DNA of 64,000 bases. Origin: Alphaproteobacteria bacterium. Its GTDB lineage: Bacteria > Pseudomonadota > Alphaproteobacteria > UBA7887. The notes below the pieces were generated by a model. It was not told where the DNA came from. It did no database searches and saw nothing but the letters and a program-made list of their open reading frames with translations. How positions within the stretch are numbered: the first letter of the stretch is position 1; every line of letters begins with the position of its first letter. Location of the stretch: contig OZ241350.1 of NCBI GenBank assembly GCA_965200095.1, positions 694,853 to 758,852 on the forward strand, given 5' to 3'. The position numbers and the translations under genes are program-made. Of the stretch, positions 1-64,000 are shown piece after piece.

Positions 1-379
1 GGATATACCAGAGCGGCGCGATTCCCGCTTTCGCCGCGCGCAGATCGATCGCGAAGGCGGCCGCGAAGCCGGCGACGAGCAGCGACACCCGCAAGAGCGG
101 GTGGACGGCGGCGAGCGAAACCCACGCCATCGCCAGCGGCGCCGCCCCGGCGAGATGCCAGACTCCGGCCGCGCCGCCCGCCGCCGCGAAACCCCACAGC
201 GCCGCGCCCGCGCAGGCGAGCATGAGCGCGGCGTAGTTGGTCAGGTGGAAGAACGCCGTCGCGCGCAACCAGTCCGGCCCCGCGGCGACGCAGACCGCGC
301 CGAGCGCGAACGGAACCGCCCCTGCCGCTCCCAGCCGCAGCGCCGCGCGCGGCAGGGGCGGCGCGGGCGCTCCGGTCAT
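1..379 (-). CDS. hypothetical integral membrane protein; gene runs off the 5' edge of the window, so only the N-terminal part is present
   Basis: Minus-strand translation from ATG (rc of 377-379) gives [29 protein letters not shown]..., a hydrophobic, Ala/Leu-rich polypeptide. ATGA overlap with the stop of the upstream phhB-like gene. Confidence 0.4.
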
Positions 380-675
380 CGGGCGGCGGCGCACAGGCTG
401 TCGAGGAACGCCGCGAGCTCGATGTCGCGAGAGGTGACGCCGCCCGCATCGTGGCTCGCCAGCGCGACATCGACGCGGTTGTAGACGTTGAACCATTCCG
501 GGTGGTGGTCCATGCGCTCGGCCTTGAGCGCGACGCGGCTCATCCAGCCGAAGGCGGCGTTGAAATCGGCGAAACGGTAGGTCTTGACGATGGCCTCGCG
601 GCCGTCGGCGACGGACCAGCCGTCGAGACCGGCGAGCGCTTTCGCCAGCGCGGCGGCGGTGAGTTTTTCGGACAT
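376..675 (-). CDS. phhB: pterin-4a-carbinolamine dehydratase
   Basis: 99-aa ORF. Motifs GWxxxDGRxAIxKxxxFxxFxxAxxFMxxVAxxAExxxHHPEWxNxYNxVxVxLxTH are characteristic of PCD/DCoH. Confidence 0.85.
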
Positions 676-815
676 GGCGCGTTCCTCGCGGTTGGGGACC
701 GGCGGTTCTCATTATGGCGACGGACATCCCCCCTGGGAGCGCCGGCGTCTCGCCGGCATCTGCGTCATTGCGCGCTTCGCGCGGGCCGGCGGGACGCCGG
801 CGCTCCCGGGCGGCC

Positions 816-2951
<2,136 letters not shown>

Positions 2952-2964
2952 GCCGTCCCCGCGT

Positions 2965-3471
2965 TCAGCCGCCGGAGTCGGGAGCGAACACGGTCGCGCG
3001 CTCGATCTCCTCGACGTTCTCCGGGCGCGGGAACGGCGCGGGCGCGGCCTCGCCGCGGACCCGCGGGCGGCCGACCGCTTCGAAGAAGTCCTCGAGGCCG
3101 CCGGGCGTCAGCATCCAGGTCATCTTCAGCTCGTCCGCGCCCTCGTTGACGATGCGGTGCGCGTTTCCGGGGCCGAGGAAGACCATGGCGCCGGGTTCGA
3201 CCCGGTGCGCGGCGCCGTTCACCTCGACGCGCCCGGTCCCGGCGAAGAAGAACAGGACCTCCGCCTCGCGCGCATGGGCGTGTTCGCGCACATGGCCGCC
3301 CGGGGCGATGGTCTGGACGCCCGCCGAGAACCCGCGCACGCCGGGGTTGTCGCGCGGCGACAATTTGACCTCGGCGTATCCGTTCGCCGGCACAGGCTGC
3401 CAGTAGCTGCGCCCGGCGTCCGCCCCGGAGACCACGACCGCACCGCGTTCGCCGCGTTCCTTTCCGTCCAT
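2965..3471 (-). CDS. cupin domain protein
   Basis: 168-aa product from the internal ATG. Cupin motifs G(x)5HxH...E and G...H: [21 protein letters not shown] and [14 protein letters not shown]. The ORF-track start at 3549 has no good context; ATG at 3471 chosen. Confidence 0.7.
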
Positions 3472-3540
3472 CGCCTTCTCCTTCCCCCGTCGGGCGCATG
3501 GTGGCGCAAGCCGCAGGCTCCGGCAACCGCCGGCGCGCGG
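3441..3540. repeat. left copy of an about 100-bp imperfect direct repeat (cupin 5' end plus upstream); right copy at 9404-9500
   Basis: Direct comparison: gccgcgttcctttccgtccatcgccttctccttcccccgtcgggcgcatggtggcgcaagccgc versus gccgcgttcctttccgttcatcgcttcctccctgtcgggcgtatggtggcgcaagccgc, about 85% identity. Confidence 0.5.
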
Positions 3541-3654
3541 GCGCCGCAACGCGCTGCAGTCGAGGAGGCCGCGCGCGGGGCAGTGGCGCGCCGGGGCGGG
3601 TGTCGCGACGCGCTACCCTCGGGATGTACTCCGGTCCGCACGGTAATTTCGAGC

Positions 3655-3714
3655 TTGACAAAAGGCGTCGCCCTCCCCACATGCTGGCCCAGCACCAAAC
3701 GGGAGGCCTGACCC
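3655..3714 (+). promoter_or_regulatory. putative promoter/RBS region of the Ubl-E2-JAB/E1 operon
   Basis: TTGACA at 3655-3660. Strong SD GGGAGG at 3701-3706, 8 nt before ATG 3715. No convincing -10 found. Confidence 0.25.
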
Positions 3715-4017
3715 ATGAGTGATGTTCCGGGCGGCGGCAAACGCGGGGCGGGGCCGGTGGCCACCGTAGGCGATGCAACGGAGAGTAACCGCGTGCAAAT
3801 CAAGGTGAACGGAGTCTCCGTCACGGTCACAGAGACCGTCTTGATACGCGAAATGCTGGAAGCGGCAAAAAACGAAGGTGCTATTGAAGGGTTGGTCAAA
3901 GAGTACGCCATTGAAAGGGTCAAGGAGGAAGGGGAAATCGGGATTGAGGAAATCATCACTGTGAAGGAGTTTGAGGAATTCTTGGCCGTGCCGACAGAAC
4001 CGACTCCGGTCGCATAG
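3715..4017 (+). CDS. small beta-grasp (ThiS/MoaD/ubiquitin-like) protein with acidic C-terminal extension (putative Ubl)
   Basis: 100 aa. The core IKVNGVSVTVTETVLIREML resembles the ThiS-type hxVNGxxhxhxxxxTlxxLL start of a beta-grasp. First gene of an operon with E2-like and JAB-E1 genes. Does not end in Gly-Gly, so processing would be needed. Confidence 0.4.
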   Translation: MSDVPGGGKRGAGPVATVGDATESNRVQIKVNGVSVTVTETVLIREMLEAAKNEGAIEGLVKEYAIERVKEEGEIGIEEIITVKEFEEFLAVPTEPTPVA

Positions 4018-4052
4018 CTAAATCGTAACTTCACGTGACCGGAGAAGGGTAC

Positions 4053-4439
4053 ATGAGCGTCGACGGTCGGATCGCCGGCGAATTGGAGGCTTTGGGTTAT
4101 CGACCCGAGATATTCGATGCCGAGACATCGGGCGGTCAACAGCGAGTCGTGACATTCCCATATCGCATAGGCGTCGGCCGATTCAAGGGCGAGATACGGA
4201 ATGTCGGTATTTCCACACAGTGCGAGGCGGTCGGATATCCTGAAACTCCGCCACACTGGATATTCATCAGCCCTCCGATAACCGATACGAAAGACGGCGG
4301 CCACCACGGAGTAAACAGCTTTGCCGGGAGAGAATGGGTCGCGTTGAGCCGCCCTCCGGGCGCATTTTGGGACAGAGTCCGGCACAAGGGTATGAGAGCG
4401 TATCTGGAGCATCTTTCCAGGGTCTGGTCCCGGATATGA
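4053..4439 (+). CDS. E2-like (UBC-fold) conjugating-enzyme candidate
   Basis: 128 aa from ATG 4053 (SD GAGAAGGG); the ORF-track GTG at 4035 has no RBS. A conserved Cys in ISTQCEAVGYPETPPHWIF and a hydrophobic core are compatible with a prokaryotic E2. Sits between the Ubl-like gene and the JAB-E1 fusion; stop overlaps the next start (ATGA). Confidence 0.45.
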   Translation: MSVDGRIAGELEALGYRPEIFDAETSGGQQRVVTFPYRIGVGRFKGEIRNVGISTQCEAVGYPETPPHWIFISPPITDTKDGGHHGVNSFAGREWVALSRPPGAFWDRVRHKGMRAYLEHLSRVWSRI

Positions 4440-5896
4440 GGCGGGCAGACTGGCATGAGGTCGTCCTGACATCGGAGGCCAACGACGCGGCATGCGACCA
4501 TCTCCTCCGGCACCACCGGCGTGGAGAATTGCAGGAAGACCTTTGCTTCGGCTTGTGGACTCCGAGCACCGGAGCGGAGCGGGAGACAGCCATCGTCACT
4601 GCCGTTTTGCCGCCCGCCAAGGGCGAACGAAGCCTGCATGGAAATGCGAGCTTCGAATCGCGCTACCTGACAAGGGTCGTCCGGGCGGCTATCAGGCGCG
4701 GTCAGGGTTTGGCGTTCATGCACAGCCATATGAGCGCCGGATGGCAAGGCATGAGCGCGACAGACGTCGAGGCGGAGAGGGATCGCATTGCGGACACCGC
4801 GAGAGCGACCGGCAAGCCGCTGGTCGGAATGACGGTGGGAACCGACGGCCATTGGAGCGCCAGGGTCTGGAAAGACGGGACGGCCGGCAAAACGAGGATA
4901 TGGTCCAGGAAGGTCAGGGTTCTGGAAAGGAGCCGGTTGCTGATTTGGGAGCGACCGGTATCAAGGAGTGCCGATCGTCGAAAACAGCGACGAACCGTCG
5001 ACAGTTGGGGAGAGGAACGACAGCGTCGCTTGGAAGCGTTGCGGATAGGCATTGTCGGCGTCGGCAGTGTAGGCAGCGTCGTAGCGGAAGGCCTCGCGCG
5101 AACGGGCTTACGCGAACTGGTGCTGATCGACCATGACGTTATAGAGCCGCATAATCTGGACCGTATGCTGAACACCAGTGCAAGGGATATCGGACGCTTC
5201 AAGACCGACGTTGCCGAGAAGGCGGCGCGACGAGCCAGCACCGCCGACGAAATCCGGATCGTAAATCATAGAAGAAGCATAAGAGATAAAACCGCATACG
5301 CGGCTGCGCGGGACTGCGACATTCTGGTAAGTTGCGTCGATAGTCCTGTAGCGCGAGATATCCTCAACAGAATATCCTACAGAGACGCCATTCCAGTTGT
5401 GGATGGCGGTGTGGAAGTACGAAAAGATCCGCAAAGCGGAAACATGAACGCCGCACGATGGAAATCGCATGTGGCGAACCCCTATACGGAATGCCTGAGA
5501 TGCAAAGGCCAGTACATATCGAGCGACGTGATGCTGGAGCTAGATGGATCATGGCGGAACCCCGACTACATCAAGGGGTCGGCAGGATCGGAGAAGGGGG
5601 CGGAGAACGTCTTTTGTCTGAGTTTATCGGCGGCGAGCGAGATGTTGAACATGACGTTGCGGATGCCGATCGCCGAAGAGTGGTGGCCAGAGCAGGAGGG
5701 TGTAGAACGTAACTTCGTAACCGGTAGGACCAAGAAGAGAATCGGCGGCTGTCATAAGAACTGCTCGGTAAGCCAGCAGAAGTGGGCGGGCGACGATGCG
5801 GGCGCGATTCTATATCTCCGCGACAGGGACGTCCGTCCGGGATTCGCCGTTCTGAATGGGGTTGCAAACATTTTCCGGCGGTTGGTAAGGCTATGA
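4436..5896 (+). CDS. JAB/MPN (JAMM) peptidase - E1-like (ThiF/MoeB) fusion protein
   Basis: N-terminal JAMM-like motif E...HSHMSAGWQGMSATD (HxH...S..D). Central Rossmann motif IGIVGVGSVGSVVAEGLARTGLRELVLIDHDVIEPHNLDRM, typical of E1/ThiF. CxxC (CLRCKG) downstream. ATGA overlaps at both ends (4436 and 5893). Confidence 0.8.
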   Translation: MRRADWHEVVLTSEANDAACDHLLRHHRRGELQEDLCFGLWTPSTGAERETAIVTAVLPPAKGERSLHGNASFESRYLTRVVRAAIRRGQGLAFMHSHMSAGWQGMSATDVEAERDRIADTARATGKPLVGMTVGTDGHWSARVWKDGTAGKTRIWSRKVRVLERSRLLIWERPVSRSADRRKQRRTVDSWGEERQRRLEALRIGIVGVGSVGSVVAEGLARTGLRELVLIDHDVIEPHNLDRMLNTSARDIGRFKTDVAEKAARRASTADEIRIVNHRRSIRDKTAYAAARDCDILVSCVDSPVARDILNRISYRDAIPVVDGGVEVRKDPQSGNMNAARWKSHVANPYTECLRCKGQYISSDVMLELDGSWRNPDYIKGSAGSEKGAENVFCLSLSAASEMLNMTLRMPIAEEWWPEQEGVERNFVTGRTKKRIGGCHKNCSVSQQKWAGDDAGAILYLRDRDVRPGFAVLNGVANIFRRLVRL

Positions 5897-6921
5897 TGAA
5901 AACAACAGACGAAAATTGGTGCGAGTTAATGGAGAAACTACATGACGTTAGCAAGCGCGTATCCAGGAGGCCGCTCTACATTGGGGAAATGCACGGCCTG
6001 CTACACGACAATTTGATTCTTTGCGCGCTGTTTCAGAACTTACCGGAAACAGGCGCTGGCTTGGTTCACTATACGTCATGGGAAAACGCACTGAACATGT
6101 TCAATGAATATGGTAACCCGGTAATGAGAATGTATAATTATGAGCAGTCTAATGACCCGGACGAGGGTAAAATCAAACCTAAAGAATGGGAAGAAGTGGA
6201 AAGAAACGTTGATCCGATTGACAAAAGTCAGAAAGATAACGACGGCAGGAAAAATGATTTCGAATACGACAGAAATACATACGGATGTTCGTTTTCTTCC
6301 GGTGGAAAGGGAGTCGAGGATGACCTGATGTACTGGAGGATGTACGGAAATAATGGGGAAGGATGTTCTTTGAAAATAACTCCCCCGAGTGCGCGCAAAC
6401 TAACGTCGCCGAGCACGCATAAACAAGATATATTAAGGGTGTGTTACCGTGACAAGGATTCCTCCGATAGGTGCGATCAGGAAGAGATTGAGGATGGAGA
6501 GATCGCCGTACGATTGCGCAAATTTTTCGCAGTCTGCACGGATATTGTCAGTAAAACTAACGGCAAATATCCGATTGAGGCAGAATTCATTGTAAGAAGA
6601 CTTCGCGAGATCGTTCGTGGATGTTATCACTTGGTCAAACATAAGAATTACGCAGTGGAGCGCGAGTGGCGCATGATTAAGGTTGCGCCGAATTCGGAAG
6701 CAATTCGATTCGATACGACGGGAGGAGGTCTGATTAGACGGTACATTGAGGGCCCTTGTCTGAAGGAAATTCTGAGTTCTGCTTCGGTCATAACGATAGG
6801 GCCAACCGTGCCCAACGGCGGTGCCGCGCGAGCCTATATTGAGTATCTGGCCAAGACAAAGCACGGAATACAGCATGTGGAAGTAAAAAATTCCAATCAA
6901 AACTATCGACGGCAATTGTAA
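5893..6921 (+). CDS. hypothetical protein, low-GC, possible effector or target of the Ubl system (DUF2971-like motif?)
   Basis: 342 aa from ATG 5893 (MMKTTDENW...), overlapping the E1 stop by ATGA. Visibly AT-rich compared with its neighbours. Motif LVHYTSWENALNMF...NDPDEG is reminiscent of the YxYTS...NDPxE signature of DUF2971; this is a weak recollection. Confidence 0.55.
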   Translation: MMKTTDENWCELMEKLHDVSKRVSRRPLYIGEMHGLLHDNLILCALFQNLPETGAGLVHYTSWENALNMFNEYGNPVMRMYNYEQSNDPDEGKIKPKEWEEVERNVDPIDKSQKDNDGRKNDFEYDRNTYGCSFSSGGKGVEDDLMYWRMYGNNGEGCSLKITPPSARKLTSPSTHKQDILRVCYRDKDSSDRCDQEEIEDGEIAVRLRKFFAVCTDIVSKTNGKYPIEAEFIVRRLREIVRGCYHLVKHKNYAVEREWRMIKVAPNSEAIRFDTTGGGLIRRYIEGPCLKEILSSASVITIGPTVPNGGAARAYIEYLAKTKHGIQHVEVKNSNQNYRRQL

Positions 6922-7010
6922 CGGTGCCGTCCTGAAACTTTTCTTGCACGGATGCTTGATGTCTGTCCAGCGGTTGTACGTTAGGGTGGTGGGTCGGCGC
7001 AATGATCGAT

Positions 7011-7865
7011 CTAGGCTCAGGACTCATAACCAGAATATGACGGTTGCGGCGATGCAGATGGCGCTGAAGAAGGTGTGCGCGCAGCGGTCGTATCGCGTGG
7101 CGATGCGTCGCCAGTCCTTGAGCCGACCGAACATGCGCTCAACGAGGTTGCGTTGCTTGTAAAGCCCGGCATCGCAGGCGACCGGCTTCTTGCGGTGCGC
7201 CCGTCCGGGGATGCAGGGGGCGATCCCGCGTCCCTCCAGGGCTTCGCGGAAGCGGTCGCTGTCGTAGCCCTTGTCGCCAATCGGGACATTCGCGTCCGGC
7301 GGCAAGGCGTTGAACATCATCGCGGCGCCGCGATGGTCGCTGACCTGCCCTTCGGTCAGCAGCATGATCGGGGGCTTGCCGTCGCCGTCGCAGACCGCGT
7401 GCAGTTTCGAGTTGAGGCCGCCCCGGGTGCGTCCGATACAGCGCGAAAGAGCCCCTTTTTTAGCAGACTGGCTGCGGTGCGGTGGGCCTTCAGATGGGTG
7501 GCGTCGATTATCACCGTCCCCGTTGCCCGGCCCTCCGCCGCCAGGGCCGCGAAGATGTGGTTGAACACGCCGGCCTCGCTCCACCGCACGAAGCGGTTGT
7601 AGAGGGTCTTGTGGGGACCGTATTCGGAGGGCGCGTGACGCCAGATGAGGCCGTATCGGATCACATGGATGATGCCGGAGATGACGCGCCGGTCATCGAC
7701 CCGGGGCACGCCGCGGACCTTGTTGGGCAGCAGCGGCCGGATGCGATCAAATTGGGTCTCGGAGAGCCAGAACTGGTGGTCGGACATGGTGCACCCCCTG
7801 TATCTGGTGGCAGCACACCACACATCCTAACCCAACGCAACCCCCTTTATGGGTCCTGAGCCTAG
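7011..7865 (-). mobile_element. IS5-family insertion sequence, copy 1 (IS427/IS1031-like subgroup)
   Basis: Terminal inverted repeats ggctcaggactcataa / ttatgggtcctgagcc, flanked by CTAG on both sides (4-bp TSD typical of IS5). Two overlapping transposase ORFs. Near-identical copies at 18075-18923 and 59834-60682. Confidence 0.85.
7024..7787 (-). CDS. IS5-family transposase OrfAB (programmed -1 frameshift at A6G within LLKKG)
   Basis: OrfA MSDHQFWLSETQFDRIRPLLP...HLKAHRTAASLLKKG and OrfB ...GDKGYDSDRFREALEGRGI...RNLVERMFGRLKDWRRIATRYDR (DDE) in overlapping frames. Confidence 0.8.
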
Positions 7866-7964
7866 GTACCAAACGAGTTGATCGCAACATTTGCAGGACG
7901 GCGCCCCGTCCCCTATGCTCCGCCATCGTCCGCTTCCCGGCGCGGGCTGCGAACGGAGACCGGC

Positions 7965-8708
7965 ATGGACCCGGACCTGGCAGGCTTCATCGGCCTTGCG
8001 GCATTGATGGTGACGCTCGTGGCGTGGCTGCGCGTCGACATGGGCGGACGCATGGACCGCCTCGACGAGCGCATGGGCCGCATCGAGACCACGCAGGCCG
8101 AGCACGGCGCGGCGCTGTCCGCGCACGGCGCAATGCTCTCCCAACAGGGCGAACGCCTGACGCGCATCGAGGCGACCCAGGCCGAACAGGGCGAACGCCT
8201 GACGCGCATTGAGGCGACCCAGGCCGAACAGGGCGAACGCCTGACGCGCATCGAGGCGACCCAGGCCGAACAGGGCGAACGCCTGACGCGCGTCGAGACG
8301 GCGCAAGCCGAACAGGGCGAGCGCCTGACGCGTATTGAGGCGACGCAAGCCGAACAGGGCGAACGCCTGACGCGCATCGAGACGACCCAGGCCGAACAGG
8401 GCGAACGCCTGACGCGCGTCGAGACGACCCAGGCCGAACAGGGCGAACGCCTGACGCGCGTTGAGATGGCGCAAGCCGAACAGGGCGAGCGCCTGATACG
8501 CATCGAGGCCGCGCAGAACGAGTTGCGCGAGCGTGTGGACGGAATGGACGCCGAACTGCGCGCCGAAATGCACGCCGCGCGCGCCGATCTGGCGCGCATC
8601 AACGAACGCATGGCGCGCACCGAAGGCACTGTGGCCGGGGCCCTCGGACGCCCCTTCCCCGAACTCATGACGCGCCCGGCCGACGCCGCAGCCGCAGCCG
8701 CCGAATAG
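7965..8708 (+). CDS. membrane-anchored coiled-coil protein with nine tandem 14-aa repeats (QAEQGERLTRIEAT)
   Basis: ATG 7965 (MDPDLAGFIGLAALMVTLVAWL = an N-terminal TM helix) followed by 9 x 42-bp in-frame repeats, then a coiled-coil tail. Function unknown. Confidence 0.6.
   Translation: MDPDLAGFIGLAALMVTLVAWLRVDMGGRMDRLDERMGRIETTQAEHGAALSAHGAMLSQQGERLTRIEATQAEQGERLTRIEATQAEQGERLTRIEATQAEQGERLTRVETAQAEQGERLTRIEATQAEQGERLTRIETTQAEQGERLTRVETTQAEQGERLTRVEMAQAEQGERLIRIEAAQNELRERVDGMDAELRAEMHAARADLARINERMARTEGTVAGALGRPFPELMTRPADAAAAAAE
8148..8526. repeat. 9 x 42-bp near-perfect tandem repeats, in frame within CDS 7965-8708
   Basis: Repeated unit ggcgaacgcctgacgcgcatcgaggcgacccaggccgaacag with few substitutions. 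Confidence 0.8.
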
Positions 8709-8817
8709 TCCCGCACCGCACGGAGGTCTCGTCGTCCGCAACATTGCGGGACGATGCGCCGTCCCCTATGCTCCGCCATCGTCCGCCCCGTCGCGCGGGC
8801 TACGAACGGAGGCCGAC

Positions 8818-9196
8818 ATGGACCCGGACCTGGCAGGCTTCATCGGCCTTGCGGCGTTGATGGTGACGCTCGTGGCGTGGCTGCGCATCGACATGAACGG
8901 GCGCATGGACCGTCTCGAGACCGCACAGGGCGAGCGCCTGACGCGCATCGAGGCGACGCTGTCCGAACACGGCGCAACGCTGTCGGCGCACGGCGAACGC
9001 CTGATACGCATCGAGGCCACACAGCACGAGTTGCGCGAGCGTATGGACGGACTGGACGCCGAACTGCACGCCGCGCGGGCCGACCTGTCGCGCATCAACG
9101 AACGCATGGCGCACCGAAGGCACAGTGGCCGGGGCCCTCGGACGCCCCTTCCCGGAACTCATGACGCGCCCCGCGGACGCCGCAGCCGCCGAATAG
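8818..9196 (+). pseudogene. second tandem copy of the coiled-coil gene, contracted to 1-2 repeats and with a 3' frameshift
   Basis: Upstream region and N-terminus (MDPDLAGFIGLAALMVTLVAWL) duplicated from 7890-8000. Only 1-2 repeat units. A 1-bp difference (atggcgcgcaccgaagg versus atggcgcaccgaagg) shifts the frame, so the conserved C-terminus (TEGTVAGALGRPFPELMTRPADAAAAE) falls out of frame. Confidence 0.45.
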
Positions 9197-9403
9197 TCCC
9201 GCGCGGGGTCTGCGCGATACCTGTCCGCGACCTGCGCCATCACGCCCTCGCCTTCGAAACAGCGCCGCGTGTCCGTGGGCCGGAGTCGTCGTCAGCCCTT
9301 GCAGGTAATAGAGCGAGAGCGGCGGGTTGATGAGGAAGCCGAGCACCCCGGCGCCGACCAGATTCCAGAACGCCGCCGCCAGGAAGAATATCAGCGGCAG
9401 GTG

Positions 9404-9500
9404 ATAGCGCCGCGTCCGCCGCGTTCCTTTCCGTTCATCGCTTCCTCCCTGTCGGGCGTATGGTGGCGCAAGCCGCGCGCCGCGGCAACGGGCCGGCGAC
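9404..9500. repeat. right copy of the about 100-bp imperfect direct repeat; contains a degenerate cupin start (MNGKERGGRGA... then stop)
   Basis: See 3441-3540. The minus strand encodes only 15 aa of a cupin-like N-terminus before a stop. Confidence 0.5.
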
Positions 9501-9896
9501 CCGCGTCACGACGATGAGCGTTACCCGGGGGAACGACCGCAAGGGCCCCGCAGCGTTGCGGCAAGGCGGGGAACTGCGCCGGACGCCCGCGGATGCGACG
9601 GCGCGCCGCCTCGAAACGGTTCTTGCGGGTCGAAACGGGAATCGCCGGCGACGGCCGGCGGTCCCTGTCGGCGGGTCCCGGCATCGGACCCCCGGATATG
9701 TCGCGTCGGCGCTCCCGGAGACGATCGCAGCCGGCCCGCCGCGCCTCGGCAAGGGCCGACCCTGTCCGGACACACGCGAGACACGGCGCGTCCGGGCCCT
9801 TATCCGTGGCCGGAAGCCCGCTTGCCGCCGGGACGGGCTGCGGGGAGCGGCGAACCGGCACGTTGATCGCCAGCTGCGCTCATGGTAGCGTAGGGC

Positions 9897-9962
9897 TACC
9901 TCTTCATCGGGGCCTCTTCATCGGGGCCTCTTCATCGGGGCCTCTTCATCGGGGCCTCTTCA
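9897..9962. repeat. 14-bp tandem repeat (cctcttcatcgggg) x about 4.6 in the leader/promoter of the autotransporter gene
   Basis: Seen directly: ctacctcttcatcgggg cctcttcatcgggg cctcttcatcgggg cctcttcatcgggg cctcttca. Ends 24 nt before ATG 9986; SD GAGGAAG at 9971-9977. Confidence 0.85.
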
Positions 9963-9985
9963 GATTTGTCGAGGAAGCCCCTTTC

Positions 9986-12900
9986 ATGCCGAGAATCGAC
10001 CTTGTCATCCGTCGCATCCGCCGCGGCGGTTTCGCGGCCGCGCTCCTTGCGTCGCTTCTTCCCGCGTCCGACGGGGCGCATGCGCAAGCGGCGGCCTGCA
10101 CGCCGACGCAAACGGTCAGCGCGCAGGCGGACGCGAACGGCGTCTACACCACCACGCTGACCTGCGCGGACACTTCCGCGGCGGCGGGGGCGGCGGACTA
10201 CCGGCAGCTCCACTACAACCATGGCGCCGCATACGGGACGAACCCGGCCGACCGCGACGCGAACCTCGCGAACAACAACGCTTACAATAACCTGGCCCTC
10301 ACGATCGGGCGCGGCGTGATATTCACCGCCGACGGCTACAACGACAACAGGCTCACGGTCACGGACGGCGCCATCCTCCTGTGGAACGCCGGCGCCAAGA
10401 CCGTAACCATGGAGGACGGCGCCGTCATCAAGCTCGAACGGACGCCGGCCTACTGGACAGCGACGGATCCGGACCGCCCGATGTCCGCGACGCCCCAATA
10501 CGACCCGGCATGGTACCCGACCTGGCGGCACGCCCTGGACAACCTCGTCGGCATCGGCGCCTATTCGTATACCGGCGCGGACGGCGACGCGGACATCACG
10601 ATCGGGCACCACGGCGTCATCGACATCGACATCGACATCGGCGGCACCTACGGGAAGAACGGGTATTACGACGCCAGCGCCGGCCGCGCCATCGATGTGC
10701 AGGTAAAGGACACCGGCGGCGCCTCCGCCGCGCGCGCCGACCTCGACGTTCTCATCGAGATGGGGGCCACCGGCGTCATCCGGCATGTCGAGGGCTCCGA
10801 CGGCCTGAGCGGCATCTACGTGGAGAACTTCAGCGAGGAGGGAGACATCAGGATCGACCTGGCCGAAGGCTCGCTGATCGACGTCTCCGAAGGGGGCGGC
10901 TACGGCGTCACGGCGCTGCTTCGCAGGGACGCCGCCAACAACAACGGCCAGCGAACCGGCGACCTCATCGTCAACGCAGCCGGAACGATCAGGGCGGCCG
11001 CGAGGAGCCGGGTGCAAAGCTTCCAGCACGGCTACGGCATTTTCGCCGACCAGGGCGGACACACCGGCCGGGTTCGCGTCGTCTCGTCGGGAACCATCGA
11101 GACCGTGCAGGGCCCCGCCATCGACGCGAGGGCATGGAGAAGCACCCAGACGCACCGCGACGACCCCGACACCGCGGAGATCGAAGGGCACATCGTCGAC
11201 GTAACGGCCGGGACGATGGAGACCCGGGGGACCACCGCCGTCTACGCCTCCACCGGCAGCGCCAACTCCCACATGACGGTCCGGGTGGCGGAGGGCGCCA
11301 CCGTCCGCGCCCAGGCGCTCACGGACGAGGACTATGCGAACGGCGCCCTCACGCAGGAAACCCTGGGGGCCGACGGAAGCCCATACATCATTTCCGGCAT
11401 CTACCGCTATCACGGATGGCGGAGAGTGGACGTGGAGCAGACGACCGACAGCGGCGCGACCGTGACGGTGAAGCGGCTGGAGCCGATCATTACCGGCATC
11501 GCGGTCCGCGATTTCTCGTCGAGTCCCAACGCCGACGGCTTGAGGGACCAGGTGCTCGTCGACGGGACTGTCGAAACGGTCGGCGGCAAGGCCGGCGTGG
11601 ACCCCGCCATCTGGCTGGAGAGCGGCGGGCTGGTTACCGTCGGGGCGAACGGGCGCGTCAGCGCGGACTCCGGCATTGCGATTTCGGGCGGGTGCTTCAC
11701 CGATTACCGCAAGGTCGATTTCGTCAACATAGATTCGCCGGTCGATTGCGACACGGCAGCGCCCCGCACCCTCGAGGTGAGGGTGGCCGGGACGGTCGAA
11801 GGCGACATCCGCGTGCTCGACGACGGCGTCCTGAATTTCAGGTCGATGGAAGGCGGGACGGTCGCGGGCACGGTGCACGACCCCGCCGGCCCGCTGACGG
11901 TGGCGGGCAGCGTCGGGCGTCTGCTTTACACCGACGGCGGCGCGGTGACGGTGACAGGCACGGGGCGCCTCACCGGCGTCGACGGCGTGGCGTTGCGCAG
12001 CGAGTCGGGCGATCTGAGCCTGACCGTTGCCGACAAGGGCGTGGTTACGGGCGATGTCCAGGCGCGCGGCGGCGGCCGGCTGATGCTGGATGTGAGGGAA
12101 GGCGGGACGATTTCGGGAACGGCGCACGACCCCGTTGGCCCGTTGACGGTGGCCGGCAGCATTGGACGCCTTCTCTACACGTCCGGCGGCGCGGTGACGG
12201 TGACGGGCACGGGGCGTCTCACCGGCGTCGACGGCGTGGCGTTGCGCAGCGAGTCGGGCGATCTGAGCCTGACCGTTGCCGGCATGGGCGTGGTTGCGGG
12301 CGATGTCCAGGCGCGCGGCGGCGGCAAACTGACGCTGGATGTGAGGGAAGGCGGGACGATTTCGGGAACGGCGCACGACCCCGTTGGCCCGTTGACGGTG
12401 GCCGGCAGCATCGGGCGTCTGCTTTACACCGACGGCGGCGCGGTGACGGTGACGGGCGCGGGGCGTCTCACCGGCGTCGACGGCGTGGCGTTGCGCAGCG
12501 AGTCGGGCGATCTGAGCCTGACGGTGGCCGGCATGGGCATGGTTACGGGCGATGTCCAGGCGCGCGGGGGCGGCCGGCTGACCCTGGACCTGAAGGAAGG
12601 CGGGACGATTTCGGGGACGGTGCACGACCCCGCCGGCCCGCTGACGGTGGCCGGGAGCATCGGGCGGGTGCTCTACAGTTCGGGCGGCGCGGTGACGGTG
12701 ACGGGCGCGGGGCGCCTCACCGGCGTCGATGGCGTGGCGTTGCGCAGCGAGTCGGGCGATTTGAGCCTGACCGTTGCCGACAAGGGCATGGTGACCGGCG
12801 ATGTCCGGGCGCGCGGGGGCGGCCGGTTGACCCTGGACCTGAAGGAAGGCGGGACGATTTCGGGGACGGTGCATGACCCCGTCGGCCCGCTGACGGTGGC

Positions 12901-14737
12901 GGGCAGCATTGGACGCCTCCTCTATGCCGACGGCGCCGCGGTAACGGTGACGGACACGGGGCGCCTCACCGGCGTGGATGGCGTGGCGCTGCGCAGCGAC
13001 GCCGGCGACATCGACCTGACGGTGGCCGGCCTGGCGACGGGCGACATCGACGCGCGCGGCGACGGCGACCTGACGGTCGCGGTGTCGGGGACGGTCGACG
13101 GCGACATTTTCGGGCGCGGCGCGGGCGAACACACAGTGACGGTGGCGCGCGGCGGCGCGGTAACCGGGACCGTGGACCTCGGCGCGAGCACTGTGACGAC
13201 GGACGGCGCCGTGGGGCGGGTTCGTTTCGAGCGCGGCGGCGCGGCGACGGTAGGTTCGACGGGCCGGATTTCCGGTATCGACGGCGTCGCGGTCGACAGC
13301 CGTTCGGGCGACCTGACGGTGACGGTGGCCGGCCTGGCGATGGGCGACATCGACGGGCGCGGCGGCGGCGACCTGACGGTCATGGTGTCGGGTAGGGTCG
13401 ACGGCGATGTCTTCGGACGCGAAGCCGGCGAACACGAGGTGACGGTGGCGCGCGGCGGCGCGATAACCGGGACCGTCGACCTTGCCGGCGACGGCGCTGT
13501 GACGGTGGAGGGCATGGCGGGGAGGATTGACTTCGAGCGCGACGGCGCCGTGACGGTGGGGCCGGAGGGCCGCATCTCCGGCAGAGACGGCGTGTCGATA
13601 GAGAGCCGTTCGGGCGCCCCGGCGGTGACCATCGTGGCGTCGGCGGGCGAGTCGCTGCGCGATGCGGTGGGGCGCGTCGGCGGGGCGATCGTCGCAGCCG
13701 AGGGCGAGCCTTCGGTGATGCTCGGCCGCGAGGGCGAGACGGGGTCGATAACGCTCGGCGGGCTCGGAACGGCGCGCTCGATCCCCGAAGGCGCCTACGA
13801 TGTGGGCGTGGTGCGCACGGCGTCGGGCGCGTTGCGCGCGGTGAGCCGGCTGGCGGCGCGCACCCGCGTCTACGAGGCTCTGCCGTCGCTGCTTCTGGGG
13901 ATGGAGCGCACGGCGTCGCACGCCGACCGTGCGGCGGCGCCCCGCGCGTCGGACGGGACGTGGGCGCGCGTCGATGCGTCGCGGGGGTCGTGGGAGGCGG
14001 CGAGTTCGGCCAATGCGGGGACCGGCTACGACCGTCGCGGTTTCTCGTTCCAGGCCGGCCTGGACGCGGTCCTGAGCGAGGAGACGCGCGCGGGTCTGTC
14101 GGTCCACTGGCGCCGGGCGACGGCGGAGGTGTCGCGCAACGGCGGCGAGATCGAGGCCCGGGGCGCGGGCGTGGGTCTGTCGGCAACATGGTCTCCGGGG
14201 CCGTTCTTCGTGGACGGCCAGGCGGCGGCGACGCTCTACGATGCGGACCTGAAATCGACGCTGCGCGGGAGGCTGAAGGACGATGTCGGGGCGCAGGGCC
14301 TTTCGGCGGCGCTGGAGGCGGGGCGCACGGTTCCCGTGGCCGAGGGCGTTACGGTGACGCCGCGGGCGCGGGTGGCCTGGTCGTCGCTGTCGCTTTCGGG
14401 CTTCGTCGACGACGCGGCGGGGGCGCGGGTGTCTCTGGACCGGGGCCGGAGTTTGACCGGTCGCGCCGGGGCGCTGGCGGAGCGCGTCCTGGGCGAAGGG
14501 GGCCGCATCTTCGGCTCGGTGGATGTGGAGCGCGAGTTCTCGGCGGAGACGCGGATGTCGGTCGCGGGGACATCGCTGGAGACGGCGGGCGAGGAGACGC
14601 GCTATATGGTCGGGGTCGGCGGCGAGCATGGCTGGGAGGATGGCCGCTTCGCGCTGCGCGGCGCGCTGGACTATGCGATGTCCGGCGGCGATGCGCGCGA
14701 CTACGGTGCCCGCGCCAGCCTCTCGATGCGCTTCTGA
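9986..14737 (+). CDS. autotransporter (type Va) adhesin-like protein with repetitive passenger domain
   Basis: ATG 9986 followed by signal peptide MPRIDLVIRRIRRGGFAAALLASLLPASDGAHAQAA. Gly/Thr/Val-rich beta-helix-like passenger. C-terminal roughly 270-aa autotransporter beta-barrel ending ...YGARASLSMRF (terminal aromatic). Confidence 0.85.
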   Translation: MPRIDLVIRRIRRGGFAAALLASLLPASDGAHAQAAACTPTQTVSAQADANGVYTTTLTCADTSAAAGAADYRQLHYNHGAAYGTNPADRDANLANNNAYNNLALTIGRGVIFTADGYNDNRLTVTDGAILLWNAGAKTVTMEDGAVIKLERTPAYWTATDPDRPMSATPQYDPAWYPTWRHALDNLVGIGAYSYTGADGDADITIGHHGVIDIDIDIGGTYGKNGYYDASAGRAIDVQVKDTGGASAARADLDVLIEMGATGVIRHVEGSDGLSGIYVENFSEEGDIRIDLAEGSLIDVSEGGGYGVTALLRRDAANNNGQRTGDLIVNAAGTIRAAARSRVQSFQHGYGIFADQGGHTGRVRVVSSGTIETVQGPAIDARAWRSTQTHRDDPDTAEIEGHIVDVTAGTMETRGTTAVYASTGSANSHMTVRVAEGATVRAQALTDEDYANGALTQETLGADGSPYIISGIYRYHGWRRVDVEQTTDSGATVTVKRLEPIITGIAVRDFSSSPNADGLRDQVLVDGTVETVGGKAGVDPAIWLESGGLVTVGANGRVSADSGIAISGGCFTDYRKVDFVNIDSPVDCDTAAPRTLEVRVAGTVEGDIRVLDDGVLNFRSMEGGTVAGTVHDPAGPLTVAGSVGRLLYTDGGAVTVTGTGRLTGVDGVALRSESGDLSLTVADKGVVTGDVQARGGGRLMLDVREGGTISGTAHDPVGPLTVAGSIGRLLYTSGGAVTVTGTGRLTGVDGVALRSESGDLSLTVAGMGVVAGDVQARGGGKLTLDVREGGTISGTAHDPVGPLTVAGSIGRLLYTDGGAVTVTGAGRLTGVDGVALRSESGDLSLTVAGMGMVTGDVQARGGGRLTLDLKEGGTISGTVHDPAGPLTVAGSIGRVLYSSGGAVTVTGAGRLTGVDGVALRSESGDLSLTVADKGMVTGDVRARGGGRLTLDLKEGGTISGTVHDPVGPLTVAGSIGRLLYADGAAVTVTDTGRLTGVDGVALRSDAGDIDLTVAGLATGDIDARGDGDLTVAVSGTVDGDIFGRGAGEHTVTVARGGAVTGTVDLGASTVTTDGAVGRVRFERGGAATVGSTGRISGIDGVAVDSRSGDLTVTVAGLAMGDIDGRGGGDLTVMVSGRVDGDVFGREAGEHEVTVARGGAITGTVDLAGDGAVTVEGMAGRIDFERDGAVTVGPEGRISGRDGVSIESRSGAPAVTIVASAGESLRDAVGRVGGAIVAAEGEPSVMLGREGETGSITLGGLGTARSIPEGAYDVGVVRTASGALRAVSRLAARTRVYEALPSLLLGMERTASHADRAAAPRASDGTWARVDASRGSWEAASSANAGTGYDRRGFSFQAGLDAVLSEETRAGLSVHWRRATAEVSRNGGEIEARGAGVGLSATWSPGPFFVDGQAAATLYDADLKSTLRGRLKDDVGAQGLSAALEAGRTVPVAEGVTVTPRARVAWSSLSLSGFVDDAAGARVSLDRGRSLTGRAGALAERVLGEGGRIFGSVDVEREFSAETRMSVAGTSLETAGEETRYMVGVGGEHGWEDGRFALRGALDYAMSGGDARDYGARASLSMRF
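11852..13030. repeat. 249-bp (83-aa) tandem repeats, about 4.7 copies, inside the autotransporter passenger domain
   Basis: Unit GGTISGTAHDPVGPLTVAGSIGRLLYTDGGAVTVTGTGRLTGVDGVALRSESGDLSLTVAGMGVVTGDVQARGGGRLTLDVRE starts at 11852, 12101, 12350, 12599 and 12848. Antisense ORFs of 237 nt recur every 249 nt. Confidence 0.8.
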
Positions 14738-14937
14738 CCGCCGCCGTTGCGTCATATCCGGGGTTTCGCGTCGGCCGGCGGGCGCGCCGACCGCCATGAC
14801 GGGAACCGGCGGCGCGAAAAGGTCGACGCGGCCTGCGGCGCCTGTTCGTCGGCGGCGCCATGACGGCGGTTCGCCACGCCGTTCGCCGAAGAACCGAAAG
14901 AGTATGAGAAGCCCGGGCTAATTCTCAACGTCTGCGC

Positions 14938-16188
14938 TTATAGCCGCGTCCGTCCAGGCCAGTACGCCGAGACATCGAATTCAAACAACTCTTTTTTTGA
15001 ATTACGCTTCCGAATGGCCCTGCATTTAATATTCTCAAATTCCAAACGTTCCAGCATCGCAGCGTATATCTGCTCTACGGGCAGTAACACGTCATAAAAT
15101 TTGGAATTCCCGACAATATAATGCAATTCGGCGCTGTCGTTCAACATTGGAATCAGTGAGTTGAAGTGCTTCCACATATCCTCGATATATTTCGCTACAT
15201 AGTTCGCCAATATCTTTCCACTCTTGTTATCGCTGCGCGCTATTCCGTCCAACGCGGTATCGATCATCGGATGTCCGAACGCCCCCGGCGGACGTTCCCA
15301 GTCCCCCAACCTGCTGGTTGCAATGCCCCATGTGCCGCCTATCGCCGACCAGTCCAGCTCGCCGGCATCCCGGCTATTTTGTAGAAAACCAAGCCAGTAC
15401 ATATACGGTCGCAGCTCACGGATATACGACATCCGGTTCGCATATGGCGGAGACGTAATCACCAGATCGAAAAACCCTTCCACGCACTTCGGTAACATTC
15501 TCGCGTCCCCGAATACGACGTGGCTCATTCCCTCCGGGCTTTCTTCCGCACCTCCCAATACGACTCGCACGTCTTCGCGAAATACGTCGCCCATATCGAT
15601 CTCGAACGGGATATACAATTGATCATCATACTTAAAGGACATCGACTGGTGGTTGAAGGCCGCGTTAGACAGTGCGATCAGAGTTCTGCAGAATGCCACC
15701 AGCAGCAGATCGCGTTCCGGAGATTTCGGTTCGCTCTCCACCTCAATGCCGGCCTTGAGTTTGCAAAGAAATTCCAAAGCATCCGGACGCCACCACCTCT
15801 CGATATTGCGAATAGGAGGGGCCGCCGCGGCGCCAACCGTTCCCCGCTTTACAACTCCGATGATCCGGTCGCATGCGCTGCGAACTGCGTCTATCGCGGC
15901 TCCAGTGTATCGTGTCGTCTTCGCCCGACCGAACCAAATCAGGAACGGATTGATATCCGTTGTCACCCCTTCGTGTCCATGATACGCAGCACTTAACGCT
16001 GTTGTCGCTGTTCCGCAGAATGGGTCCAAAACTCTTAACGGCTGCTCATGCCGCTCCGTCAATTCCTCGACCATCTTGACGGAGTATGCCGGTGTGAGCC
16101 GCAGCCAGCCATGACGCCCGATGTTCGTGTTGAACTTATGCGTGTAGTCGGCTCTCTGTCGCAGCTTTTCGCCATGAACCACGCTCAT
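14938..16188 (-). CDS. DNA methyltransferase (N6-adenine/N4-cytosine amino-MTase, SPPY motif)
   Basis: 416 aa. Motif I-like VLDPFCGTATTA near the N-terminus and motif IV LVITSPPYANR in the middle. Low GC. ATGA overlap with the downstream gene. Confidence 0.8.
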   Translation of the reverse strand: MSVVHGEKLRQRADYTHKFNTNIGRHGWLRLTPAYSVKMVEELTERHEQPLRVLDPFCGTATTALSAAYHGHEGVTTDINPFLIWFGRAKTTRYTGAAIDAVRSACDRIIGVVKRGTVGAAAAPPIRNIERWWRPDALEFLCKLKAGIEVESEPKSPERDLLLVAFCRTLIALSNAAFNHQSMSFKYDDQLYIPFEIDMGDVFREDVRVVLGGAEESPEGMSHVVFGDARMLPKCVEGFFDLVITSPPYANRMSYIRELRPYMYWLGFLQNSRDAGELDWSAIGGTWGIATSRLGDWERPPGAFGHPMIDTALDGIARSDNKSGKILANYVAKYIEDMWKHFNSLIPMLNDSAELHYIVGNSKFYDVLLPVEQIYAAMLERLEFENIKCRAIRKRNSKKELFEFDVSAYWPGRTRL

Positions 16189-16874
16189 GTCGCCTCCGGA
16201 GACAAAAGAACGTTCAGAACTGTATCTATTTCTTGACGGAGAATGGATCTGTTCCGCTCAAAAAACGCCGCCAAATCATATCCAACGACGTCGCGCATGA
16301 AATCATAGGTCGATATCGAGGGATCTCCCGCACCCATGACCCCGGTGATAACCGACCATTTTTCAGAGCGATATCGCATCAATATATCCCCGTCGATTTG
16401 CCCCGACAAAATCACGGCGCAAGGGAGGTAACCCTTCGTATAAGCTGTGGCTGCGTTTGCGATATCCGCATTCTGCCGCTTGGAATCTTTGCTCTTGTAT
16501 CCCTGTCGCACTTCAAAAACCGCGCCCGTCAACCCCTCTAGAACATCATCGTCAACGTCCAGCATCTTCGCGGAGTTACGCATCCATCGATGAAACGAAT
16601 TTCGCTTGTCGTTATCACCGATTCTTTCGAGAGGAACTCGGCCGTCCATATACAATGTCCGCTTCCGGCCGCTCGTCGATGTTACCCGATACGACCAAAT
16701 CACGTCTTTCTCAGACAGCCCCAGAAAATCTTTTATGGCGCGGCGAAAGACTTTTTCGCAGCCAATCCCGATCTGGCGATAAATGCTTGTCATTCCGCCC
16801 GCTGCCCTGTGGGCGGCGTACATCATGGGATTGTCCAGGCCGAACCAGCTGTAGAAAACGTCTTTTCGATACAT
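16185..16874 (-). CDS. putative type II restriction endonuclease (partner of the MTase)
   Basis: 229-aa low-GC ORF immediately upstream of the MTase, translationally coupled (ATGA), with a good SD (AGGAG). No recognisable family. Call rests on operon context and a possible PD-(D/E)xK-like DVDDDVLEGLTGAVFEVRQGYK. Confidence 0.45.
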   Translation of the reverse strand: MYRKDVFYSWFGLDNPMMYAAHRAAGGMTSIYRQIGIGCEKVFRRAIKDFLGLSEKDVIWSYRVTSTSGRKRTLYMDGRVPLERIGDNDKRNSFHRWMRNSAKMLDVDDDVLEGLTGAVFEVRQGYKSKDSKRQNADIANAATAYTKGYLPCAVILSGQIDGDILMRYRSEKWSVITGVMGAGDPSISTYDFMRDVVGYDLAAFFERNRSILRQEIDTVLNVLLSPEAT

Positions 16875-16889
16875 CTCCTGGAATTGGTT

Positions 16890-18072
16890 TAGTGTCCCGC
16901 TTCTGAAGTTCGCATGATAATGTGTGTGATTATGTGGCTTGTGTGGAGGTCATGGGATGGGGCGTCGTGCGGGTCGGCCGGTTGCGTCCGTGGTGTTGAG
17001 CGACGAAGAGCGGTCGTATCTTGAGCGCCGGGTTCGCGGTCGTCGCGTTGGGCGTGCGCTTGCGGAGCGTTGCCGCATCGTCCTGCGTTGCGCCGATGGT
17101 TTGACGAACAAGGCGGTTGCTGCGGAAGTCGGCGTGCATGAACACACTGTCGGCAAGTGGCGTCGTCGTTTCCTGAAGGATCGCGTTGAGGGGTTGTCGG
17201 ACGCACCGCGTTCGGGGCGTCCGCGCAGCATAGAAGACGCCCGGGTGGCCGAGGTTGTCCGGCGGACGCTCGACGCGTCGCCGGTCGACGCCACCCATTG
17301 GTCGATCCGCTCGATGGCCCGGGAAGTGGGGCTTTCCCCGGCGTCGGTGCAACGGATCTGGAAGGCGTTCGGTCTGCAACCGCACCGGTCGGAGACGTTC
17401 AAGCTTTCCGGCGACCCGCAGTTCGTGGACAAGGCGCCGACATTGTCGGCCTCTATCTGTCGCCGCCGGATCGCGCGCCGGTGCTCTGCGTCGACGAAAA
17501 GAGCCGGATACAGGCGCTCGACCGCACCCGGCCCGTCCTGCCCATGACGCCGGGCATGGCCGAGAGGCGAACCCACGACTATCGGCGCAACGGGACGACC
17601 TCGCTGTTCGCCGCCCTCGACATCGCCACCGGTTTCGTTATCGGCAAGTGCTACAGGCGTTATCGGTCCCGGGAGTTCCTCTCCTTCCTCAAGGAAATCG
17701 ACGCCCATGTTCCCGATGACCTCGATATTCACATCGTCATGGACAACTACGCCACCCACAAGACCGCAGCGGTGAAATCCTGGATGGCGCGGCGTCCGCG
17801 CTATCGTGTTCACTTCACGCCGACCTCGGCGTCCTGGATCAATCGGGTGGAACGCCGGTTCGCCGAACTGACGCGCAAGCAGCTGCAAAGGGGCGCGCAT
17901 AACTCGACGAAACAGCTTGAAGCGGATATCCGCTCTTTTATCGACAAGCACAACCGGAACCCCAAACCCTTCAGGTGGACGAAATCCGCCGACGACATCC
18001 TCGCATCCGTCAAGCGCTTCTGCCATCGCGTCGAGCATACCCTATGCCACGAACTTTAGAGGCAGGACACTA
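16890..18072 (+). mobile_element. IS630-family insertion sequence, copy A
   Basis: 22-bp terminal IRs tagtgtcccgcttctgaagttcgc / rc tagtgtcctgcctctaaagttcgt, flanked by TA. Transposase in two overlapping frames. Identical copy inverted at 60684-61867. Confidence 0.85.
16939..18059 (+). CDS. IS630-family transposase (two overlapping frames, frameshift or pseudogene)
   Basis: N-terminal HTH (VGVHEHTVGKWRRRF) and a C-terminal DDE domain (HIVMDNYATHK ... SWINRVERRF). Confidence 0.8.
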
Positions 18073-18074
18073 GC

Positions 18075-18923
18075 CCAGGACTCATAACCGGAATATGACG
18101 GTTGCGGCGATGCAGATGGCGCTGAAGAAGGTGTGCGCGCAGCGGTCGTATCGCGTGGCAATGCGTCGCCAGTCCTTGAGCCGACCGAACATGCGCTCGA
18201 CGAGGTTGCGTTGCCTGTAGAGCCCGGCGTCGCAGGCGACCGGCTTCTTGCGGTGCGCCCGCCCGGGGATGCAGGGGGCGATTCCCCGTCCCTCCAGGGC
18301 TTCGCGGAAGCGGTCGCTGTCGTAGCCCTTGTCGCCAATCGGGACATCGGCGTCCGGCGGCAAGGCGTTGAACATCATCGCGGCTCCGCGATGGTCGCTG
18401 ACCTGCCCTTCGGTCAGCAGCATGATCGGGGGCTTGCCGTCGCCGTCGCAGACCGCGTGCAGTTTCGAGTTGAGGCCGCCCCGGGTGCGTCCGATACAGC
18501 GCGAAAGAGCCCCTTTTTTAGCAGACTGGCTGCGGTGCGGTGCGCCTTCAGATGGGTGGCGTCGATTATCGCTGTCCCCGTCGCCCGGCCCTCCGCCGCC
18601 AGGGCCGCGAAGATGCGGTTGAAGACGCCGGCCTCGCTCCACCGCACGAAGCGGTTGTAGAGGGTCTTGTGGGGACCGTATTCGGAGGGCGCGTGACGCC
18701 GGATGAGGCCGTATCGGATCACGTGGATGATGCCGGAGATGACGCGCCGGTCATCGACCCGGGGCACGCCGCGGACCTTGTTGGGCAGCAGCGGCCGGAT
18801 GCGGTCGAATTGAGCCTCGGAGAGCCAGACTTGGTGGTCGGACATGGTGCACCCCCTGTATCTGGTGGCAGCACACCACATACCCCAACCCAACGCAACC
18901 CCCTTTATGGGTACTGAGCCTGG
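18075..18923 (-). mobile_element. IS5-family IS, copy 2 (abuts IS630 copy A)
   Basis: Same IRs and ORFs as copy 1; proteins about 99% identical to copy 3. Confidence 0.85.
18082..18845 (-). CDS. IS5-family transposase OrfAB (frameshifted)
   Basis: MSDHQVWLSEAQFDRIRPLLPNKVRG... / ...DKGYDSDRFREALEGRGIAPCIPGR... Confidence 0.8.
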
Positions 18924-19316
18924 TCGCCGAGCGTTGAAGATACGCCGCGAAATCGCGGAACGTTTTCGTCTTCTTGATATCGAGAAGACGGAAAGACTCG
19001 CTGAAGGAATTACGCCCTTCCAGCGTGCGGGTCACGAGTGCATGACCGAAGCGGCGTCCGACGCGCATCTTGAGAGTTGGATAGAAATTCCCGCCGCTCG
19101 GTCGCGGACGCGATCGCAACCGTTCAAGCTCGGCGTCGTATGCGATATGGAATTGCCGTTCGGTGAGATCTCCAACATCGTAAATGCGGCGCAAGATAAC
19201 CAGTGTGCTTACCTTGAAGCGCAGGGCGATTCAATGAAGCGATGGGCCATAGGGGGTGACAGGATTTTCGGGACGATATACAAGGTGTTGTGGGTTTGGT
19301 TTCGAGGGTGTCCAGG

Positions 19317-20481
19317 ATGTCGGCTTCCGAGGGTTCGGGCGAGAGTTTGTGGGATGTTTTGGGCGAGATACCGGATCGCCGCGGGGCGAAGGGGCGTCGG
19401 TATTCGTTGCGTTCGGTTCTGGTTCTGACGCTTGCGGCGATGCTTTCGGGGGCCAACGACCTGCGCGCGGTGTATCGCTGGGGCCGTCGGCTGCCGGAGG
19501 ATGCGTTGTCTGTTCTGGGTCTGTCGGATGCTCCGCGCCATGCGACGTATCGCTATTTTTTCAAGGCGCTGGATGTGGAGGCGGCGGAGCGTGTGCTGGG
19601 GTCGTGGGCTTGCGGCTGCGATGCTCCGGGTCATGTTGCTCTGGACGGCAAGCGCCTGCGGAGCAGCGCGCCGGCGGGTCACGACGGGCGCAAGGGGGTT
19701 CATCTTGTGTCGGCGTTTGCCGGTCGTCCGGGGGCTGTGATTGGGCAGTTGCGGGTTGCGCCGGAGGGCAACGAGGCGACGGCGGCTCTGGCGTTGCTCA
19801 AGCGTCTGCCTCTCAAGGGTGCGGTTGTGACCGGCGATGCGGCGTTTTGCCGGCGCGCCCTGTGCGAGGCGATCCGCGACGGGGGCGGCGACTATTTGTT
19901 CGCCGTCAAGGCGAACCGGCCGGGTTCGATGTCCGACATCGCCGTTTCCTTCGGCGATGCTTTTCCCCCCTGAGCTGAACGCGGCGCTGGGCGGCGCTTC
20001 GCCGCAGGCCCTCCTGGCCGCCCCGCCGCCCGACGTCGAATATGCCGAGACCGTGGAGAAGGGCCATAGCCGCATCGAGATGCGCCGCCTTGCGCTGTCG
20101 TGCGAGGTCGTGCCCCATCGGCCGGGTGCGGCCCGGGTCTGCCGCATCGAGCGGACCTGTGAGCGCGCCGGCAAGACCTCCCGCGCGGTTTCCTGGGCGG
20201 TGACGAGCCTGCCCCGGGCCCGCGCCGGCCCGGAAGAGCTGCTCGCTCTCGTCCGCGAGCACTGGGGCATCGAAAACCGCCTCCACTACCGCCGCGATGT
20301 CGCCTTGCGCGAGGATGCGAGCCGTATCCGCGCCGGCAACGCGCCGCAGGCGCTGGCGGCGTTGCGGAACACCATGCTGCGGCTTGTGCATTCCCTGCCG
20401 GGTCCGCTTGCCGCGATCCGCGAAGCCTTCGCGGAAGACCGTCCCCACGCCATCGCCACCGCAAAATACGGGGTTCTTTGA
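19317..20481 (+). pseudogene. ISAs1-family (H-repeat-associated) transposase, split into two frames
   Basis: N-terminal ESLWDVLGEIPDRRGAKGRRYSLRSVLVLTLAAMLSGANDLRAVYRWGR and C-terminal EHWGIENRLHYRRDVALREDASRIRAGNAP are ISAs1 hallmarks. The reading frame breaks around 19840-19970. Confidence 0.7.
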
Positions 20482-20489
20482 ATTGCCCT

Positions 20490-21361
20490 GCCTTGAAGCG
20501 CCGCGCCATGCGCTGGAGCTCGGCCTGCAAGTCCTCTCCCCCTCGATATTCGTCGCGCACGACCGAAAGCGGAGCGAGCAGCTCCGCCGCAACCCGGTTG
20601 CACCAGGATTCGATCTCGTCCGTCGGCGCAGAGTCGGGGCGGCTGTCGGAAAGCGCGGTCTCTCCGAGCCAGAGATGCGCGAGCTCGTGCGCCAGCGTGA
20701 ACATTTGCGCGGCCTTCGTGTCGGCGCCGTTGACGAAAACGAGGGGGGGGGGGGGGGCGAAATCGTCGGCCAGCGCAAACCCCCGGAACTCCTCTGGATC
20801 GAGCTTGCGGCGAGTGTGGCTGCCGACGATGCCGGACACCATGACCAGGACGCCGAGCTCGTCCGCCTGCTCGATGAAGCGGCGCAACGCCTCCGTCCAG
20901 GTCCGGAGGTCGCGCCATTCCTCCAGATCGAACCCGAGCGCCCTGCGCATCCGCGCCGCGACCGTTTCGACATCGTCCGTCAAGCGGGCCGAACCGACGA
21001 ACGGCAGCGGGTCTTCCCCCTCGGAGCGGGCGAACTCCCGGTACCAGTCCTGGCGCTGCTGGCAGAAATAGATCGTGTGGAGGAGGTTCAGGCTGGGCCG
21101 GCCGACCGGCGCGCCGCCGACGGTGCGGAAATCAGGGATCGGGAACGGTTCGTCGGGCGGCTCGGACGTGAAGAAATATCCGACTCCGGCGTGCACGGTC
21201 TTCGCGAATTTCTCGAGCTGTTTGAGGGTCGGGCGAACATCGCCGTTCTCCCACTCGCGGTATCTGGGGAATTTGCGGACCAGCGCGTCCACGCTTACCC
21301 CGGCGCGCTCGCGGCCCCAGCGCAGCATCTCCGGTTTGACATCGACGCGGAAGGTGGTCAT
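20490..21361 (-). CDS. HTH + ImmA/IrrE-family (M78) metallopeptidase-like protein; 3' end probably disrupted by ISAs1
   Basis: ATG 21361 (GGGGG SD). HExxH in FTLAHELAHLWLGE. The N-terminal region resembles the HTH of IrrE-like proteins. Open frame reads through into ISAs1 with no natural stop; a possible 3' remnant lies on the minus strand at 18924-19194. Confidence 0.5.
20743..20757. repeat. G15 homopolymeric tract inside the ImmA-like coding sequence (encodes APPPPL on the minus strand)
   Basis: Counted directly: gag + 15 g + cga. Confidence 0.9.
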
Positions 21362-21690
21362 CGCCGCCCCCATTTGCGGAAATGCCGCAGCACGTCCTCG
21401 AGCCGCGCGCCATAGTCCCACTTTTCGTGAAAGGTCTCGAAGATATGGACGAGCTGCGCTTCTTTCAAGCCGTAGAGGCGGGCGGCGACGGCGTCGAGTT
21501 CGTGGATCATGTCGTCTTTCTCGTCCGCCGCGAGGGGCCCGCAATCGACCCCGACGGCCCCGGCCCAGGCGGCGAAACGGTCGTCCGGGCAAGCGAGACG
21601 CCCGGCGAGCTCGACGACGCGCCGCCATGGGGCGTCGTCGCGCCCGGGACGGGGGATCGGGAAGCAGTTGAATATGAAGTATGAGACCTC
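21358..21690 (-). pseudogene. C-terminal fragment resembling the end of Eco57I/PglX-type methyltransferases (..LDAVAARLYGLKEAQLVHIFETF..)
   Basis: Only the last 60-110 aa look protein-like; upstream it runs into the hairpin-repeat cluster. The LYGLTxEEI-type terminal motif is known from Type IIG/BREX MTases (from memory). Confidence 0.3.
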
Positions 21691-22185
21691 TGCATAACCG
21701 GTTTCGCTTGCCGCAGGATCGTCTTCCCGCGTCTTTACAACGCTCCCGAACTCACCGGCAGAGCATAACGATGTATATCGAACAATACTTCCATTCCCGC
21801 GAAAGAGCGTGTGAAGAAATCGGACGGCTCTCATCGTGACGGACGGATCGCCGAAGTAACGGAATTGTAAAAACAATAACCACCGAATAGTACTTCGTCA
21901 TTCCCGCGAAAGCGGGAATCCGGAGGCGGCCGTCCGCTATATCGGCCCGTTTTTCTTACGGAAACGCCGCAAACAGATTCCCGCTTTCGCGGGAATGACG
22001 AGTATTTGTAAGGCCGTCCTATTTCTTCACATGCTGTTTCGCGAGAATTACCGAGGCAGGGGGCGGATGTTCCCAATTCCGTCACGCATCGTCATACGCC
22101 GACGGCGGGTTCGGAAACGTCGCGAAACGCCGGGAACACAATCCTGCTACAGGCGAAACGAGTTATGCAGAGGTCTCAAGTATGT
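21690..22185. repeat. cluster of REP/MITE-like hairpin repeats (core gtcattcccgcgaaagcgggaatc palindrome)
   Basis: Multiple direct and inverted copies of ttcccgcgaaagcgggaa hairpins and associated 60-100-bp modules. Homologous clusters at 41560-42750 and 61880-62545. Confidence 0.6.
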
Positions 22186-23617
22186 AACATTGGTTTCGAC
22201 GAACCGCCTCGCATACCAGTCGAGCGGTATCGAACAGAGAATTCCGAGCAGAAACGCCTCGTCTTTCTCATCGCCGCGCGGCCAAAGCAGATACGGCCCT
22301 TTGTGGGTGATGAATATCCCGGGCGGCACGAGACAGGCGATCACCGTTCGCGAGCCGAAGCCCTCGCTACATCTCGGAACGCGATCCTCGGCGCAAAGCA
22401 CGGCAAGGTGGACCTGTCACGCAGGTGCTCCCGGCGACGCGCGCGGCGAGCTCCTGCGCCTTCTGCTTCAGCGACCGCCGCCTGTAGGCGTCGTTGAAGC
22501 GGTAAGGCAGGAGGTCCCGGTCCTCGGCATAGGCGATGAACAACAGGCGGAACAGGACCGTCAGCGCCATCTCGTAAGCGCGCGCGAGTTCCCCGGGCGA
22601 CGGCGCGGCGAGGTTGCGCGCGGCGGCCATGCCCCGCGCCAGCGTGGGGACGACGCGGTCGTAGATCCGCTCCCGCAGGCGCTCGGCCAGACCGCCGGAG
22701 AAACGGCGGGAGTCCGCCAGTATCCGGTCGAGACTCCCGCCGGGCGTCAGGGCCTCCGCCGAGTAGAGCAGCCAGAGACAGGGCAGATGCTCGTCCGCCA
22801 GCAGCGGCGGCTGGCACTCGACCCAGGTCTCCGTGCGCCCGCGCCGGCCGACCCCCGCATCGACATCGGCGGCGTAGAGGCGCAAGCGGCTCCCCTGCGT
22901 GAGGAGCGCCCAGCGAAGGTTCTCGTCGTCGGCTTTCTTGAGCGCGTAAGAAACCGGCGACAGGCTGTTGAAACGCCGGTTCGCGGCTTCCGGCGATTCG
23001 TTCTCCCGCAGCATCACCGCCAGCGCGGCGCTGCGGTCGCCGGCGCGCAGCCGCCAGGTCAGGTTGTCGATCCGCTCGACCCGGAAGCCGAGCGCGGCCA
23101 GAAGCTCGCCGTCGCGCTTGCCGAGCGCGTTCGCCGCCTTGCGTTTGGCAGCCGCCCAGTCGTCGCGCCGCGGAACGCCATGCTGGAGTTCGTGCAGGGC
23201 GAGAAGCCCTTCGTTGGCGATCCCGGGCAAGGCGGTTTCCAGCGACGGCAGCGCCTGCGACAGGAAGCGCAGCGCCGCGTGCCGGTCGGGCTGACCGAGG
23301 GCCTCGCGGCACAGCCGTTCGACGCGATCCGCATCCATGCCGGTATGGACCGGCGGCGCTTCGCCGGCGGCGCCGCACAGCGCCGCGCCCCCGGAATGCA
23401 GCACGACCAGAAGAACGGGCGCCGGCCGGCCCTTGCGCCGGGCTTTCCATGCCTCCAGCAGCGCCGTCCGTCCGGGGGCCCGGGGAGCGCGGGCGACCGC
23501 GACCTCGAGCGCATTCGCGCCGGCGCCGAGGAACAGCCCCGCCGCCGCGAAGCCGCTCCCGGCCCGCGGCGACCAGTGCCGGGGCGCGAGATCGGCGAGG
23601 AATCCGCTTCCTTCCAT
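22147..23617 (-). pseudogene. remnant of a large Type IIG R-M / BREX PglX-like gene: about 400-aa N-terminal part plus out-of-frame TaqI_C-like fragment
   Basis: Frame A (23617 to 22367) ends ..LFRLLFIAYAEDRDLLPYRFNDAYRRRS, the helical linker motif preceding the MTase domain in Eco57I/MmeI/PglX-type proteins. A different frame at 22401 to 22147 encodes FLLGILCSIPLDWYARRF (TaqI_C-like). The entire MTase core is missing. Confidence 0.35.
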
Positions 23618-23824
23618 CGCGATGCGCTGTCCTGCAAAATGCGGGGCCGGTCGGCGCGCGACACGGACGGTCGTTCGAATCCTGTCGGCGGCGTCTTCTC
23701 GCACCGTTCTTTCGGAGACGCCACCCCTGCCGCTATCGTTCCCGGACGCAACGGCTTGCCGGGGGGCGGGCGGATTGCGTAGGGTGCGCGCCTTCGTGAG
23801 GTTTCGGCAAGGGAGGACGCGGCG

Positions 23825-24736
23825 ATGACCGGGTTCGAGCCGTTCGCGGGCGTGTTGCCGCCCGTCGTCACCCCGTTCGACGAAGATCTGGCGCCCGACC
23901 GCGCCGCCTTCGTCGCGCATTGCCGGCGGTTGCTCGAACAGGGCGCCGACGGACTCGCGGTGTTCGGCACCACCGGCGAGGCGAACTCGCTGTCGGCGGA
24001 CGAACGCATGGCGCTGCTGGACGCGCTGACGGAGGACGGCATCGACGCCGCCGCGCTGATGCCGGGGACGGGGTGCTGCGCGCTCCCCGACACGGTGCGG
24101 CTGACGCGCCATGCGCTCGACGCCGGTTGCGGCGGCGTGCTGACGTTGCCGCCGTTCTACTACAAGGGGGTGAGCGACGACGGGGTGTTCGCCAGCATCG
24201 CCGAACCGATCGAGCGTATCGGCGACGCGCGTTTGCGGGTCTATCTCTACCACATCCCGCCGATGGCCGGGGTCGGGTTTTCGCTCGATGTCGTGGGGCG
24301 CCTGATCGAAGCCTACCCGCAGACCGTCGTCGGGTTGAAGGACAGTTCGGGGGACTGGAGCAACACCGGGGCGCTGATCCGCGCGTTTCCGGGCTTCGCG
24401 GTGTTTTCCGGGTCGGAAGTTTTCCTGCTCGCGAATCTGCGCGCCGGCGGCGCCGGCTGCATCACCGCAACCGGCAATGTGAACCTCGCGAATATCCGCG
24501 GGCTCTACGCGCGCTGGCGGACGCCCGAAGCCGACGCCCTGCAAGCCGAAATCACCGCGTTGCGCGAAACCGTGCAGGCGCGGCCCATGATCCCGGCGCT
24601 CAAGGCGATTCTCGCGGCCCATACCGGCGCGCCGGGGTGGGCGCGGGTGCGGCCGCCGCTCGCAGCGCTGGACGCGGCCGCCGCGGCGGCGCTCGCCGGG
24701 GCGCTGGCCGCGCACGGTTTCGCTCTCGCCGCGTAA
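23825..24736 (+). CDS. dihydrodipicolinate synthase family lyase (DapA-like)
   Basis: 303 aa. FGTTGE motif, and YxxP...K-type class I aldolase fold residues. Confidence 0.85.
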   Translation: MTGFEPFAGVLPPVVTPFDEDLAPDRAAFVAHCRRLLEQGADGLAVFGTTGEANSLSADERMALLDALTEDGIDAAALMPGTGCCALPDTVRLTRHALDAGCGGVLTLPPFYYKGVSDDGVFASIAEPIERIGDARLRVYLYHIPPMAGVGFSLDVVGRLIEAYPQTVVGLKDSSGDWSNTGALIRAFPGFAVFSGSEVFLLANLRAGGAGCITATGNVNLANIRGLYARWRTPEADALQAEITALRETVQARPMIPALKAILAAHTGAPGWARVRPPLAALDAAAAAALAGALAAHGFALAA

Positions 24737-24761
24737 CGCCGGCGGCGCGCCGGACCCGGCG

Positions 24762-25280
24762 ATGGTCCTGTCCCTCGAGGCCGTGCGCGCGCTCGCGCCG
24801 CCGGGGCGCTATTTCGCGCTGGCGGGGCTTTGCTCCGCGGGAATGCTGGCGACGGCGCTGGGGTTCCAGTATCTCGGCGGCCTCGCGCCCTGCGAATTGT
24901 GTCACTGGCAGCGCGTCCCCTACGCGGCGGTCGTCGTGCTGGCGGCGGCCGGCCTGCTGCTGCGCGGGCGACTGTCGCCGGGGGCGACGACGGCGTTCGC
25001 AGCCGGGTGCGCGGCGCTGTTCTTCGCCGACGCCGCCATCGCCGGCTTCCATGTCGGGGTCGAACAGGGCTGGTGGGCCGGAACCTCGAGCTGCGCCGCC
25101 GCCGATGCGCCGGCGGACGATCTGGACGCGCTGCGCGACGCCGTGTTCGCCGCGCCCGCGGTCTTTTGCGACGCGGTGGCGTGGTCTTTCGCGGGGCTGT
25201 CCATGGCGGCGTGGAACGGCCTCGCGGCGCTGGCCCTGGGCGGCGCGTCGGCGGTTGTCGTCGCGGGGCGGCTGCGGTGA
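24762..25280 (+). CDS. dsbB: disulfide bond formation protein B
   Basis: 172 aa, four TM helices; CELCHWQR redox motif and a second Cys pair. Confidence 0.8.
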   Translation: MVLSLEAVRALAPPGRYFALAGLCSAGMLATALGFQYLGGLAPCELCHWQRVPYAAVVVLAAAGLLLRGRLSPGATTAFAAGCAALFFADAAIAGFHVGVEQGWWAGTSSCAAADAPADDLDALRDAVFAAPAVFCDAVAWSFAGLSMAAWNGLAALALGGASAVVVAGRLR

Positions 25281-25849
25281 GGCGGCGGCCGCTGCCGGGC
25301 GACCTTGCCGGCGCGGATCTGCGGGCGCGCGCGCTGCGCGTCGATCACGCCGGCGAGCTGGCGGCGGTGCGCATCCTTGAAGGCCAGCTCGCCGTGCTCG
25401 GCGACGCCCCGGCGGCGCCGCCGATCCGCGAGATGGCGGCGCAGGAACGGCGTCACCTGGAAACCTTCGAGCGCCTGGTCGCGCGCGACCGGGTGCGCCC
25501 GACGGTCCTGGCGCCGCTGTGGCATGCGGTCGGGTTCGCGCTCGGCGCCGCGTCCGCGCTCGCCGGTCCGCGCGCGGCGATGGCGTGCACAGCCGCCATC
25601 GAGGAAGCGATCGAGACGCATTACGCGCGTCAGATCGCGGCGCTGGAAGCGGACCCCGACGCCGACCGCGAGGACGGCGAAGACGGCGGGGAGCGGAGGC
25701 TGAGCGCGGTGCTGAGAGCGTTCCGGGACGACGAGATCGCCCATCGCGACGCCGCGCGGGCCCACGGCGCGGACGCTGCGCCGGCGCCGCTCGGAGCGCT
25801 GGTGCGCAGCGGCTGCCGCGCGGCGATCCGGCTCTCCGAACGGTTCTGA
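25277..25849 (+). CDS. coq7: demethoxyubiquinone hydroxylase (Coq7 family)
   Basis: GTG start overlapping the dsbB stop (GTGA). Motifs LRVDHAGELAAVRILEGQ and EExEHL-like diiron ligands (EEAIETHY, DDEIAHRD). Confidence 0.75.
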   Translation: MRRRPLPGDLAGADLRARALRVDHAGELAAVRILEGQLAVLGDAPAAPPIREMAAQERRHLETFERLVARDRVRPTVLAPLWHAVGFALGAASALAGPRAAMACTAAIEEAIETHYARQIAALEADPDADREDGEDGGERRLSAVLRAFRDDEIAHRDAARAHGADAAPAPLGALVRSGCRAAIRLSERF

Positions 25850-25865
25850 GCGGCGGGAGAGGCGC

Positions 25866-27866
25866 ATGACGGTTTCCGAACACGCGGACACGGTCGATCT
25901 GGCGGCGGCGGCGTCGCGGGCCGGCGGCGCGGTGTCGCCGGAGGCGCTCGGCGACTTCCTGCGCGGCGCGGCGGCGGCGCCCGAGGGGCCGGACCCGGAC
26001 GCCTGGATCGACCTTGTCGCGCCGGAGGCGGACGCGGCGCTGCGGGCCCGTCTGCGCCGCGCGCGCGAGGCGGCGCGGGCCGTCCCGGCGGCGGCGCCCG
26101 ACCGCGCCGCGAGGCTCGCCCGGCTGCGCGGCGAACTCGCCCGGCGCGGGCTCGACGGGTTCATGGTCCCGCGCGCCGACGAACATCAGGGCGAATGGGT
26201 CCCCCGGCGCGCCGACCGCCTCGCCTGGATCTGCGGCTTCACGGGGTCGGCGGGCGTGGCGGCGGTGCTGCGCGAACGCGCGGCGCTGTTCGTCGACGGA
26301 CGCTACACGCTACAGGCGGAAAGCGAAGCGGCGGAAGAATTCGAGCGGGCGGCGCCGGGCGACCTGCCGGATTGGCTGGCGTCCGCCCTCGGGGCCGGCG
26401 CGCGGCTCGGCTACGACCCGTGGCTGCACACCCGGCGCGGGCGGGAGACGCTCGAGGCCGCGTGCGAACGCGCCGGCGCGTCGCTGATTCCGGTCGGGGA
26501 CAACCCTCTGGATGCGGTGTGGGAGGACCGGCCGCCGCCGCCTATCGCCCCGGTCGTCGCGCATGAGGAGCGCCATGCGGGGCGGAGCGCCGCCGACAAG
26601 CGCGCCGCCTGCGCCGCGGAGCTGGCGCGCGAGGGGCTCGACGCCGCGGTGCTCACCCTGCCGGACTCGATCGCGTGGCTGCTCAACCTGCGCGGCGGCG
26701 ACGTGGCCTTCACGCCGCTGGCGCTGGCGTTCGCGGTCCTGCGCGTCGACGAGACGGTCGACCTGTTCATCGACCGGCGCAAATTGTCGCCGGGCGTGGC
26801 CGCGCATCTCGGCGCCGGCGTGCGCGCGCATGAGCCGGCGGCGTTCGAGGCGGCGCTGCGGGGGTTGCGCGGGCGCGTTGCGGCGGACCCCGACAGCGCC
26901 GCCGAACAGGTGTTCCGCGCGCTCGCGGCGGGGCGCGCCGAGGCGGTGGAAAGCGCCGACCCCTGCGTGCTCGCGAAAGCGGTGAAGAACGCCGTGGAGC
27001 TCGACGGCGCGCGCGCCGCCCATCGCCGCGACGGCGCGGCGCTGGCGCGGTTCCTGCGCTGGCTCGACGAGAACGCGCCGCGCGGCGGAGTCGACGAGAT
27101 CGCCGCCGCGGACCGTCTCGAGGCCGAGCGCCGCAAGGACGCGGATTTCCGCGGACCGAGTTTCCCGACCATCTCCGGCGCCGGGCCGAACGGCGCAATT
27201 GTCCACTACCGCGTGAGCGCGGAGAGCAACCGTCCCCTCGCGCCGGGGACGTTCTACCTGGTGGATTCGGGGGGGCAGTATCCGGACGGGACGACCGACG
27301 TAACCCGCACCGTGGCGGTCGGGACGGCGGACGCGGAAATGCGCGACCGCTTCACGCGCGTGTTGAAGGGGCATATCGCGCTGGCGCGGGCGCGGTTTCC
27401 CGCCGGCGCGACGGGGGCCCGACTCGACGCGCTGGCCCGCGCGGCGCTGTGGCGGGCGGGCCTCGACTATCGTCACGGGACCGGCCACGGGGTCGGCAGC
27501 TATCTCGGCGTGCATGAGGGGCCGCACGCCATTTCCCCCGCGGCGACGGACATAGCGCTGCGGCCGGGCATGATCGTCTCGAACGAACCCGGCTACTACA
27601 AGACCGGCGCGTGGGGGATTCGCATCGAGAACCTCGTCGCCGTCGTCGAAAGCGCGGAGGGCGAGGCGGGCGATTTCCTCGAATTCGAGACTCTGACGCT
27701 GGCGCCCATCGACCGCCGGGCCATCGACCTCTCCCTGCTGGAGGATGGGGAACGGCGATGGCTCGACACCTATCACGCGCGCGTTTTCGCGGCGCTCGCG
27801 CCGCTTCTCGACAGCGTCGACGCGGCCTGGCTGGAAGCGGCCTGCGCGCCGCTCGCCGCGGGTTGA
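25866..27866 (+). CDS. pepP: Xaa-Pro aminopeptidase (M24B, PepP family)
   Basis: 666 aa; HGTGHGVGSYLGVHEGP and the EPGYY pita-bread motifs. Confidence 0.85.
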   Translation: MTVSEHADTVDLAAAASRAGGAVSPEALGDFLRGAAAAPEGPDPDAWIDLVAPEADAALRARLRRAREAARAVPAAAPDRAARLARLRGELARRGLDGFMVPRADEHQGEWVPRRADRLAWICGFTGSAGVAAVLRERAALFVDGRYTLQAESEAAEEFERAAPGDLPDWLASALGAGARLGYDPWLHTRRGRETLEAACERAGASLIPVGDNPLDAVWEDRPPPPIAPVVAHEERHAGRSAADKRAACAAELAREGLDAAVLTLPDSIAWLLNLRGGDVAFTPLALAFAVLRVDETVDLFIDRRKLSPGVAAHLGAGVRAHEPAAFEAALRGLRGRVAADPDSAAEQVFRALAAGRAEAVESADPCVLAKAVKNAVELDGARAAHRRDGAALARFLRWLDENAPRGGVDEIAAADRLEAERRKDADFRGPSFPTISGAGPNGAIVHYRVSAESNRPLAPGTFYLVDSGGQYPDGTTDVTRTVAVGTADAEMRDRFTRVLKGHIALARARFPAGATGARLDALARAALWRAGLDYRHGTGHGVGSYLGVHEGPHAISPAATDIALRPGMIVSNEPGYYKTGAWGIRIENLVAVVESAEGEAGDFLEFETLTLAPIDRRAIDLSLLEDGERRWLDTYHARVFAALAPLLDSVDAAWLEAACAPLAAG

Positions 27867-27870
27867 GGAG

Positions 27871-28686
27871 TCAGTCGGCAGGGCCGGCCGAGTCGCGCAG
27901 CGCGGCGAGAAACTTCTCGATACGGGCGGCGTTGACGCCCACATCCGACCGGCCGACGCGGCTCTTGCTGCGCATGTCGACCTTCGAGCCGCCGGCCCGG
28001 GGGGCGATGCGGATGACGATGTCGTCCTTGAACTCGTAGAAGCGGCTGGTGTCGACGGCTTCGATCCGCAGGGCGGCGGGGTCGGCGGCGACGATCTCCC
28101 AGCCGCTGGCCTCGGCGAGGGCGAGCGCGTGTTCGAAGGTTTCCAGCGGCGGGGCGACGACGGCAAGCGGTCGGACGCCGGGATATCCGGCGCGCTGCTG
28201 CAACGCTGCTTCGGCGCCGGGGTGTCCGGGCGGATTGCTCGCGCCTTCGGCGCTGCGCCGCTCGAGCAGCGCCAGAAACGCCGGCGGGTCTTCCAGGTCG
28301 GTGGAGATGTCGTGGATGAAGGGGCTGGTGCGCACGGTGGCGTAGCGCTCGCCGATGAGGCCCGCGGCGGCGACCCCGGCGACAATGCCGACGAGGGAGA
28401 TAACCGCGCCGCGCCGCGCGCCGCCGGGGAGCGAGGCGCCGAGACCGATGAGGCCGACGACGACCGCGCCGGCCCCGGCCAGGGCGGCGTAGCGGCTGAG
28501 CGTCAACAGCGCGAAGCCATAGTCCCAGCGGCCCTCGCGATAGCCCCAGGCGGCGACCCACAGGGCCGCGAGCGCGGCGACGCCGGCGAGACAGGCGAGG
28601 GTTCCGAGAGCGGTCAGACGTTTCTCGCCGTGAATGCCGCTGGCCATGCTCGCCCTCCCGAATACGGCGGATGCGGAGTCGATCAT
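27871..28686 (-). CDS. DUF1499-like membrane protein
   Basis: Two N-terminal TM helices followed by a soluble domain. ATG 28686 chosen over the ORF-track start at 28719. Confidence 0.5.
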   Translation of the reverse strand: MIDSASAVFGRASMASGIHGEKRLTALGTLACLAGVAALAALWVAAWGYREGRWDYGFALLTLSRYAALAGAGAVVVGLIGLGASLPGGARRGAVISLVGIVAGVAAAGLIGERYATVRTSPFIHDISTDLEDPPAFLALLERRSAEGASNPPGHPGAEAALQQRAGYPGVRPLAVVAPPLETFEHALALAEASGWEIVAADPAALRIEAVDTSRFYEFKDDIVIRIAPRAGGSKVDMRSKSRVGRSDVGVNAARIEKFLAALRDSAGPAD

Positions 28687-28809
28687 GCGCGCGCCGCCGC
28701 GGGATTGCAATCGCCGCATCGACGGCGCATCGACAGTCCGTTGACAGGCTGGGCGCCGCGGCTATAGTCGCGGCTTGCGAAAGACGGGGGCGCGAAGCGC
28801 GGCGCAACG

Positions 28810-29151
28810 ATGTATGCAGTCGTGAAAACCGGTGGCAAGCAGTACCGGGTGTCGAGGAACGACGTGATCAAGGTCGAAACCCTCCCCGGCGCGGCCGGAG
28901 ACCGGGTGACGCTCGGCGACGTGCTCATGGTCGTGGACGGCGCAGAGGTGCGTATCGGCGCGCCCATGGTGGCCGGGGCGTCGGTGGCGGCGACCGTGCT
29001 CGAGCAGATGCGCGAGGACAAGATCGCCGTATTCAGGAAAATCAGGCGCAAGGGCCATCGCCGCAAGCGCGGACACCGCCAGGCGAAGACGGTGTTGCGC
29101 ATCGGCGATATCGACCCGGGCGAGTCGGGGAGCACGCGCGATGGCGCATAA
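28810..29151 (+). CDS. rplU: 50S ribosomal protein L21
   Basis: [14 protein letters not shown]... classic L21 N-terminus. Confidence 0.95.
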
Positions 29152-29422
29152 GAAAGCGGGCGGGAGTTCGCGCAACGGCCGCGATTCGGCGGGAAGGCGC
29201 CTCGGCGTCAAGAAATACGGCGGCGAGATCGTGATCCCGGGGAACATCATCGTGCGCCAGCGCGGCACGCGGTTCCACCCCGGAAGTCACGTGGGGATGG
29301 GCCGCGACCACACGCTGTTCGCGACCGCGCCGGGCCGGGTCGCCTTCCGCCGCGGGCGTCGGGGCCGCACCTACGTGTCGGTGGACGCCGCGGGCGCTGC
29401 CGCGGCGAACCCGGGCGGCTGA
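29141..29422 (+). CDS. rpmA: 50S ribosomal protein L27
   Basis: [29 protein letters not shown]... classic L27. Confidence 0.95.
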
Positions 29423-29480
29423 CCTCCCCTCCCGCTCCGCACGAGCGGGGCGGCGTCCGCGACGGGCGGGCGAAACGGCG

Positions 29481-30500
29481 ATGAGTTTTTTCGACGAAGC
29501 GGCGATCCTCGTGCGCTCGGGAGACGGCGGCAACGGTTGCGTCGCCTTCCGGCGCGAACGCCGCCGCCCGCGCGGCGGGCCGGCCGGCGGACGCGGCGGA
29601 CGCGGCGGCGACGTGATCGTCGAAGCGGCGGCCGGTCTCAACACGCTTCGCGGCTTCCGCTCCCGGCGCCATTTCAGGGCGCGCCGGGGCGGCGACGGCG
29701 AGGGTAACGACCGCGACGGCGCCGGCGCCGAAGCGCTGACGCTGCAAGTTCCCGCCGGGACGACGGTCCTCGATGAAGACGGCGCGGCCGTTGCGGACCT
29801 AGCGGCGGTGGGCGACCGCGCGGTGCTTGCCGAAGGCGGGCGCGGCGGGCGCGGCAACGCGGCGTTCAAGTCGCCGACGCGCCAGGCGCCGCGGGTCGCC
29901 GAAGAGGGCCAGCCGGGGGTGGAACGACGCCTGCGCCTGCGCCTGCGCCTGATCGCCGATGTGGGACTGGTGGGCCTTCCCAACGCCGGCAAGTCGACCT
30001 TTCTCGCCGCCGTCACCCGCGCGCGGCCGCGGATCGCCGACTACCCGTTCACGACGCTGGCGCCGCAACTCGGCGTCGCCGCCGCCAGCGACGGGGAGCT
30101 CGTGGTCGCGGATATTCCGGGTCTGATCGAGGGGGCGCACCGGGGCGCCGGCCTCGGCGACCGGTTCCTCGGCCATGTGGAGCGTTGCGCGGTCCTGTTG
30201 CACCTTGTCGACGCGACCGGCCCCGATGTCGGCGGCGCATGGCGCGCCGTGCGCCGGGAGCTCGCGGAATACGGCGCGGGACTCGCCGAAAAGCCGGCGC
30301 TCGTCGGTCTCAACAAGTGCGACGCCGCGGGCGGCGAGGCGCTGCGGCGGGCGCGGGCGGCGCTCGCGGCGGCGGGCGCGCCGGACGCGCGCGTCCTGTC
30401 CGGGGCGACCGGCGCCGGGGTCGCCGATGTCATGGCGGCGCTCGCCGCGGTCGCCGGGGCGGCGCGCGCGCCGGCGCCGGAGACGCCGTGGCGCCCGTGA
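29481..30500 (+). CDS. obg: GTPase Obg/CgtA
   Basis: Obg fold N-terminus ([24 protein letters not shown]) plus G-domain [25 protein letters not shown]. Confidence 0.95.
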
Positions 30501-31672
30501 CGCCCGCGACATCGACGCGAACGGCGGCGTTCGCCGACGCCCGGCGCGTCGTCGTCAAGGTCGGGTCGGCGCTGCTCAGCGACGGACGCGGCGGTTTGCA
30601 TCACGACTGGATCGCGTCGCTGGCGGACGATATCGCGGCGTTACGGCGGCGCGGCGTGCGCGTGCTGCTGGTGTCGTCGGGCGCGATCGCGGTGGGGCGG
30701 CGGCGCCTCGCCCCGGCGCGCCGGTCGCTGGCGCTGGAGGAAAAGCAGGCTTGCGCGGCGGTGGGGCAGATCCGCCTCGCCCACGCCTGGCAACAGGCCT
30801 TCGCGCGTCATGACGCGACGGTGGCGCAGCTCCTGCTGACTCCTCAGGATTCCGAAGACCGCCGCCGCTATCTCAACGCGCGCAACACCATCGACGCGCT
30901 GCTGCGCCTCGACGCGCTGCCGTTGATCAACGAAAACGACACCGTCGCGACCGAGGAGATCCGCTTCGGCGACAATGACCGGCTGGCGGCGCGGGTGGCG
31001 CAGATGGCGGGGGCCGATGTCCTCGTTCTGTTGTCGGACGTGGATGGCCTTTACACGGCGGACCCGCGCCGCGACCCGGAGGCGCGGCGCCTCGACGAGG
31101 TGCGCGCCGTCACCCCGGAGATCGCCGCCATGGCCGGCGGCAGTCCGACCGATACGGGTTCGGGCGGGATGATCACCAAGATCGAGGCGGCGCGGATCGC
31201 GTTGCGGGCGGGCTGTCACATGGCGATCGTCGAAGGCGCGCCGGCGCGCCCGCTGACGCGGCTGGAGGCGGGCGCGCCCTGCACCTGGTTCCGCGCCGAA
31301 GCGAGTCCGCTCACGGCGCGCAAGCAGTGGATCGCCGGCGGCCTGCGGCCGGCCGGCGCGCTGACGGTCGACGCCGGGGCCGCGCGCGCTCTGGCGGCGG
31401 GCAAGAGCCTGCTGCCGGCCGGGGTGACGGCCGCGGAAGGGGATTTCGGGCGCGGCGATCTGGTGGCGGTGCGCGATACGGACGCGAGGGAGATCGCGCG
31501 CGGGTTGTGCGCCTATGGCGGCGCGGACGCGCGCGCCATCCTGGGACGCAGAAGCGATGAAATCGAACGCCTCCTGGGCTATCGTGGCCGCGAGGAGATC
31601 ATCCACAGGGACGATCTGGTGCTGGCTGCGGGCCCGGCGCCGGCGGCGGACGCGGGAGGAGGAGAGCGATGA
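30497..31672 (+). CDS. proB: glutamate 5-kinase
   Basis: GTG start overlapping the obg stop. [10 protein letters not shown]..., NENDTV, and a PUA domain at the C-terminus. Confidence 0.9.
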
Positions 31673-32952
31673 GTCTGGCCGGCCAGATCGAGGCGCATCT
31701 GCTGCGCGAGAAGATGCGCGCGCTCGGCAAGGCGGCGCGCGCCGCGGCGGCGGCGCTGGCGAAACAGGAGTCCGAAGCGAAAAATGCGGCGCTGGCCGCG
31801 GCGGCGGCGGCGATCCGCAGCGACTCCGGCGCGATTCTCGACGCCAACGCGGCCGATATGGAGCGCGCGCGGGGGCGCGGCGTCAAGGGCGCGTTTCTCG
31901 ACCGGCTGGCCCTCGACGACGCGCGTCTGGAGGCGATGGCGCAGGGGCTGGATGCGGTAGCGGCGCTCCCCGACCCCGTCGGCGCCTGCATGGACGAATG
32001 GACGCGCCCGAACGGCCTCGCCATCCGCCGCGTGCGCGTGCCCCTGGGCGTCATCGGCGTGATCTACGAGTCGCGCCCCAATGTCACCGCGGATGCGGGC
32101 GCGCTGTGCCTCAAGTCGGGCAATGCGGCGATCCTGCGCGGCGGTTCCGAGAGTTTCGAGTCGTCGGCCGCGATCCATCGATGCCTCGTGCGGGGCCTGA
32201 AGGAAGCGGGCCTGCCCGAAGCCGCGATACAGCGCGTTTCGACGCGCGACCGCGCCGCGGTCGGGGAAATGCTGACGATGACCGACCATATCGACGTGGT
32301 GGTGCCGCGGGGCGGCAAGTCTCTGGTGGCGCGCGTCGCCGAAGAAAGCCGCGTGCCTGTGATCAAGCATCTCGACGGCATATGCCACGTCTATATCGAC
32401 CGCGCGGCGGATGCGGAGATGGCGGCCTCGGTCACCCTGAACGCGAAGATGCGGCGCACGGGGATCTGCGGCGCCGCGGAGACCGTCCTGGTGCACCGCG
32501 ACGCGGTCTCCGGAGTCCTCCCCGGCGTTCTCGACGGGCTGGTCGCCGCCGGTTGCGAAGTGCGCGGCGACGAGACCGTGCGCGGGGTCGACCCCCGCGC
32601 CGTCGCGGCGACCGCGCAGGACTGGGACACCGAATATCTCGACGCCATCGTTTCGGTGAAGGCGGTGGGCAGCCTCGACGAAGCCATCGCCCATGTGGAG
32701 GCGCACGGGTCGCATCATACCGACAGCATCGTCACCGAGGACCGCGCGGCGGCGGATCGGTTCCTGCGCGAGGTCGACAGCGGCATCGTGCTGCACAACG
32801 CCTCGACCCAATTCGCCGACGGGGGCGAGTTCGGCATGGGCGCCGAGATCGGCATTTCCACGGGCAAGCTCCATGCCCGCGGGCCGGTGGGGCTGGAACA
32901 ACTGACGAGCTACAAATATGTCGTGCGCGGCGCCGGCCAGACCCGCCCCTGA
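31669..32952 (+). CDS. proA: gamma-glutamyl phosphate reductase
   Basis: 427 aa; ATGA overlap with proB; catalytic Cys region [15 protein letters not shown]. Confidence 0.95.
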
Positions 32953-32986
32953 CCGGCGCCGCGACGTTCGCACAGGGAGGACCGCC

Positions 32987-34117
32987 ATGAACCGGCGACC
33001 GGTTTCGCTCCACGTTATCGCAGCGGCCGCGCTCGCCGCGCCGTTCTTCGCAGGGAGCGCGGCGGCGGCGGCCGACGAGGCGCCGCTCGACCGCCTCCGG
33101 CTGCCGCCGGGTTTCGCCATCGACCTCTACGCCGCCGACGTGCCCAACGCCCGGGCGATGGCGCTCGGCGACCGCGGCGCGCTGTTCGTCGGCTCGCGGG
33201 ACGCCGGGAAGGTCTACGCGCTGGTCGATAACGACGGCGACGGGCGCGCGGACGAAAGGTTCATCGTCGACGATCGCCTGAGGTCGCCGACCGGCGTGGC
33301 CTTCCGCGACGGCGCACTCTACGTCGCCGCGATCAGCCGTATCCTCCGCTACGACGCGATCGAAACGCGGCTCGACGACCCGCCCGAGCCGACGGTAGTG
33401 ACCGACTCGCTGCCGGGCGACCGCTGGCACGGCTGGAAATATCTCGCCTTCGGACCCGACGGGAAGCTCTACGTCCCCGTCGGCGCGCCGTGCAACGTCT
33501 GCGAGCGTCCCGACCCCTACGCCGCCATCCTGCGCCTGGACCCGGAGAGCGGCCGGCGCGAGGTCTTCGCCCGCGGCGTGCGCAATTCGGTCGGGTTCGA
33601 CTTTCATCCCGAGACCGGCGAATTGTGGTTCACCGACAACGGACGCGACTATCTCGGCGACGACGCGCCGCCTTGCGAGCTCAACCGCGCGCCGACGGCG
33701 GGGCTGCATTTCGGCTTCCCGTATTGCCACGCCGGGACCATCGTCGATCCCGAATACGGGGGGCGCGGCTGCGGCGAGTTCACGCCCCCCGCCCGGGCGC
33801 TGGGGCCGCACGTGGCGCCGCTCGGCATGGCGTTCTACGACGGCGCCGCGTTCCCGGAGGAATATCGCGGCGACGTGTTCATCGCCGAGCACGGGTCGTG
33901 GAACCGGAGCCGCAAGATCGGCTACCGGGTCACTCGCGTCCGCCTCGACGCGGCGGGGGACGCGGTCGAATACCTCCCCTTCGCGTCGGGGTGGCTGCAA
34001 GGCGAACGCAATTGGGGCCGCCCGGCGGACGTGCTGGTCATGCCCGACGGGGCGCTTCTCGTCTCCGACGACGACTTCGGGGCGATTTACCGCATCGTGT
34101 GGACCGGCGCCGGATAA
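32987..34117 (+). CDS. PQQ-dependent sugar dehydrogenase (soluble aldose/sorbosone dehydrogenase family), secreted
   Basis: SD GGGAGG. Signal peptide, beta-propeller motifs, HGWKYLAFGPDGKLYVPVG, DNGRDYLGDDAPPCELN. Confidence 0.8.
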   Translation: MNRRPVSLHVIAAAALAAPFFAGSAAAAADEAPLDRLRLPPGFAIDLYAADVPNARAMALGDRGALFVGSRDAGKVYALVDNDGDGRADERFIVDDRLRSPTGVAFRDGALYVAAISRILRYDAIETRLDDPPEPTVVTDSLPGDRWHGWKYLAFGPDGKLYVPVGAPCNVCERPDPYAAILRLDPESGRREVFARGVRNSVGFDFHPETGELWFTDNGRDYLGDDAPPCELNRAPTAGLHFGFPYCHAGTIVDPEYGGRGCGEFTPPARALGPHVAPLGMAFYDGAAFPEEYRGDVFIAEHGSWNRSRKIGYRVTRVRLDAAGDAVEYLPFASGWLQGERNWGRPADVLVMPDGALLVSDDDFGAIYRIVWTGAG

Positions 34118-34124
34118 CCGCGCG

Positions 34125-35780
34125 ATGCCCTGCGCAACCGTCGCCGGGACCGTTGCCGATGTCCTGAGCCAATACGGCGTTGCCCGGGTTTTCGGGGTTC
34201 CCGGCGGCGGTTCGAACCTCGAGATCATCGACGCCTGCGCGGTTCGCGGCATCGACTACGTGCTCGCGCATACTGAGACAGCGGCGGCGATCATGGCGGC
34301 GGTCACCGGCGAATTGATGGGCGCGCCGGGCGTCGTCGCGACGGGTCTGGGGCCGGGCGCGGCGGCCGCCGTGAACGGCGTCGCCTACGCCGCCCTCGAC
34401 CGGGCGCCGTTGCTGATCCTGACCGACTCCTACGACTCCCGCGTCCATGCCCATGTGACGCATCAGAAAATCGATCATCCGCGGCTGTTCGAGCCGCTGA
34501 CCAAGGCGGGCGGGCGGGCGACGGCGGACAACGTCGCGCCCCTGCTTCACGACCTGTTGCGCGCGGCGCTGACGCCGCCCTTCGGTCCCGTGCATTGCGA
34601 TCTTTCGGCGCCCGACGCGGCGGCGGCGGTTCGCGACGGCGCGTCCGCACCCGAACCGACGCCGGCGGCGCGCGGCGCGGAAATCGCGAAAGCCGACGCC
34701 GACGCCGCCCGGGCGCTTGTCGCCGGCGCCCGCCGACCGGCTATCGTCGCCGGCGCCCAGGCGCGGCGAGGCGGCGCGGAGGCGCTGGCGGCGCTCGCCG
34801 AGGCGCTCGCCTGTCCGGTGCTCACCACCTACAAGGCGAAAGGCGTCTATGCGGACGGCGCCGCGCGCCATGCGGGACTGTTCACCGGGGGTGCGGCGGA
34901 AGCGCCCTGGCTCGCCGAATGCGACCTGCTCATCCTGTTCGGGGTGGACCCGGTGGAGCTCGTCGCGTCGCCCTGGCCCTATGCGATGCCGGTCCTCGAA
35001 CTCGTCACGGCGACCGTGCGCCCGCACTATGCCGACATCGCGGTTTCGCTGGAGGGCGATCTCGCGGTGCTGGCGCGGGAGGCGGCCGGCGCCGCGCAAC
35101 CCGCGAACTGGCCGTTCGATCCGCGCCCCTTGCCCCTTCCGGAAGCGCCGGCGGCGGCCGGACGCCTGTCGCCGCAAGCGGTGGCGCGGGCGGCCGCTGC
35201 GGCGCTGCCGGACGCCCGGATCGCCGTCGACGCGGGCGCCCACATGCTGGCGCCCATGGGCGAGTGGCCCGCCCGCCGGGCCTTCGACGCGCAGATATCG
35301 AACGGCCTGTCGACGATGGGCTTCGCCTTGCCCGCCGCCATCGCCACCGCTCTCGCCGAGCCGGGACGGCGCGTCGTGGCGTTCACCGGCGACGGCGGCC
35401 TCGCCATGTGCCTGGGCGAGCTCGCCACCGCGGCGCGTCGCGCGCTGCCGATCGCGGTCGTCGTTTTCAACGACGCGCGCCTCGCGCTCATCGACGCCAA
35501 GCAGGAGCAGCGCGGCTTCGCGCCGCGCGGGATGCGCTATCCGGAGCTGGATTTCGCCACCGCGGCGCGGGGCCTCGGCTGCCGCGGGCTGCGCGCCCGC
35601 GACGCGAGCGAGCTGGAGGCGGCCCTCGCGGAAGCGCGCGACGCCGCCGGGCCGCTGCTGATCGACGCGCCGGTCGATCCGTCGGGCTACCGCGCGATGT
35701 TCGAAGCGGTGCGCGGCGCGCCCGCGGCGCGGGTCCGGGCGCCGGGGCCGGACGAAGGCGCGCGTCCTACAAGAGCTTGA
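34125..35780 (+). CDS. thiamine-pyrophosphate-dependent enzyme (acetolactate synthase large-subunit-like)
   Basis: 551 aa; N-terminal Pyr domain (VFGVPGGGSNLEIIDA), central domain, C-terminal TPP-binding GDGG...NDARLALI. Confidence 0.8.
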   Translation: MPCATVAGTVADVLSQYGVARVFGVPGGGSNLEIIDACAVRGIDYVLAHTETAAAIMAAVTGELMGAPGVVATGLGPGAAAAVNGVAYAALDRAPLLILTDSYDSRVHAHVTHQKIDHPRLFEPLTKAGGRATADNVAPLLHDLLRAALTPPFGPVHCDLSAPDAAAAVRDGASAPEPTPAARGAEIAKADADAARALVAGARRPAIVAGAQARRGGAEALAALAEALACPVLTTYKAKGVYADGAARHAGLFTGGAAEAPWLAECDLLILFGVDPVELVASPWPYAMPVLELVTATVRPHYADIAVSLEGDLAVLAREAAGAAQPANWPFDPRPLPLPEAPAAAGRLSPQAVARAAAAALPDARIAVDAGAHMLAPMGEWPARRAFDAQISNGLSTMGFALPAAIATALAEPGRRVVAFTGDGGLAMCLGELATAARRALPIAVVVFNDARLALIDAKQEQRGFAPRGMRYPELDFATAARGLGCRGLRARDASELEAALAEARDAAGPLLIDAPVDPSGYRAMFEAVRGAPAARVRAPGPDEGARPTRA

Positions 35781-36025
35781 CGGCGGCGACGATCAAGCCG
35801 CCAACCGCGACCATTCGTACGGTAAGGTGGGTTTCGAGCGCGGCGACATCGGCGCGCAGGGCGGCGCGCAAGGCTTCAAGGTCTGCTTTGGTGGCGAGCC
35901 CCGGCGTGTCCTTGACGGATCGCCCTTGCGACAGCTTCCGCCGGTTCCTTTCCGATCCCGGACGCTTCGAGGTCGCGCGCAACTGCGAGCGTATCGAAAT
36001 CGGCATCGCGTTCCGTGGCCTCCAT
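35767..36025 (-). pseudogene. small DUF1640-like gene split by a 1-nt frameshift (low confidence)
   Basis: N-terminus MEATERDADFDTLAVARDLEASGIGKEPAEAVARAIRQG in one frame; C-terminus ATKADLEALRAALRADVAALETHLTVRMVAVGGLIVAAVKLL (TM tail) in another. The frames meet around 35885-35900. Could be a sequencing error. Confidence 0.25.
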
Positions 36026-36349
36026 GCGGAGACAATGGCCCGGCGCGGGGTTGCCGACAAGCGCAGTAGCGTTCCGTATGGTGTCGTACGATATCGAGCG
36101 ATATCGGGTTCGCTCTTCCGAACCGGGGATGAAAATATGGGGGGATCGCGGCGCTGTCGCGAAGACCGCCATTGCTTCGGCGGATTGCGAATTTCAGGCG
36201 GCGAATGCGCGTTTCGGCGCTCGATTCCACGGCCGCGGCGCGGGGCCCCGGTTGTCGCGGCCTGCGCGCCCGCGACGCCGGCGCGGGTCCGACCGCCGGC
36301 GCCGGACAACGCACAGCGGACGAAAGACGGCTGACGCGAGGACGCGGAC

Positions 36350-38983
36350 ATGGAGCTCGACGTAATCCTGTTCGCTCTTTTCGGGCTGGTCGTTCTTCTC
36401 GTCGCTGCCGGCGCGCTTCTGGGGTGGGTGAGTTTCTTCCGCGTGGGCCGGCTGCGTGCGGCCCTGGCGCGCGCGAACGAGCGTCTGGCGCGCCTCGAGG
36501 GCGAGGCGACGGAGGCGCCGCCTCCCGTCCCGGCGACGGAAGCGCCTTCCGCCGGGCGCGCCGGCGTAACCGCGGCCGCGGCGGCCGCGCGTTACGAACA
36601 CGAACTCGCATCTTACTGGATGACGAGAATCGGCGCGGTGGCCCTCGCGCTCGCCGGGGTGTTCCTGGTGGGACATTCCATCGAGCGGGGCTGGCTCGGC
36701 CCGCCGACGCGCTGCGCTCTCGGCGCGGCCGGCGGCGTCGCTCTCCTTCTCGTCGGGGAGTGGCTGCGCCGCCGCGCGCGCGCCGCGCCGTCGACGGGGC
36801 CGGGCTCCGCCGCGGCGGCGCTGACCGCCGCGGGCGTGGCCGTGCTGTTCGTGACTCTCTACGCCGCGCACGCGCTTTACGGTCTGCTCCCCCCCGCGCC
36901 GGCTTTCGTTCTCCTGGGGGCGGTCGCCGCCGGCGCGGGGGCGCTGGCCCTGTTGCACGGCCCGTTCATCGCCCTGCTCGGCGTCGTCGGCGGCTATCTG
37001 GCGCCGGCGCTCGTCGATGTCGACGCCGCGCCCTCGGCGCCGGCGCTGTTCGGGTTCCTTGCCGTTCTCAACGGCGCCGCAATGTGGATCCTGCGCTATC
37101 GCCCCTGGTGGAGCGTCGGGTTCCCGGCCCTCGCAGGCGCCGGGTTGTGGCCGGCGCTGTGGCTGGCGACCGCGTGGAGTCCCTGCGACGCGCCCGCCGT
37201 CGGCGCCTATCTCGCCGTCTCCCTTGCCCTGACGCTCTATCTGCCGGCGCAGGCGCGGGGAGAGCGCCGGTTCGGCGGACGGTTCGCCCTCGCCGATGCG
37301 TTGCCCTGGGCGGCCGTGGCGCTGTTCGCGCCCCTGACCTTCGCCCTGGTCCGCGTGGACGGCTACGGCGCGGCGTCGCTCGCCGCCCTGGCCGCGGTCT
37401 GCCTCGTCTGTATGGATGCGGGGCGGCGGCGCGGCGGACCCGGAGACCTCGCGGGGGCGGCGGCGGCGGCGCTCGTCCTCGTCCTCGCCGCCGTCTTTCA
37501 CATCGGGAGCGTGACCGACGCGGCGGGAAACGCCCTCGGCGTCGACGGCTGGCGCTACGACCTCGGGCTCCGCCCCGTGGCGCCGGCGCTGGAGCCGTTC
37601 CTCGCGTTCTCGGGGGCGTTTGCCGCCCTGTTCGCGGGGTTCGGCTATTGGAGCCTGTGGCGGGCGCGCCGGCCCTGGCTGTGGGCGGGGCTTTCGGCCG
37701 CGGCGCCGCCGGCGTTGCTCGCCGTCGCGTTCTGGCGGGTCCGCGGGTTCGAGGGCGATCTTTCCTGGGCGGCGGTCGCGGTCGGCGTCGCCGCGCTCGG
37801 CGCCGCGGCGGCGGAAAGAACGGCGCGCCGTCGCGAACGGCCCGGCATGGAGGGCGCGCTGGCCGCTTACGCCGCGGGGGCGGCGGCGGCGCTCGGCCTG
37901 GCGATGGCGTTGTCGCTGCAACAGGCCTGGCTGACGGCGGCGCTGTCGCTCCAGGTCGCCGCGCTGGCGGCGATCCATGACCGCCTGCCGCTGGCGGGCC
38001 TCCGCCTCGCCGCACTGGCGGCGGCCGCCGCCGTCATCGTCCGTCTGGCCTTCAACCTCTACGTTTTCGACTACGCCGCAACCGCGGCGGCGGGGTTCGC
38101 CTGGACGCTTTACGGCTGCGGGATCCCGGCGCTGGCCTTCCTGTGGGCGGCGCGGCGCTTCGGCAAAAGGCCGCGCGATGCGCTCGTCCCCGTGCTGGAG
38201 GCCGGCGCGCTTGCCTTCATCGCACTGCTGGCGGCGCTGCCGTTTTACGGATGGGCGGCGCCCGGTTCGGATTTCGGCGAACGGAGCGTGCGGATCGCGG
38301 TCTGGCTGGCCGCCGCCTGGGGCCTCTGCCGCGGCGCCGGCGACGCCGGCGGCGGTCCGGCGGGCGTCGGCTGGCGGGTTCTCGGCGGCGTCGCCCTGGC
38401 GGAAGTCGTCGCGGCGCAGATGTTGTTCGCCAGCCCGCTGTTGCACGCGGTCGATGTCGGCGACCGGCCGGTCCTCAACCTCCTGCTCCTCGCCTATGGC
38501 GTTCCGGCGGCGGCGGGCCTCGCCTTCCTGCGCCTGGCCGACGCGCGCGGCGACCTCCCGACGGCGCGCGTGGCGGGCGTCATGGCGCTGGCGCTCGTCC
38601 TGCACTGGCTGACTCTGGAAACGCGCCGCGCCTTCCACGGCGGGGTGCTCGCGGGAGACGGCGCGCCGGCCCTTCCGGGCGCGGCCGAGTGGTACGCCTA
38701 TTCGCTGCTCTGGCTCGTCTGCGCCGGGGTTCTGCTCGGGTTCGGGCTGTGGCGCGGCAACGCGGCGTTGCGTCAGGCGGCGCTGGTGCTGGTGGCGTTC
38801 ACCGCGGTCAAACTTTTCCTGTTCGACATGCGGACGCTCGACGGGCTGTGGCGCGTGGCGTCGTTTCTCGGCCTGGGAGCGTCGCTGGTCGCCATCGCCG
38901 GGCTCTATCGGCGCTTCGTCCTGCCGCCGCCGGTTCCGCCCCCCGCCGACCCGCGCGGGACGCAGGAGGCGGCGTCCTCGTGA
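36350..38983 (+). CDS. large polytopic membrane protein (DUF2339-like)
   Basis: 877 aa; N-terminal coiled coil followed by more than 20 predicted TM helices rich in Ala/Leu/Gly. Confidence 0.7.
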   Translation: MELDVILFALFGLVVLLVAAGALLGWVSFFRVGRLRAALARANERLARLEGEATEAPPPVPATEAPSAGRAGVTAAAAAARYEHELASYWMTRIGAVALALAGVFLVGHSIERGWLGPPTRCALGAAGGVALLLVGEWLRRRARAAPSTGPGSAAAALTAAGVAVLFVTLYAAHALYGLLPPAPAFVLLGAVAAGAGALALLHGPFIALLGVVGGYLAPALVDVDAAPSAPALFGFLAVLNGAAMWILRYRPWWSVGFPALAGAGLWPALWLATAWSPCDAPAVGAYLAVSLALTLYLPAQARGERRFGGRFALADALPWAAVALFAPLTFALVRVDGYGAASLAALAAVCLVCMDAGRRRGGPGDLAGAAAAALVLVLAAVFHIGSVTDAAGNALGVDGWRYDLGLRPVAPALEPFLAFSGAFAALFAGFGYWSLWRARRPWLWAGLSAAAPPALLAVAFWRVRGFEGDLSWAAVAVGVAALGAAAAERTARRRERPGMEGALAAYAAGAAAALGLAMALSLQQAWLTAALSLQVAALAAIHDRLPLAGLRLAALAAAAAVIVRLAFNLYVFDYAATAAAGFAWTLYGCGIPALAFLWAARRFGKRPRDALVPVLEAGALAFIALLAALPFYGWAAPGSDFGERSVRIAVWLAAAWGLCRGAGDAGGGPAGVGWRVLGGVALAEVVAAQMLFASPLLHAVDVGDRPVLNLLLLAYGVPAAAGLAFLRLADARGDLPTARVAGVMALALVLHWLTLETRRAFHGGVLAGDGAPALPGAAEWYAYSLLWLVCAGVLLGFGLWRGNAALRQAALVLVAFTAVKLFLFDMRTLDGLWRVASFLGLGASLVAIAGLYRRFVLPPPVPPPADPRGTQEAASS

Positions 38984-38999
38984 CCGCGCGCGGGCGGCG

Positions 39000-39935
39000 T
39001 CACGCCGCGGCGCGGTTCAGCCCGGCGACCGCGGGCAGCACTTCGTCGATCAGCCTGCGGGTCTGGTCCGTGATGTCATCGTCGCCGGCGCCGATGGGGC
39101 GGAGGATGAATTTGGAGACTCCGGCGGCGACGTAAGCATGGATGCGGTCCATGATCGCGGCGGCGCCGCCGCAGACGATGGCGCGCGCCGGGTCGCGGCC
39201 GAGACGCTCGCGATAGGCTTTGGCGGTTTGCGCCACCGGTTCGTCGTCCCATGCGCCGAAGCGGAAGGCGAAGGCGGCGCCGTAATGGTCCTCGGGGATG
39301 CGCCGCCCGCGCTCGCGCGCGGCGCTGCGGATGGCGGCGACGACGCGCGCCGTCTCGTCCGGGGTCTCGAACGCGCCTTGCCATCCGGTGCCGAACCGCG
39401 CGGTGCGGCGGATGGCGGCGTCGCTGGACCCGCCGAGCCACAGGGGCATGGTTTTCTGCACCGGCCGGGGCGAGATCGAGGCGCCCCGGTAGCGGAAGAA
39501 CGCGCCTTCGAAATCCACCGACTCTTCGGACCACAGGCGGGAGATTATCTCCAGCCCCTCGTCGGTGCGCCGGCCGCGGCCTCCGGTGTCCCGCCCGGTG
39601 GCTTTCCAGTCGGGCGCGCGGGCCGTGCCGATGCCGAAGGCCGGCAGCATCCGTCCGCCGCTCAACACGTCGACAGTGGCGCATTGCTTGGCCAGAAGCA
39701 GCGGATCCCGCAGCGCGACCGAAGCGACGTTCATGCCGAATTTGAGCCGCCGCGTCGCGCCGGCGAGCGCCGCCAGCGCGGTCATACATTCAAGCACGGG
39801 GTGGCGAGACACCAGCCGGTCGGTTTGCCACAGCGAGTCGACCCCGCGGTCTTCGCAGAGCGCCACCCAGCGCCGCCATGCGGCGGCGCCGGAAAAGGGG
39901 AAATCCGCAAGCCCCAGACCGACCGCTACGGTCAC
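39000..39935 (-). CDS. LLM-class (luciferase-like) flavin/F420-dependent oxidoreductase
   Basis: 311 aa; TIM-barrel LLM motifs (GLGLADFP..., LWLGGSSDAAIRR). Confidence 0.8.
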   Translation of the reverse strand: MTVAVGLGLADFPFSGAAAWRRWVALCEDRGVDSLWQTDRLVSRHPVLECMTALAALAGATRRLKFGMNVASVALRDPLLLAKQCATVDVLSGGRMLPAFGIGTARAPDWKATGRDTGGRGRRTDEGLEIISRLWSEESVDFEGAFFRYRGASISPRPVQKTMPLWLGGSSDAAIRRTARFGTGWQGAFETPDETARVVAAIRSAARERGRRIPEDHYGAAFAFRFGAWDDEPVAQTAKAYRERLGRDPARAIVCGGAAAIMDRIHAYVAAGVSKFILRPIGAGDDDITDQTRRLIDEVLPAVAGLNRAAA

Positions 39936-40530
39936 GCGCGCCTCCCGGGTTCCACGACTGGAAAGCGCACCCTAACACGGTCGCCCGGCCGGCGCGCCCC
40001 GGCTTTCGCCGCCGGGAGGCCGCCGGTCAGCCGTTGGGGCGCGACCAGCCGTGCCAGGCTTGTCCCGGCCTCCCCCGCGACGGCGGCTGCGGGTCGGCGC
40101 CGAGTCCGAAGCCGCCGGACACCTTTTCGAGTTCCGAGTCGCCGATTTCGGACGACGCGCGAGGGGCTTTTTCGGACGTCTCTTCCTGCGGCTTCCGCTG
40201 CTTCGATTCGCTCATGACCCGGTATCCTCTTCTTCGTTGCTTGCGTCTTATCGCACGAACGGCGCGAAAAGTCAACGCTTCGGCGGGCCTCGACGCGAAT
40301 CGCGCGGTCATGGACTTCGGCGATGTCGGCGCGCAATCCCGCCGACCCGGCTTCGATCCCGGCCATACGTAGCGCGGATCGGCGATGTCCGCGCGCGGCG
40401 GCCCGGAACGGCGAATACCCCTTTACGCCGCAGCCGGCGACGGGCATAATCCGCTCATGATCCAGGTCCGGTCGGCAAACTGCCGGAGCGACCGCGACGC
40501 CATGCGCCGCTGCGGCAACCGTGTGACGGC

Positions 40531-41406
40531 GTGAGGGCGCGGGCGAAACTGTTCCGCGCCGCGGGAAGAGGCGGCGCCGCGGACGTAAGAGCCGCGCTCA
40601 GAGCGGGCGCGAACCCGAACGCACGCCTCGACTCCGGTGTGACGCCGCTTCACGCGGCGGCGATGCAGAACGACAACCCGGCGGTTGTCGAGGCGCTGCT
40701 CGAGGGCGGCGCCGACCCGAACGCGCGCTCCGAAAGCGGCTGGACGCCGCTTCATGGAGCCGCGGCGAAGAACGCGAATCCCGCGGTCGTCGCAGCGCTG
40801 GCCGAAGCGGGGGCCGACCCGAACGCATCCTTCGAAGGCGGCTGGACGCCGCTTCATGCGGCGGTGATGAGAAACGGCGAGCCGATGATCGTGACGGCGC
40901 TGCTCAAGGCCGGGGCCGACCCGAACGCGCGCTCCGAAAACGGCTGGACGCCGCTTCATGCGGCGGTGGTGGAGAACTGCGCCCTCCCCATCATCGTCGC
41001 GTTGCTCGAATATGGCGCGAATCCGAACGCAGACGCCAAACACGGCTGGACGCCGGTTCATGCGGCGGCGGCGGAACACGCGGACCCGGAGGTCGTCTCG
41101 GCGCTGCTGGAAGCCGGCGCCGACCCGGACGTTCGGTCCGAGCAGGACGCGACGCCGGTTCATGCGGCGTCGTGGAACGACAATGCGGCGGTTGTCTCGG
41201 CGCTGCTCGAAGGCGGCGGCGACCCGAACGCACGCGCCGAGTCGGGCCTGACGCCGCTTCACGTGGCGGCGGGAAAGAACCGCAATCCGGCGGTGGCGAT
41301 GGCGCTGATTAAAGCCGGCGCCGACCCGGCGGCCCGCGACGAAGACGGCAACCTGCCCTTCGCCCCCCGCTCGCGCGACCGGAAACCGTCCGCTCGAAAA
41401 AAATAG
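40531..41406 (+). CDS. ankyrin-repeat protein (8 repeats)
   Basis: Repeated GxTPLHxAAxxNxNPAVVxALLxAGADPNAR units. Apparent GTG start; no ATG upstream in frame. Confidence 0.8.
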   Translation: MRARAKLFRAAGRGGAADVRAALRAGANPNARLDSGVTPLHAAAMQNDNPAVVEALLEGGADPNARSESGWTPLHGAAAKNANPAVVAALAEAGADPNASFEGGWTPLHAAVMRNGEPMIVTALLKAGADPNARSENGWTPLHAAVVENCALPIIVALLEYGANPNADAKHGWTPVHAAAAEHADPEVVSALLEAGADPDVRSEQDATPVHAASWNDNAAVVSALLEGGGDPNARAESGLTPLHVAAGKNRNPAVAMALIKAGADPAARDEDGNLPFAPRSRDRKPSARKK

Positions 41407-41559
41407 AGATGCCGATCGGCGCACGAACGGAATCCGGTTCGGGCAACGCCGCGGGACGGCGGGCGCGCGCCTTTCTCGTTTCGCCGCGAAACTCGTGAAC
41501 TGCGATAACCGCCGCGCGCCGGGCGGCCGACAAGGGCGGATACCGGATGAGCCCCCTTC

Positions 41560-42750
41560 GCCGTCATGGTCCGCCGGCGGCTGTCGTTTCGATACCGTGA
41601 GATCTCTGCATAACTCGTTTCGCCTGTGGCAGAATCGCGTTCCCGGCGCTTTGCGACGTTTCCGAACCCGCCGTCGGCGTATGACGATGCGTGACGGAAT
41701 TGGGAACATCTGCCCCCTGCCCCGGTAATTCCCGCGAAAGAGCATGTGAAGAAATCGAACAGCGTTACAAACACTCGTCATTCCCGCGAAAGCGGGAATC
41801 TCTTTGCGGCGTTTCCGTAAGAAAAACCGCGCCGATATTGCGGACGGCCGCCTCCGGATTCCCGCTTTCGCGGGAATGACGAAGAGTAGAGGCGTCTCGC
41901 GACTTTTTCACGCCCGCCTTCGAGCGCGTAGAGAAGTCCAACGTCTCTCACTGCGATGGTCGGAGCACCGGAAAAACGGCGCCGTGGGAGACGACAACCC
42001 TCCGGCAATACTTCGTCATTCCCGCTTTCCAGCTTGTGAAGAAATCGCGCGCCTCTCATCGTGACGGACGGATCGCCGAGGCGCCGGTATTGCAAAAGAA
42101 AATACCCATCGAATAATACTTCGTCGTTCCCGCGAAAGAGCGTGTGAAAAAATCGCGCAGATTTACAAATACTCGTCATTCCCGCGAAAGCGGGAATCCG
42201 TTGCGGCGTTTCCGTAAGAAAAACCGCGCCGATATTGCGGACGGCCGCCTCTGGATTCCCGCTTTCGCGGGAATGACAAAGTATTATTCGGTGGGTATTT
42301 TCTTTTGCAATACCGACACCTCGGCGATCCGTCCGTCACGATGAGATCCGCCCGATTTCTTCACATGCTCGAAAGCGGGAATCCAGAACGGCCGCCCGAA
42401 AGACTCGCCGGTGTTTTTCTTGCGGAAACGCCGCAACAGATTCCCGCTTTCGCGGGAATGACGAGTATTTATACGGCTGTCCGATTTCTTCACATGCTCT
42501 TTCGCGGGAAGGGCGAAGTATTATTCGGCGGTCTTGTCTTTACAATACCGATACTTCGGCGGTCCGTCCGTCACGATGAGAGCCGTCCGATTTCTTCACG
42601 CGCTCTTTCGCGGGAAAGAGAGAAGGCGGATTTTCGCAATTCCATCGGGCATCGTTATGCTCCGCCGGTGAGTTCGGGAGCGTCGCAAAACCGCGGAACC
42701 GCGATCCTGCCGCAGGCGAAACCGGTTATGCAGAGGTCTCACCGTGCGTT
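41560..42750. repeat. second cluster of REP/MITE-like hairpin repeats
   Basis: At least five copies of gtcattcccgcgaaagcgggaatc...gattcccgctttcgcgggaatgac units and associated modules. Confidence 0.6.
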
Positions 42751-42855
42751 CTCGCTTGACATCGGCGGTGAACTCGGCGAAAGAGCGCTGCGCCGTGGAT
42801 GATTCGGACGCGGCAGGAACGTGAGAAACCGCATCGCGCCTCCGGGAGCGCGCCT

Positions 42856-43212
42856 ATGACGCAAGCCGAACGCGAGGCGGCGGCTCGACGGGCTCGTTAT
42901 GTGGGCAGCCCCGAGCACAAGAACGCCAGGTGGTGGGGCGGATTGCCTGAGGCGGGAGCCCGGGGGCCAAGGCTCACCACCATTTGTCGCATGACCTCCG
43001 ACAAGGACAGACGGACGGCGACGGCCTGGTTGAGACAGGCCATTCGTTCCGGACAATACAAATTCGTGCGCGGAGACCTGGATTTCCCCAAACATGTCTG
43101 GTACAGGGATGAAACCGGCAAGGTATGGTGCGGTAGATGCATCAATCGCGAGTTGGGCACGTATAAGGGTTGGCCCATAGAGGAGGCGGAGCGGCATGGA
43201 ATTTTCGATTGA
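42856..43212 (+). CDS. hypothetical small protein (118 aa)
   Basis: ATG 42856. The product carries a Cys/His-rich segment GKVWCGRCINRELG. Overlaps the next ORF by 17 nt. Confidence 0.4.
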   Translation: MTQAEREAAARRARYVGSPEHKNARWWGGLPEAGARGPRLTTICRMTSDKDRRTATAWLRQAIRSGQYKFVRGDLDFPKHVWYRDETGKVWCGRCINRELGTYKGWPIEEAERHGIFD

Positions 43213-44449
43213 CTGGGAAGGCGGCGATCGGAGCTCCGACGATATTGACCTGCTTGCCGCCGGCGCATTGCGCGTTGTTGTCGACCGGGCAAACGTTTGC
43301 GAGTTTCGCGAAGCTTGGGACGGCAAGGCCGGGGAAGCGCTTCCGGTTTCGATCTACCCTCTCGCCGAGGGGGTCGCGATGGACTGGTGGCGCCTGTTCG
43401 GGGGCCGCGACGCGCAATTCCGCGCCGCCGTGCATCGCGGCGGTTACGCGATGCCGGACATCCGCCTGGAGTTCGACGGCGTCGGGTTCGAGGTCGCGTG
43501 TCAGCCCTGTCGCTATGAGAACCCGCCGGTATATTTTCCGAACGGCGCTGCGGAACGTCTGGAGCGGAAGGACGCCGAACGCGCCCTGGGCGCGTTTCTC
43601 ACCGGCGTCATCGGCCGGCTCAAAGAGCGCGGAGTCCGGGATTCGGGGCTGCAACAACAGTGGCGCCTCGTGCAGGCGTCGCGCGAGGACCCGGAGGAAA
43701 CGGCGCTTTGCGAAGCGGCGGGAGCGCTCGGCCTGGACGCCTACGACATGTCGGACGCCGACGCGGCGTTCATTGAGGACAGCCGCGCGCTGTTCGACGG
43801 GGAGGCGCTGGCGGAATTCCTCTCGGGCCTGCGGCGCGGCCGCTGGCGAAAGGCGGCGGTGGAGTCGATACGGGGCCTGGAAAGCCGCCCCCGTTACAAG
43901 TCCCGACTACCGGGGATCGAGAGTCTGCGGGCCGCCGCGCCCGGCGACTCCGGAGCCCAAAAGCGGAAACCCTGGGAGCCCGGTTACCGATGGGCGCGCG
44001 AGGCGCGACGGATGCTCGACGCTCCCCAGAGCGAACGCTTCCGGTCGGTTACCGTCCTGGCGCGGCGCCTAGGCGCGACGGGTTTCAAGCTTGCGCCGCT
44101 GGCGCCCGGGGTCAGCGCGCTCGTGGAGACTGTCGATGACGAAGCCCGCGTTCATTTGCGCCGGTTGGAAAACCGACCCGCCAGGCTGTTCGCCTTCGCC
44201 CGCGCGATCGGCGATGCGGTCGCGAATCCCCCGACCCGCCGGTCGGCGGTGAACTCTCTCCACCGTGCGTCGCGCCAGGCCTGCGGGCGCGCGTTCGCGG
44301 CGGAGTTTCTGGCGCCCATCGACGAAATTCTCTCCATGCGCAATGACGGCCTGGATACCGACGCCGTGGCGGACGAATTCGGGGTCTCCGCCGAACTGGT
44401 GGAGCAGCAGGAGGAAAACGCCGACCGTATCCGCGAGGCCTGCGCGTAA
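43196..44449 (+). CDS. hypothetical protein (417 aa)
   Basis: ATG 43196; continuous high-GC coding frame; no recognisable motifs. Confidence 0.5.
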   Translation: MEFSIDWEGGDRSSDDIDLLAAGALRVVVDRANVCEFREAWDGKAGEALPVSIYPLAEGVAMDWWRLFGGRDAQFRAAVHRGGYAMPDIRLEFDGVGFEVACQPCRYENPPVYFPNGAAERLERKDAERALGAFLTGVIGRLKERGVRDSGLQQQWRLVQASREDPEETALCEAAGALGLDAYDMSDADAAFIEDSRALFDGEALAEFLSGLRRGRWRKAAVESIRGLESRPRYKSRLPGIESLRAAAPGDSGAQKRKPWEPGYRWAREARRMLDAPQSERFRSVTVLARRLGATGFKLAPLAPGVSALVETVDDEARVHLRRLENRPARLFAFARAIGDAVANPPTRRSAVNSLHRASRQACGRAFAAEFLAPIDEILSMRNDGLDTDAVADEFGVSAELVEQQEENADRIREACA

Positions 44450-44462
44450 CCGCCCGCGCCGA

Positions 44463-45374
44463 TCAGCGGCCCAGGGCGCGCGGGTCGAGAGCGTCCTGAA
44501 GGCCGTCGCCGAGGAAATTGAAGGCGATCACGGTCGTGAAAATGGCGAGCCCCGGCCATACGGCGAGAAGAGGCGCCTCGTAGATCGTCTCCTGGGCGTT
44601 GGTCAGCATGTTGCCCCAACTGGCGACCGGCGGCTGGATACCGAGACCGAGAAAACTCAGGACCGATTCCAGAAGCACGATATTGCCCACCGAAAGCGTG
44701 GTCGCCACGACGATGGGCGAAACGGCGTTGGGCAGGATATGGCGGAACATCACCCGCGCGCCCGACGCGCCCTGGGATTTCGCCGCCAGCACGAAGTCGC
44801 GCTCGCGCAGGCTCAGCGCCGCGCCGCGCACCAGCCGCGCCACCGTCGTCCACCCCACCAGCGCGACGATGGCGACGATGCGCCAGACCCCGGCCTCCGG
44901 CGCCGCCGCGAGCTCCGCCGGCACGCCGAGTTTCTCCAGGTCCGCCGCCGCGAGCACGATCAGCAGCGGCAACAGCGGCAGGGCGATAACCGTATCGGTC
45001 AAGCGCATCAGCAGGGCGTCCGGCCAGCCACCGTAATAGCCCGCGGCGAGGCCGATGACGGCGCCGATAACCGCCGCGATCAGGGCCGTGGACAACCCCA
45101 CCAGCAACGACACGCGCCCGCCGTAAAGCAGCCGCAGCGCCACGTCGCGCCCCAATTCGTCGGTGCCGAGCGGGTGCGCCGCCGAGGGCGGGGCGTAACG
45201 CGCCAGGAGGTCCACTTCGTTGGGGTCCAGCGCCAGCCACGCCGCGATCAGCGGCGCCCCGGCCGCGGCCAGCGACAGAACGGCCAGCACTGCGGCGCTC
45301 GCCAGCGCCATGCGGTGTTCAAGGAAACGCTCGAATGTCAGGCGGATCGGCGACCGCCGGCGCGGCGCGCTCAC
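44463..45374 (-). CDS. peptide/nickel ABC transporter permease (DppC/OppC-like)
   Basis: GTG start overlapping the upstream stop; EAA-like motif region and six TM helices. Confidence 0.8.
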   Translation of the reverse strand: MSAPRRRSPIRLTFERFLEHRMALASAAVLAVLSLAAAGAPLIAAWLALDPNEVDLLARYAPPSAAHPLGTDELGRDVALRLLYGGRVSLLVGLSTALIAAVIGAVIGLAAGYYGGWPDALLMRLTDTVIALPLLPLLIVLAAADLEKLGVPAELAAAPEAGVWRIVAIVALVGWTTVARLVRGAALSLRERDFVLAAKSQGASGARVMFRHILPNAVSPIVVATTLSVGNIVLLESVLSFLGLGIQPPVASWGNMLTNAQETIYEAPLLAVWPGLAIFTTVIAFNFLGDGLQDALDPRALGR

Positions 45375-46336
45375 CGGTAACTCACCCGCGGGTCGAGCCA
45401 CGCATAGCAGAGGTCGGCGAGGAGGTTGCCGAACAGCACCAGCGCCGTGGCGAACAGCAGACTCACCAGCGCCATGTTGTAGTCGTTGCCGATGATCGAG
45501 TCGTAGATCAGCTTCCCCATGCCGAGCCAGCCGAACATGGTCTCGGTGATGAGCGCGCCCGAGAACAGCGTCCCGAAGCCGAGCGCGAGCACCGTCGTCA
45601 CCGGGATCATCGCGTTGCGCAAGGCGTGGCGGAAGACGACGCGCCAGCGCCCGGCCCCCTTCGCCCGCGCGGTGCGCACATAGTCCTGCCGCAGCGCTTC
45701 CATGGTCGCGGCGCGCACGAAGCGCGTCAGCCCGCCGACGGTCGCCGCGCTCAGCGCCGCCACGGGGAGGACGATATAGCGCGCGCGCTCCCACAGCGTC
45801 GGCGCGCCGTCGCCCGTGTCGAGACCGCCCATGCCGCCCGCCGGCAGCCAGCCGAGCTCCACCGAGAACAGCATGATCAGCAACAATGCGAGCCAGAAGG
45901 CGGGCACCGAAATCCCCGCCAGCGCCACGAAATTGACCGCGTAATCGGCGGGCGAATAGGGCTTCAGCGCCGACGCCACGCCGATGGGGATTGCCAGCGC
46001 CAGCGAGACCAGCAGGGTCAGCCCCATCAGCGCCAGCGTGTTCCACAGGCGCGGCGCGAGGATTTCCAGCACCGGGCGGTTGTGGATGCGCGAATAGCCG
46101 AAATCGCCCCGGACCGCCGCCGCGAGCCAGTTGCCGTAGCGTTCCGGCAGCGGCTTGTCGAGACCGTAGAGCGCCTTCAGCCGCGCCGCGTCCTGCGGCG
46201 TCAGATGGGGGTCGGACTGCACCATGACATCGATGGGGTCGCCCGGCATCGCCGCCATCAGCCCGTAGACGACGAACGACATCAAAGCGACGACGAGGAG
46301 CGACTCGACGAGCCGCCCGGCGGCGTAGCGCGTCAC
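45371..46336 (-). CDS. peptide ABC transporter permease (DppB/OppB-like)
   Basis: N-terminus VTRYAAGRLVESLLVVALMSFVVY (typical of DppB), GTG start. Confidence 0.8.
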   Translation of the reverse strand: MTRYAAGRLVESLLVVALMSFVVYGLMAAMPGDPIDVMVQSDPHLTPQDAARLKALYGLDKPLPERYGNWLAAAVRGDFGYSRIHNRPVLEILAPRLWNTLALMGLTLLVSLALAIPIGVASALKPYSPADYAVNFVALAGISVPAFWLALLLIMLFSVELGWLPAGGMGGLDTGDGAPTLWERARYIVLPVAALSAATVGGLTRFVRAATMEALRQDYVRTARAKGAGRWRVVFRHALRNAMIPVTTVLALGFGTLFSGALITETMFGWLGMGKLIYDSIIGNDYNMALVSLLFATALVLFGNLLADLCYAWLDPRVSYR

Positions 46337-46340
46337 GGGA

Positions 46341-47309
46341 TCAGGGCGCTTCCGGGCGGTGGCAGGCCACCGCGTGCTCCGGGCCGACCGCTTCGAGCGT
46401 CGGGACGCGGACGCGGCACTCCGGCCCCGCCTTCGGGCAGCGCGGGTGGAACGCGCAGCCGGGCGGCGGCGCCAGCGCGCTGGGCGGCTCCCCCGCCGGC
46501 GCGCGCCGGTCGCGCGCCCGCCGCGGGCGCCCCGGTTCGGGCGCGGCGGCGCGCAACGCCGCCGTGTAGGGATGGCGCGGCGAGGCGAAAAGCGAACGGC
46601 GGTCGGCAAGCTCGACGATGCGCCCCAGATACATCACCGCGACCCGGTCGGCGACGAAATCCACCGCCGCCAGGTCGTGGCTCACGAACAGCCAGGCGAG
46701 GCCGCGTTCGGCGCGCAGGTCCAGCAGCAGGTTCAGCACCTGACTGCGGATGGAGACATCGAGCGCGGACACCGGTTCGTCGGCGACGATGGCCGCCGGC
46801 TCGAGGGCGAGGGCGCGGGCGATCCCGATGCGCTGGCGCTGGCCGCCGGAGAATTCGTGCGGGTAGCGGTCGGCCCAGGCGGCGTCGAGGCCCACGGCGG
46901 CGAACAGCGCCGCGGCCCTGTCGCGGCGTTCGCGGCGCGAACCGACGCGGTGGATGCGCAGCGGCTCCTCGACGATGGCGCCCGCGGTCATGCGCGGGTC
47001 CAGCGAGGCGAAGGGGTCCTGGAACACCATCTGCACCGCCCGCCGGGCGCGGCGACGCACTTTCTTCCGTTTCAGCGGTTCGCCGCGGAAGCGCACGCTC
47101 CCCGCAGTGGCGGGGTAGAGGCCCGCGAGCACCCGCCCCAGCGTCGTCTTGCCGCAGCCGCTCTCGCCGATCAGTCCCAGCGTCTCGCCGGGACGCAGTT
47201 CGAGGTCGACGCCGTTCACCGCATGGACGGTGCGACGGCGCGCGAACAAGCCGCCGCCGAGGCTGAAATGCTTGACCAGGCCGGCGCCTTCGAGGAGGGG
47301 AGGCGGCAC
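46341..47309 (-). CDS. peptide ABC transporter ATP-binding protein (DppF/OppF-like)
   Basis: Walker A GESGCGKTT, signature LSGGQRQR, Walker B IVADEP. Confidence 0.85.
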   Translation of the reverse strand: MPPPLLEGAGLVKHFSLGGGLFARRRTVHAVNGVDLELRPGETLGLIGESGCGKTTLGRVLAGLYPATAGSVRFRGEPLKRKKVRRRARRAVQMVFQDPFASLDPRMTAGAIVEEPLRIHRVGSRRERRDRAAALFAAVGLDAAWADRYPHEFSGGQRQRIGIARALALEPAAIVADEPVSALDVSIRSQVLNLLLDLRAERGLAWLFVSHDLAAVDFVADRVAVMYLGRIVELADRRSLFASPRHPYTAALRAAAPEPGRPRRARDRRAPAGEPPSALAPPPGCAFHPRCPKAGPECRVRVPTLEAVGPEHAVACHRPEAP

Positions 47310-47312
47310 GGC

Positions 47313-48290
47313 TTACGCGCGCGGACAGGCGACGGCGCGCCCGCCGTCCAGCGTCTCCAGCGGTGGCGGCGGCGCGCGCCGGCAATCGGCGACGGCCCGC
47401 GGGCAGCGGTCGGCGAAGGCGCAGCCCGGCGGCAACGCCGCGAGGTCGGGGACGTTGCCGGGAATCGCCGGCAGGCGCGCCGGGTTGCGCCCCAACCGGG
47501 GCAGGGTCGCCAGCAACCCGGCCGTATAGGGGTGCCGCGGCGACTCCAGAACCGCGCGCACGGGGCCGCGTTCGACGATGCGGCCGGCATACATGACGGC
47601 GATGTCGTCGGCGACCTCGGAAACCGCGCCCAGGTCGTGGCTGATGAACAGCATGGCCATGCCGCGGTCGCGCCCGAGACCGGCGAGGAGTTCGAGTATC
47701 TGCGCCTGCACGGTGACATCGAGCGCCGTGGTGGGTTCGTCGGCGATGAGCAGCGCCGGGTCGCCGGCCAGCGCCATCGCCACGGCGGCGCGCTGGCGCA
47801 TCCCTCCCGACAGGCGGTGGGGATAGTCGCGCGCCCGCCGCGCCGCATCGGGAACGCCCACGCGGTCGAGGAGCGCCGCCGCCGCGTCCCGCGCGGCGCG
47901 CCGCCCCGCCCCGCCGTGCACGAGTTGCGTTTCGGCGATCTGGTCGCCGATGCGCTGCACCGGGTTGAGCGCGGTCATCGGCTCCTGGAAGACCATCGCC
48001 ATGCGGCGCCCCCGCACCCGCCGCATGGCGGCTTCGGACAGCCCCTCCAGCGACTCGCCGAGCAGCGAGACGCGCCCGCGCGTCACCCGTCCGGGCGGGT
48101 CGATCAGCCCCATCGCCGCGAGCGCCGTCGCGGTCTTGCCGCAGCCGCTCTCGCCGACGAGGCCGAGGGTTCGCCCGGCGACGATGGAGAACGAGACGCC
48201 GTCGACCGCCCGGACCGCGCCGTCGCGCAGCGCGAAGGAAACCGCCAGGTCGCGAACCTCGAACACCGGCGCGGCGCCCGCCGGGCTCAC
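47313..48290 (-). CDS. peptide ABC transporter ATP-binding protein (DppD/OppD-like)
   Basis: GTG start overlapping the SBP stop; GESGCGKT, LSGGMRQR, LIADEPTTALD. Confidence 0.85.
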   Translation of the reverse strand: MSPAGAAPVFEVRDLAVSFALRDGAVRAVDGVSFSIVAGRTLGLVGESGCGKTATALAAMGLIDPPGRVTRGRVSLLGESLEGLSEAAMRRVRGRRMAMVFQEPMTALNPVQRIGDQIAETQLVHGGAGRRAARDAAAALLDRVGVPDAARRARDYPHRLSGGMRQRAAVAMALAGDPALLIADEPTTALDVTVQAQILELLAGLGRDRGMAMLFISHDLGAVSEVADDIAVMYAGRIVERGPVRAVLESPRHPYTAGLLATLPRLGRNPARLPAIPGNVPDLAALPPGCAFADRCPRAVADCRRAPPPPLETLDGGRAVACPRA

Positions 48291-49939
48291 TCCGCGGCGC
48301 GCCACTCCTCGATCCACATCGTCGTCGTCACGTCGTGCCCCGTCGGGCGCACGCCTTCGAGCCAGTGGGGGAACATGTAGGGTTCGGCGCGGAAGAACAG
48401 CGGCAGCGCCGGCAGGTCGGTGGCGTAGAGAGTCTGGAGTTCGGCCCACAAAGGCAGCCTCGCCTCCGGGTCGAGCTCGCGTTCGATGGCGTCGATCAGT
48501 TCGTCCATGCGTTCGCTGCGGTAGCCGGGGAAGTTCTGCCCCGACCAGCCGTTTTCGGCAGTGGGGATCTGGTCCGACTTGAGGGTGGAGACGGGCGCGG
48601 TTTCCGGCGTGCTCAACCAGGCGTACATCGACAATCCGTCATTGGCGCGCTTCGTCACCGTCTCGCCGAAGAACACCCGCGCGGGTTCGTTGCGGATGAG
48701 CGTCCGCACGCCGACATTCGCCCACTGGCTTTGCAGCACCTGCTGGACGAGTTCGCGCGACTTGTTGCCGGTTGTGGTCATCAGGGTCAGGGTGAGCGGC
48801 TCGCCGGCGGGGTTGCGCCGCACGCCGTCGCCGCCGTCGGTCCATCCCGCGTCGTCGAGCAGCGCCCGGGCGCGCTCCGGGTCGTGGGCATAGACGGGGA
48901 CCTGCTCGCTATAGGCGCGGTCCAGGGGGTTGACGTTCGAATGCGCGACCGGCTGGTGGCCGCCGAACAGCCGCTCCGTGAGCTGCTCGCGGTCGAGCGC
49001 ATGCATCAGCGCCTGGCGCACGCGCCGGTCGGCCAGACGGGGGTTGTCGAGGTTTACGTCGATGTGCTCGTAGATGAGGCCCGGCCTGTAGAGGGCGCGG
49101 AAGCGGTCGCCGTGGCGCCGTTCGAACGACATCGCCTGTTCGACCGTGAAGCCCAGCACCCCGGCGACATAGTCGATCTCGCCCGACAACAGGTTCGCCT
49201 CGAGCGCGGCGGTGTTTTCGATGGTGCGCACGACGACGCGGTCGAAGGCCGGCGGCTCGCCGAACCAGGTGGGGTTGCGTTCGAGAACGACATGCGCGCC
49301 CGAGGCGACTTCGGCGACCCGGTAGGGGCCGAACCAGAGGCCGGGGTTGGTGGGGTCGATGTTGTAGAGCGTGCGATGGCGGTATTCCGCCGGGTCGGCG
49401 AAGGCCGCTTCCTCCAGGTGGCGGGGGAGCAGCATCGACGAATAGTCGTTGTAGCGGTAGGTCACGCGGTCGATATGGACGGTGAAGGTCTTGTCGTCGA
49501 CGATGTCGATGGCGAGGGTGCGCCGGAAGCCCTCGCTGCCGGCGAAGCCCGACAGTTCGTGGCGCCCGACTTCCCAGGTGAAAACCGCGTCGTGGGCGGT
49601 GACCGGCGTTCCGTCCCCCCAGGTCGCCTCGGGGTGAATATCGTAGGTTACGGCGATTCCGGTCCCGCCGTCGGGCAGCGTTTCGCGCACTGCGAGGCCG
49701 TTTTCGATGGTCGGCAGGCGCGAGCACAACATGCAGACGAGTCGCCAGTCCGGGTCCCAGGTCGTGACCGGCCGCATGGCGGCGGCGATCACGTAGAACT
49801 TCGCCGTCATCGAGTCGATATGCGGGTGCAGGGTGGACGGGAACTGCGTCACCCCGATGGTAAGCGTATCCCGCGCCGCGGCGGGCGCCGCCATCATGAC
49901 GGCGAGGAGGCAGGCGAATGCGCGGGCGGTGGGTTTCAT
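48287..49939 (-). CDS. ABC transporter substrate-binding protein, family 5 (peptide/nickel)
   Basis: 550 aa; signal peptide MKPTARAFACLLAVMMAAPAAA. Confidence 0.85.
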   Translation of the reverse strand: MKPTARAFACLLAVMMAAPAAARDTLTIGVTQFPSTLHPHIDSMTAKFYVIAAAMRPVTTWDPDWRLVCMLCSRLPTIENGLAVRETLPDGGTGIAVTYDIHPEATWGDGTPVTAHDAVFTWEVGRHELSGFAGSEGFRRTLAIDIVDDKTFTVHIDRVTYRYNDYSSMLLPRHLEEAAFADPAEYRHRTLYNIDPTNPGLWFGPYRVAEVASGAHVVLERNPTWFGEPPAFDRVVVRTIENTAALEANLLSGEIDYVAGVLGFTVEQAMSFERRHGDRFRALYRPGLIYEHIDVNLDNPRLADRRVRQALMHALDREQLTERLFGGHQPVAHSNVNPLDRAYSEQVPVYAHDPERARALLDDAGWTDGGDGVRRNPAGEPLTLTLMTTTGNKSRELVQQVLQSQWANVGVRTLIRNEPARVFFGETVTKRANDGLSMYAWLSTPETAPVSTLKSDQIPTAENGWSGQNFPGYRSERMDELIDAIERELDPEARLPLWAELQTLYATDLPALPLFFRAEPYMFPHWLEGVRPTGHDVTTTMWIEEWRAAE

Positions 49940-50070
49940 CGGCAGGTTCCCTTCGTCATCGGTGTGAAATAGATACGGTGGGGAGCTACGAATTGCGAGT
50001 CGGGCAGCATTCTACCGGCAACACCCATAACGCCATCGAACGGCTTTCCGCAGCGGCTCGCCGCCATTGC

Positions 50071-52374
50071 TCAGTCCGAAATATTTCTACAACGCTGTAT
50101 AACGGCATCCTCGTTTGCACTTGGAGCCATCAAAATTCGTCCAACCCTCTTCTTATGACTGCGACATGGCCGCCATATGGTGTTTCTTCTCGACTTATCT
50201 GGAAGCACAAAACCTTCCGACTGAAGAGACTGCAACACACGAGGAACCAGCCGTCGCGCGCGACTGTCCAATCCTCTATACAAGGCATTCTCCCTGCGCC
50301 CCGACCCGGTTTGCATGTATAGCTTTCTCAATATGGTTAGGCACACCCGAATCCCCAAAGGAAGATCAAGCGCTAGCATCTGAGATATAGTATCCGTCGC
50401 TTTATTGAATTTGCCGATTTCGCATTTGGCGTCAAATTTCTCGGCAGGAAGATCCAATCTGGATACGGGACCTTCCATTTCATCGATCATGCATTCTTCA
50501 AAAGATGGCATTCTAGCGATATCGACATCCGACTCAATCTCCACACGGGAGAAAAAACAGTCGGCATACCGCAATTTTGACAAATTAGACCTAGAATCTC
50601 CAAATTCAAGATCAGCTATGAAAAGGCCGCTCAGTTTTATATCTTTCTGGATGCTGCAATCATTCTCCAGCATCAACCTTGCTATATCTGACGCCATGTA
50701 ATTGGCGCCACACTTATACGCCTCCGCAAGTGCTGTATTAATCTTACCCTCTCCAAAACCTTCGGCCTTCACCTTACGAGAGGCCACACCGATACCAAGA
50801 GGGCCCATTGAACTCTCGATATCCTCCAAAACGGACAGCGGGAAATTGAATGGATCATGTATAAACGTCAGAAGATCTCCGGATCTACACGCATCGGCAA
50901 AAGACTCATCAATGAAAGTCCGAGAATTTTCCTCCTCGCGATCAACACCAAGACCCGGGAGGCGCTGAAGGAGAACTAAGCCTCGCTCGTCCGGACTGTA
51001 TCCGCAGACACTCTTAAACGCCTGAATCACCGAATCCTGACTAATCGATCCAAGTCCCATGTGCGAGGATCGGGCTTTTGTTGCTAGGCGTTCAAGAATT
51101 TTCCTCACCGTGCTTCCATCAATTCCTGCCTCGATCTCCGCCTCGCGATCTGCAATGCTATCCAATAGAGTATCCCAGCCATCTTCTGGACTCTTGGGGC
51201 TATCCGTAGATTCTTTATCAAGAAAAACATTCAAAAACCCTTTAGCGGCTAAGTATCCCACAAGCAACGGCCTAGTGGGAAGCCAAGACGGAACCGATCC
51301 GACAAGTCCCACACGCCTTAGGTATGTGCCAATTTGATCATCGGTAAATTCAGTGAGAGATAGTTCGATAGACTCCTGTGAGAGGCCAAGAGACTCGTGT
51401 CTCTCGCCGGAATTATCAAAAAAATGAGCTCGCCCCGCAATTAATAATCCGGATCCTTTGGGATGCTCGCGAACTAGACGTCGAACTGCTTCCATCGCCC
51501 GATAGCGATTGTCTCGAAGATTATGCCATGATCCCTGAATGGGGATCGTAGAAATCTCATCAAAACCATCTATCAACAGGTGAACATATCCAGCCCGCCA
51601 TGCTCGGACGAGATGAGATGGCTGATCAAAGCCAATCGATGTCGCATGTCTTATAATAACTTCTGCACTGTCCCGCTGTCCGTAATGATCTCGAAGGTTG
51701 AGATAGACGGGGAATTTATGCGTCATACCTCTCAAATGATCTTCCTTAAATCTGTAGTACATTTCCCGAAGTGTCATGCTCTTGCCAGCACCATAATCCC
51801 CCAAGAGAACCACGGTTTTCCCCTCAGAGATCGCGGATCGGAGTTTGCTTCGGGGGAATGCTTCCTTAGACTTTATGTCCAACAAATCAATCGGAACGTA
51901 TTTGATATCTGCGCCATTTACGCTGTGCTTTCCGGTCGCCGGATCACGAACACTGCCAAAGGAGTATGCGTCTCTTGTGCTGAGATAGCCTCTTGAATTT
52001 ATGAGCCGCGATTGAAATTGCGAGAACGATAATGTATTTATATCTTGGCGATATTTTTCCGCGACTTTGCGCTGATCGGCGGTGGGTTCGTCAAGTGTGA
52101 TAAACCACCCTTTGACCGCACGGTCACTACTTTTCCTCCGACGGCGCTGCACCAATTTGGATATCTTCGATATGTCATGTAGCGCCTTATCTTTTTTTCG
52201 AGATGTCGTTGCTTCAACTATATGAATGCAATCTTCCGTTTCGAATATACCGTCCGTTTCTCGCCCATCCACCATCGCGGCACCAAAAAATTCAGCGCTT
52301 GGCCATAGTGATCTAGCGATACGTCGAACCTCATGTTCGAAATTTTCGCCCTCATATCCGATTCCGTTTGCCAT
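50071..52374 (-). CDS. NACHT-family STAND NTPase with N-terminal PD-(D/E)xK-like nuclease domain (bacterial NLR-like, candidate antiphage protein)
   Basis: Low-GC gene. N-terminal TDGIFETEDCIHIVEATTSRKKDK (D...ExK). Walker A TVVLLGDYGAGKSMTL. NACHT Walker B signature VHLLIDGFDE. Long C-terminal helical/repeat region. ATG 52374 has an AGAGGG SD; alternative start at 52518. Confidence 0.7.
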   Translation of the reverse strand: MANGIGYEGENFEHEVRRIARSLWPSAEFFGAAMVDGRETDGIFETEDCIHIVEATTSRKKDKALHDISKISKLVQRRRRKSSDRAVKGWFITLDEPTADQRKVAEKYRQDINTLSFSQFQSRLINSRGYLSTRDAYSFGSVRDPATGKHSVNGADIKYVPIDLLDIKSKEAFPRSKLRSAISEGKTVVLLGDYGAGKSMTLREMYYRFKEDHLRGMTHKFPVYLNLRDHYGQRDSAEVIIRHATSIGFDQPSHLVRAWRAGYVHLLIDGFDEISTIPIQGSWHNLRDNRYRAMEAVRRLVREHPKGSGLLIAGRAHFFDNSGERHESLGLSQESIELSLTEFTDDQIGTYLRRVGLVGSVPSWLPTRPLLVGYLAAKGFLNVFLDKESTDSPKSPEDGWDTLLDSIADREAEIEAGIDGSTVRKILERLATKARSSHMGLGSISQDSVIQAFKSVCGYSPDERGLVLLQRLPGLGVDREEENSRTFIDESFADACRSGDLLTFIHDPFNFPLSVLEDIESSMGPLGIGVASRKVKAEGFGEGKINTALAEAYKCGANYMASDIARLMLENDCSIQKDIKLSGLFIADLEFGDSRSNLSKLRYADCFFSRVEIESDVDIARMPSFEECMIDEMEGPVSRLDLPAEKFDAKCEIGKFNKATDTISQMLALDLPLGIRVCLTILRKLYMQTGSGRRENALYRGLDSRARRLVPRVLQSLQSEGFVLPDKSRRNTIWRPCRSHKKRVGRILMAPSANEDAVIQRCRNISD

Positions 52375-52582
52375 TTTGCCCTCTACATTCGCAACATGAT
52401 GCGGGCGCAGTGCCACTCCGGCATGCGCCGTGATGGTAGAGAGGCTTTTGCGTGCCGCATTTCGGATGTACGCATGCCAATCTGGGGCTGTCTCGGTTGA
52501 TATCAGGCATTGGAGCACATCCTCGCATCTTGGTCAACCCTCTTTCGCGCGTGCGCCCGGAATTCAGGGCTGCGACCATGCG

Positions 52583-53539
52583 CTATCGCCGCGCCGTCGG
52601 CAACTCCGCGAGCGCAGCCGCCACGTCGGGCACGTTAAGGCGGGCGAGCGGCGAACGGCGGAGGACGCGGACGGCAGGGCCGCGGGGCGCGCTGAGGGCA
52701 GGGTTGGAAGCCGCGCCGAACAACGCAACCGTCGGGCAGCCGCAGACGGCGATGATGTGTGTCGGGCCCGTGTCGTTGCCGACTGCGCAGTGCGCGCTGC
52801 GGGCGAGAGCCGCAACCTGACCGAGGGACGTGCGGCCGCACAGGTCGATCGCCTCCGGAGCGGCGGCGGCGATTCGCGCGAGCGCGCGGCCCTCCGGCGC
52901 GGCGCCGATCAGGACAGGCGAAGTCCCCTCACGGGCGAGCGCCCGCGCCAGCGCGGCATAGTGCTCAGCTGGCCAGCGCTTCGCCGGATGGCGCCGAGAA
53001 CAGCCGGGAATCAGAAGCGCGAAACGCTCGGGCAGACGGAAATGGGAGGTCTCGCCGTCAAGCCACGAAAGACCCGGCGGCGGTGTTTCCGGGATTCCCG
53101 CCATGGCGAGCTGCTCGGCCTGGCGGTCGAGGGTGTGCATGGAGTTACGGCCCGGGTTGGCGTGAGGATGCGAGCAGCCGGCGGCGATGCCCGACCATTC
53201 GGGCGTGCGACCCGGCGGAAACAGGCGGAAATACCGCGCGGAGCGGCGCGAGGTCTGGAGATCGTACACGCGGTCGAATCCCCCCCCCCCCCCCCCCCCC
53301 GCGAGGCGTCGGCGCAGCGCGCGCCAGGCGAAGACCCGCCAGCGCCCCGGACGGTCGTCGATCCACACATCGTCGAACCAGCCGCAGCGCCGCCCCAGAG
53401 CTGCGAACAGCGGCCCGGTCAACAGCACGATATGCGCCGCCGGATGGTGCGCGCGGATGGCGGCGAAAGGCCCGGTCGCCTGCACCCAATCGCCGAGCGC
53501 GCCCAGTTTGATGACGAGAATGCGCTCGGCGGTCTTCAT
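52583..53539 (-). CDS. ADP-heptose:LPS heptosyltransferase (GT9, RfaC/RfaF family)
   Basis: N-terminus MKTAERILVIKLGALGD and C-terminus AVGNDTGPTHIIAVCGCPTVALFG are GT9 hallmarks. Confidence 0.8.
   Translation of the reverse strand: MKTAERILVIKLGALGDWVQATGPFAAIRAHHPAAHIVLLTGPLFAALGRRCGWFDDVWIDDRPGRWRVFAWRALRRRLAGGGGGGGFDRVYDLQTSRRSARYFRLFPPGRTPEWSGIAAGCSHPHANPGRNSMHTLDRQAEQLAMAGIPETPPPGLSWLDGETSHFRLPERFALLIPGCSRRHPAKRWPAEHYAALARALAREGTSPVLIGAAPEGRALARIAAAAPEAIDLCGRTSLGQVAALARSAHCAVGNDTGPTHIIAVCGCPTVALFGAASNPALSAPRGPAVRVLRRSPLARLNVPDVAAALAELPTARR
53280..53300. repeat. C21 (G21 on coding strand) homopolymeric tract inside the heptosyltransferase CDS, encoding Gly7
   Basis: Counted directly: gaatc + 21 c + gcgagg; in frame (RRLAGGGGGGGFDRV). 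Confidence 0.9.
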
Positions 53540-53556
53540 CGCAGGGCGGGAGCGCA

Positions 53557-54876
53557 TCAGAGCGGGAGGGTCATGCGGGCGCGGAGGCCGCCGAAGGGGG
53601 AAGCGGCGAGCTGGATGTCGCCGCCATGGTTGCGCACCGCGTCGCGGGCGATGGAAAGGCCGAGGCCGACGCCGCCGGTGTCGGGGTTGCGCGCCGCGTC
53701 GAGACGGAAAAAGGGCTTGAAAACCTCCTCGCGGCTCGCTTCGGGGACCCCCGGGCCGTCGTCGTCGAGGGTGAGCGCCAGCGCGCCGCCCTCGCGCGCG
53801 ACGGTCAGCTGCGCCCGGCGCCCGTAGCGCAGCGCGTTGTCGATGAGGTTGACGAGCGCGCGCTTGACGGCGCCGGCGCGCAGGGTCGGACGCAGGCCGG
53901 GCGCGCGGTTGACGAGCGCCAGCGCCGCGCCGCGCCGGCGCGCGCCGGCCAGCGCCGAGTCGATCAGCGCGTCCAGATCGGTCTCCGCCGCGGTCTCGCC
54001 GCCCTCGCCGCGGGCGAAGGCCAGATAGCCCTCGATCATGCGCTCCATGTCGCCGACATCGGCCCGCAGCTCGCGCGCCGCCTCTTCGTCCGCGATCATT
54101 TCGATCTGCAACTTCATGCGGGTCAGCGGCGTTCGCAGGTCGTGGCTCACGCCGGCGAGCATTTCCGTGCGCTGCGAAATGTGCCGCTGGATGCGTTCGC
54201 GCATTTGCAGGAAGGCGCGCGCCGCCTGCCGCGCCTCGCGCGCGCCGCGCGGCTTGAAGTCCGCCGCCGGGATGCCCTTGCCGAAACTCTCCGCCGCGCG
54301 CGCCAGACCGATGATCGGCGCGACCTGCCCGCGCAGGAAATAGACCGCCGCCGCCAGCAGCACCAGCGATGTCCCCGCCATCCAGCCGATGAACACGTAA
54401 ACCGTCGAGCTGAACAGGCGCTTGCGCGGCGTCGCCGCCTCCAAAACGCCCGACGGCAATTCGACGGAAATGAACACCGTGCCCGGTTCGCGGCGCGTGT
54501 CGAAACGGACGGGGCGGTGGATAAGTTCCGGCAGCACCCGCGCCAGGGTCCAGTCGACGGGGCCGAAATGCGGGTGTGCCGGCGGTCCGTCCGCCAGCCG
54601 CGCGCCCGGACGGAAGACGGCGTCGATTTTGAGGCTCCGCCGCGCCCGGTCGATCAGCCAGAGCGGGTCCACCGCGGCGCCCCGCGCCGCCACGGCGTCG
54701 GCCAGCACCGCGATGTCGCCGGCGACCGACTGCGCGAGCCGGCGACCCACATCCTCCCAGAGGCGGTCGTAGAAGACGAAGGCGGACACCGCCTGCACGA
54801 CCGCCAGCGGGACCACGACGATGAGCAGCGACCGCCCGAACAGTCCGCGCGGCAGGAAGGCGCGCGGACCTTTCAC
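53557..54876 (-). CDS. sensor histidine kinase (EnvZ/PhoQ-type, two TM helices)
   Basis: GTG start with GGGGAGG SD. H-box GVSHDLRTPL; N, G1, G2 boxes (DDGPGVP, GGVGLGLSI). Confidence 0.85.
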   Translation of the reverse strand: MKGPRAFLPRGLFGRSLLIVVVPLAVVQAVSAFVFYDRLWEDVGRRLAQSVAGDIAVLADAVAARGAAVDPLWLIDRARRSLKIDAVFRPGARLADGPPAHPHFGPVDWTLARVLPELIHRPVRFDTRREPGTVFISVELPSGVLEAATPRKRLFSSTVYVFIGWMAGTSLVLLAAAVYFLRGQVAPIIGLARAAESFGKGIPAADFKPRGAREARQAARAFLQMRERIQRHISQRTEMLAGVSHDLRTPLTRMKLQIEMIADEEAARELRADVGDMERMIEGYLAFARGEGGETAAETDLDALIDSALAGARRRGAALALVNRAPGLRPTLRAGAVKRALVNLIDNALRYGRRAQLTVAREGGALALTLDDDGPGVPEASREEVFKPFFRLDAARNPDTGGVGLGLSIARDAVRNHGGDIQLAASPFGGLRARMTLPL

Positions 54877-54915
54877 CGCTCGCCTCCCCGCGCCCGCCGG
54901 CGGCGGTCGCCGCGG

Positions 54916-55629
54916 TCACTGCGCGGCGCGCAGGACATATCCGGTGCCGCGCACCGTGGCGATGCAGCCCGGCGCGCGCGGGTCGGGTTCGATTTTGCGC
55001 CGCAGGCGGGCGACGCCGACATCGATCGAACGCTCGGCGACGCCGGTCTCGGCGCTCAGGGCGGCGCGCGTCACCGCTTCTCCCGCCCGTGCGGCGAGGG
55101 CGCGCAACAATCCCGTCTCGGTGACGCCGAGCGCCACCTCGGCGCCGTCGCGCGTCAGGCGCCCGCTAGCCGGGTCGAAGACGAAGGCGCCGAACCGCAC
55201 GCGCCGCCCCGGCCGGTCGCGGCCCGAGCGTCGCAGGATGGCGCGCAGCCGCAACGCCAGTTCGCGCGGCTCGAAGGGCTTGGCGAGATAGTCGTCGACG
55301 CCGCTTTCCAGTCCGGCGACGCGCTCGTCGGGCGCGTCCATCGCGCTCAGCATGAGGATCGGCAGGTCGCCGTCGCGGCGCAGCGAGCGGGCGAAGCGCG
55401 TGCCCGTCTCCCCCGGCATCATCACGTCGAGGACCATGACATCGAAGGCGAGGCTTGCGAGCCGGGCGCGCGCATCGGCGGCCGAGGACGCGGTCGCCAC
55501 CAGGAAGCCGTTGTCGCCGAGATAGCGGCTCAGCAGCCGCCGCAGCCTCGCGTCGTCGTCGACGACGAGGACGTGCGGGCGCGCCTCGGGGGGAAGCGCC
55601 CCGGGCGGCGCGGTTGCGGGCGCCGCCAC
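54916..55629 (-). CDS. OmpR-family response regulator
   Basis: Receiver (VLVVDDD...LDVMMPGETG) plus a winged-helix C-terminus (...IATVRGTGYVL). Start inferred as GTG 55629; uncertain. Confidence 0.75.
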   Translation of the reverse strand: MAAPATAPPGALPPEARPHVLVVDDDARLRRLLSRYLGDNGFLVATASSAADARARLASLAFDVMVLDVMMPGETGTRFARSLRRDGDLPILMLSAMDAPDERVAGLESGVDDYLAKPFEPRELALRLRAILRRSGRDRPGRRVRFGAFVFDPASGRLTRDGAEVALGVTETGLLRALAARAGEAVTRAALSAETGVAERSIDVGVARLRRKIEPDPRAPGCIATVRGTGYVLRAAQ

Positions 55630-55637
55630 GGCGCGGC

Positions 55638-56129
55638 TCAGGCCGCCCGCCGCGCGGCGAAGCGGGCGCGGTCCTCGTCGGCGATCAGCCCGAGCAGGAC
55701 GCCGGCGAACCCCTCGACCGCCTGGCCGCCGGCGGCGCGGTAGGCGCGGGCGAGGCGCCGGCGCAGAACCAGCGACAGCCGGCGCTCGAGTTCGCGCCCC
55801 TTGTCGGTGAGGGTCAGCAGGCGCTGGCGCCGATCCGCCGACCCGCGCGCCTGGACGATATGGCCCGTGCGCACGAGCGTCGCCACCGCGCGGCCCAGAC
55901 TCTGCTTGGTGATCTTGAGGATGCCGAGCAGCCGGGCGATGGAGACGCCCGGGTTGCGGGCGACGAACCACAGCACCCGGTGATGGGCGCGGCCGAGGCC
56001 GAGGGGGCCGAGAACGCCGTCGCACTCGGCGATGAAGTCGCGGCCGGCGAAGAACAGCAACTCCATGCCGCGGTCGAGCTCGCGGTCGCGCAGGAACAGC
56101 GGGCTGGCGGGGGATTTCACGTCGCTCAT
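55638..56129 (-). CDS. MarR-family transcriptional regulator
   Basis: 163 aa; winged HTH HHRVLWFVARNPGVSIARLLGILKITKQSLGRAVATLVRTGHI. Confidence 0.8.
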   Translation of the reverse strand: MSDVKSPASPLFLRDRELDRGMELLFFAGRDFIAECDGVLGPLGLGRAHHRVLWFVARNPGVSIARLLGILKITKQSLGRAVATLVRTGHIVQARGSADRRQRLLTLTDKGRELERRLSLVLRRRLARAYRAAGGQAVEGFAGVLLGLIADEDRARFAARRAA

Positions 56130-56213
56130 GGCGGCGAGTAAAGCGCCGCGGCGCTGGCCAGCGCAAGCCCCCTCTGCTAGCCTGCGCCGCCGCGGCGGGA
56201 GAAAGGGATCTTT

Positions 56214-57096
56214 ATGCTCGACTTCGAAAATCGCGACGGCTGGATCTGGATGGACGGCGCTTTCACGCCCTGGCGCGACGCGAAACTGCACGTGCTGACC
56301 CACGGCCTTCACTACGCCTCCAGCGTCTTCGAGGGCGAGCGCGTCTACAGCGGCGCGATCTTCCGTCTCACCGAGCACACCGAGCGTCTGTTCGAATCGG
56401 CGCGCCAGCTCGGTTTCGCGATCCCCTGGACCGTCGCGGAGATCGACGCCGCCTGCCGGGAAGTCTGCCGCCGCAACGGCATCGAGGACGGCTATGTGCG
56501 CCCCGTCGCCTGGCGCGGCACCGAGATGATGGGGGTCTCGGCGCAGAAGAACGCCATCCACGTAGCGATCGCCGCCTGGCAATGGCCCTCCTATTTCGAC
56601 CCCGACGCGCGGTCGAAGGGGATTTCCCTCGCCTGGTCGAAATGGCGCCGGCCCGACCCGGCGACCATCCCCGCCAAAGCCAAGGCCGCCGGCCTCTACA
56701 TGATCTGCACGCTCGCCAAACACGACGCCGAGGCCGAAGGCTGTCACGACGCGCTCATGCTCGACTGGCGGGGCCGCCTCGCCGAGGCCACCGGCGCCAA
56801 TATCTTCCTCGCCATCGACGGCAAGCTGCATACCCCCGTCCCCGACTGTTTCCTCGACGGCATCACCCGGCGCTGCGTCATCGGTCTGGCGGAGAAGCGC
56901 GGCATCGAGGTGATCGAGCGGGTCATCATGCCCTCGGAACTCGAGCGCGCCGACGAAGTGTTCCTCACCGGCACAGCGGCGGAGGTCACGCCCGTGGGGC
57001 GGATCGGCGACCTGCATTTCCAGCCGGGAACCCTCTGTCGCCGGATGATCGAAGACTTCACGGCGCTGACGCAAGCCGAGAGCGCGGGGCCGGCGC

Positions 57097-57116
<20 letters not shown>
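56214..57116 (+). CDS. ilvE: branched-chain amino acid aminotransferase (class IV)
   Basis: 300 aa; N-terminus [43 protein letters not shown] is typical of IlvE. Confidence 0.9.
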
Positions 57117-59775
<2,659 letters not shown>

Positions 59776-59833
59776 GGCGCGCCGGGGGCCGGAAACCGGG
59801 CGCCCGAACCGGCGTATCTTCAACGCTCGGCGA

Positions 59834-60682
59834 CCAGGCTCAGTACCCATAAAGGGGGTTGCGTTGGGTTGGGGTATGTGGTGTGCTGCCACCAGATACA
59901 GGGGGTGCACCATGTCCGACCACCAAGTCTGGCTCTCCGAGGCTCAATTCGACCGCATCCGGCCGCTGCTGCCCAACAAGGTCCGCGGCGTGCCCCGGGT
60001 CGATGACCGGCGCGTCATCTCCGGCATCATCCACGTGATCCGATACGGCCTCATCCGGCGTCACGCGCCCTCCGAATACGGTCCCCACAAGACCCTCTAC
60101 AACCGCTTCGTGCGGTGGAGCGAGGCCGGCGTCTTCAACCGCATCTTCGCGGCCCTGGCGGCGGAGGGCCGGGCGACGGGGACAGCGATAATCGACGCCA
60201 CCCATCTGAAGGCGCACCGCACCGCAGCCAGTCTGCTAAAAAAGGGGCTCTTTCGCGCTGTATCGGACGCACCCGGGGCGGCCTCAACTCGAAACTGCAC
60301 GCGGTCTGCGACGGCGACGGCAAGCCCCCGATCATGCTGTTGACCGAAGGGCAGGTCAGCGACCATCGCGGAGCCGCGATGATGTTCAATGTCTTGCCGC
60401 CGGACGCCGATGTCCCGATTGGCGACAAGGGCTACGACAGCGACCGCTTCCGCGAAGCCCTGGAGGGACGGGGAATCGCCCCCTGCATCCCCGGGCGGGC
60501 GCACCGCAAGAAGCCGGTCGCCTGCGACGCCGGGCTCTACAGGCAACGCAACCTCGTCGAGCGCATGTTCGGTCGGCTCAAGGACTGGCGACGCATTGCC
60601 ACGCGATACGACCGCTGCGCGCACACCTTCTTCAGCGCCATCTGCATCGCCGCAACCGTCATATTCCGGTTATGAGTCCTGG
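59834..60682 (+). mobile_element. IS5-family IS, copy 3
   Basis: Near-identical to copy 2. A 23-bp flank (tcgccgagcgttgaagatacgcc) is also shared with copy 2, in inverted orientation. Confidence 0.85.
59912..60675 (+). CDS. IS5-family transposase OrfAB (frameshifted)
   Basis: OrfA identical to copy 2; OrfB differs by one residue (A to V). Confidence 0.8.
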
Positions 60683-60683
60683 G

Positions 60684-61867
60684 CTAGTGTCCTGCCTCTA
60701 AAGTTCGTGGCATAGGGTATGCTCGACGCGATGGCAGAAGCGCTTGACGGATGCGAGGATGTCGTCGGCGGATTTCGTCCACCTGAAGGGTTTGGGGTTC
60801 CGGTTGTGCTTGTCGATAAAAGAGCGGATATCCGCTTCAAGCTGTTTCGTCGAGTTATGCGCGCCCCTTTGCAGCTGCTTGCGCGTCAGTTCGGCGAACC
60901 GGCGTTCCACCCGATTGATCCAGGACGCCGAGGTCGGCGTGAAGTGAACACGATAGCGCGGACGCCGCGCCATCCAGGATTTCACCGCTGCGGTCTTGTG
61001 GGTGGCGTAGTTGTCCATGACGATGTGAATATCGAGGTCATCGGGAACATGGGCGTCGATTTCCTTGAGGAAGGAGAGGAACTCCCGGGACCGATAACGC
61101 CTGTAGCACTTGCCGATAACGAAACCGGTGGCGATGTCGAGGGCGGCGAACAGCGAGGTCGTCCCGTTGCGCCGATAGTCGTGGGTTCGCCTCTCGGCCA
61201 TGCCCGGCGTCATGGGCAGGACGGGCCGGGTGCGGTCGAGCGCCTGTATCCGGCTCTTTTCGTCGACGCAGAGCACCGGCGCGCGATCCGGCGGCGACAG
61301 ATAGAGGCCGACAATGTCGGCGCCTTGTCCACGAACTGCGGGTCGCCGGAAAGCTTGAACGTCTCCGACCGGTGCGGTTGCAGACCGAACGCCTTCCAGA
61401 TCCGTTGCACCGACGCCGGGGAAAGCCCCACTTCCCGGGCCATCGAGCGGATCGACCAATGGGTGGCGTCGACCGGCGACGCGTCGAGCGTCCGCCGGAC
61501 AACCTCGGCCACCCGGGCGTCTTCTATGCTGCGCGGACGCCCCGAACGCGGCGCGTCCGACAACCCCTCAACGCGATCCTTCAGGAAGCGACGACGCCAC
61601 TTGCCGACCGTGTGTTCATGCACGCCGACTTCCGCAGCAACCGCCTTGTTCGTCAAACCATCGGCGCAACGCAGGACGATGCGGCAACGCTCCGCAAGCG
61701 CACGCCCAACGCGACGACCGCGAACCCGGCGCTCAAGATACGACCGCTCTTCGTCGCTCAACACCACGGACGCAACCGGCCGACCCGCACGACGCCCCAT
61801 CCCATGACCTCCACACAAGCCACATAATCACACACATTATCATGCGAACTTCAGAAGCGGGACACTA
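60684..61867 (-). mobile_element. IS630-family IS, copy B (inverted relative to copy A)
   Basis: Same IRs and the same encoded proteins as copy A. Confidence 0.85.
60698..61818 (-). CDS. IS630-family transposase (two frames)
   Basis: Identical in sequence to 16939-18059. Confidence 0.8.
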
Positions 61868-61879
61868 GGCACCGAATCG

Positions 61880-62545
61880 CGCGAACAAACAGGGATAAGA
61901 CCTCTGTATAACTCGTTTCGCCTGTGGCAGGATCGCGTTCCCAGCGTTTTGCGATGTTTCCGAACCTGCCGTCGGCGTATGACGATGCGTGACGGAATTG
62001 GGAACATCCGCCCCCTGCCTCGGTAATTCCGGCGAAAGAGCATGTGAAGAAATCGAGAGACGCTACTACTCTTCGTCATTCCCGCGAAAGCGGGAATCTG
62101 CTTGCGGCGTTTTCCGTAAGAACACCGGGCCGATATTGCGGACGGCCGCCTCCGGATTCCCGCTTTCGAGCGTGTGAAGAAATCGGACGGCCCCCACAAT
62201 GACGTCTGGAGAACCGGAGAATTGGCGTTGTGAAAGTCAACAGCCCGCCCACAATACTTCGTCATTCCCGCGAAAGCGAGAATCCGGAAGCGACCGTCCG
62301 CAATGTCGGATCGGTTTTCCTTGCGGAAACGCCGCAACAGATTCCCGCTTTCGCGGGAATGACGAAGAGTAATAGCGTCTCTCGGTTTCTTCACGCGCTC
62401 TTTTGCGGGAAAGAGAGAAGGCGGATTTTCGCAATCTCATCGGGCATCGTTATGCTCCGCCGGTGAGTTCGGGAGCGTCGCAAAACCGCGGAACCGCGAT
62501 CCTGCCGCAAGCGAAACCGGTTATGCAGAGGTCTCAGGGATACTT
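61880..62545. repeat. third cluster of REP/MITE-like hairpin repeats
   Basis: The same ttcccgcgaaagcgggaa hairpins and the tail modules cgcatcgtcatacgccgacgg...gttatgcagaggtctca also found at 22081-22180 and 42640-42740. Confidence 0.6.
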
Positions 62546-62939
62546 GCCGGAGTCGACGTTATGCGATGTTTCACAGGGCCCCTGAAACCCCGCTAAACAG
62601 GGCGCGCCGCAGGCGCCGCCTCCCATGTCCCGAATTCCCCGCGTTCCGGCGCCGAACCGGACCTTCGCGCGCATGAGAAAACGCCATTCCGGTGCGGCGC
62701 TCGCCTTCGCGGCGCGGTTTGACGAACGCGGGCGGAACGTTGTAGGAAGCGGGTAACGGCCGTTGCGAGCGGCCGCTACCCGTGCCTTGAGAAGGCGCAC
62801 GGCGACCCCGAGATGCAGTCGGAGTCACCACATGCAGCATACCGGCAAGACCGCAACACGGGGCGCGCCATGGACCGGCGCGCGCTCGCCTTCCCGGGCG
62901 CGCGGGCGCGGTTGTCGTTTGACCGCAGGGGGAACCGGA

Positions 62940-63371
62940 ATGGCGAAAGGCAAAGCGCACGCGCTGGCGGCGCTGGCGGCGCTGACGGCCGTCGGGTGCA
63001 CGGGGAGCGCGGACGACATCGCGCGGCTGCGGGGCTGCGCGGGCGGTTCGATCGGGGCGCTGGAGGCAACGCAGGCGGAATATCCGGATTTCCGGGCGGC
63101 CGACGTCGATCACGCACTTGGCTACGCGCGAGAGGTACACGGCGACGCGCGCGGCTGGCTGGCGACGTGGGTGCTTTCGGATCGCACGTGGGAGATGGAC
63201 GCCGGCAAGGGGGCAGCGTTGTGGTGCGATCTGGCGGATGCTCATGCGGACGCGCTGGCGGCGTTGCGCGCCGCGGACCGGCCGGGCGCCCGAAGCGCCG
63301 AGCGGCAGTCGCGGTTGTTGTTCCAGACGATCAACCTTCACTGCGGTTTGTGTTGGGGCGCTACGCCATGA
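62940..63371 (+). CDS. hypothetical lipoprotein
   Basis: ATG 62940: MAKGKAHALAALAALTAVGCTGS (lipobox LTAVGC). Confidence 0.4.
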   Translation: MAKGKAHALAALAALTAVGCTGSADDIARLRGCAGGSIGALEATQAEYPDFRAADVDHALGYAREVHGDARGWLATWVLSDRTWEMDAGKGAALWCDLADAHADALAALRAADRPGARSAERQSRLLFQTINLHCGLCWGATP

Positions 63372-64000
63372 CGGACGGCGGCGCGGGCGGCGGGCGCAAG
63401 CCGAAGGCGGAACTCTCGGATCGCCATGCGGCGATCACGGACAAGGCGGGCGAGGCGGCGCGGCGCGGTTGGGCGCGCCAATCGAAGGCGGGGCATTGTT
63501 CCGTTCCGGCGGCCGAGTCGTATCTCGAAGCCGGGCGCCTGTTGCAGGCACTGGTGCGCGAATGTTCGCGCGGCGAACTCATGCTGGCGCACCGCCGCGC
63601 CGGAATGTCGACGGAGCGGGCGTCGCACCTTCGGAAGCTGGCGGAAACCTGTCCTGACGCGCGAGATCGCTACCTCGACTTCAACGAGCAAGATCGCCGA
63701 CGAAGCGCGCGCGCCATGACGGACGGCGGCTCGGCGCGCGTCGAACCCGCGCATATCGCGGACGCGGCGCGCGGGATCGGCGACGAAATGGGCAAGATCG
63801 CTCTCGCGTGCTTCTTCGGGCGTCCGCTCGTTGCGCCGGATACCGCGGGGCCGACCATCGCCGAGCGGGCGGCGGTGGCAATCTCCGACGCCATGGGCGC
63901 CATCGCCGACGATGCGCGCTCGCCCGCGGACACCATGGCGCAGACGGCGCACGCCATCGACGACGCCATGAAGGAGATCGCCGACGAAGCGCACCCGCCT
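63368..64000 (+). CDS. hypothetical protein, gene runs off the 3' edge of the window (N-terminal 211 aa present)
   Basis: ATG 63368 overlapping the upstream stop (ATGA); open to the window end. Internal repeat: MTDGGAGGGRK... and ...AMTDGGSARVEP.... Confidence 0.4.
   Translation, partial: MTDGGAGGGRKPKAELSDRHAAITDKAGEAARRGWARQSKAGHCSVPAAESYLEAGRLLQALVRECSRGELMLAHRRAGMSTERASHLRKLAETCPDARDRYLDFNEQDRRRSARAMTDGGSARVEPAHIADAARGIGDEMGKIALACFFGRPLVAPDTAGPTIAERAAVAISDAMGAIADDARSPADTMAQTAHAIDDAMKEIADEAHPP

Follow-up and report, generated by a model that had tools for sequence, protein, structure and literature searches.

Two inverted copies of an insertion-sequence (IS) composite bracket about 41 kb of chromosome in the window (the whole 64,000-nt stretch analysed here), and homologous recombination between them probably inverts this 41-kb segment. 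The bracketing inverted units, together with a flipped junction in a related strain, suggest ordinary insertion-sequence-mediated chromosomal inversion, which is a rearrangement of a well-known kind.

Structure of the two units

A repeat search of the window gave an inverted repeat of 2058 nt, with arms at 16890-18947 (unit A) and 59810-61867 (unit B) and a spacing of 40,862 nt (Table 1). By base-by-base comparison the two units differ at six positions (99.7% identity), which lie in two patches, one in the IS630 part (17148, 17169 and 17205, numbered in unit A) and one in the IS5 part (18365, 18367 and 18417), and the identity stops abruptly at both ends. The original prediction of essentially identical units in opposite orientation was thus borne out; it had located them correctly but made the inner end of each 1 nt too short. 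Each unit consists, in order, of TA, an IS630-family element, TA, an IS5-family element and 27 nt of non-IS DNA, and the IS630/IS5 junction, acacTAgcccagg, is the same in both.

Table 1. Features of the two units, their surroundings and the solo IS5 copy
Feature	Position	Strand	Basis
Third, solo IS5 copy	7014..7862	-	repeat search, terminal-repeat comparison
Type II DNA methyltransferase gene, restriction partner	14938..16188	-	profile matches
Type II restriction endonuclease gene, IS630-truncated	16185..16889	-	PADLOC REase_II, homologues, tblastn
TA target dinucleotide, outer end of unit A (IS630 duplication)	16890..16891		sequence
IS630-family element, unit A, 1179 bp	16892..18070	+	terminal repeats, HTH_29/DDE_3, NCBIfam
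TA common to IS630 right end and IS5 left end, unit A	18071..18072		sequence
IS5-family (IS5_3/IS427-like) element, unit A, 848 bp	18073..18920	-	profiles, comparison with third copy
Non-IS flank, unit A, 27 nt	18921..18947		A/B comparison, ImmA alignment
ImmA/IrrE (M78) gene remnant	18943..21361	-	profiles, alignments
Between-unit segment, 40,862 nt	18948..59809		Pfam on gene calls and alignments
27-nt flank, inverted, unit B	59810..59836		sequence comparison
IS5-family element, unit B	59837..60684	+	repeat search, sequence comparison
IS630-family element, unit B; TA at 60685-60686 and 61866-61867	60687..61865	-	sequence comparison

The predicted IS630 and IS5 families were upheld by Pfam and NCBIfam profiles. 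The IS630 transposase carries HTH_29/HTH_28/HTH_32 and DDE_3 domains and scores 101.9 and 158.5 bits against transpos_IS630 (NF033545; cut-off 100), the terminal inverted repeats are 28 nt long and 82% identical (arms 16885-16912 and 18050-18077), and TA flanks the element at 16890-1, 18071-2, 60685-6 and 61866-7. It thereby resembles the IS630 family (IS630/Tc1-mariner superfamily) in its HTH and DDE_3 domains, terminal inverted repeats of about 25 nt and TA at both ends, but differs in that its transposase frame is interrupted. In unit A two frames, 16957-17547 and 17298-18059, make up the transposase and cover profile positions 1-129 and 126-299, respectively; the break, at profile position ~126-129, is found in all four copies examined and has no obvious slippery motif, and the copies in the contigs L086 and L090 give the same two-gene call. 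The IS630 element of the composite is probably non-autonomous, judging from this interrupted frame; the frameshift may be a programmed one.

The IS5 transposase has DUF4096 and DDE_Tnp_1_2 domains, matches NCBIfam transpos_IS5_3 and is encoded in two overlapping frames (orfA 18414-18845 and orfB 18082-18642 in unit A) with a slippery A6G site at 18512-18521, where the coding strand (18521-18512) reads CTAAAAAAGG. The solo IS5 copy is 96% identical to the IS5 of the units, has the same orientation as in unit A and retains intact terminal repeats (19 nt, 95%) and a TA/CTAG target duplication (CTAG...CTAG); it defines the true IS5 ends. The element agrees with the two-ORF subgroup of IS5 (transpos_IS5_3; IS427-like) in its length of about 850 bp, the orfA/orfB overlap at A6G and, in the solo copy, the TA/CTAG target. 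In contrast, the composite copy has an end adjoining IS630 that is 1 nt short and carries one substitution (left terminal repeat GCCCAGGAC instead of the expected GGCTCAGGAC), and it is flanked by CTAG and CTGG, so that neither matching terminal repeats nor a clean target duplication is present. It is a family member by its transposase, but a damaged element and probably immobile.

The flank shared by the units reads TGGTCGCCGAGCGTTGAAGATACGCCG; a shared non-IS flank had been predicted, although at 23 nt rather than 27. It occurs only twice in the window and had no match in shuffled sequences, and exact searches for it returned nothing from the GTDB representative genomes or the JGI metagenomes. 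A derivation from IS5 or IS630 is ruled out by the ends of the solo IS5 copy and the IS630 terminal repeats. Over 14 nt the flank is complementary to IS630 positions 17015-17028, a pairing that many chance matches in the same output at least equal. Likewise, an exact search of the JGI metagenomes for the IS630/IS5 junction gave no match, and the search for the composite in plasmids gave only separate IS630 or IS5 relatives of ~72% identity. Since the junction, the 1-nt-short IS5 end, the IS630 frameshift and the flank are all common to the copies, and recur in two other samples besides the window, the pair appears to have been copied as one unit, as had been proposed. Units A and B are in all probability copies of one fossil composite, that is, of decayed mobile DNA.

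Arrangements in related strains

The flipped arrangement is represented by one metagenome contig, ctg18674 of assembly ERZ25068400 (38.8 kb, ~99% identity, 2x coverage according to the contig name). Starting at window-equivalent 23012, it is collinear with the window over 23012-59809, alaS included, then passes through a unit and continues into the restriction/methylase side; its two parts correspond to window 23012-34742 (L099) and to alaS, the unit and the reverse of 16889-14389 (L090). Because it connects alaS to the restriction/methylase side through the unit, this contig carries the joint expected of the inverted isomer. In addition, its unit is a crossover-type mosaic, A-type at 17148/17169/17205 and B-type at 18365/18367/18417. 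The window arrangement, from 23202 to 9446, is found in L086, a contig from a different sample; a further contig, L087, breaks off after 21 nt of IS630 at the unit A site. Therefore, both orientations occur among close relatives (the window and L086 versus the 2x contig composed of L090 and L099), and both breakpoints carry long inverted repeats of high similarity. This synteny comparison and the SNP mosaic agree with the original claim that recombination between A and B would invert the segment, at the 2x coverage of a single contig; the reciprocal joint, ImmA remnant-unit-right flank, did not turn up.

The same observations might be read differently. If the units were static inverted duplicates that had never recombined in nature, the joint in ctg18674 could be an assembly chimera formed inside the repeat: the coverage is low, the reciprocal joint was not found, and joining A-like and B-like reads predicts exactly the same structure and the same mosaic of A-type IS630 and B-type IS5. 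However, ctg18674 belongs to a long-read-style assembly and keeps to the order of the window for ~36 kb to one side and 2.5 kb to the other, and its unit has 28 private differences, which indicates a distinct strain. Moreover, the window units share derived states absent in other strains. Window A, window B, L086 and L090 agree exactly in the junction and the damaged IS5 end; A and B differ from each other at six positions, yet from L086 and L090 at 19-28 each, and have four states in common that neither L086 nor L090 has. States derived in window A and B alone require exchange between the copies, and the pattern points to concerted evolution. The chimera reading is thus considered unlikely. 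It also counts against inversion as the explanation that the ctg18674 strain could hold a single unit in a different arrangement, instead of being the isomer of a two-unit genome.

That one locus was placed twice in assembling the source genome is hardly credible. The near-identity of the copies would fit such an artefact, but six fixed differences separate them and three of the four unit/flank junctions are present in independent assemblies of other samples (L086, L087 and L090), the outer junction of unit B in the window being the one that no independent assembly supports.

According to the inversion model, units A and B would be substrates for host homologous recombination, presumably RecA-dependent, with a crossover inside them flipping the 40.9-kb segment and gene conversion keeping them alike. 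Inversion would leave the outer junctions (restriction gene-IS630 and IS630-right flank) as they are and would only swap the partner of the 27-nt flank, the ImmA remnant for the alaS 3' end; no regulatory switch is apparent. GC skew, which had been suggested as a check, keeps one sign within the segment and beyond it and continues across both units, at 18.9 and 59.8 kb, with no discontinuity. The signal is weak, and its continuity argues weakly against the window isomer having recently left the replication-consistent orientation.

Insertion sites and possible origin of the units

Unit A is, on comparison with intact homologues, a rearrangement joint between two truncated genes. On its outer side, the restriction endonuclease gene matches positions 47-273 of the 276-position PADLOC REase_II profile and lacks about 36 N-terminal codons relative to its 271-aa homologues; tblastn did not find these codons elsewhere in the window. 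The outer TA falls in a Leu codon of this gene, where full-length homologues read ...GLTL|NQFQEMYRKD. On the inner side, the ImmA remnant lacks its last six codons at the joint and is further split by an ISAs1-family element (19222-20490) with a 10-bp duplication, CCTTGAAGCG, at 19212-19221 and 20491-20500. In an intact ImmA homologue of 383 aa (96% identical) the end reads ...FRDFAASLEVDI, and DUF4411 comes next. The flank at 18921-18942 is foreign to the ImmA gene, whereas 18943-18947 (CGCCG) is common to ImmA, unit A and unit B. Two native origins of the flank were ruled out: intact ImmA homologues end FAASLEVDI and their DNA homology to the window ends at 18943, and in the restriction gene, which would make A the founding site, the flank would encode FNARRL against ADGLTL|NQFQE in homologues. 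Being foreign to both genes, the flank argues, as originally claimed, against independent transposition.

At the other site the flank begins 34 nt past the alaS stop codon (59775) and alaS is intact; a terminator scan 3' of alaS found none. When the two flanks of unit B are rejoined they form a CTAG target, which makes B the likelier founding site on sequence grounds, provided that one base has changed (CTGG for CTAG) and that the IS5 end has lost 1 nt. CTAG is the preferred target of IS630 itself. An empty site for unit B was not found; the two IS-free contigs differ from the window at the alaS 3' end from 59750 onward.

We infer that the composite probably formed 3' of alaS, where IS630 would have inserted first and IS5 next, into the CTAG recreated at the IS630 end (TA/CTAG of the right-end junction). 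The predicted pre-insertion site at B is ...TCTTCAACGCTCGGCGAC-TA-GGCACCGAATCG..., and a unit-free alaS end of the window type would read ...TCTTCAACGCTCGGCGACTAGGCACCGAATCG.... Unit A would then be a second, inverted copy, produced en bloc rather than through IS transposition. On the preferred view, recombination or break-induced copying from B may have extended an IS630 that the restriction gene carried beforehand, and the copying perhaps ended by microhomology in ImmA, where the joint lies at a 5-nt overlap, CGGCG.

Alternatively, the block and about 20 nt of flank could have been mobilised in trans by an IS630 transposase, with the inversion and the second copy resulting from an intramolecular event, which we regard as improbable. 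The transposase would act on the left end of IS630 and, as a surrogate right end, on the TA at 18941-18942 (59815-59816 in B), the insertions being TA-to-TA. Both copies do start exactly at the IS630 left-end TA, and the surrogate TA sits where the homology of unit A to native ImmA resumes (18942|18943). However, the surrogate end TA|TCTTCAACGC is unlike the IS630 terminal repeat TA|GTGTCCCGC, native ImmA has no TA at that position (GCGGCG|AGCC), A/B identity extends 5 nt beyond the TA, and the unit's own IS630 transposase is frameshifted. Furthermore, IS630/Tc1-mariner elements move by cut-and-paste, which leaves no second copy. Rather improbable, too, is a new kind of mobile unit, in which an IS630 transposase acting in trans on the IS630 left end and a non-canonical end ~20 nt past IS5 would duplicate the block as an inverted copy and, in one event, flip the chromosome in between; in a variant, the second copy would record microhomology-primed, break-induced copying that an IS had seeded. 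One-ended mobilisation of adjacent DNA is known, for example as ISEcp1-type read-through. Such mobilisation and microhomology-mediated copying resemble the present case in that an IS and an adjacent DNA block are duplicated, with one boundary at the IS end and the other at an arbitrary position marked by the 5-nt overlap, but here there is no sign of transposase-driven read-through and the mechanism is deduced from a single junction.

Comparison with known inversions and content of the segment

IS-mediated chromosomal inversions are reported for Streptococcus pyogenes (PMC11602124) and IS-associated inversions for Thermococcales (PMC5495485). Inversions of this kind, by homologous recombination between inverted IS copies, share with the present case kilobase-scale, near-identical inverted ISs, both orientations in close relatives and no dedicated invertase; they differ in that here a fused pair of partly disabled ISs with 27 nt, not a single active IS, forms the repeat, and in that the segment is just 41 kb and has no known symmetry about the replication axis. 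The inversion would be a 41-kb polymorphism in an uncultured or poorly represented alphaproteobacterium (~3.3 Mb, 70% G+C), in which ISs that are fused and disabled go on influencing genome structure by serving as passive recombination substrates. The two units mark a predictable breakpoint, both in assembly and in comparative studies of this species; the case adds one more example, not a new principle.

The gene content of the segment was taken from Pfam-annotated gene calls on contigs aligning to the window at 97-99%. The rplU, obg, proBA, alaS and dpp operon genes named in the original prediction are present, as rplU, rpmA, obg, proB, proA, a dpp-type ABC operon and alaS. The same cargo is found in syntenic order where the units are absent, from rplU to dapA to ImmA in L098 and from alaS to dpp in L088 and L089. 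It is thus core chromosome, and to read the 45-kb region as a composite transposon, or as an invertible switch worked site-specifically by a dedicated enzyme, is most improbable. Inverted IS copies do bracket the segment and TA stands at both outer ends, but the outer TA is uninformative because it is present at every IS630 end. Nor does an invertase gene adjoin the repeats, which are 2 kb long and not short sites; a scan of the units and flanking genes found IS transposases as the only enzymes.

Among GTDB representative genomes the best hits of AlaRS reach only 60-67% identity, which is too remote for a synteny comparison, and exact-protein look-ups of AlaRS, the restriction enzyme (in two start variants), the IS5 orfA of both copies and the pterin dehydratase returned no match. 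From the unit A side, the segment contains the ImmA remnant, ISAs1, a type IIG restriction-modification remnant, a dapA-like gene, dsbB and rplU-rpmA-obg-proBA, followed by a NACHT island, the dpp operon, a two-component system, marR and alaS. The bracketed segment also holds decayed defence islands.

Structure of the inverted units

A repeat search of the window recovered an inverted repeat of 2058 nt, the arms of which, unit A (16890-18947) and unit B (59810-61867), lie 40,862 nt apart. Compared base by base, the arms show six mismatches (99.7% identity) in two patches (17148, 17169 and 17205; 18365, 18367 and 18417, in unit A numbering), and beyond the arms the likeness is lost completely on both sides. 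The original prediction located both units correctly but drew the inner end of each 1 nt short; its IS630/IS5 junction sequence agrees with the DNA.

From outside to inside, each unit comprises a TA, an IS630-family element, a TA, an IS5-family element and 27 nt of non-IS DNA, the last of which occurs nowhere else in the window in a whole-window search. The IS630 terminal inverted repeats are 28 nt long (82%), and the match to transpos_IS630 switches from one frame to another at about position 126-129 of the profile. The IS5 of unit A has an A6G slippery site at 18512-18521. The true IS5 ends are defined by the solo copy, because its 19-nt terminal repeats and TA/CTAG duplication are intact; relative to it, the composite IS5 end adjoining IS630 lacks 1 nt and carries one substitution, and the composite IS5 is flanked by CTAG and CTGG. 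Since both window copies, and copies from two other samples, have the same IS630 frameshift, damaged IS5 end and flank, the block behaves as a single fossil unit.

Coordinates of the unit components and neighboring features
Feature	Position	Strand	Remarks
IS630-family element, unit A	16892-18070		Terminal inverted repeats; transposase matches HTH_29/DDE_3 and NCBIfam transpos_IS630
IS5-family element, unit A	18073-18920	opposite to IS630	orfA, DUF4096; orfB, DDE_Tnp_1_2; both match transpos_IS5_3
27-nt non-IS flank, unit A	18921-18947		
Solo IS5, third copy	7014-7862		96% identical to the IS5 of the units
Type II restriction gene, left of unit A	16185-16889	minus	PADLOC profile
Methyltransferase, partner of the restriction gene	14938-16188		
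ImmA/IrrE (M78) gene, right of unit A			Interrupted by ISAs1 at 19222-20490

Surroundings and proposed origin of the two copies

The location of unit A is not a simple insertion site. On its left, the profile match of the restriction gene starts only at position 47 of 276; full-length homologues (271 aa, identity up to 97%) carry about 36 extra N-terminal residues, and these codons were found neither in the window nor in any related locus retrieved. On its right, ImmA homologues (96% identity) have 383 aa and end in ...FRDFAASLEVDI, and in the unit-free strain locus L098 DUF4411 and then a PLD-SNF2 gene come after ImmA. The match of L098 ImmA DNA to the window ends at 18943, and therefore the 22 nt at 18921-18942 are foreign to ImmA. 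An origin of the flank within the restriction gene was ruled out, as the flank reads FNARRL in that frame and the homologues have ADGLTL. The final 5 nt, CGCCG (18943-18947), are shared by native ImmA and both units, either as a microhomology where an illegitimate joint formed or by coincidence. The ISAs1-family element in ImmA encodes a two-frame transposase (DDE_Tnp_1_assoc and DDE_Tnp_1) and has a 10-bp target duplication, CCTTGAAGCG.

The alaS gene is intact, and unit B begins 34 nt past its stop codon. The inner and outer flanks of unit B, joined in silico, give ...GGCGA-CTAG-GCACC..., and CTAG is the preferred IS630 target. An IS630 end with its TA would recreate CTAG, into which IS5 could then have inserted. 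From these junctions we infer that unit B may be the founding site and unit A a block copy, which needs one base change. No empty site for unit B is available, because in the unit-free loci L088 and L089 the 3' end of alaS differs from position 59750 on and a type ISP restriction island comes next.

For the second copy, we favor a route in which an IS630 already in the restriction gene would have seeded copying from unit B, which would have terminated by microhomology in ImmA. Less likely than such copying is a TA-to-TA transfer of the entire block by a transposase: the surrogate end proposed for it is unlike the IS630 terminal repeat, native ImmA lacks a TA there, the identity of A and B extends 5 nt beyond the TA, and the transposase of the element itself is frameshifted.

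The alaS 3' end exists in two forms among strains (window 59750-59775 versus L088/L089 6200-6431). In L088/L089 other sequence takes the place of the final alaS codons, and immediately after it lies a low-G+C island whose genes include one of 200 aa, one for an N6_N4 methylase and one for a type ISP enzyme; the site looks like an integration hotspot.

Arrangements in related strains and the proposed inversion

Related metagenome contigs, found by exact-protein match, are 97-99% identical to the window in nucleotide sequence. L086 (ERZ25068253, 16 kb) is collinear with the window from 23202 down to 9446 and thus has the window arrangement at unit A; L087 stops 21 nt inside IS630, at the same site. 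The 38.8-kb contig ctg18674 (ERZ25068400) was sampled at its two ends. One end (L099) corresponds to window 23012-34742; the other (L090) runs through 44295-59809, a whole unit and then 16889-14389 reversed, with the gene order restriction gene, IS630, IS5, flank, alaS. This joint is exactly what a crossover between A and B would create, and at the six sites that differ between the window units its IS630 patch is A-type and its IS5 patch B-type. The flipped arrangement is represented by one of the two expected recombinant joints at 2x coverage, where a chimeric join within the repeat would look identical; the outer junction of unit B is known from the window alone. With this joint and its A-type/B-type mosaic, the proposal that recombination between the units would invert the segment gains support, and the original prediction is essentially right in both observation and interpretation.

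Between units A and B there are six differences; between either of them and the unit of L086 or L090 there are 19-28. A and B also have in common four states that neither of those two units shows. Because both junction types predate the strain split, such a pattern speaks for gene conversion between copies inside one genome. The IS630 of L090 has about 15 substitutions clustered in 130 bp (window-equivalent 17591-17723), suggesting that a more diverged IS630 elsewhere in that genome served as donor for patchy conversion.

The 27-nt flank had no match in GTDB representative genomes or JGI metagenomes, and the IS630/IS5 junction had none in JGI metagenomes, the only collection searched for it. 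The suggested synteny comparison was informative among close strains, in which L086 keeps the window order and ctg18674 carries the flipped joint, but not at greater distance, where GTDB relatives are only 60-67% identical in AlaRS. GC skew, the continuity of which had also been put forward as a check, is weakly positive (+0.027 inside the segment, +0.04 to +0.06 outside) with no break at either unit; this weak signal fits the window isomer being the replication-consistent orientation.

Passive recombination between inverted repeats is the best-supported mechanism. Host homologous recombination would act on two inverted 2-kb repeats of 99.7% identity, a crossover would invert the 40.9-kb segment, and conversion would keep the two copies alike. 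The flip would alter only the partner of the 27-nt flank, between the ImmA remnant and the alaS 3' end; since the outer junctions are unchanged by it, we see no basis for a regulatory switch. An invertase switch was rejected, and a composite transposon was ruled out, as strains that lack the units carry the same core cargo in syntenic order. Inversions between inverted IS copies have been described many times (e.g. PMC11602124 and PMC5495485), and units A and B show the testable features of that class. The repeat here is a fused, partly disabled IS630-IS5 pair with short foreign DNA, which is a minor twist on a known kind of rearrangement.

Other repeats and variable regions

A MITE-like repeat family with the palindromic core TTCCCGCGAAAGCGGGAA forms three clusters (21682-22178, 41598-42741 and 61898-62536), with copies 75-98% alike in both orientations; these are potential further recombination substrates. 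The third begins 30 nt outside unit B, and the first is absent from L098, which has about 47 bp there instead. A type IIG restriction-methyltransferase gene (PADLOC REase_MTase_IIG) survives as remnants at 22190-23731 and 21358-21897, with about 2.35 kb lost relative to the intact 1071-aa Eco57I-type gene of L098.

A variable slot (50071-52533, 48% G+C) separates the dpp substrate-binding gene from the histidine kinase gene. Its occupant is a NACHT gene in the window and in L001 and a GmrSD_N gene in L002 and in L090; in L088/L089 no gene was called in the gap there, which measures about 1.3 kb. A low-G+C island at 3700-6920 (50-58% G+C), which adjoins the solo IS5, is missing from L086 or has diverged there. 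Its ThiF/E1-like gene (PADLOC E1-E2, weak BilD) comes after two small ORFs, and it may be a ubiquitin-like conjugation defence system. The coiled-coil protein genes at 7866-9330 are made of a 42-bp unit repeated in tandem 10-12 times; about 850 bp downstream lies a second repeat block that has diverged, and L086 lacks the region. The autotransporter gene at 9518-14737 (1.7 kaa), within which ctg18674 terminates, has five internal 249-bp repeats (11845-13140). At 40577-41382 an ORF contains a tandem array of seven 102-bp repeats that have diverged, with 61-76% identity to the reference copy.

Follow-up and report, generated by a model that had tools for sequence, protein, structure and literature searches.

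The run of 15 G residues inside the ImmA/IrrE-like gene described here is best explained, at a probability we put near 70%, as a slipped-strand expansion that is probably neutral and lies in a recently inactivated gene of a tract-prone lineage, and not as a working switch. The window analysed was the whole 64,000-nucleotide stretch of contig OZ241350.1. Direct reading of the window bore out the initial annotation on the tract itself: there are exactly 15 G residues on the plus strand at window positions 20743-20757, with ...AAAACGA on one side and CGAAATCG on the other. On the minus strand, which is the coding strand, the tract is an in-frame C15; the open reading frame reads ...ADDFAPPPPLVFVNGADTKAAQMFTLAHELAHLWLG and its product ...RGFALADDFAPPPPLVFVNGADTKAAQMFTLAHELAHLWLG, in which the tract starts in codon 202 and is translated as A-PPPP-L. 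Eighteen residues separate the end of the tract from the HELAH zinc motif of this HTH-ImmA/M78 gene.

The G15 tract is far beyond what chance would produce. Across the whole window, which is 68% GC, the G/C run-length spectrum falls from 108 runs of five to 11 of six, three of seven and one of eight, and above length eight the sole G/C runs are the G15 tract and a C21 tract at 53280-53300. Shuffles that preserve dinucleotides yield a G12 pattern 0.03 times each on average, whereas the window has it at those two loci only. In the dapA-linked loci of 80 other genomes, 1.19 Mb in all, no G/C run reached nine and the longest was eight. We accept the assignment of the tract, by its length, to the hypermutable class. 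The accompanying claim that a single-nucleotide slip truncates the protein held only in part. Simulated tract lengths of 14 and 16 shifted the frame and lost the HEXXH motif, but the result of a slip of one nucleotide in either direction is not a short truncation, as in this GC-rich sequence no stop is reached in the shifted frames for about 150-280 codons.

Other origins or roles for the run were considered. The whole window gave no match in Rfam, and thus no RNA element accounts for the tract. A G-quadruplex or other plus-strand role for G15 was set aside, there being no plus-strand gene or signal in support. The tract was also ruled out as the target site or end of an insertion sequence, as 252 bp separate it from the nearby IS end and intact alleles align collinearly on both sides of it.

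The HTH-ImmA/IrrE-like label given to the gene is correct. A reconstruction with the IS excised matched the Pfam Peptidase_M78/IrrE N-terminal-like family PF06114 over residues 197-300 (E = 2.1e-14, 53.8 bits against a cut-off of 22), and HELAH corresponds to the HEXXH zinc-binding motif, the H and E of which do not vary among 98 homologues. A solved structure, 9vzy_A ('HTH cro/C1-type domain-containing protein'), is a full-length homologue, while IrrE is a distant match. This ImmA family is widespread and very conserved, with proteins of 378-390 aa; the search returned 8000 hits, with identities of 65-79% for many of them and of 96% for the best.

We compared the tract site across these homologues, as the initial annotation had proposed, and the comparison went against a maintained tract. 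All 18 homologues in the alignment read ADDFA---PLVFVNG at the site, the same spacing was seen in each of the 120 database homologues listed, and two members of the same 90% cluster (P0263 and P0264) also read FAPLVF. None of the 122 homologues checked carries the tract or any insertion at its site, and conspecific alleles with protein identities of about 86-97% are among those checked. The most similar alleles, in the conspecific loci L002 and L003 (ImmA 96-97% identical), have C6 at the site within the DNA TTCGCCCCCCTCGTT, and those of L001, L091, L092 and L093 have C4 within TTTGCTCCCCTGGTC. The window allele has flanks identical to those of L002 but carries C15. Relative to the ancestral C6 (GCC CCC CTC), the tract is thus an expansion of nine nucleotides that adds Pro-Pro-Pro to give ...FA-PPPP-LVFVN and is private to one genome. 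Its absence from homologues and conspecific alleles alike would make the expansion a recent event and not a maintained feature. Intermediate C9 and C12 alleles were absent from the conspecific strains compared.

We used AlphaFold models to place the added residues. The intact allele, modelled from a 98-sequence alignment, had a mean pLDDT of 83.9 and comprised, around the site, a strand at residues 194-197, a loop at 198-203 (ADDFAP), a second strand at 204-208 (LVFVN) and the catalytic helix at 213-229. Loop residues A202 and P203 are invariant. In terms of this model, the three additional prolines would lengthen a conserved hairpin loop beside the active site and are probably damaging. The model of the window variant, made from a 19-sequence alignment, had a pLDDT of 55.7 and was uninformative near the tract.

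The window ImmA is a pseudogene derived from an M78 family member. The initial annotation had reported disruption of the gene by ISAs1, and this was borne out by inverted repeats, a 10-bp duplication and restoration of the frame on excision. A 1269-bp ISAs1-family element at 19222-20490 on the plus strand, with terminal inverted repeats CAGGGCRATTCAA, splits the gene, and its insertion made a 10-bp target-site duplication, CCTTGAAGCG, at 19212-19221 on the left and 20491-20500 on the right. Deletion in silico of the IS and one duplicate gave ...RRFKVSTLVILRRIYD... as in homologues. The transposase of the element is itself frameshifted at a C6 run at 19965-19970, where C5 would give a single open reading frame. 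The 5' part of the pseudogene occupies 20501-21361 on the minus strand (codons 1 to about 287) and contains the HTH-like N-terminal helices, the tract and HELAH. The 3' part, recognised by homology to intact alleles, lies at 18943-19221 on the same strand; this homology ends at 18943, 21 nt short of the stop codon. The intact coding sequence of about 383 aa typical of the subfamily is accordingly lacking in the window, and an exact look-up of the 489-aa chimeric ImmA-IS open reading frame returned no record. Beyond the 3' part, a rearranged block at 16881-18942 contains an IS630-type element (about 16881-18077, plus strand), an IS5/IS427-type element (about 18072-18917, minus strand) and about 25 nt of foreign flank. 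This IS630-type and IS5-type block replaces the end of ImmA together with the DUF4411 and HKD-SNF2 genes of intact relatives, and an inverted copy of it lies at 59812-61867.

The surroundings of ImmA have also collapsed. In sister strains (L001, L002, L091, L092 and L093) the gene belongs to an intact island with the order dapA, Type IIG, ImmA, DUF4411 and PLDc_2-SNF2, which sits between dapA and an ABC-transporter gene; the housekeeping flanks share about 97% DNA identity with the window. The island open reading frames of these strains encode an Eco57I-type protein, a 252-256 aa product, ImmA of 383 aa, DUF4411 of 164 aa and a PLDc_2-SNF2-helicase of 1077-1123 aa. DUF4411 (PF14367, E = 1.9e-52) directly follows ImmA in the same five strains and in L003. 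The first two open reading frames cover positions 57-1120 and 1130-1374, respectively, of the PADLOC profile REase_MTase_IIG (PDLC03620, 1378 positions), and since together they span the profile they represent one split Type IIG restriction-modification (RM) gene. Neither the window nor the relatives encode Type IIG as a single polypeptide covering the profile. The last island gene matches the PADLOC 'HKD+Snf2' and DrmD profiles. PADLOC gave only weak generic matches for ImmA (capP, RmrA) and none for DUF4411; lacking a good match for these two, the island does not correspond to any named system.

Blast mapping of the window found no counterpart of DUF4411, of the SNF2 gene or of the flank downstream of them. 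A remnant of the Type IIG C-terminal segment (the 252-256 aa open reading frame of relatives) remains at 21358-21679 on the minus strand, directly upstream of ImmA and overlapping its start. The Type IIG remnant is interrupted at 21680-22190 by a MITE-like palindromic repeat of about 500 bp, other copies of which lie at 41598-42741 and 61895-62536. The remaining Type IIG pieces, at 22191-23731 on the minus strand, consist of a C-terminal piece (22190-22431) joined to the first 1.2 kb or so of the gene (22432 to about 23617) and the upstream region to 23731. A 2.35-kb internal deletion has removed the methyltransferase core and, with it, the poly-G tract of the relatives.

The whole island is absent from the conspecific strain L094, and ImmA was found near dapA in none of 80 loci from species-representative genomes, the nearest relatives of which have 80-84% DapA identity. 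The island thus appears, from these comparisons, to be specific to this species. Matelska et al. (2017, PMC5499597) predicted that HTH-DUF955 and DUF4411 (PIN-like) make up a three-component toxin-antitoxin (TA)-like module. By analogy, ImmA and DUF4411 of the intact relatives, which lie in a chromosomal defence island and not in a prophage or ICE immunity module, may form a TA-like pair.

The decay of the gene looks recent. dN/dS for the window ImmA was 0.17 against L002 and 0.12 against L001, compared with 0.10 between two intact alleles. The window allele carries two private substitutions at sites at least 90% conserved (L99F and R149W), where intact relatives show 2-4. Low dN/dS and few changes at conserved sites suggest a history of mostly purifying selection, with inactivation, including growth of the tract, being recent.

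Long G/C tracts are found elsewhere in the lineage. The second tract of the window, C21 on the plus strand at 53280-53300, is G21 on the coding minus strand and encodes an in-frame GGGGGGG in a GT9 heptosyltransferase gene (52583-53558, PF01075). In conspecific assemblies this tract reads G20 followed by A, in frame, in L004; G18, in frame, in L010; and G13, out of frame, in L009, where the N- and C-terminal parts of GT9 lie in different frames. Three GT9 cluster members are open reading frames that begin directly after the tract, and 13 more distant GT9 homologues have four residues fewer at the tract. The GT9 gene is absent from three other strains, which have a GmrSD gene in its place. In Type IIG of the sister strains, a poly-G tract lies at the split between the open reading frames and reads G10 (L001 and L092), G11 (L002 and L003), G8CG (L091) or G12CGGG (L093). 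Setting it to G9 or G12 in silico gave one open reading frame of 1367-1371 aa matching the whole REase_MTase_IIG profile, and all four observed alleles are out of frame, with no ON state among them. A G18 tract (C18 coding) is present in L094, where it is followed after 13 nt by a Shine-Dalgarno-like GGAGGG and an ATG, and the N-terminus of the product is signal-peptide-like.

Comparison of these alleles points to a lineage-wide tendency to make and keep long G/C homopolymers, with the Type IIG and GT9 tracts behaving like classical contingency loci. Typical gene classes and positions of contingency loci match these tracts (PMC8355987, PMC1891110, PMC5084427). A wider proposal, which we offer tentatively and would hold with less than even confidence, is that the lineage runs a genome-wide contingency set of G/C homopolymers and that the ImmA C15 is a newborn tract produced by a strong expansion bias once selection relaxes. 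Such a bias might come, for example, from a mismatch-repair or polymerase peculiarity that turns C6 runs hypermutable. The examples known for such a set are the Type IIG enzyme, an accessory GT9 LPS heptosyltransferase and the region upstream of the gene for the signal-peptide protein, and if the proposal is right, the ImmA tract would illustrate in nature the origin of a contingency locus.

We propose the following sequence for the ImmA tract. Loss of DUF4411, a putative PIN-like toxin, would have released ImmA from selection, and the relaxed gene could then have admitted the IS. The six-base C run spanning the Ala-Pro-Leu codons (GCC CCC CTC) would have grown by nine bases to C15 through slippage, either neutrally or as one of the inactivating lesions. 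The tract would remain mechanically hypermutable, gaining and losing bases at replication, presumably with no phenotypic consequence now. Two observations weigh against this explanation. An in-frame length has only a 1-in-3 prior under pure neutrality and fits equally well with steps of three nucleotides under selection, and several slippage events are required to take C6 to C15, which is unusual if the cell is mismatch-repair-proficient.

The initial annotation had suggested instead that ImmA is a contingency gene, with slippage turning it ON and OFF and thereby toggling an adjacent defence locus or mobile element. The tract is within the length range at which known contingency genes are hypermutable, it is currently in frame, and the length-variable tracts of the same lineage lie in genes for an RM enzyme and an LPS glycosyltransferase, which are classical contingency classes. 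However, prior loss of function through ISAs1, which the initial annotation had itself named as evidence against a switch, is what we found, and the 3' end of ImmA, its DUF4411 partner, the SNF2 effector and most of Type IIG, including the RM core, are also gone. With ImmA and its partner and effector genes wrecked, switching of the tract controls nothing here. The tract is shared with no homologue or conspecific allele, and if ImmA acts like an antitoxin to the PIN toxin (PMC5499597), the OFF state would be harmful for as long as the toxin was present. A functional phase-variation switch is largely refuted for this genome, and we consider it highly improbable.

Expansion could alternatively have preceded the decay and been selected, steps of three nucleotides giving a hypomorphic or altered ImmA, or supplying the first inactivating hit, with the IS arriving later. 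A tract length that is a multiple of three and a dN/dS as low as 0.17, which would place ImmA under selection until recently, are consistent with this order, as is the modelled position of the insertion in a loop, where it might be tolerated more readily than in a strand or helix. The same loop is strongly conserved, with A202 and P203 invariant, so an insertion there is likely to be damaging; moreover, the C9 and C12 alleles expected as intermediates are those missing from the conspecific strains, and chance alone gives an in-frame length one time in three. We regard a selected expansion before decay as unlikely. An error of sequencing or assembly, with a true tract of C6 or of some clearly different length and a homopolymer miscall or polishing fault in a long-read MAG, must also be weighed. 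The window derives from a 3.27-Mb contig, and the genomes closest to it look like long-read MAGs, a kind of data whose weakest point is homopolymer length; the exact figure of 15 is uncertain for this reason. In addition, a pattern of the two tract flanks separated by a gap of variable length matched nothing in the genome contig and metagenome contig collections, and hence no independent assembly with the tract. Homopolymer miscalls usually alter a run by one or two bases, however, and a change from 6 to 15 exceeds this. Between the window and independent scaffold-type assemblies there were no indels over 4.3 kb, including G8 and C7 runs, and comparable tracts (G13, G18, G20 and G11) recur in assemblies made independently from other samples. 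An artefact of this kind is, in our judgement, improbable, and we retain neutral expansion in a recently inactivated gene as the preferred explanation.

Mechanistically, the ImmA tract is an ordinary homopolymeric simple sequence repeat (SSR), and its gene is a decayed member of the DUF4411-associated type of HTH-ImmA/M78 proteins. It resembles the SSR contingency loci of Campylobacter, Neisseria, Haemophilus, Helicobacter and Bordetella pertussis (PMC1891110, PMC8355987, PMC5084427) as a long coding G/C homopolymer in which a slip of one base in either direction shifts the frame, and the lineage as a whole resembles them in having tracts of strain-variable length in RM and LPS glycosyltransferase genes. 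It differs in being private, in lying in a gene already inactivated and in belonging to an uncultured high-GC alphaproteobacterium that is not a known pathogen. Thus, ImmA has a long repeat within the coding sequence that sets the frame, but the gene is not functional and the tract is not maintained in the lineage; length variation at the site otherwise consists of C4 and C6, the long tract being present in one sequence. The tract of the ImmA gene itself is of little weight, as the gene is dead. It does caution annotators against reading a functioning switch from a long in-frame homopolymer.

The novelty is limited. Growth of the run from 6 to 15 captures the birth of a long homopolymer in a form that can be dated, as sister strains keep the ancestral state, and several strain-variable G/C tracts occur in defence and surface genes of an organism of this kind. 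If these patterns hold for whole genomes and reads, tract-based phase variation would reach beyond a few well-studied pathogens to an uncultured environmental or symbiotic alphaproteobacterium, and the lineage would become a system in which the origin of such tracts can be studied. A literature search combining tract-based phase variation with sponge symbiont returned no paper containing the symbiont term.

Comparison with related systems places the individual genes. Phase-variable Type IIG and Type III RM genes with poly-G tracts are known, for example, from Campylobacter and Helicobacter (PMC8355987). Type IIG of the sister strains is similar in that a G8-G12 tract decides between an enzyme of 1367-1371 aa and split open reading frames, and differs in that the tract is deleted in the window and out of frame in the four alleles elsewhere. 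The window ImmA shares HEXXH and the M78 domain with the HTH-M78 and DUF4411 module (PMC5499597), and DUF4411 follows the gene in intact relatives; the window copy departs from the module as a pseudogene without DUF4411 and with a PPP insertion seen in no other member. Whereas Bacillus ImmA and Deinococcus IrrE belong to an ICE or prophage immunity region and a radiation-response regulon, respectively, the gene examined here lies in a Type IIG RM/HKD-SNF2 island.

The poly-G tract that splits the Type IIG restriction-modification (RM) gene in sister strains was found at L001 7094-7103, L002 5808-5818 and L003 993-1003, and at L091 14322 and L093 14430 in reverse-complement coordinates. Four alleles were represented (G10, G11, G8CG and G12CGGG), all four of which were out of frame. 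A tract of G9 or G12 would join both Type IIG open reading frames (ORFs) into one enzyme of 1367-1371 aa that covers the whole PADLOC REase_MTase_IIG profile. The window has lost this tract region by deletion, and its Type IIG gene remnant is interrupted by one copy of a MITE-like palindromic repeat of ~0.5 kb (21680-22190; others at 41598-42741 and 61895-62536), which has terminal inverted repeats and TCATTCCCGCGAAAGCGGGAAT-type hairpins inside. Short repeats related to this element were also seen near dapA in other strains (L094-L096).

The intact island (L001 3891-12877, L002 2605-11721, and also L091 and L093) carries the Type IIG RM gene together with genes for HTH-ImmA, a DUF4411 (PIN-like) protein and an HKD(PLD)-SNF2 helicase. 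PADLOC returned DrmMI/DrmD-like and 'HKD+Snf2' matches in the intact island but neither DrmA nor DrmB, and the island was therefore not assigned to a named system. It may represent a DISARM-like or RM-associated TA combination. At least three strains of the species represented by the window occur together in a single metagenome, ERZ25068400 (L001/L092, L093, L005); two of these have intact islands with differing RM tract alleles, and the third is represented by a contig of low coverage, which shares 99% identity with the window.

A second tract, C21/G21 at window positions 53280-53300, lies in frame within a GT9 heptosyltransferase gene on the minus strand (52583-53558), where it inserts four glycines compared with more distant homologues. 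Among conspecific assemblies (L004 1949-1968, L009 2978-2990, L010 581-598), the tract was in frame as G20+A (L004) and G18 (L010) and out of frame as G13 (L009). We regard this GT9 LPS gene as a good candidate for genuine phase variation. Comparison with L006-L008 and L004/L010 placed a variable defence hot spot at this gene, downstream of a histidine-kinase gene (window 49892-53552). GT9 is accompanied in the window by a low-GC 815-aa ORF (50071-52518) and in L004 and L010 by genes for an OLD-family ATPase/TOPRIM protein and a UvrD-like helicase, which resemble a Gabija pair; L006-L008 lack GT9 and carry a GmrSD-type gene at the hot spot.

Strain L094, from which the RM-ImmA island is absent, has a G18 tract (1825-1842; C18 on the strand of the gene) located 13 nt upstream of a Shine-Dalgarno-like GGAGGG and ATG. 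The downstream gene encodes a protein of 691 aa or more whose N-terminus resembles a signal peptide, and the G18 run is possibly a promoter or 5'UTR tract.

Synteny between the window and sister strains is lost at 18943. Recombination between inverted blocks could explain this loss: a block of IS630-type and IS5/IS427-type elements with about 25-28 nt of flank occurs at 16881-18945 and, inverted, at 59812-61867, the two copies being 99.7% identical, opposite in orientation and separated by ~41 kb. A third IS5 copy (7015-7863) is 96% identical and has a CTAG target duplication. The ISAs1 transposase is divided between two frames (19290-19973 and 19837-20481) that break at a C6 run (19965-19970), where C5 would restore a single transposase ORF, and this frame split suggests that the ISAs1 copy is itself defective. 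The C6 run is one more G/C-run indel.

Follow-up and report, generated by a model that had tools for sequence, protein, structure and literature searches.

The gene at positions 50071..52374 (minus strand) of the 64,000-nucleotide stretch of alphaproteobacterial DNA analysed here (the window) is probably a stand-alone anti-phage gene, acquired by horizontal transfer, of the bacterial NLR-related (bNACHT) kind. It encodes a protein of 767 aa (plus stop codon) composed, in order, of a restriction-endonuclease-like (REase-like) domain, a linker, a NACHT domain, a helical domain, a beta-solenoid, and a winged helix. The extent of the gene was defined from the ORF list, full-length homologues (49–99% identity), and an AlphaFold model (pLDDT 81.6, pTM 0.70). 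The longest form of the ORF runs from 50071 to 52518 on the minus strand with a GTG start; the ATG at 52374 was preferred because an aligned Met begins all homologues and because direct reading of the sequence placed a Shine-Dalgarno-like GAGGG (52379..52383, minus strand) 4 nt upstream. This is the correct start, and the one chosen in an earlier, sequence-only reading of the same DNA. An exact copy of the protein could not be found in the contig index, and PDB sequence searches with the whole protein and with family profiles returned nothing past the P-loop. Residue conservation was counted over 67 relatives of 26–71% identity.

The GC content of the gene is 0.476, compared with 0.690 in the remainder of the window, in keeping with the earlier observation that it is AT-richer than its neighbours. 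Values of 0.46–0.50 over 50000–52500 give way to 0.67–0.77 on either side, and a foreign origin is proposed because of this contrast with the flanks. The drop in GC coincides with an AT-rich islet of 2.6 kb (49940..52582), bounded by the start of an SBP_bac_5 (dppA-like) gene and the stop of a GT9 heptosyltransferase gene, in which the 767-aa ORF is the sole gene. Downstream, SBP_bac_5 and two ABC_tran/oligo_HPY ATPases make up a dpp/opp-type ABC operon; the upstream neighbour is Glyco_transf_9 (the GT9 heptosyltransferase), so that the gene does lie between a dpp operon and an LPS heptosyltransferase, as previously described. These neighbours are plain housekeeping genes. No tRNA was found at the islet, and the ORF list held no integrase within it. 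Searches for flanking direct or inverted repeats gave nothing convincing, the longest being 10-nt matches at chance level, and promoter and terminator scans at the locus performed no better than shuffles. For an empty-site check, 80 metagenome loci that encode relatives of the adjoining heptosyltransferase were compared; the closest reached only 62% identity, and the histidine kinase or dppA neighbours were kept in 0 of 80. As judged from its composition, the gene appears to be a recent foreign insertion that would stand outside the adjoining dpp and LPS functions.

The central region is a true NACHT STAND NTPase module. Residues 187–355 (51310..51816, minus strand) form the NACHT P-loop NTPase domain, marked by invariant columns and matched by Pfam NACHT (PF05729) at 46.4 bits against a gathering cut-off of 26.7; the same profile was above cut-off in all 53 aligned members of the family. 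Walker A, VLLGDYGAGKSMTL (51778–51801, minus strand), conforms to GxxxxGK[ST] as G192-D-Y-G-A-G-K198-S199, with G192 kept in 65 of 67 relatives and G195, G197, K198, and S199 in every one. In Walker B, HLLIDGFDE (51556–51582, minus strand), D269, G270, D272, and E273 are likewise kept in 67/67, and D269-G-F-D272-E273 fits D[GAS]hDE, the NACHT Walker B signature according to Kibby et al.; an invariant R315 comes after it. The NACHT/STAND module continues with its helical and winged-helix parts at aa 356–488 (50911..51309, minus strand). Over aa 396–488 the family alignment showed no invariant His that might, by sequence, correspond to the conserved ADP-contacting His of the winged helix in NACHT proteins (NLRC4 H443).

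When the model was searched with Foldseek, NLRP7 was the best match (1.4e-10), followed by NOD2, NLRP3, NAIP5, and Avs3, and the STAND fold (P-loop, helical domain, and winged helix) was recovered with NLRs nearest. Structurally, the central module is thus best matched by animal NLRs (NLRP3, NOD2, NAIP5/NLRC4); these share with it the Walker B D-G-h-D-E and the order of NBD, helical, and winged-helix parts, although sequence identity is only 11–15%. They differ in signalling through death-fold adaptors and sensing through LRRs, whereas the window protein has an enzyme-like N terminus and is without LRRs. The sequence-only reading held up on this module, and its three quoted motifs along the protein, VLLGDYGAGKSMTL, HLLIDGFDE, and DGIFETEDCIHIVEATTSRKK, are all present, and the Walker residues, kept in 65–67 of 67 relatives, are not chance occurrences. 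What was found is a NACHT NTPase joined to a nuclease fold, and not a KAP- or AAA-type housekeeping NTPase without one.

The N-terminal domain (aa 5–125; 52000..52362, minus strand) has the alpha-beta-beta-beta-alpha-beta core of the PD-(D/E)xK fold. Acidic residues occupy the places expected in such enzymes on helix 1 (E13), strand 2 (D41), and strand 3 (E54), and are conserved in 65/67, 66/67, and 67/67 relatives, respectively. Based on this conservation, a putative active-site core was assigned to aa 41–63 (D41 ... E54-A-T56 ... K63; 52186..52254, minus strand), with E13 (52336–52338, minus strand) completing the set. The N-terminal segment DGIFETEDCIHIVEATTSRKK had been read as a D...E.K motif, of which D41 and E54 stand as conserved residues, but a literal E-x-K is replaced by E54-A-T56. 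The "xK" Lys, normally two positions beyond the acidic residue of strand 3, is absent; Thr takes its position in 66 of 67 relatives and Ser in the other. A hand alignment with FokI presumably matches D450...D467-T-K469 to D41...E54-A-T56, and since K469 is paired with T56 in it, the Lys position would be Thr in the window family. At the level of sequence, FokI/N.BspD6I-type cleavage domains show no relationship with the family. Lysines come later than E54-A-T56, at K60, K61, and K63, the last being kept in 67/67 relatives and sitting at the start of helix 61–81. There is a precedent in the PD-EXX-K variant (PMC3424549), whose Lys has moved to the second core helix, and K63 is a candidate for such a substitute. 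The proposed REase-like effector is thus borne out in its fold and not in its motif, which is non-canonical, and because Thr is invariant at the canonical Lys position, the domain is described here as a predicted nuclease.

No other effector-type domain could be detected in the 767-aa protein. A search of 1.84 billion representatives with a profile of the N-terminal domain gave 449 matches, and the best 150 of these were nearly all N termini of 750–785-aa proteins or fragments thereof. One odd context, a polysaccharide lyase fusion (P0170), appears to be a chimera of assembly or gene calling and was set aside. The linker to the NACHT domain (aa 126–186; 51817..51999, minus strand) carries a conserved Y130 / R134 / FGSVRDP motif in the alignment, and its model confidence (pLDDT) is low near aa 140–160.

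Beyond the NACHT module there remain about 280 aa (489–767). The sensor of roughly 450 aa proposed earlier was too long, as it took in the helical and winged-helix parts that belong to the module itself. TPR, LRR, or WD40 repeats were not found in this region, which begins with a five-helix domain (aa 489–575; 50650..50910, minus strand; model pLDDT >90). Column entropy peaks here (2.44), so that no other part of the protein varies as much, and the domain is a candidate surface for recognition. It is followed by a short beta-solenoid (aa 576–657; 50404..50649, minus strand), recognized from strand pairs in the model and a repeat register of L.F.DC.F / LP.F..C.I / LP..F..C, with three to four repeats of 22–23 aa and a Cys ladder at C606, C628, and C651. 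The solenoid is weakly pentapeptide-repeat-like, its repeats being of 22–23 aa and not 20; the best PDB match of the C-terminal family profile was a pentapeptide repeat protein (2w7z), at a weak E of 0.35, and Pentapeptide_4 was matched by 1 of 25 members (E 0.087). In the model, the protein ends with a winged-helix-like domain and tail (aa 658–767 plus stop codon; 50071..50403, minus strand) in helix-helix-helix-hairpin order at pLDDT >80. As neither Pfam nor PDB gave a sequence match to this domain, the winged-helix-like fold is called from the model only. Within it lies a conserved patch, LTILKKLY.Q.GSGRKE.AL.RGLD, and column entropy in the family alignment falls to 1.09 over aa 681–700.

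Comparison with known systems showed the kind of protein to be familiar and the family to be separate. Table S1 of Kibby et al. catalogues REase+NACHT and Mrr_cat+NACHT proteins, and bNACHT25/32 are known, so the architecture is not new, contrary to the suggestion that the N-terminal combination may be undescribed. By genus names, no clear family member could be picked out of that table, which lists representatives only. PADLOC-DB 2.0 gave no family match for the window protein (the best being mad8, E 0.015, P-loop only), and NCBIfam returned nothing near a cut-off; the PADLOC check proposed in the sequence-only reading did not therefore assign the gene to a known defence system. The earlier likeness to Avs/bNACHT proteins stood for the bNACHT half alone, no Avs model tested with PADLOC having matched. 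Avs3 and Avs4 are nuclease, STAND, and TPR-like sensor proteins of 1500–2000 aa whose very large sensors bind terminase or portal; the Avs NTPase falls outside the NACHT clade, and animal NLRs beat any Avs as structural matches of the window protein. Avs sensors are large and fast-evolving, whereas the post-NACHT region of the window family is short and in part very conserved.

The closest functional parallel is with bNACHT25/32 of Escherichia coli (clade 6 of Kibby et al.), PD-(D/E)xK DNase, NACHT, and NCH1 proteins that are the only kind of this sort with direct evidence. Their defence has been shown experimentally: DNA is degraded on infection, D48A abolishes defence, and NLR-type activating mutants are toxic; bNACHT25 also needs DnaJ and defends against RNA phage. 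Like the window protein, these are single-gene systems of about 750 aa with an N-terminal REase fold, a linker of ~60–80 aa, a NACHT domain, and a short non-repeat C-terminal region. Membership of the group was rejected, however, as only the NTPase core (aa 177–355) aligns with bNACHT25 aa 1–399, at 24% identity over 112 aa by BLASTP (E 2e-7) and with a probability of 67% by hhalign. The REase domains of the window protein and bNACHT25 do not align, the active-site motif of the window family is E-x-T...K, and its C terminus is helical, beta-solenoid, and winged helix in place of the helical NCH1 domain of bNACHT25/32.

The family is large, widespread, and uncharacterized, although the kind of anti-phage protein is already known. 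About 360 clusters at 50% identity were obtained with the N-terminal profile (E up to 1e-10), covering at least eight phyla, with relatives in Acidobacteriota, Actinomycetota, Planctomycetota, Proteobacteria, Spirochaetia, Nitrospira, Bacteroidota, and Chloroflexi. At all 65 loci compared, the gene was AT-richer than its flanks (mean −0.11). When ORFs within ≤4 kb were clustered over 82 loci, no cluster occurred in more than five, and the top cluster consisted of fragments of the nuclease-NACHT gene itself; the gene is therefore not part of a multi-gene system. An origin as a phage-borne gene was also rejected: just 2 of 2.9 million viral contigs contained relatives (39% identity), and the gene is thus not chiefly one of prophages. 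The family shows a preference for known defence or mobile genes, usually lying among R-M, TA, Abi, DISARM, MADS, or ICE genes. Defence or mobile genes were present within 10 kb in 9 of 11 annotated contexts (R-M, TA, AbiE, MADS, MmeI-like, DEAD+MZB, ICE, and transposon genes), and the other two had plain housekeeping neighbours only. With PADLOC, 100 neighbour ORFs matched 262 families compared with 8 for 100 ORFs around a housekeeping gene, a crude control (different loci, some redundant, fewer residues) that makes the comparison a qualitative one.

By analogy with bNACHT25/32, the window protein would most likely sense infection on its own and bring about abortive infection. At rest, it would be an auto-inhibited monomer with nucleotide bound. 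Its C-terminal region would read an infection cue, through the variable helical and beta-solenoid part and possibly the conserved winged helix, and the cue would free the NACHT switch for NTP-dependent oligomerization. The N-terminal REase-like domains would thereby be gathered into active nuclease units, which would cut DNA without sequence specificity and stop the phage at the cell's cost. The folds, the NACHT signatures, the strictly conserved metal-site-like residues of the nuclease domain, the foreign composition, the missing partner gene, and the defence-island setting of the family were all observed, whereas nuclease activity, oligomerization, trigger, and defence phenotype are what we infer for the window protein. 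Several observations speak against this reading: the Thr in place of the canonical Lys, the sub-threshold match of the N-terminal domain to a Pfam family of inactive REases, the lack of a matching PADLOC or NCBIfam defence model, the housekeeping neighbours in the window and in 2 of 11 annotated contexts, and a post-NACHT region that is short and partly very conserved.

The Thr at the catalytic Lys position can also be taken to mean that the N-terminal domain is a dead REase fold, as in the iREase of clade 11. The protein would then have no enzymatic effector of its own, and the domain would be a DNA-binding or scaffolding part; the protein might occlude DNA with its REase-like and winged-helix domains or recruit host factors. 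We consider this unlikely. Clade 11 of Kibby et al. is [effector]-(NA-)iREase-NACHT-Pentapeptide-beta-propeller/WD40, and the iREase, NACHT, Pentapeptide order that recurs there resembles the window family, with an REase fold directly before NACHT and a pentapeptide-type stretch ~100 aa after it, so that the weak NA-iREase1 signal and the weakly pentapeptide-like solenoid fall at corresponding places. The only Pfam profile touched by the N terminus of the window protein was NA-iREase1 (13.4 bits, E 0.081, against a cut-off of 27; profile positions 57–102 only), which was matched at E <1 in 10 of 53 members (best E 0.0068), and weak NA-iREase3 matches occurred among family members. Every NA-iREase1 match was nevertheless below the Pfam cut-off, and equally weak matches were seen to the active families Mrr_cat (E 0.0042) and Card1_endonuc (3.2e-4 in the relative P0267). 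Dead REase domains are expected to lose metal-site residues, yet the three acidic positions and K63 are kept in 65–67 of the 67 relatives, even where identity is as low as 26%. Clade 11 proteins are also larger (1100–1900 aa), with a large beta-propeller sensor and, upstream of the iREase, a separate N-terminal effector (TIR, caspase, PNPase, calcineurin-like, and others), both of which the window family lacks; annotation calls their REase module inactive, whereas that of the window family is at the extreme N terminus with its acidic residues kept. Because all Pfam signals are below cut-off, kinship with clade 11 is a lead and not a result. That the window protein is a minimal, ancestor-like, active form of the clade 11 iREase-NACHT-pentapeptide core, with an unusual E...D...E-x-T...K nuclease site and with the conserved C-terminal winged helix sensing nucleic acid in place of a phage protein, seems quite improbable.

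The same parts would be used differently if the protein were a restriction-type enzyme that depends on NTP and recognizes nucleic acid itself, by the logic of McrBC, Mrr, or type IV systems and not by that of protein-sensing pattern recognition: foreign or modified DNA would be bound by the winged helix, the NACHT NTPase would assemble there, and the REase would cut. The terminal domains are both of DNA-handling kinds, R-M and Mrr_N/HNH genes are frequent neighbours, and conservation of the winged-helix patch equals that of the NTPase, so that a constant ligand such as DNA fits better than fast-evolving phage proteins. Against this, the winged helix, called from the model, has no sequence match to DNA-binding families, the NACHT/STAND defence proteins whose triggers are described in the literature consulted all answer phage proteins or host-protein effects, and the variable helical and solenoid segment resembles an evolving recognition surface; the idea is a little more doubtful than that of an inactive N terminus. 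A non-defence STAND regulator with a DNA-binding output, as in MalT/AfsR-type transcription factors, that is merely horizontally mobile would suit the C-terminal winged-helix-like domain, the metabolic or housekeeping neighbours in the window and at the family loci L001 and L084, and the interspersion of defence and non-defence STAND clades (Lee et al.). It is very improbable, since a conserved neighbour or target operon was found in 0 of 82 loci, and a family scattered across phyla, below its host in GC at every locus compared, mostly set in defence or mobile islands, and with a conserved REase-type site that has no role in a plain regulator, speaks against it.

Taken as a probable defence gene, the window gene adds a compact, widespread family to the bacterial NLR-related defence proteins, a noteworthy feature being its restriction-nuclease site, in which Thr invariably stands for Lys. 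The combination of no repeat-type sensor with a very conserved winged-helix end prompts one to ask what so small an NLR could be sensing; were the ancestor-like form with winged-helix nucleic-acid sensing correct, this would be a DNA-sensing bacterial NLR. There may also be kinship with the "inactive REase" module of larger NACHT proteins and, if so, an effector would have become a structural part. A homologue is present in Streptomyces venezuelae ATCC 10712, which makes tests practical.

The gene lies on the minus strand, where the longest form of its ORF runs intact from a GTG at 52518 to a stop at 50071. In the alignment, the ATG at 52374 codes for the Met at which all homologs start, and it is preceded, 4 nt upstream, by GAGGG; on these grounds the coordinates assigned in an earlier sequence-only reading, 50071-52374 (767 aa), are right, and every peptide motif quoted there was found in the ORF. 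GC content over 50000-52500 is 0.46-0.50, against 0.67-0.77 in both flanks, and that of the gene is 0.476, compared with 0.690 in the remainder of the window, in line with its description as AT-richer than its neighbours. It is the sole gene of an AT-rich islet (49940..52582), in which it sits between spacers of 131 and 208 bp. Pfam matches of the flanking genes agreed with the proposed placement between a dpp-type operon and an LPS heptosyltransferase: a dpp/opp-type transporter, represented by a solute-binding protein (SBP_bac_5) and two oligo_HPY-bearing ABC ATPases, lies downstream and co-directional, and the upstream genes code for a heptosyltransferase (Glyco_transf_9) and a kinase (HisKA/HATPase). 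No tRNA, integrase or meaningful flanking repeats were found at the islet.

Assignment of the central module as a NACHT STAND NTPase was confirmed by several measures. Pfam NACHT matched aa 187-355 at 46.4 bits (cut-off 26.7) and was matched by all 53 aligned homologs. According to Kibby et al., a D[GAS]hDE Walker B signature distinguishes NACHT from other STANDs; D269-G-F-D272-E273 fits this signature, a Walker A motif is also present, and both motifs are invariant among 67 relatives with identity down to 26%. An AlphaFold model built with 53 homologs as input was good (pLDDT 81.6, pTM 0.70), and its top Foldseek matches among solved structures were NLRP7 (1.4e-10), NOD2, NLRP3, NAIP5 and Avs3, behind which came ORC/Cdc6/DnaA (10-11), Avs5 (10.3), DARK (Apaf-like) and plant NRC2 (9.2), Avs3 (9.0) and Avs4 (8.8). 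The module is a NACHT rather than a KAP or generic AAA+ NTPase.

The N-terminal domain gave lower yet clear scores to NgoMIV, SduA, McrC, HamA, Cap4, NucC, Card1 and Hjc, so that the PD-(D/E)xK nuclease proposed from sequence stands as a predicted fold, but not as a canonical motif. The acidic residues are present (E13 in helix 1, D41 in strand 2 and E54 in strand 3), and the residue two positions past E54 is Thr (T56) instead of Lys. This substitution is the main doubt about the predicted nuclease activity, and the only Pfam signal of the domain in the window protein, at 13.4 bits and below the cut-off of 27, is to NA-iREase1, the "NACHT-associated inactive restriction endonuclease 1". Among 67 relatives, E13 is conserved in 65, D41 in 66 and E54 in all; T56 is found in 66, with one Ser, K63 in all, D67 in 65 and K70 in 65, with two Arg. 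K63 opens the second core helix, and a review of the superfamily describes just such a variant, "PD-EXX-K", with the Lys shifted to this helix, in Pa4535 (PMC3424549). Because the three carboxylates and K63 are strictly conserved and no other effector domain is present, we favour a putative active site with a relocated Lys.

By sequence, this domain is nearly an orphan. Sub-threshold matches among 53 members were to NA-iREase1 (10 of 53), Card1_endonuc (4), Mrr_cat (2) and NA-iREase3 (2), and a single relative matched Card1_endonuc at 3.2e-4. When its profile was run against 1.84 billion representative proteins, just 449 matches came back, 363 of them with E <= 1e-10. In almost all of the top 150, the domain occupied the extreme N-terminus of 750-785-aa proteins or their fragments, and it is thus specific to the REase-NACHT architecture. 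One protein of 1007 aa (P0170) combines the domain (aa 7-121) with fn3, polysaccharide lyase and Ig-like domains and has no NACHT; an artefactual chimera from assembly or gene calling is its most likely explanation.

A sensor region of roughly 450 aa had been suggested downstream of the NTPase. The helical and winged-helix parts of the NACHT module itself extend to about aa 488, and the C-terminal part left beyond them is short and holds no TPR, LRR, HEAT, WD40 or FGE-sulfatase repeats. It is modelled confidently (pLDDT mostly >85) as three pieces: a set of five helices over aa 489-575, a beta-rich segment over aa 576-657 in which three to four repeats, each of 22-23 aa, form a Cys ladder (L.F.DC.F / LP.F..C.I / LP..F..C), and a winged-helix-like helix-helix-helix-hairpin unit (aa 658-750). 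The family profile gave as its top PDB match the pentapeptide-repeat protein 2w7z, weakly and on the beta segment (E 0.35), and one member touched Pentapeptide_4, also weakly (E 0.087). Column entropy was highest in the helical and beta segments (2.4); the conserved parts are the NTPase (1.66), NACHT winged helix (1.72), REase domain (1.85) and C-terminal winged helix (1.86), the last of these with a value of only 1.09 over aa 681-700.

The closest tested analogues are bNACHT25 and bNACHT32, single-gene proteins of ~750 aa with an N-terminal PD-(D/E)xK DNase, a NACHT and a short helical C-terminal domain, which protect E. coli from T2, T4, T6, lambda and MS2. Their DNA degradation is set off by infection or by MS2 coat protein, sensing proceeds via host DnaJ, and the nuclease mutation D48A abolishes defence and also makes an otherwise toxic activating mutant of NLR type harmless. 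The window protein is placed outside their family: when compared with the first 399 aa of bNACHT25, the NTPase core alone aligned (24% identity, hhalign probability 67%). Nor does it belong to any family modelled in PADLOC or NCBIfam, Avs included. The domain combination, which had been thought possibly undescribed, is not new as an architecture, since "REase+NACHT" or "Mrr_cat+NACHT" proteins of ~700-740 aa are listed for several clades in Table S1 of Kibby et al. Clade 11 of that study has the recurring core "[effector]-iREase-NACHT-Pentapeptide-beta-propeller"; like it, the family places a REase fold immediately ahead of NACHT and follows NACHT with a weakly pentapeptide-like solenoid, but unlike it, lacks an extra effector and a propeller. 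Going by sub-threshold matches only, the family may be a minimal relative of clade 11 whose REase domain has kept the effector role. One more uncharacterised STAND clade is unsurprising, as 589 prokaryotic clades, 198 of them defence-associated, have already been counted (Lee et al. 2026).

A word-indexed search returned 1262 matches, the best 120 of which were full length (about 760 aa), 49-99% identical and annotated at most as "NACHT domain-containing protein". A search limited to a single genome for each GTDB species gave 79 loci, spread over Acidobacteriota, Planctomycetota, Alpha-, Beta- and Gammaproteobacteria, Actinomycetota (Streptomyces, including S. venezuelae ATCC 10712, Kitasatospora, Saccharothrix and Leifsonia), Spirochaetia, Nitrospira, Bacteroidota, Chloroflexi, Gemmatimonadota and Verrucomicrobiota. 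Viral contigs hardly ever carry a relative (2 of 2.9 million). The gene was AT-richer than its surroundings in 65 of 65 loci with usable flanks (mean -0.11, largest -0.28), a mark of lateral movement across the family. Homologs from Tistlia (L073), Methylocella (L074), Nisaea (L077) and an alphaproteobacterial MAG (L078) form a divergent subgroup (26-31% identity) that retains D41, E54, T/S56, K63 and D67 and has a largely different C-terminal region; few loci show wider GC gaps between gene and flanks than those of this subgroup, which reach -0.28.

No conserved neighbour gene was found, the largest cluster covering 5 of 82 loci and being mainly made up of pieces of the NACHT gene. Pfam-annotated neighbours were available for eleven homologs located on long contigs, and in nine, defence or mobile genes lay within 10 kb: a PIN toxin and type I/IIG R-M system directly adjoining the homolog; MazE-PIN, an MNT-type TA and AAA_14/DUF4143; Mrr_N, HNH, an MmeI-like methyltransferase and a DEAD+MZB helicase; TrwC, a transposase, an MmeI-like enzyme and an integrase; AbiEi/AbiEii immediately upstream; a MAD7/NERD-kinase system, likewise immediately upstream; HsdR and DUF499-HEPN; and TrwB, a relaxase and IS21. 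Housekeeping genes alone were seen in the other two, as in the window itself. By a rough tally, 100 ORFs lying no more than 5 kb from homologs at 21 GTDB loci matched 262 PADLOC families (E <= 1e-5), including type I and IIG R-M, DrmA/DrmD, BrxH, DpdF and MADS parts, against 8 for 100 ORFs obtained by identical calling near the unrelated heptosyltransferase gene, a large contrast even for a rough control in which loci were partly redundant and ORFs shorter. At two loci the homolog is followed closely by an AAA_14/DUF4143 ATPase gene (L085, 12579-13727; L087, 13440-14621) and preceded by a MazE-PIN pair; the two look related, so this linkage is not independent evidence. A 215-aa gene with a weak DnaJ-domain match (L084, 8785-9432) lies ~570 bp upstream of the homolog P0029, a single case absent from other loci and of note only for the host DnaJ requirement of bNACHT25 (PMC12169576).

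Other stretches of the window were AT-rich or without Pfam matches. At 4000-7500, where GC falls to 0.47, a 520-aa ThiF-family (E1-like) ORF (4334-5896, plus strand, 2.2e-33) is overlapped or adjoined by a DUF2971 ORF (5782-6921, plus strand, 1.4e-7), and this islet may be another acquired module. A third, at 14900-17100 (GC ~0.53), may be a restriction-modification remnant, with an ORF giving weak DNA-methyltransferase signals (14938-16188, minus strand; UPF0020 9.3e-5, N6_N4_Mtase 1.4e-4) and one without Pfam match (16185-16874, minus strand). A further run without Pfam matches, with a GC dip to 0.58 at 42-43 kb, spans 40423-44449: 40423-41781 and 41778-42179 on the minus strand, and 42305-42802, 42799-43212 and 43196-44449 (417 aa) on the plus strand.

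By analogy with bNACHT25/32 and the general STAND scheme, we infer a mode of action in which the C-terminal region would sense a cue and release the NACHT switch; the protein would then oligomerise, pairing its N-terminal nuclease domains, as FokI-like domains need pairing, and DNA cutting would abort infection. Of the sequence-only reading, the predicted nuclease fold, the NACHT module, the foreign origin and the defence-like character stand; the canonical site, the large sensor and the new architecture do not. The homologs constitute an uncharacterised member family of the already known REase+NACHT defence kind, and a full-length homolog (39% identity) in the genetically tractable model strain S. 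venezuelae ATCC 10712 (L052, 10001-12250; CP192597.1) offers a practical system in which the family can be tested.

Follow-up and report, generated by a model that had tools for sequence, protein, structure and literature searches.

A length-variable poly-G tract in an accessory GT9 glycosyltransferase gene of an alphaproteobacterium: a candidate contingency locus for a surface glycan

The window analysed here is a 64,000-nucleotide stretch of an alphaproteobacterial assembly (Alphaproteobacteria bacterium, GCA_965200095.1, OZ241350.1:694853-758852) with an overall GC content of 68%, and the alanyl-tRNA synthetase encoded in it is 67-68% identical to those of its closest named relatives (Telmatospirillum, Pararhodospirillum, Stella and Magnetospirillum). 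Four low-GC stretches (47-60%), at about 4000-7000, 15000-17000, 42000-43000 and 50000-52500, are likely horizontally acquired islands, the remainder having 68-77% GC. Dispersed short repeats of ~75-260 nt, 75-91% identical, lie at 729-806, 21893-22006, 41775-41889, 42168-42283 and 62023-62411 and may represent a MITE- or REP-like element. No match came from Rfam and tRNA scans of the 64-kb window. The gene under study, its neighbours and the variable region that contains it are as follows.

52583-53539, minus strand: GT9-family glycosyltransferase gene (Pfam PF01075), 318 aa, with its ATG at 53539 and its stop codon at 52583-52585.
53557-54876, minus strand: sensor histidine kinase gene (Pfam HAMP, HisKA and HATPase_c), its stop codon and the more upstream of the two possible GT9 ATGs overlap.
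54916-55629, minus strand: OmpR-type response regulator gene (Response_reg and Trans_reg_C in the syntenic contigs L002, L005 and L092; window translation).
55638-56129, minus strand: MarR-family regulator gene, the first of a string MarR, response regulator, kinase and (GT9) (gene calls of L002, L005 and L092; window translation).
50071-52518, minus strand: NACHT-domain NTPase gene (Pfam NACHT, 5.4e-12), ~48% GC, downstream of the GT9 gene.
49976-53556, no strand assigned: variable hotspot, from an SBP_bac_5 gene to the kinase stop codon, holding the NACHT and GT9 genes in the window strain.

The alternative GT9 start at 53557 lies 18 nt upstream, would give 324 aa and overlaps the kinase stop codon (TGATG). 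A promoter and terminator scan gave no signal between the kinase gene and the GT9 gene, with nothing above background, and the GT9 gene appears to be co-transcribed with the upstream MarR, response-regulator and kinase string. The first-pass annotation had described the gene as lying next to a two-component system and an acquired NACHT gene, and both neighbours are borne out: the kinase and the OmpR-type response regulator are on the same strand as the GT9 gene, and the low-GC gene with the NACHT match is strain-specific cargo of the hotspot and likely belongs to one of the horizontally acquired islands. PADLOC returned no match for the GT9 or the NACHT protein, so that neither is catalogued as a defence protein in that library.

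The product of the gene is a GT9 glycosyltransferase. It matches Pfam PF01075 (Glyco_transf_9) with 96.8 bits against a gathering cut-off of 22 (E 1.6e-27), and an AlphaFold2 model built with a 23-sequence alignment (pLDDT 91.2, pTM 0.89) adopts a GT-B fold of two Rossmann domains like that of WaaC/WaaF. With this model Foldseek retrieved the Veillonella GT9 protein 3tov (E 1.4e-17, TM 0.79), E. coli heptosyltransferase II (1psw, 2.8e-17) and WaaC (1.7e-16), the same proteins that sequence searches of the PDB return. The earlier designation as an LPS heptosyltransferase holds at the level of the GT9 family and fails at the level of the enzyme: all NCBIfam models for heptosyltransferases I, II and III scored far below their cut-offs (TIGR02193, 75 against 185 bits; TIGR02195, 74 against 135; TIGR02201, 48 against 170), so that "heptosyltransferase" is a family label only for this protein. 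All homologues keep the N-terminal GxxGD motif (G13, G16, D17) unchanged. In the model the Gly run forms a loop (residues 80-89) between a helix (69-79) and a strand (90-93) of the N-terminal domain, a placement that explains the tolerance there of six Gly, seven Gly or a G6E sequence.

The loop is encoded by an uninterrupted run of 21 C on the plus strand at 53280-53300 (G21 on the coding strand). The codons around it read CGC CTC GCG (GGG)x6 GGA TTC, or R-L-A-G7-F; the run starts at the last base of the Ala codon, extends through six GGG codons and ends two bases into GGA, so that Ala80-Gly81..87-Phe88 are encoded at the tract, which covers codons 80-87 of 318 and is in frame in the 318-aa ORF of the window. 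Sequence and codons thus agree with the initial description of a 21-nt homopolymer encoding an in-frame Gly7, and the gene is in the ON frame in the window as first stated, on a count that rests on one assembly. Leaving aside this tract and a G15 at 20743-20757, no homopolymer in the 64 kb exceeds 8 nt; a G12 probe matches only these two tracts, with 0.03 matches expected in dinucleotide-preserving shuffles. A 21-nt run is far beyond chance, which is ruled out as its origin. We took about 7-8 or more uninterrupted G or C as the threshold of simple-sequence instability, and the tract exceeds it both in the window and in seven relatives of the same species (11 to at least 25 nt). It also lies inside the ORF where a change in length alters the product, the lengths that break the frame leaving 128-172 aa.

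Homologous loci (~75 from genomes and ~80 from metagenomes, 43-73% identity), read at the DNA level, provide the background against which the tract is to be read. Among the matches listed, the GT9 relatives on genome contigs come from Rhodospirillales-like and unclassified alphaproteobacterial MAGs and are at most 67% identical. In ~150 homologues (43-74% identity) the site holds three residues (GGG, GAG or GGR) in mixed codons such as GGC GGC GGC; the longest G or C run is 6 among the 147 loci with a readable site, and a run of five or more Gly occurs in none of the 127 homologue clusters outside this species. When 22 homologues are aligned, the window's species has four extra residues between the end of the RRRL helix and the F-x-R-V-Y-D-L-Q strand, and the tract in the window is accordingly a 12-nt in-frame expansion. 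The closest outgroup (73% identity) reads GCG GGG GCC GGG TTC at the site. The tract is, on this comparison with homologues, a lineage-specific expansion, for which that sequence is a plausible seed. The first-pass annotation had held that a conserved Gly-rich loop in mixed codons among homologues would count against phase variation. A short mixed-codon loop does exist, but it has three residues and is never a homopolymer or variable in length, so that the comparison does not refute the claim, and we rejected a conserved Gly-rich loop as the reading of the tract. Further tract alleles were sought in three ways: a DNA scan of JGI metagenomes for G7R plus flank gave no matches, a protein-based metagenome scan gave nothing above 62% identity, and a cluster of N-terminal GT9 fragments held no members beyond the two known.

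Within the species, alleles could be compared between the window and seven independent contigs from different samples, whose genes are ~95-99% identical; the tract lengths are throughout those of assemblies (short-read metagenomes, Logan contigs and probably long-read contigs). The tract and predicted product of each allele are listed below.

Window: G21, frame kept, 318 aa.
L001: G20 + A (G6E), frame kept, 318 aa.
L004: G18, frame kept, 379 aa, with an extra 3' deletion.
L002: G13, frameshifted, 128 aa.
L006: G13, frameshifted, 128 aa.
L003: G11, frameshifted, 172 aa.
L005: GC + G20, frameshifted, 131 aa.
L007: at least 25 G; the contig starts inside the tract, and G25+ATTCGA is exactly one 31-mer.

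The eight alleles thus carry at least six different tract lengths, three in frame and four frameshifted. In every out-of-frame allele the tract is the sole lesion, and setting it to an in-frame length yields an intact 318-aa ORF in four of four cases. Pairwise dN/dS across 290 codons is 0.13-0.43 (21 pairs, dS 0.013-0.105), which indicates purifying selection on the GT9 gene and, judged from these assembled alleles, a tract whose state changes faster than the GT9 sequence diverges. Between L004 and L007 only 5 of 785 aligned positions differ, and yet they have 18 and at least 25 G, respectively. These alleles also have a practical consequence for annotation, since the out-of-frame ones are called as split or truncated genes, as all four are here; the 90%-identity protein cluster of the gene has eight members with odd lengths (185, 228, 290, 324 and 385 aa among them), which likewise suggest split gene calls.

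The species also includes strains that have no copy of the gene at all. The GT9 gene is accessory in this species, with 5 of 13 strains lacking it. In the five contigs without it (L092-L096) the kinase-side flank is 98.1-98.3% identical to the window, no GT9 sequence is present in any, and homology breaks off no more than a few bases from the kinase stop codon (window 53527-53553); in L092, L094 and L095 it resumes at the SBP_bac_5 gene (window 49889-49975). Between these borders the window strain and L005 carry the GT9 gene with the low-GC NACHT gene; L001, L003 and L004 carry it with Gabija (on L001, GajA 4e-245 and GajB 5e-222); L094 has a GmrSD/HEC-05-like gene without GT9; and L092, L093, L095 and L096 have 0.6-1.3 kb of non-coding or repeat DNA without GT9. 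The GT9 gene therefore occurs only in the NACHT and Gabija variants of the hotspot. Strains with and without it coexist in a single sample, ERZ25070167 (L001 at 6.8x and L094 at 39x). The repeat DNA that fills the GT9-less hotspot of L092 (3437-3993) belongs to the same ~75-260-nt family that is dispersed in the window.

We consider it probable, on these sequences, that G21 is a slipped-strand contingency locus that switches an accessory surface-glycan GT9 gene on and off. In such a model, slipped-strand mispairing during replication would add or remove G's in codons 80-87; frame-keeping lengths (18, 21, or 20 G + A) would yield a full-length enzyme with a Gly loop of six to seven residues, and other lengths a 128-172-aa fragment without most of the GT-B fold, leaving the enzyme off. 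The population would then be a heritable, probably reversible mix in which some cells bear a particular LPS or surface-glycan modification and others do not, and this might be of use against phages and other surface-recognising agents. The model builds on the tract itself, its length differences and their effects on the frame, the conserved and otherwise intact remainder of the gene, the position of the loop and the accessory status of the gene, and it is from these that we infer slippage as the mechanism, its reversibility and switching rate, an LPS substrate and an adaptive value of the tract; the proposed link to phage evasion would come from the neighbouring defence hotspot together with general knowledge. 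The phase-variation reading first proposed from the window by itself has in this way gained ground, through length polymorphism in near-identical genes, the presence of ON and OFF alleles, the integrity of the gene outside the tract and purifying selection on it. The accessory status of the gene and the second long tract of the window are additions to the first-pass annotation.

The second long tract bears on the adaptive reading.

20743-20757, minus strand: second long tract, G15 on the plus strand and C15 on the coding strand, in an ImmA/IrrE (Peptidase_M78) gene at about 20491-21361.

C15 adds three in-frame prolines at a position occupied by one Pro in homologues of 96-98% identity; the sequence there is GCT CCC CTG in the syntenic 423-kb contig L091, so the tract is a strain-specific expansion from C4 to C15. 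The gene is cut by an IS-like insertion at 19222-20491, with two overlapping transposase-like ORFs (19290-19973 and 19837-20481), across which homology to L091 jumps from 20491 to 19222. Because the gene is already cut, the expansion sits in a pseudogene, and this genome evidently can produce long G/C runs that have no function, which weakens the adaptive reading of the GT9 tract and makes a lineage-specific expansion bias more possible. Elsewhere along the same contig, which is 97-98% identical to the window, L091 has ~2.35 kb that the window is without (window 22431/22432 against L091 7076-9431), including the 3' portion of a type IIG restriction-modification gene (Eco57I-like, 1071 aa), so that the window copy of that gene appears truncated. 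A G10 at L091 9094-9103, within the portion deleted from the window, encodes the last three Gly just before the stop codon of the Eco57I-like gene and is possibly another length-variable tract in this species.

One alternative is a neutral reading, which we regard as unlikely: the tract would be a mutational hotspot expanded by chance from the GGG-GCC-GGG loop in a dispensable, decaying gene, and its OFF alleles would be early pseudogenes with no adaptive role. The C4-to-C15 expansion in the IS-disrupted gene is a strain-specific precedent for such an event, and the GT9 gene is missing from five conspecific strains. The L004/L007 lineage, in two independent samples, has in addition a 16-nt deletion between short direct repeats (GCCGTYCGC) in the GT9 gene (L004 about 1200, L007 about 630; window about 52660-52680), which frameshifts the last ~25 residues and brings the ORF to 379 aa; dispensability and this deletion also fit a gene in decay. 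The in-frame fraction, 3/7, is what random lengths would give, near a random third, and dN/dS rises to 0.3-0.4 in comparisons with L003. Against this stand the values well below 1 in all 21 pairs, OFF-OFF pairs included, and the fact that all out-of-frame alleles are intact apart from the tract. An essentially uninterrupted run of at least 11 G has moreover been kept in eight lineages (dS ~0.03-0.10), where contraction or interruption would be expected without selection or frequent re-expansion.

It is more improbable still that the tract is real but stable, that the length differences are sequencing or assembly errors and that the gene simply encodes a Gly-rich loop. Every sequencing platform is prone to error at long G homopolymers, the contig of L001 has a coverage of 6.8x, and the L007 contig breaks exactly at the tract; individual assembled lengths could be wrong by one or more bases, homopolymers of 11-25 nt being hard to call, and the exact count of 21 in the window, and with it the ON call, is uncertain because it depends on one assembly of a long homopolymer. 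The range of lengths, from 11 to at least 25, nevertheless far exceeds the usual error of about one base. L002 and L006, two independent assemblies of one lineage from different samples (6 aligned differences), both have G13, so that the assembled lengths are not pure noise, and the first 31-mer of the Logan contig L007, G25+ATTCGA, means that reads with at least 25 G and the true flank exist. The tract itself is not a one-off assembly artefact, a concern raised in the first-pass annotation, because a G run of at least 11 is found at the same site in seven other independent assemblies of the species; its exact length stays assembly-dependent. General homopolymer noise in the window assembly was likewise rejected: over ~30 kb of alignment with relatives no other homopolymer indels were found, the other indels being multiples of three in genes and one intergenic single base, so that the assembly is not generally noisy at homopolymers. 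A G8 inside alaS, the alanyl-tRNA synthetase gene (57768-57775), is kept at 8 in five relatives and thus provides a check, from within the data, on the stability and correct assembly of 8-nt runs. In L096 the alaS run reads as G9, but a frameshift was rejected, the cause being an adjacent T-to-C substitution with no indel.

An RNA- or DNA-structure role (transcriptional slippage restoring the frame, a G-quadruplex or SD-like element, or internal restart at a GTG ten bases downstream) is very improbable: a 21-G run can in principle form a G-quadruplex or promote RNA polymerase slippage, and gene callers do start at that GTG (MYDLQ...) in the out-of-frame L002 and L003 and in L007, but a product restarted downstream of the tract would have neither the GxxGD motif nor the acceptor domain's first 90 residues, nothing in these analyses points to slippage or G-quadruplex formation, and any such role would come on top of the DNA length variation without taking its place.

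Returning to the contingency locus, a broader version of it can be envisaged, although we hold it to be doubtful. A lineage-specific process might expand short G/C codon runs to 15-25 nt and so create a "phasome", within which the GT9 tract would be a phage-receptor switch coupled to the defence hotspot (NACHT, Gabija or GmrSD), with surface variation and intracellular immunity exchanged and tuned together. Its basis is the pair of strain- or species-specific tracts in 64 kb together with the G10 in the Eco57I-like gene of a relative. Phasomes have so far been described mainly in small-genome, host-adapted pathogens. For the GT9 gene itself, natural populations represented in public assemblies already contain both ON and OFF alleles; if confirmed, the locus would extend contingency-locus biology to an uncultured environmental lineage and would offer a concrete place to ask if bacteria use LPS phase variation to evade phages where no host-pathogen relation is involved.

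On/off switches based on homopolymers in surface-glycan genes are textbook knowledge in Neisseria, Haemophilus, Campylobacter and Helicobacter; to our knowledge, they have rarely been documented in high-GC, non-pathogenic Alphaproteobacteria. We likewise know of no standard example of a poly-G-switched GT9, and a limited literature search found none. In C. jejuni, wlaN switches between G8 and G9 and the switching rate rises with tract length (PMC7248181), and fucosyltransferase genes of H. pylori switch via poly-C tracts (PMC6892558). The present gene resembles C. jejuni wlaN/cgtA, N. meningitidis lgtA/lgtC/lgtD/lgtG and H. pylori futA/futB/futC in that a G/C homopolymer lies within the coding sequence of a surface-glycan transferase, towards its 5' end, in that a change of length toggles full-length and truncated products, and in the alleles of different length among near-identical strains (PMC7248181, PMC6892558). 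It differs from them in its host, a high-GC (~68-75%) Rhodospirillales-like alphaproteobacterium from metagenomes and not a low-GC pathogen; in the length of the tract, 11 to at least 25 as opposed to the usual 8-14; and in the enzyme, GT9 as opposed to GT25, GT8, GT10 or GT42. The gene here is, in addition, accessory and abuts a defence hotspot, and its switching is proposed from assembled alleles.

As a protein, the enzyme shares with WaaC/WaaF (PDB 2gt1, 2h1h and 1psw) and with Veillonella 3tov the Pfam GT9 family, the GT-B fold (TM 0.72-0.81, Foldseek E ~1e-16 to 1e-17) and the conserved N-terminal Gly/Asp motif; however, it is only 21-24% identical to them, and none of them has a homopolymer-encoded loop. 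With the NCBIfam WaaC/WaaF/WaaQ equivalogs it reaches 34-75 bits, against cut-offs of 135-569 bits. Homopolymeric switch tracts in Mycobacterium tuberculosis and in prokaryotes generally are short, about 7-9 nt, whereas the tract here is 21 nt and derives from the 12-nt in-frame expansion. Outside the classic low-GC pathogens, two reports describe G/C homopolymer indels as reversible switches, the high-GC M. tuberculosis included (PMC11898584, PMC2831843). Among the Alphaproteobacteria, Acetobacter pasteurianus has hyper-mutable intragenic tandem repeats whose copy number varies over tens of generations (PMC2761278), with units of 5-8 nt in other gene classes, as against the mononucleotide repeat described here. 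Set beside these systems, the GT9 tract looks like a textbook switch with no new mechanism, and what is unusual about it is the host lineage, the length of the tract, the GT9 target and the placement beside a defence hotspot.
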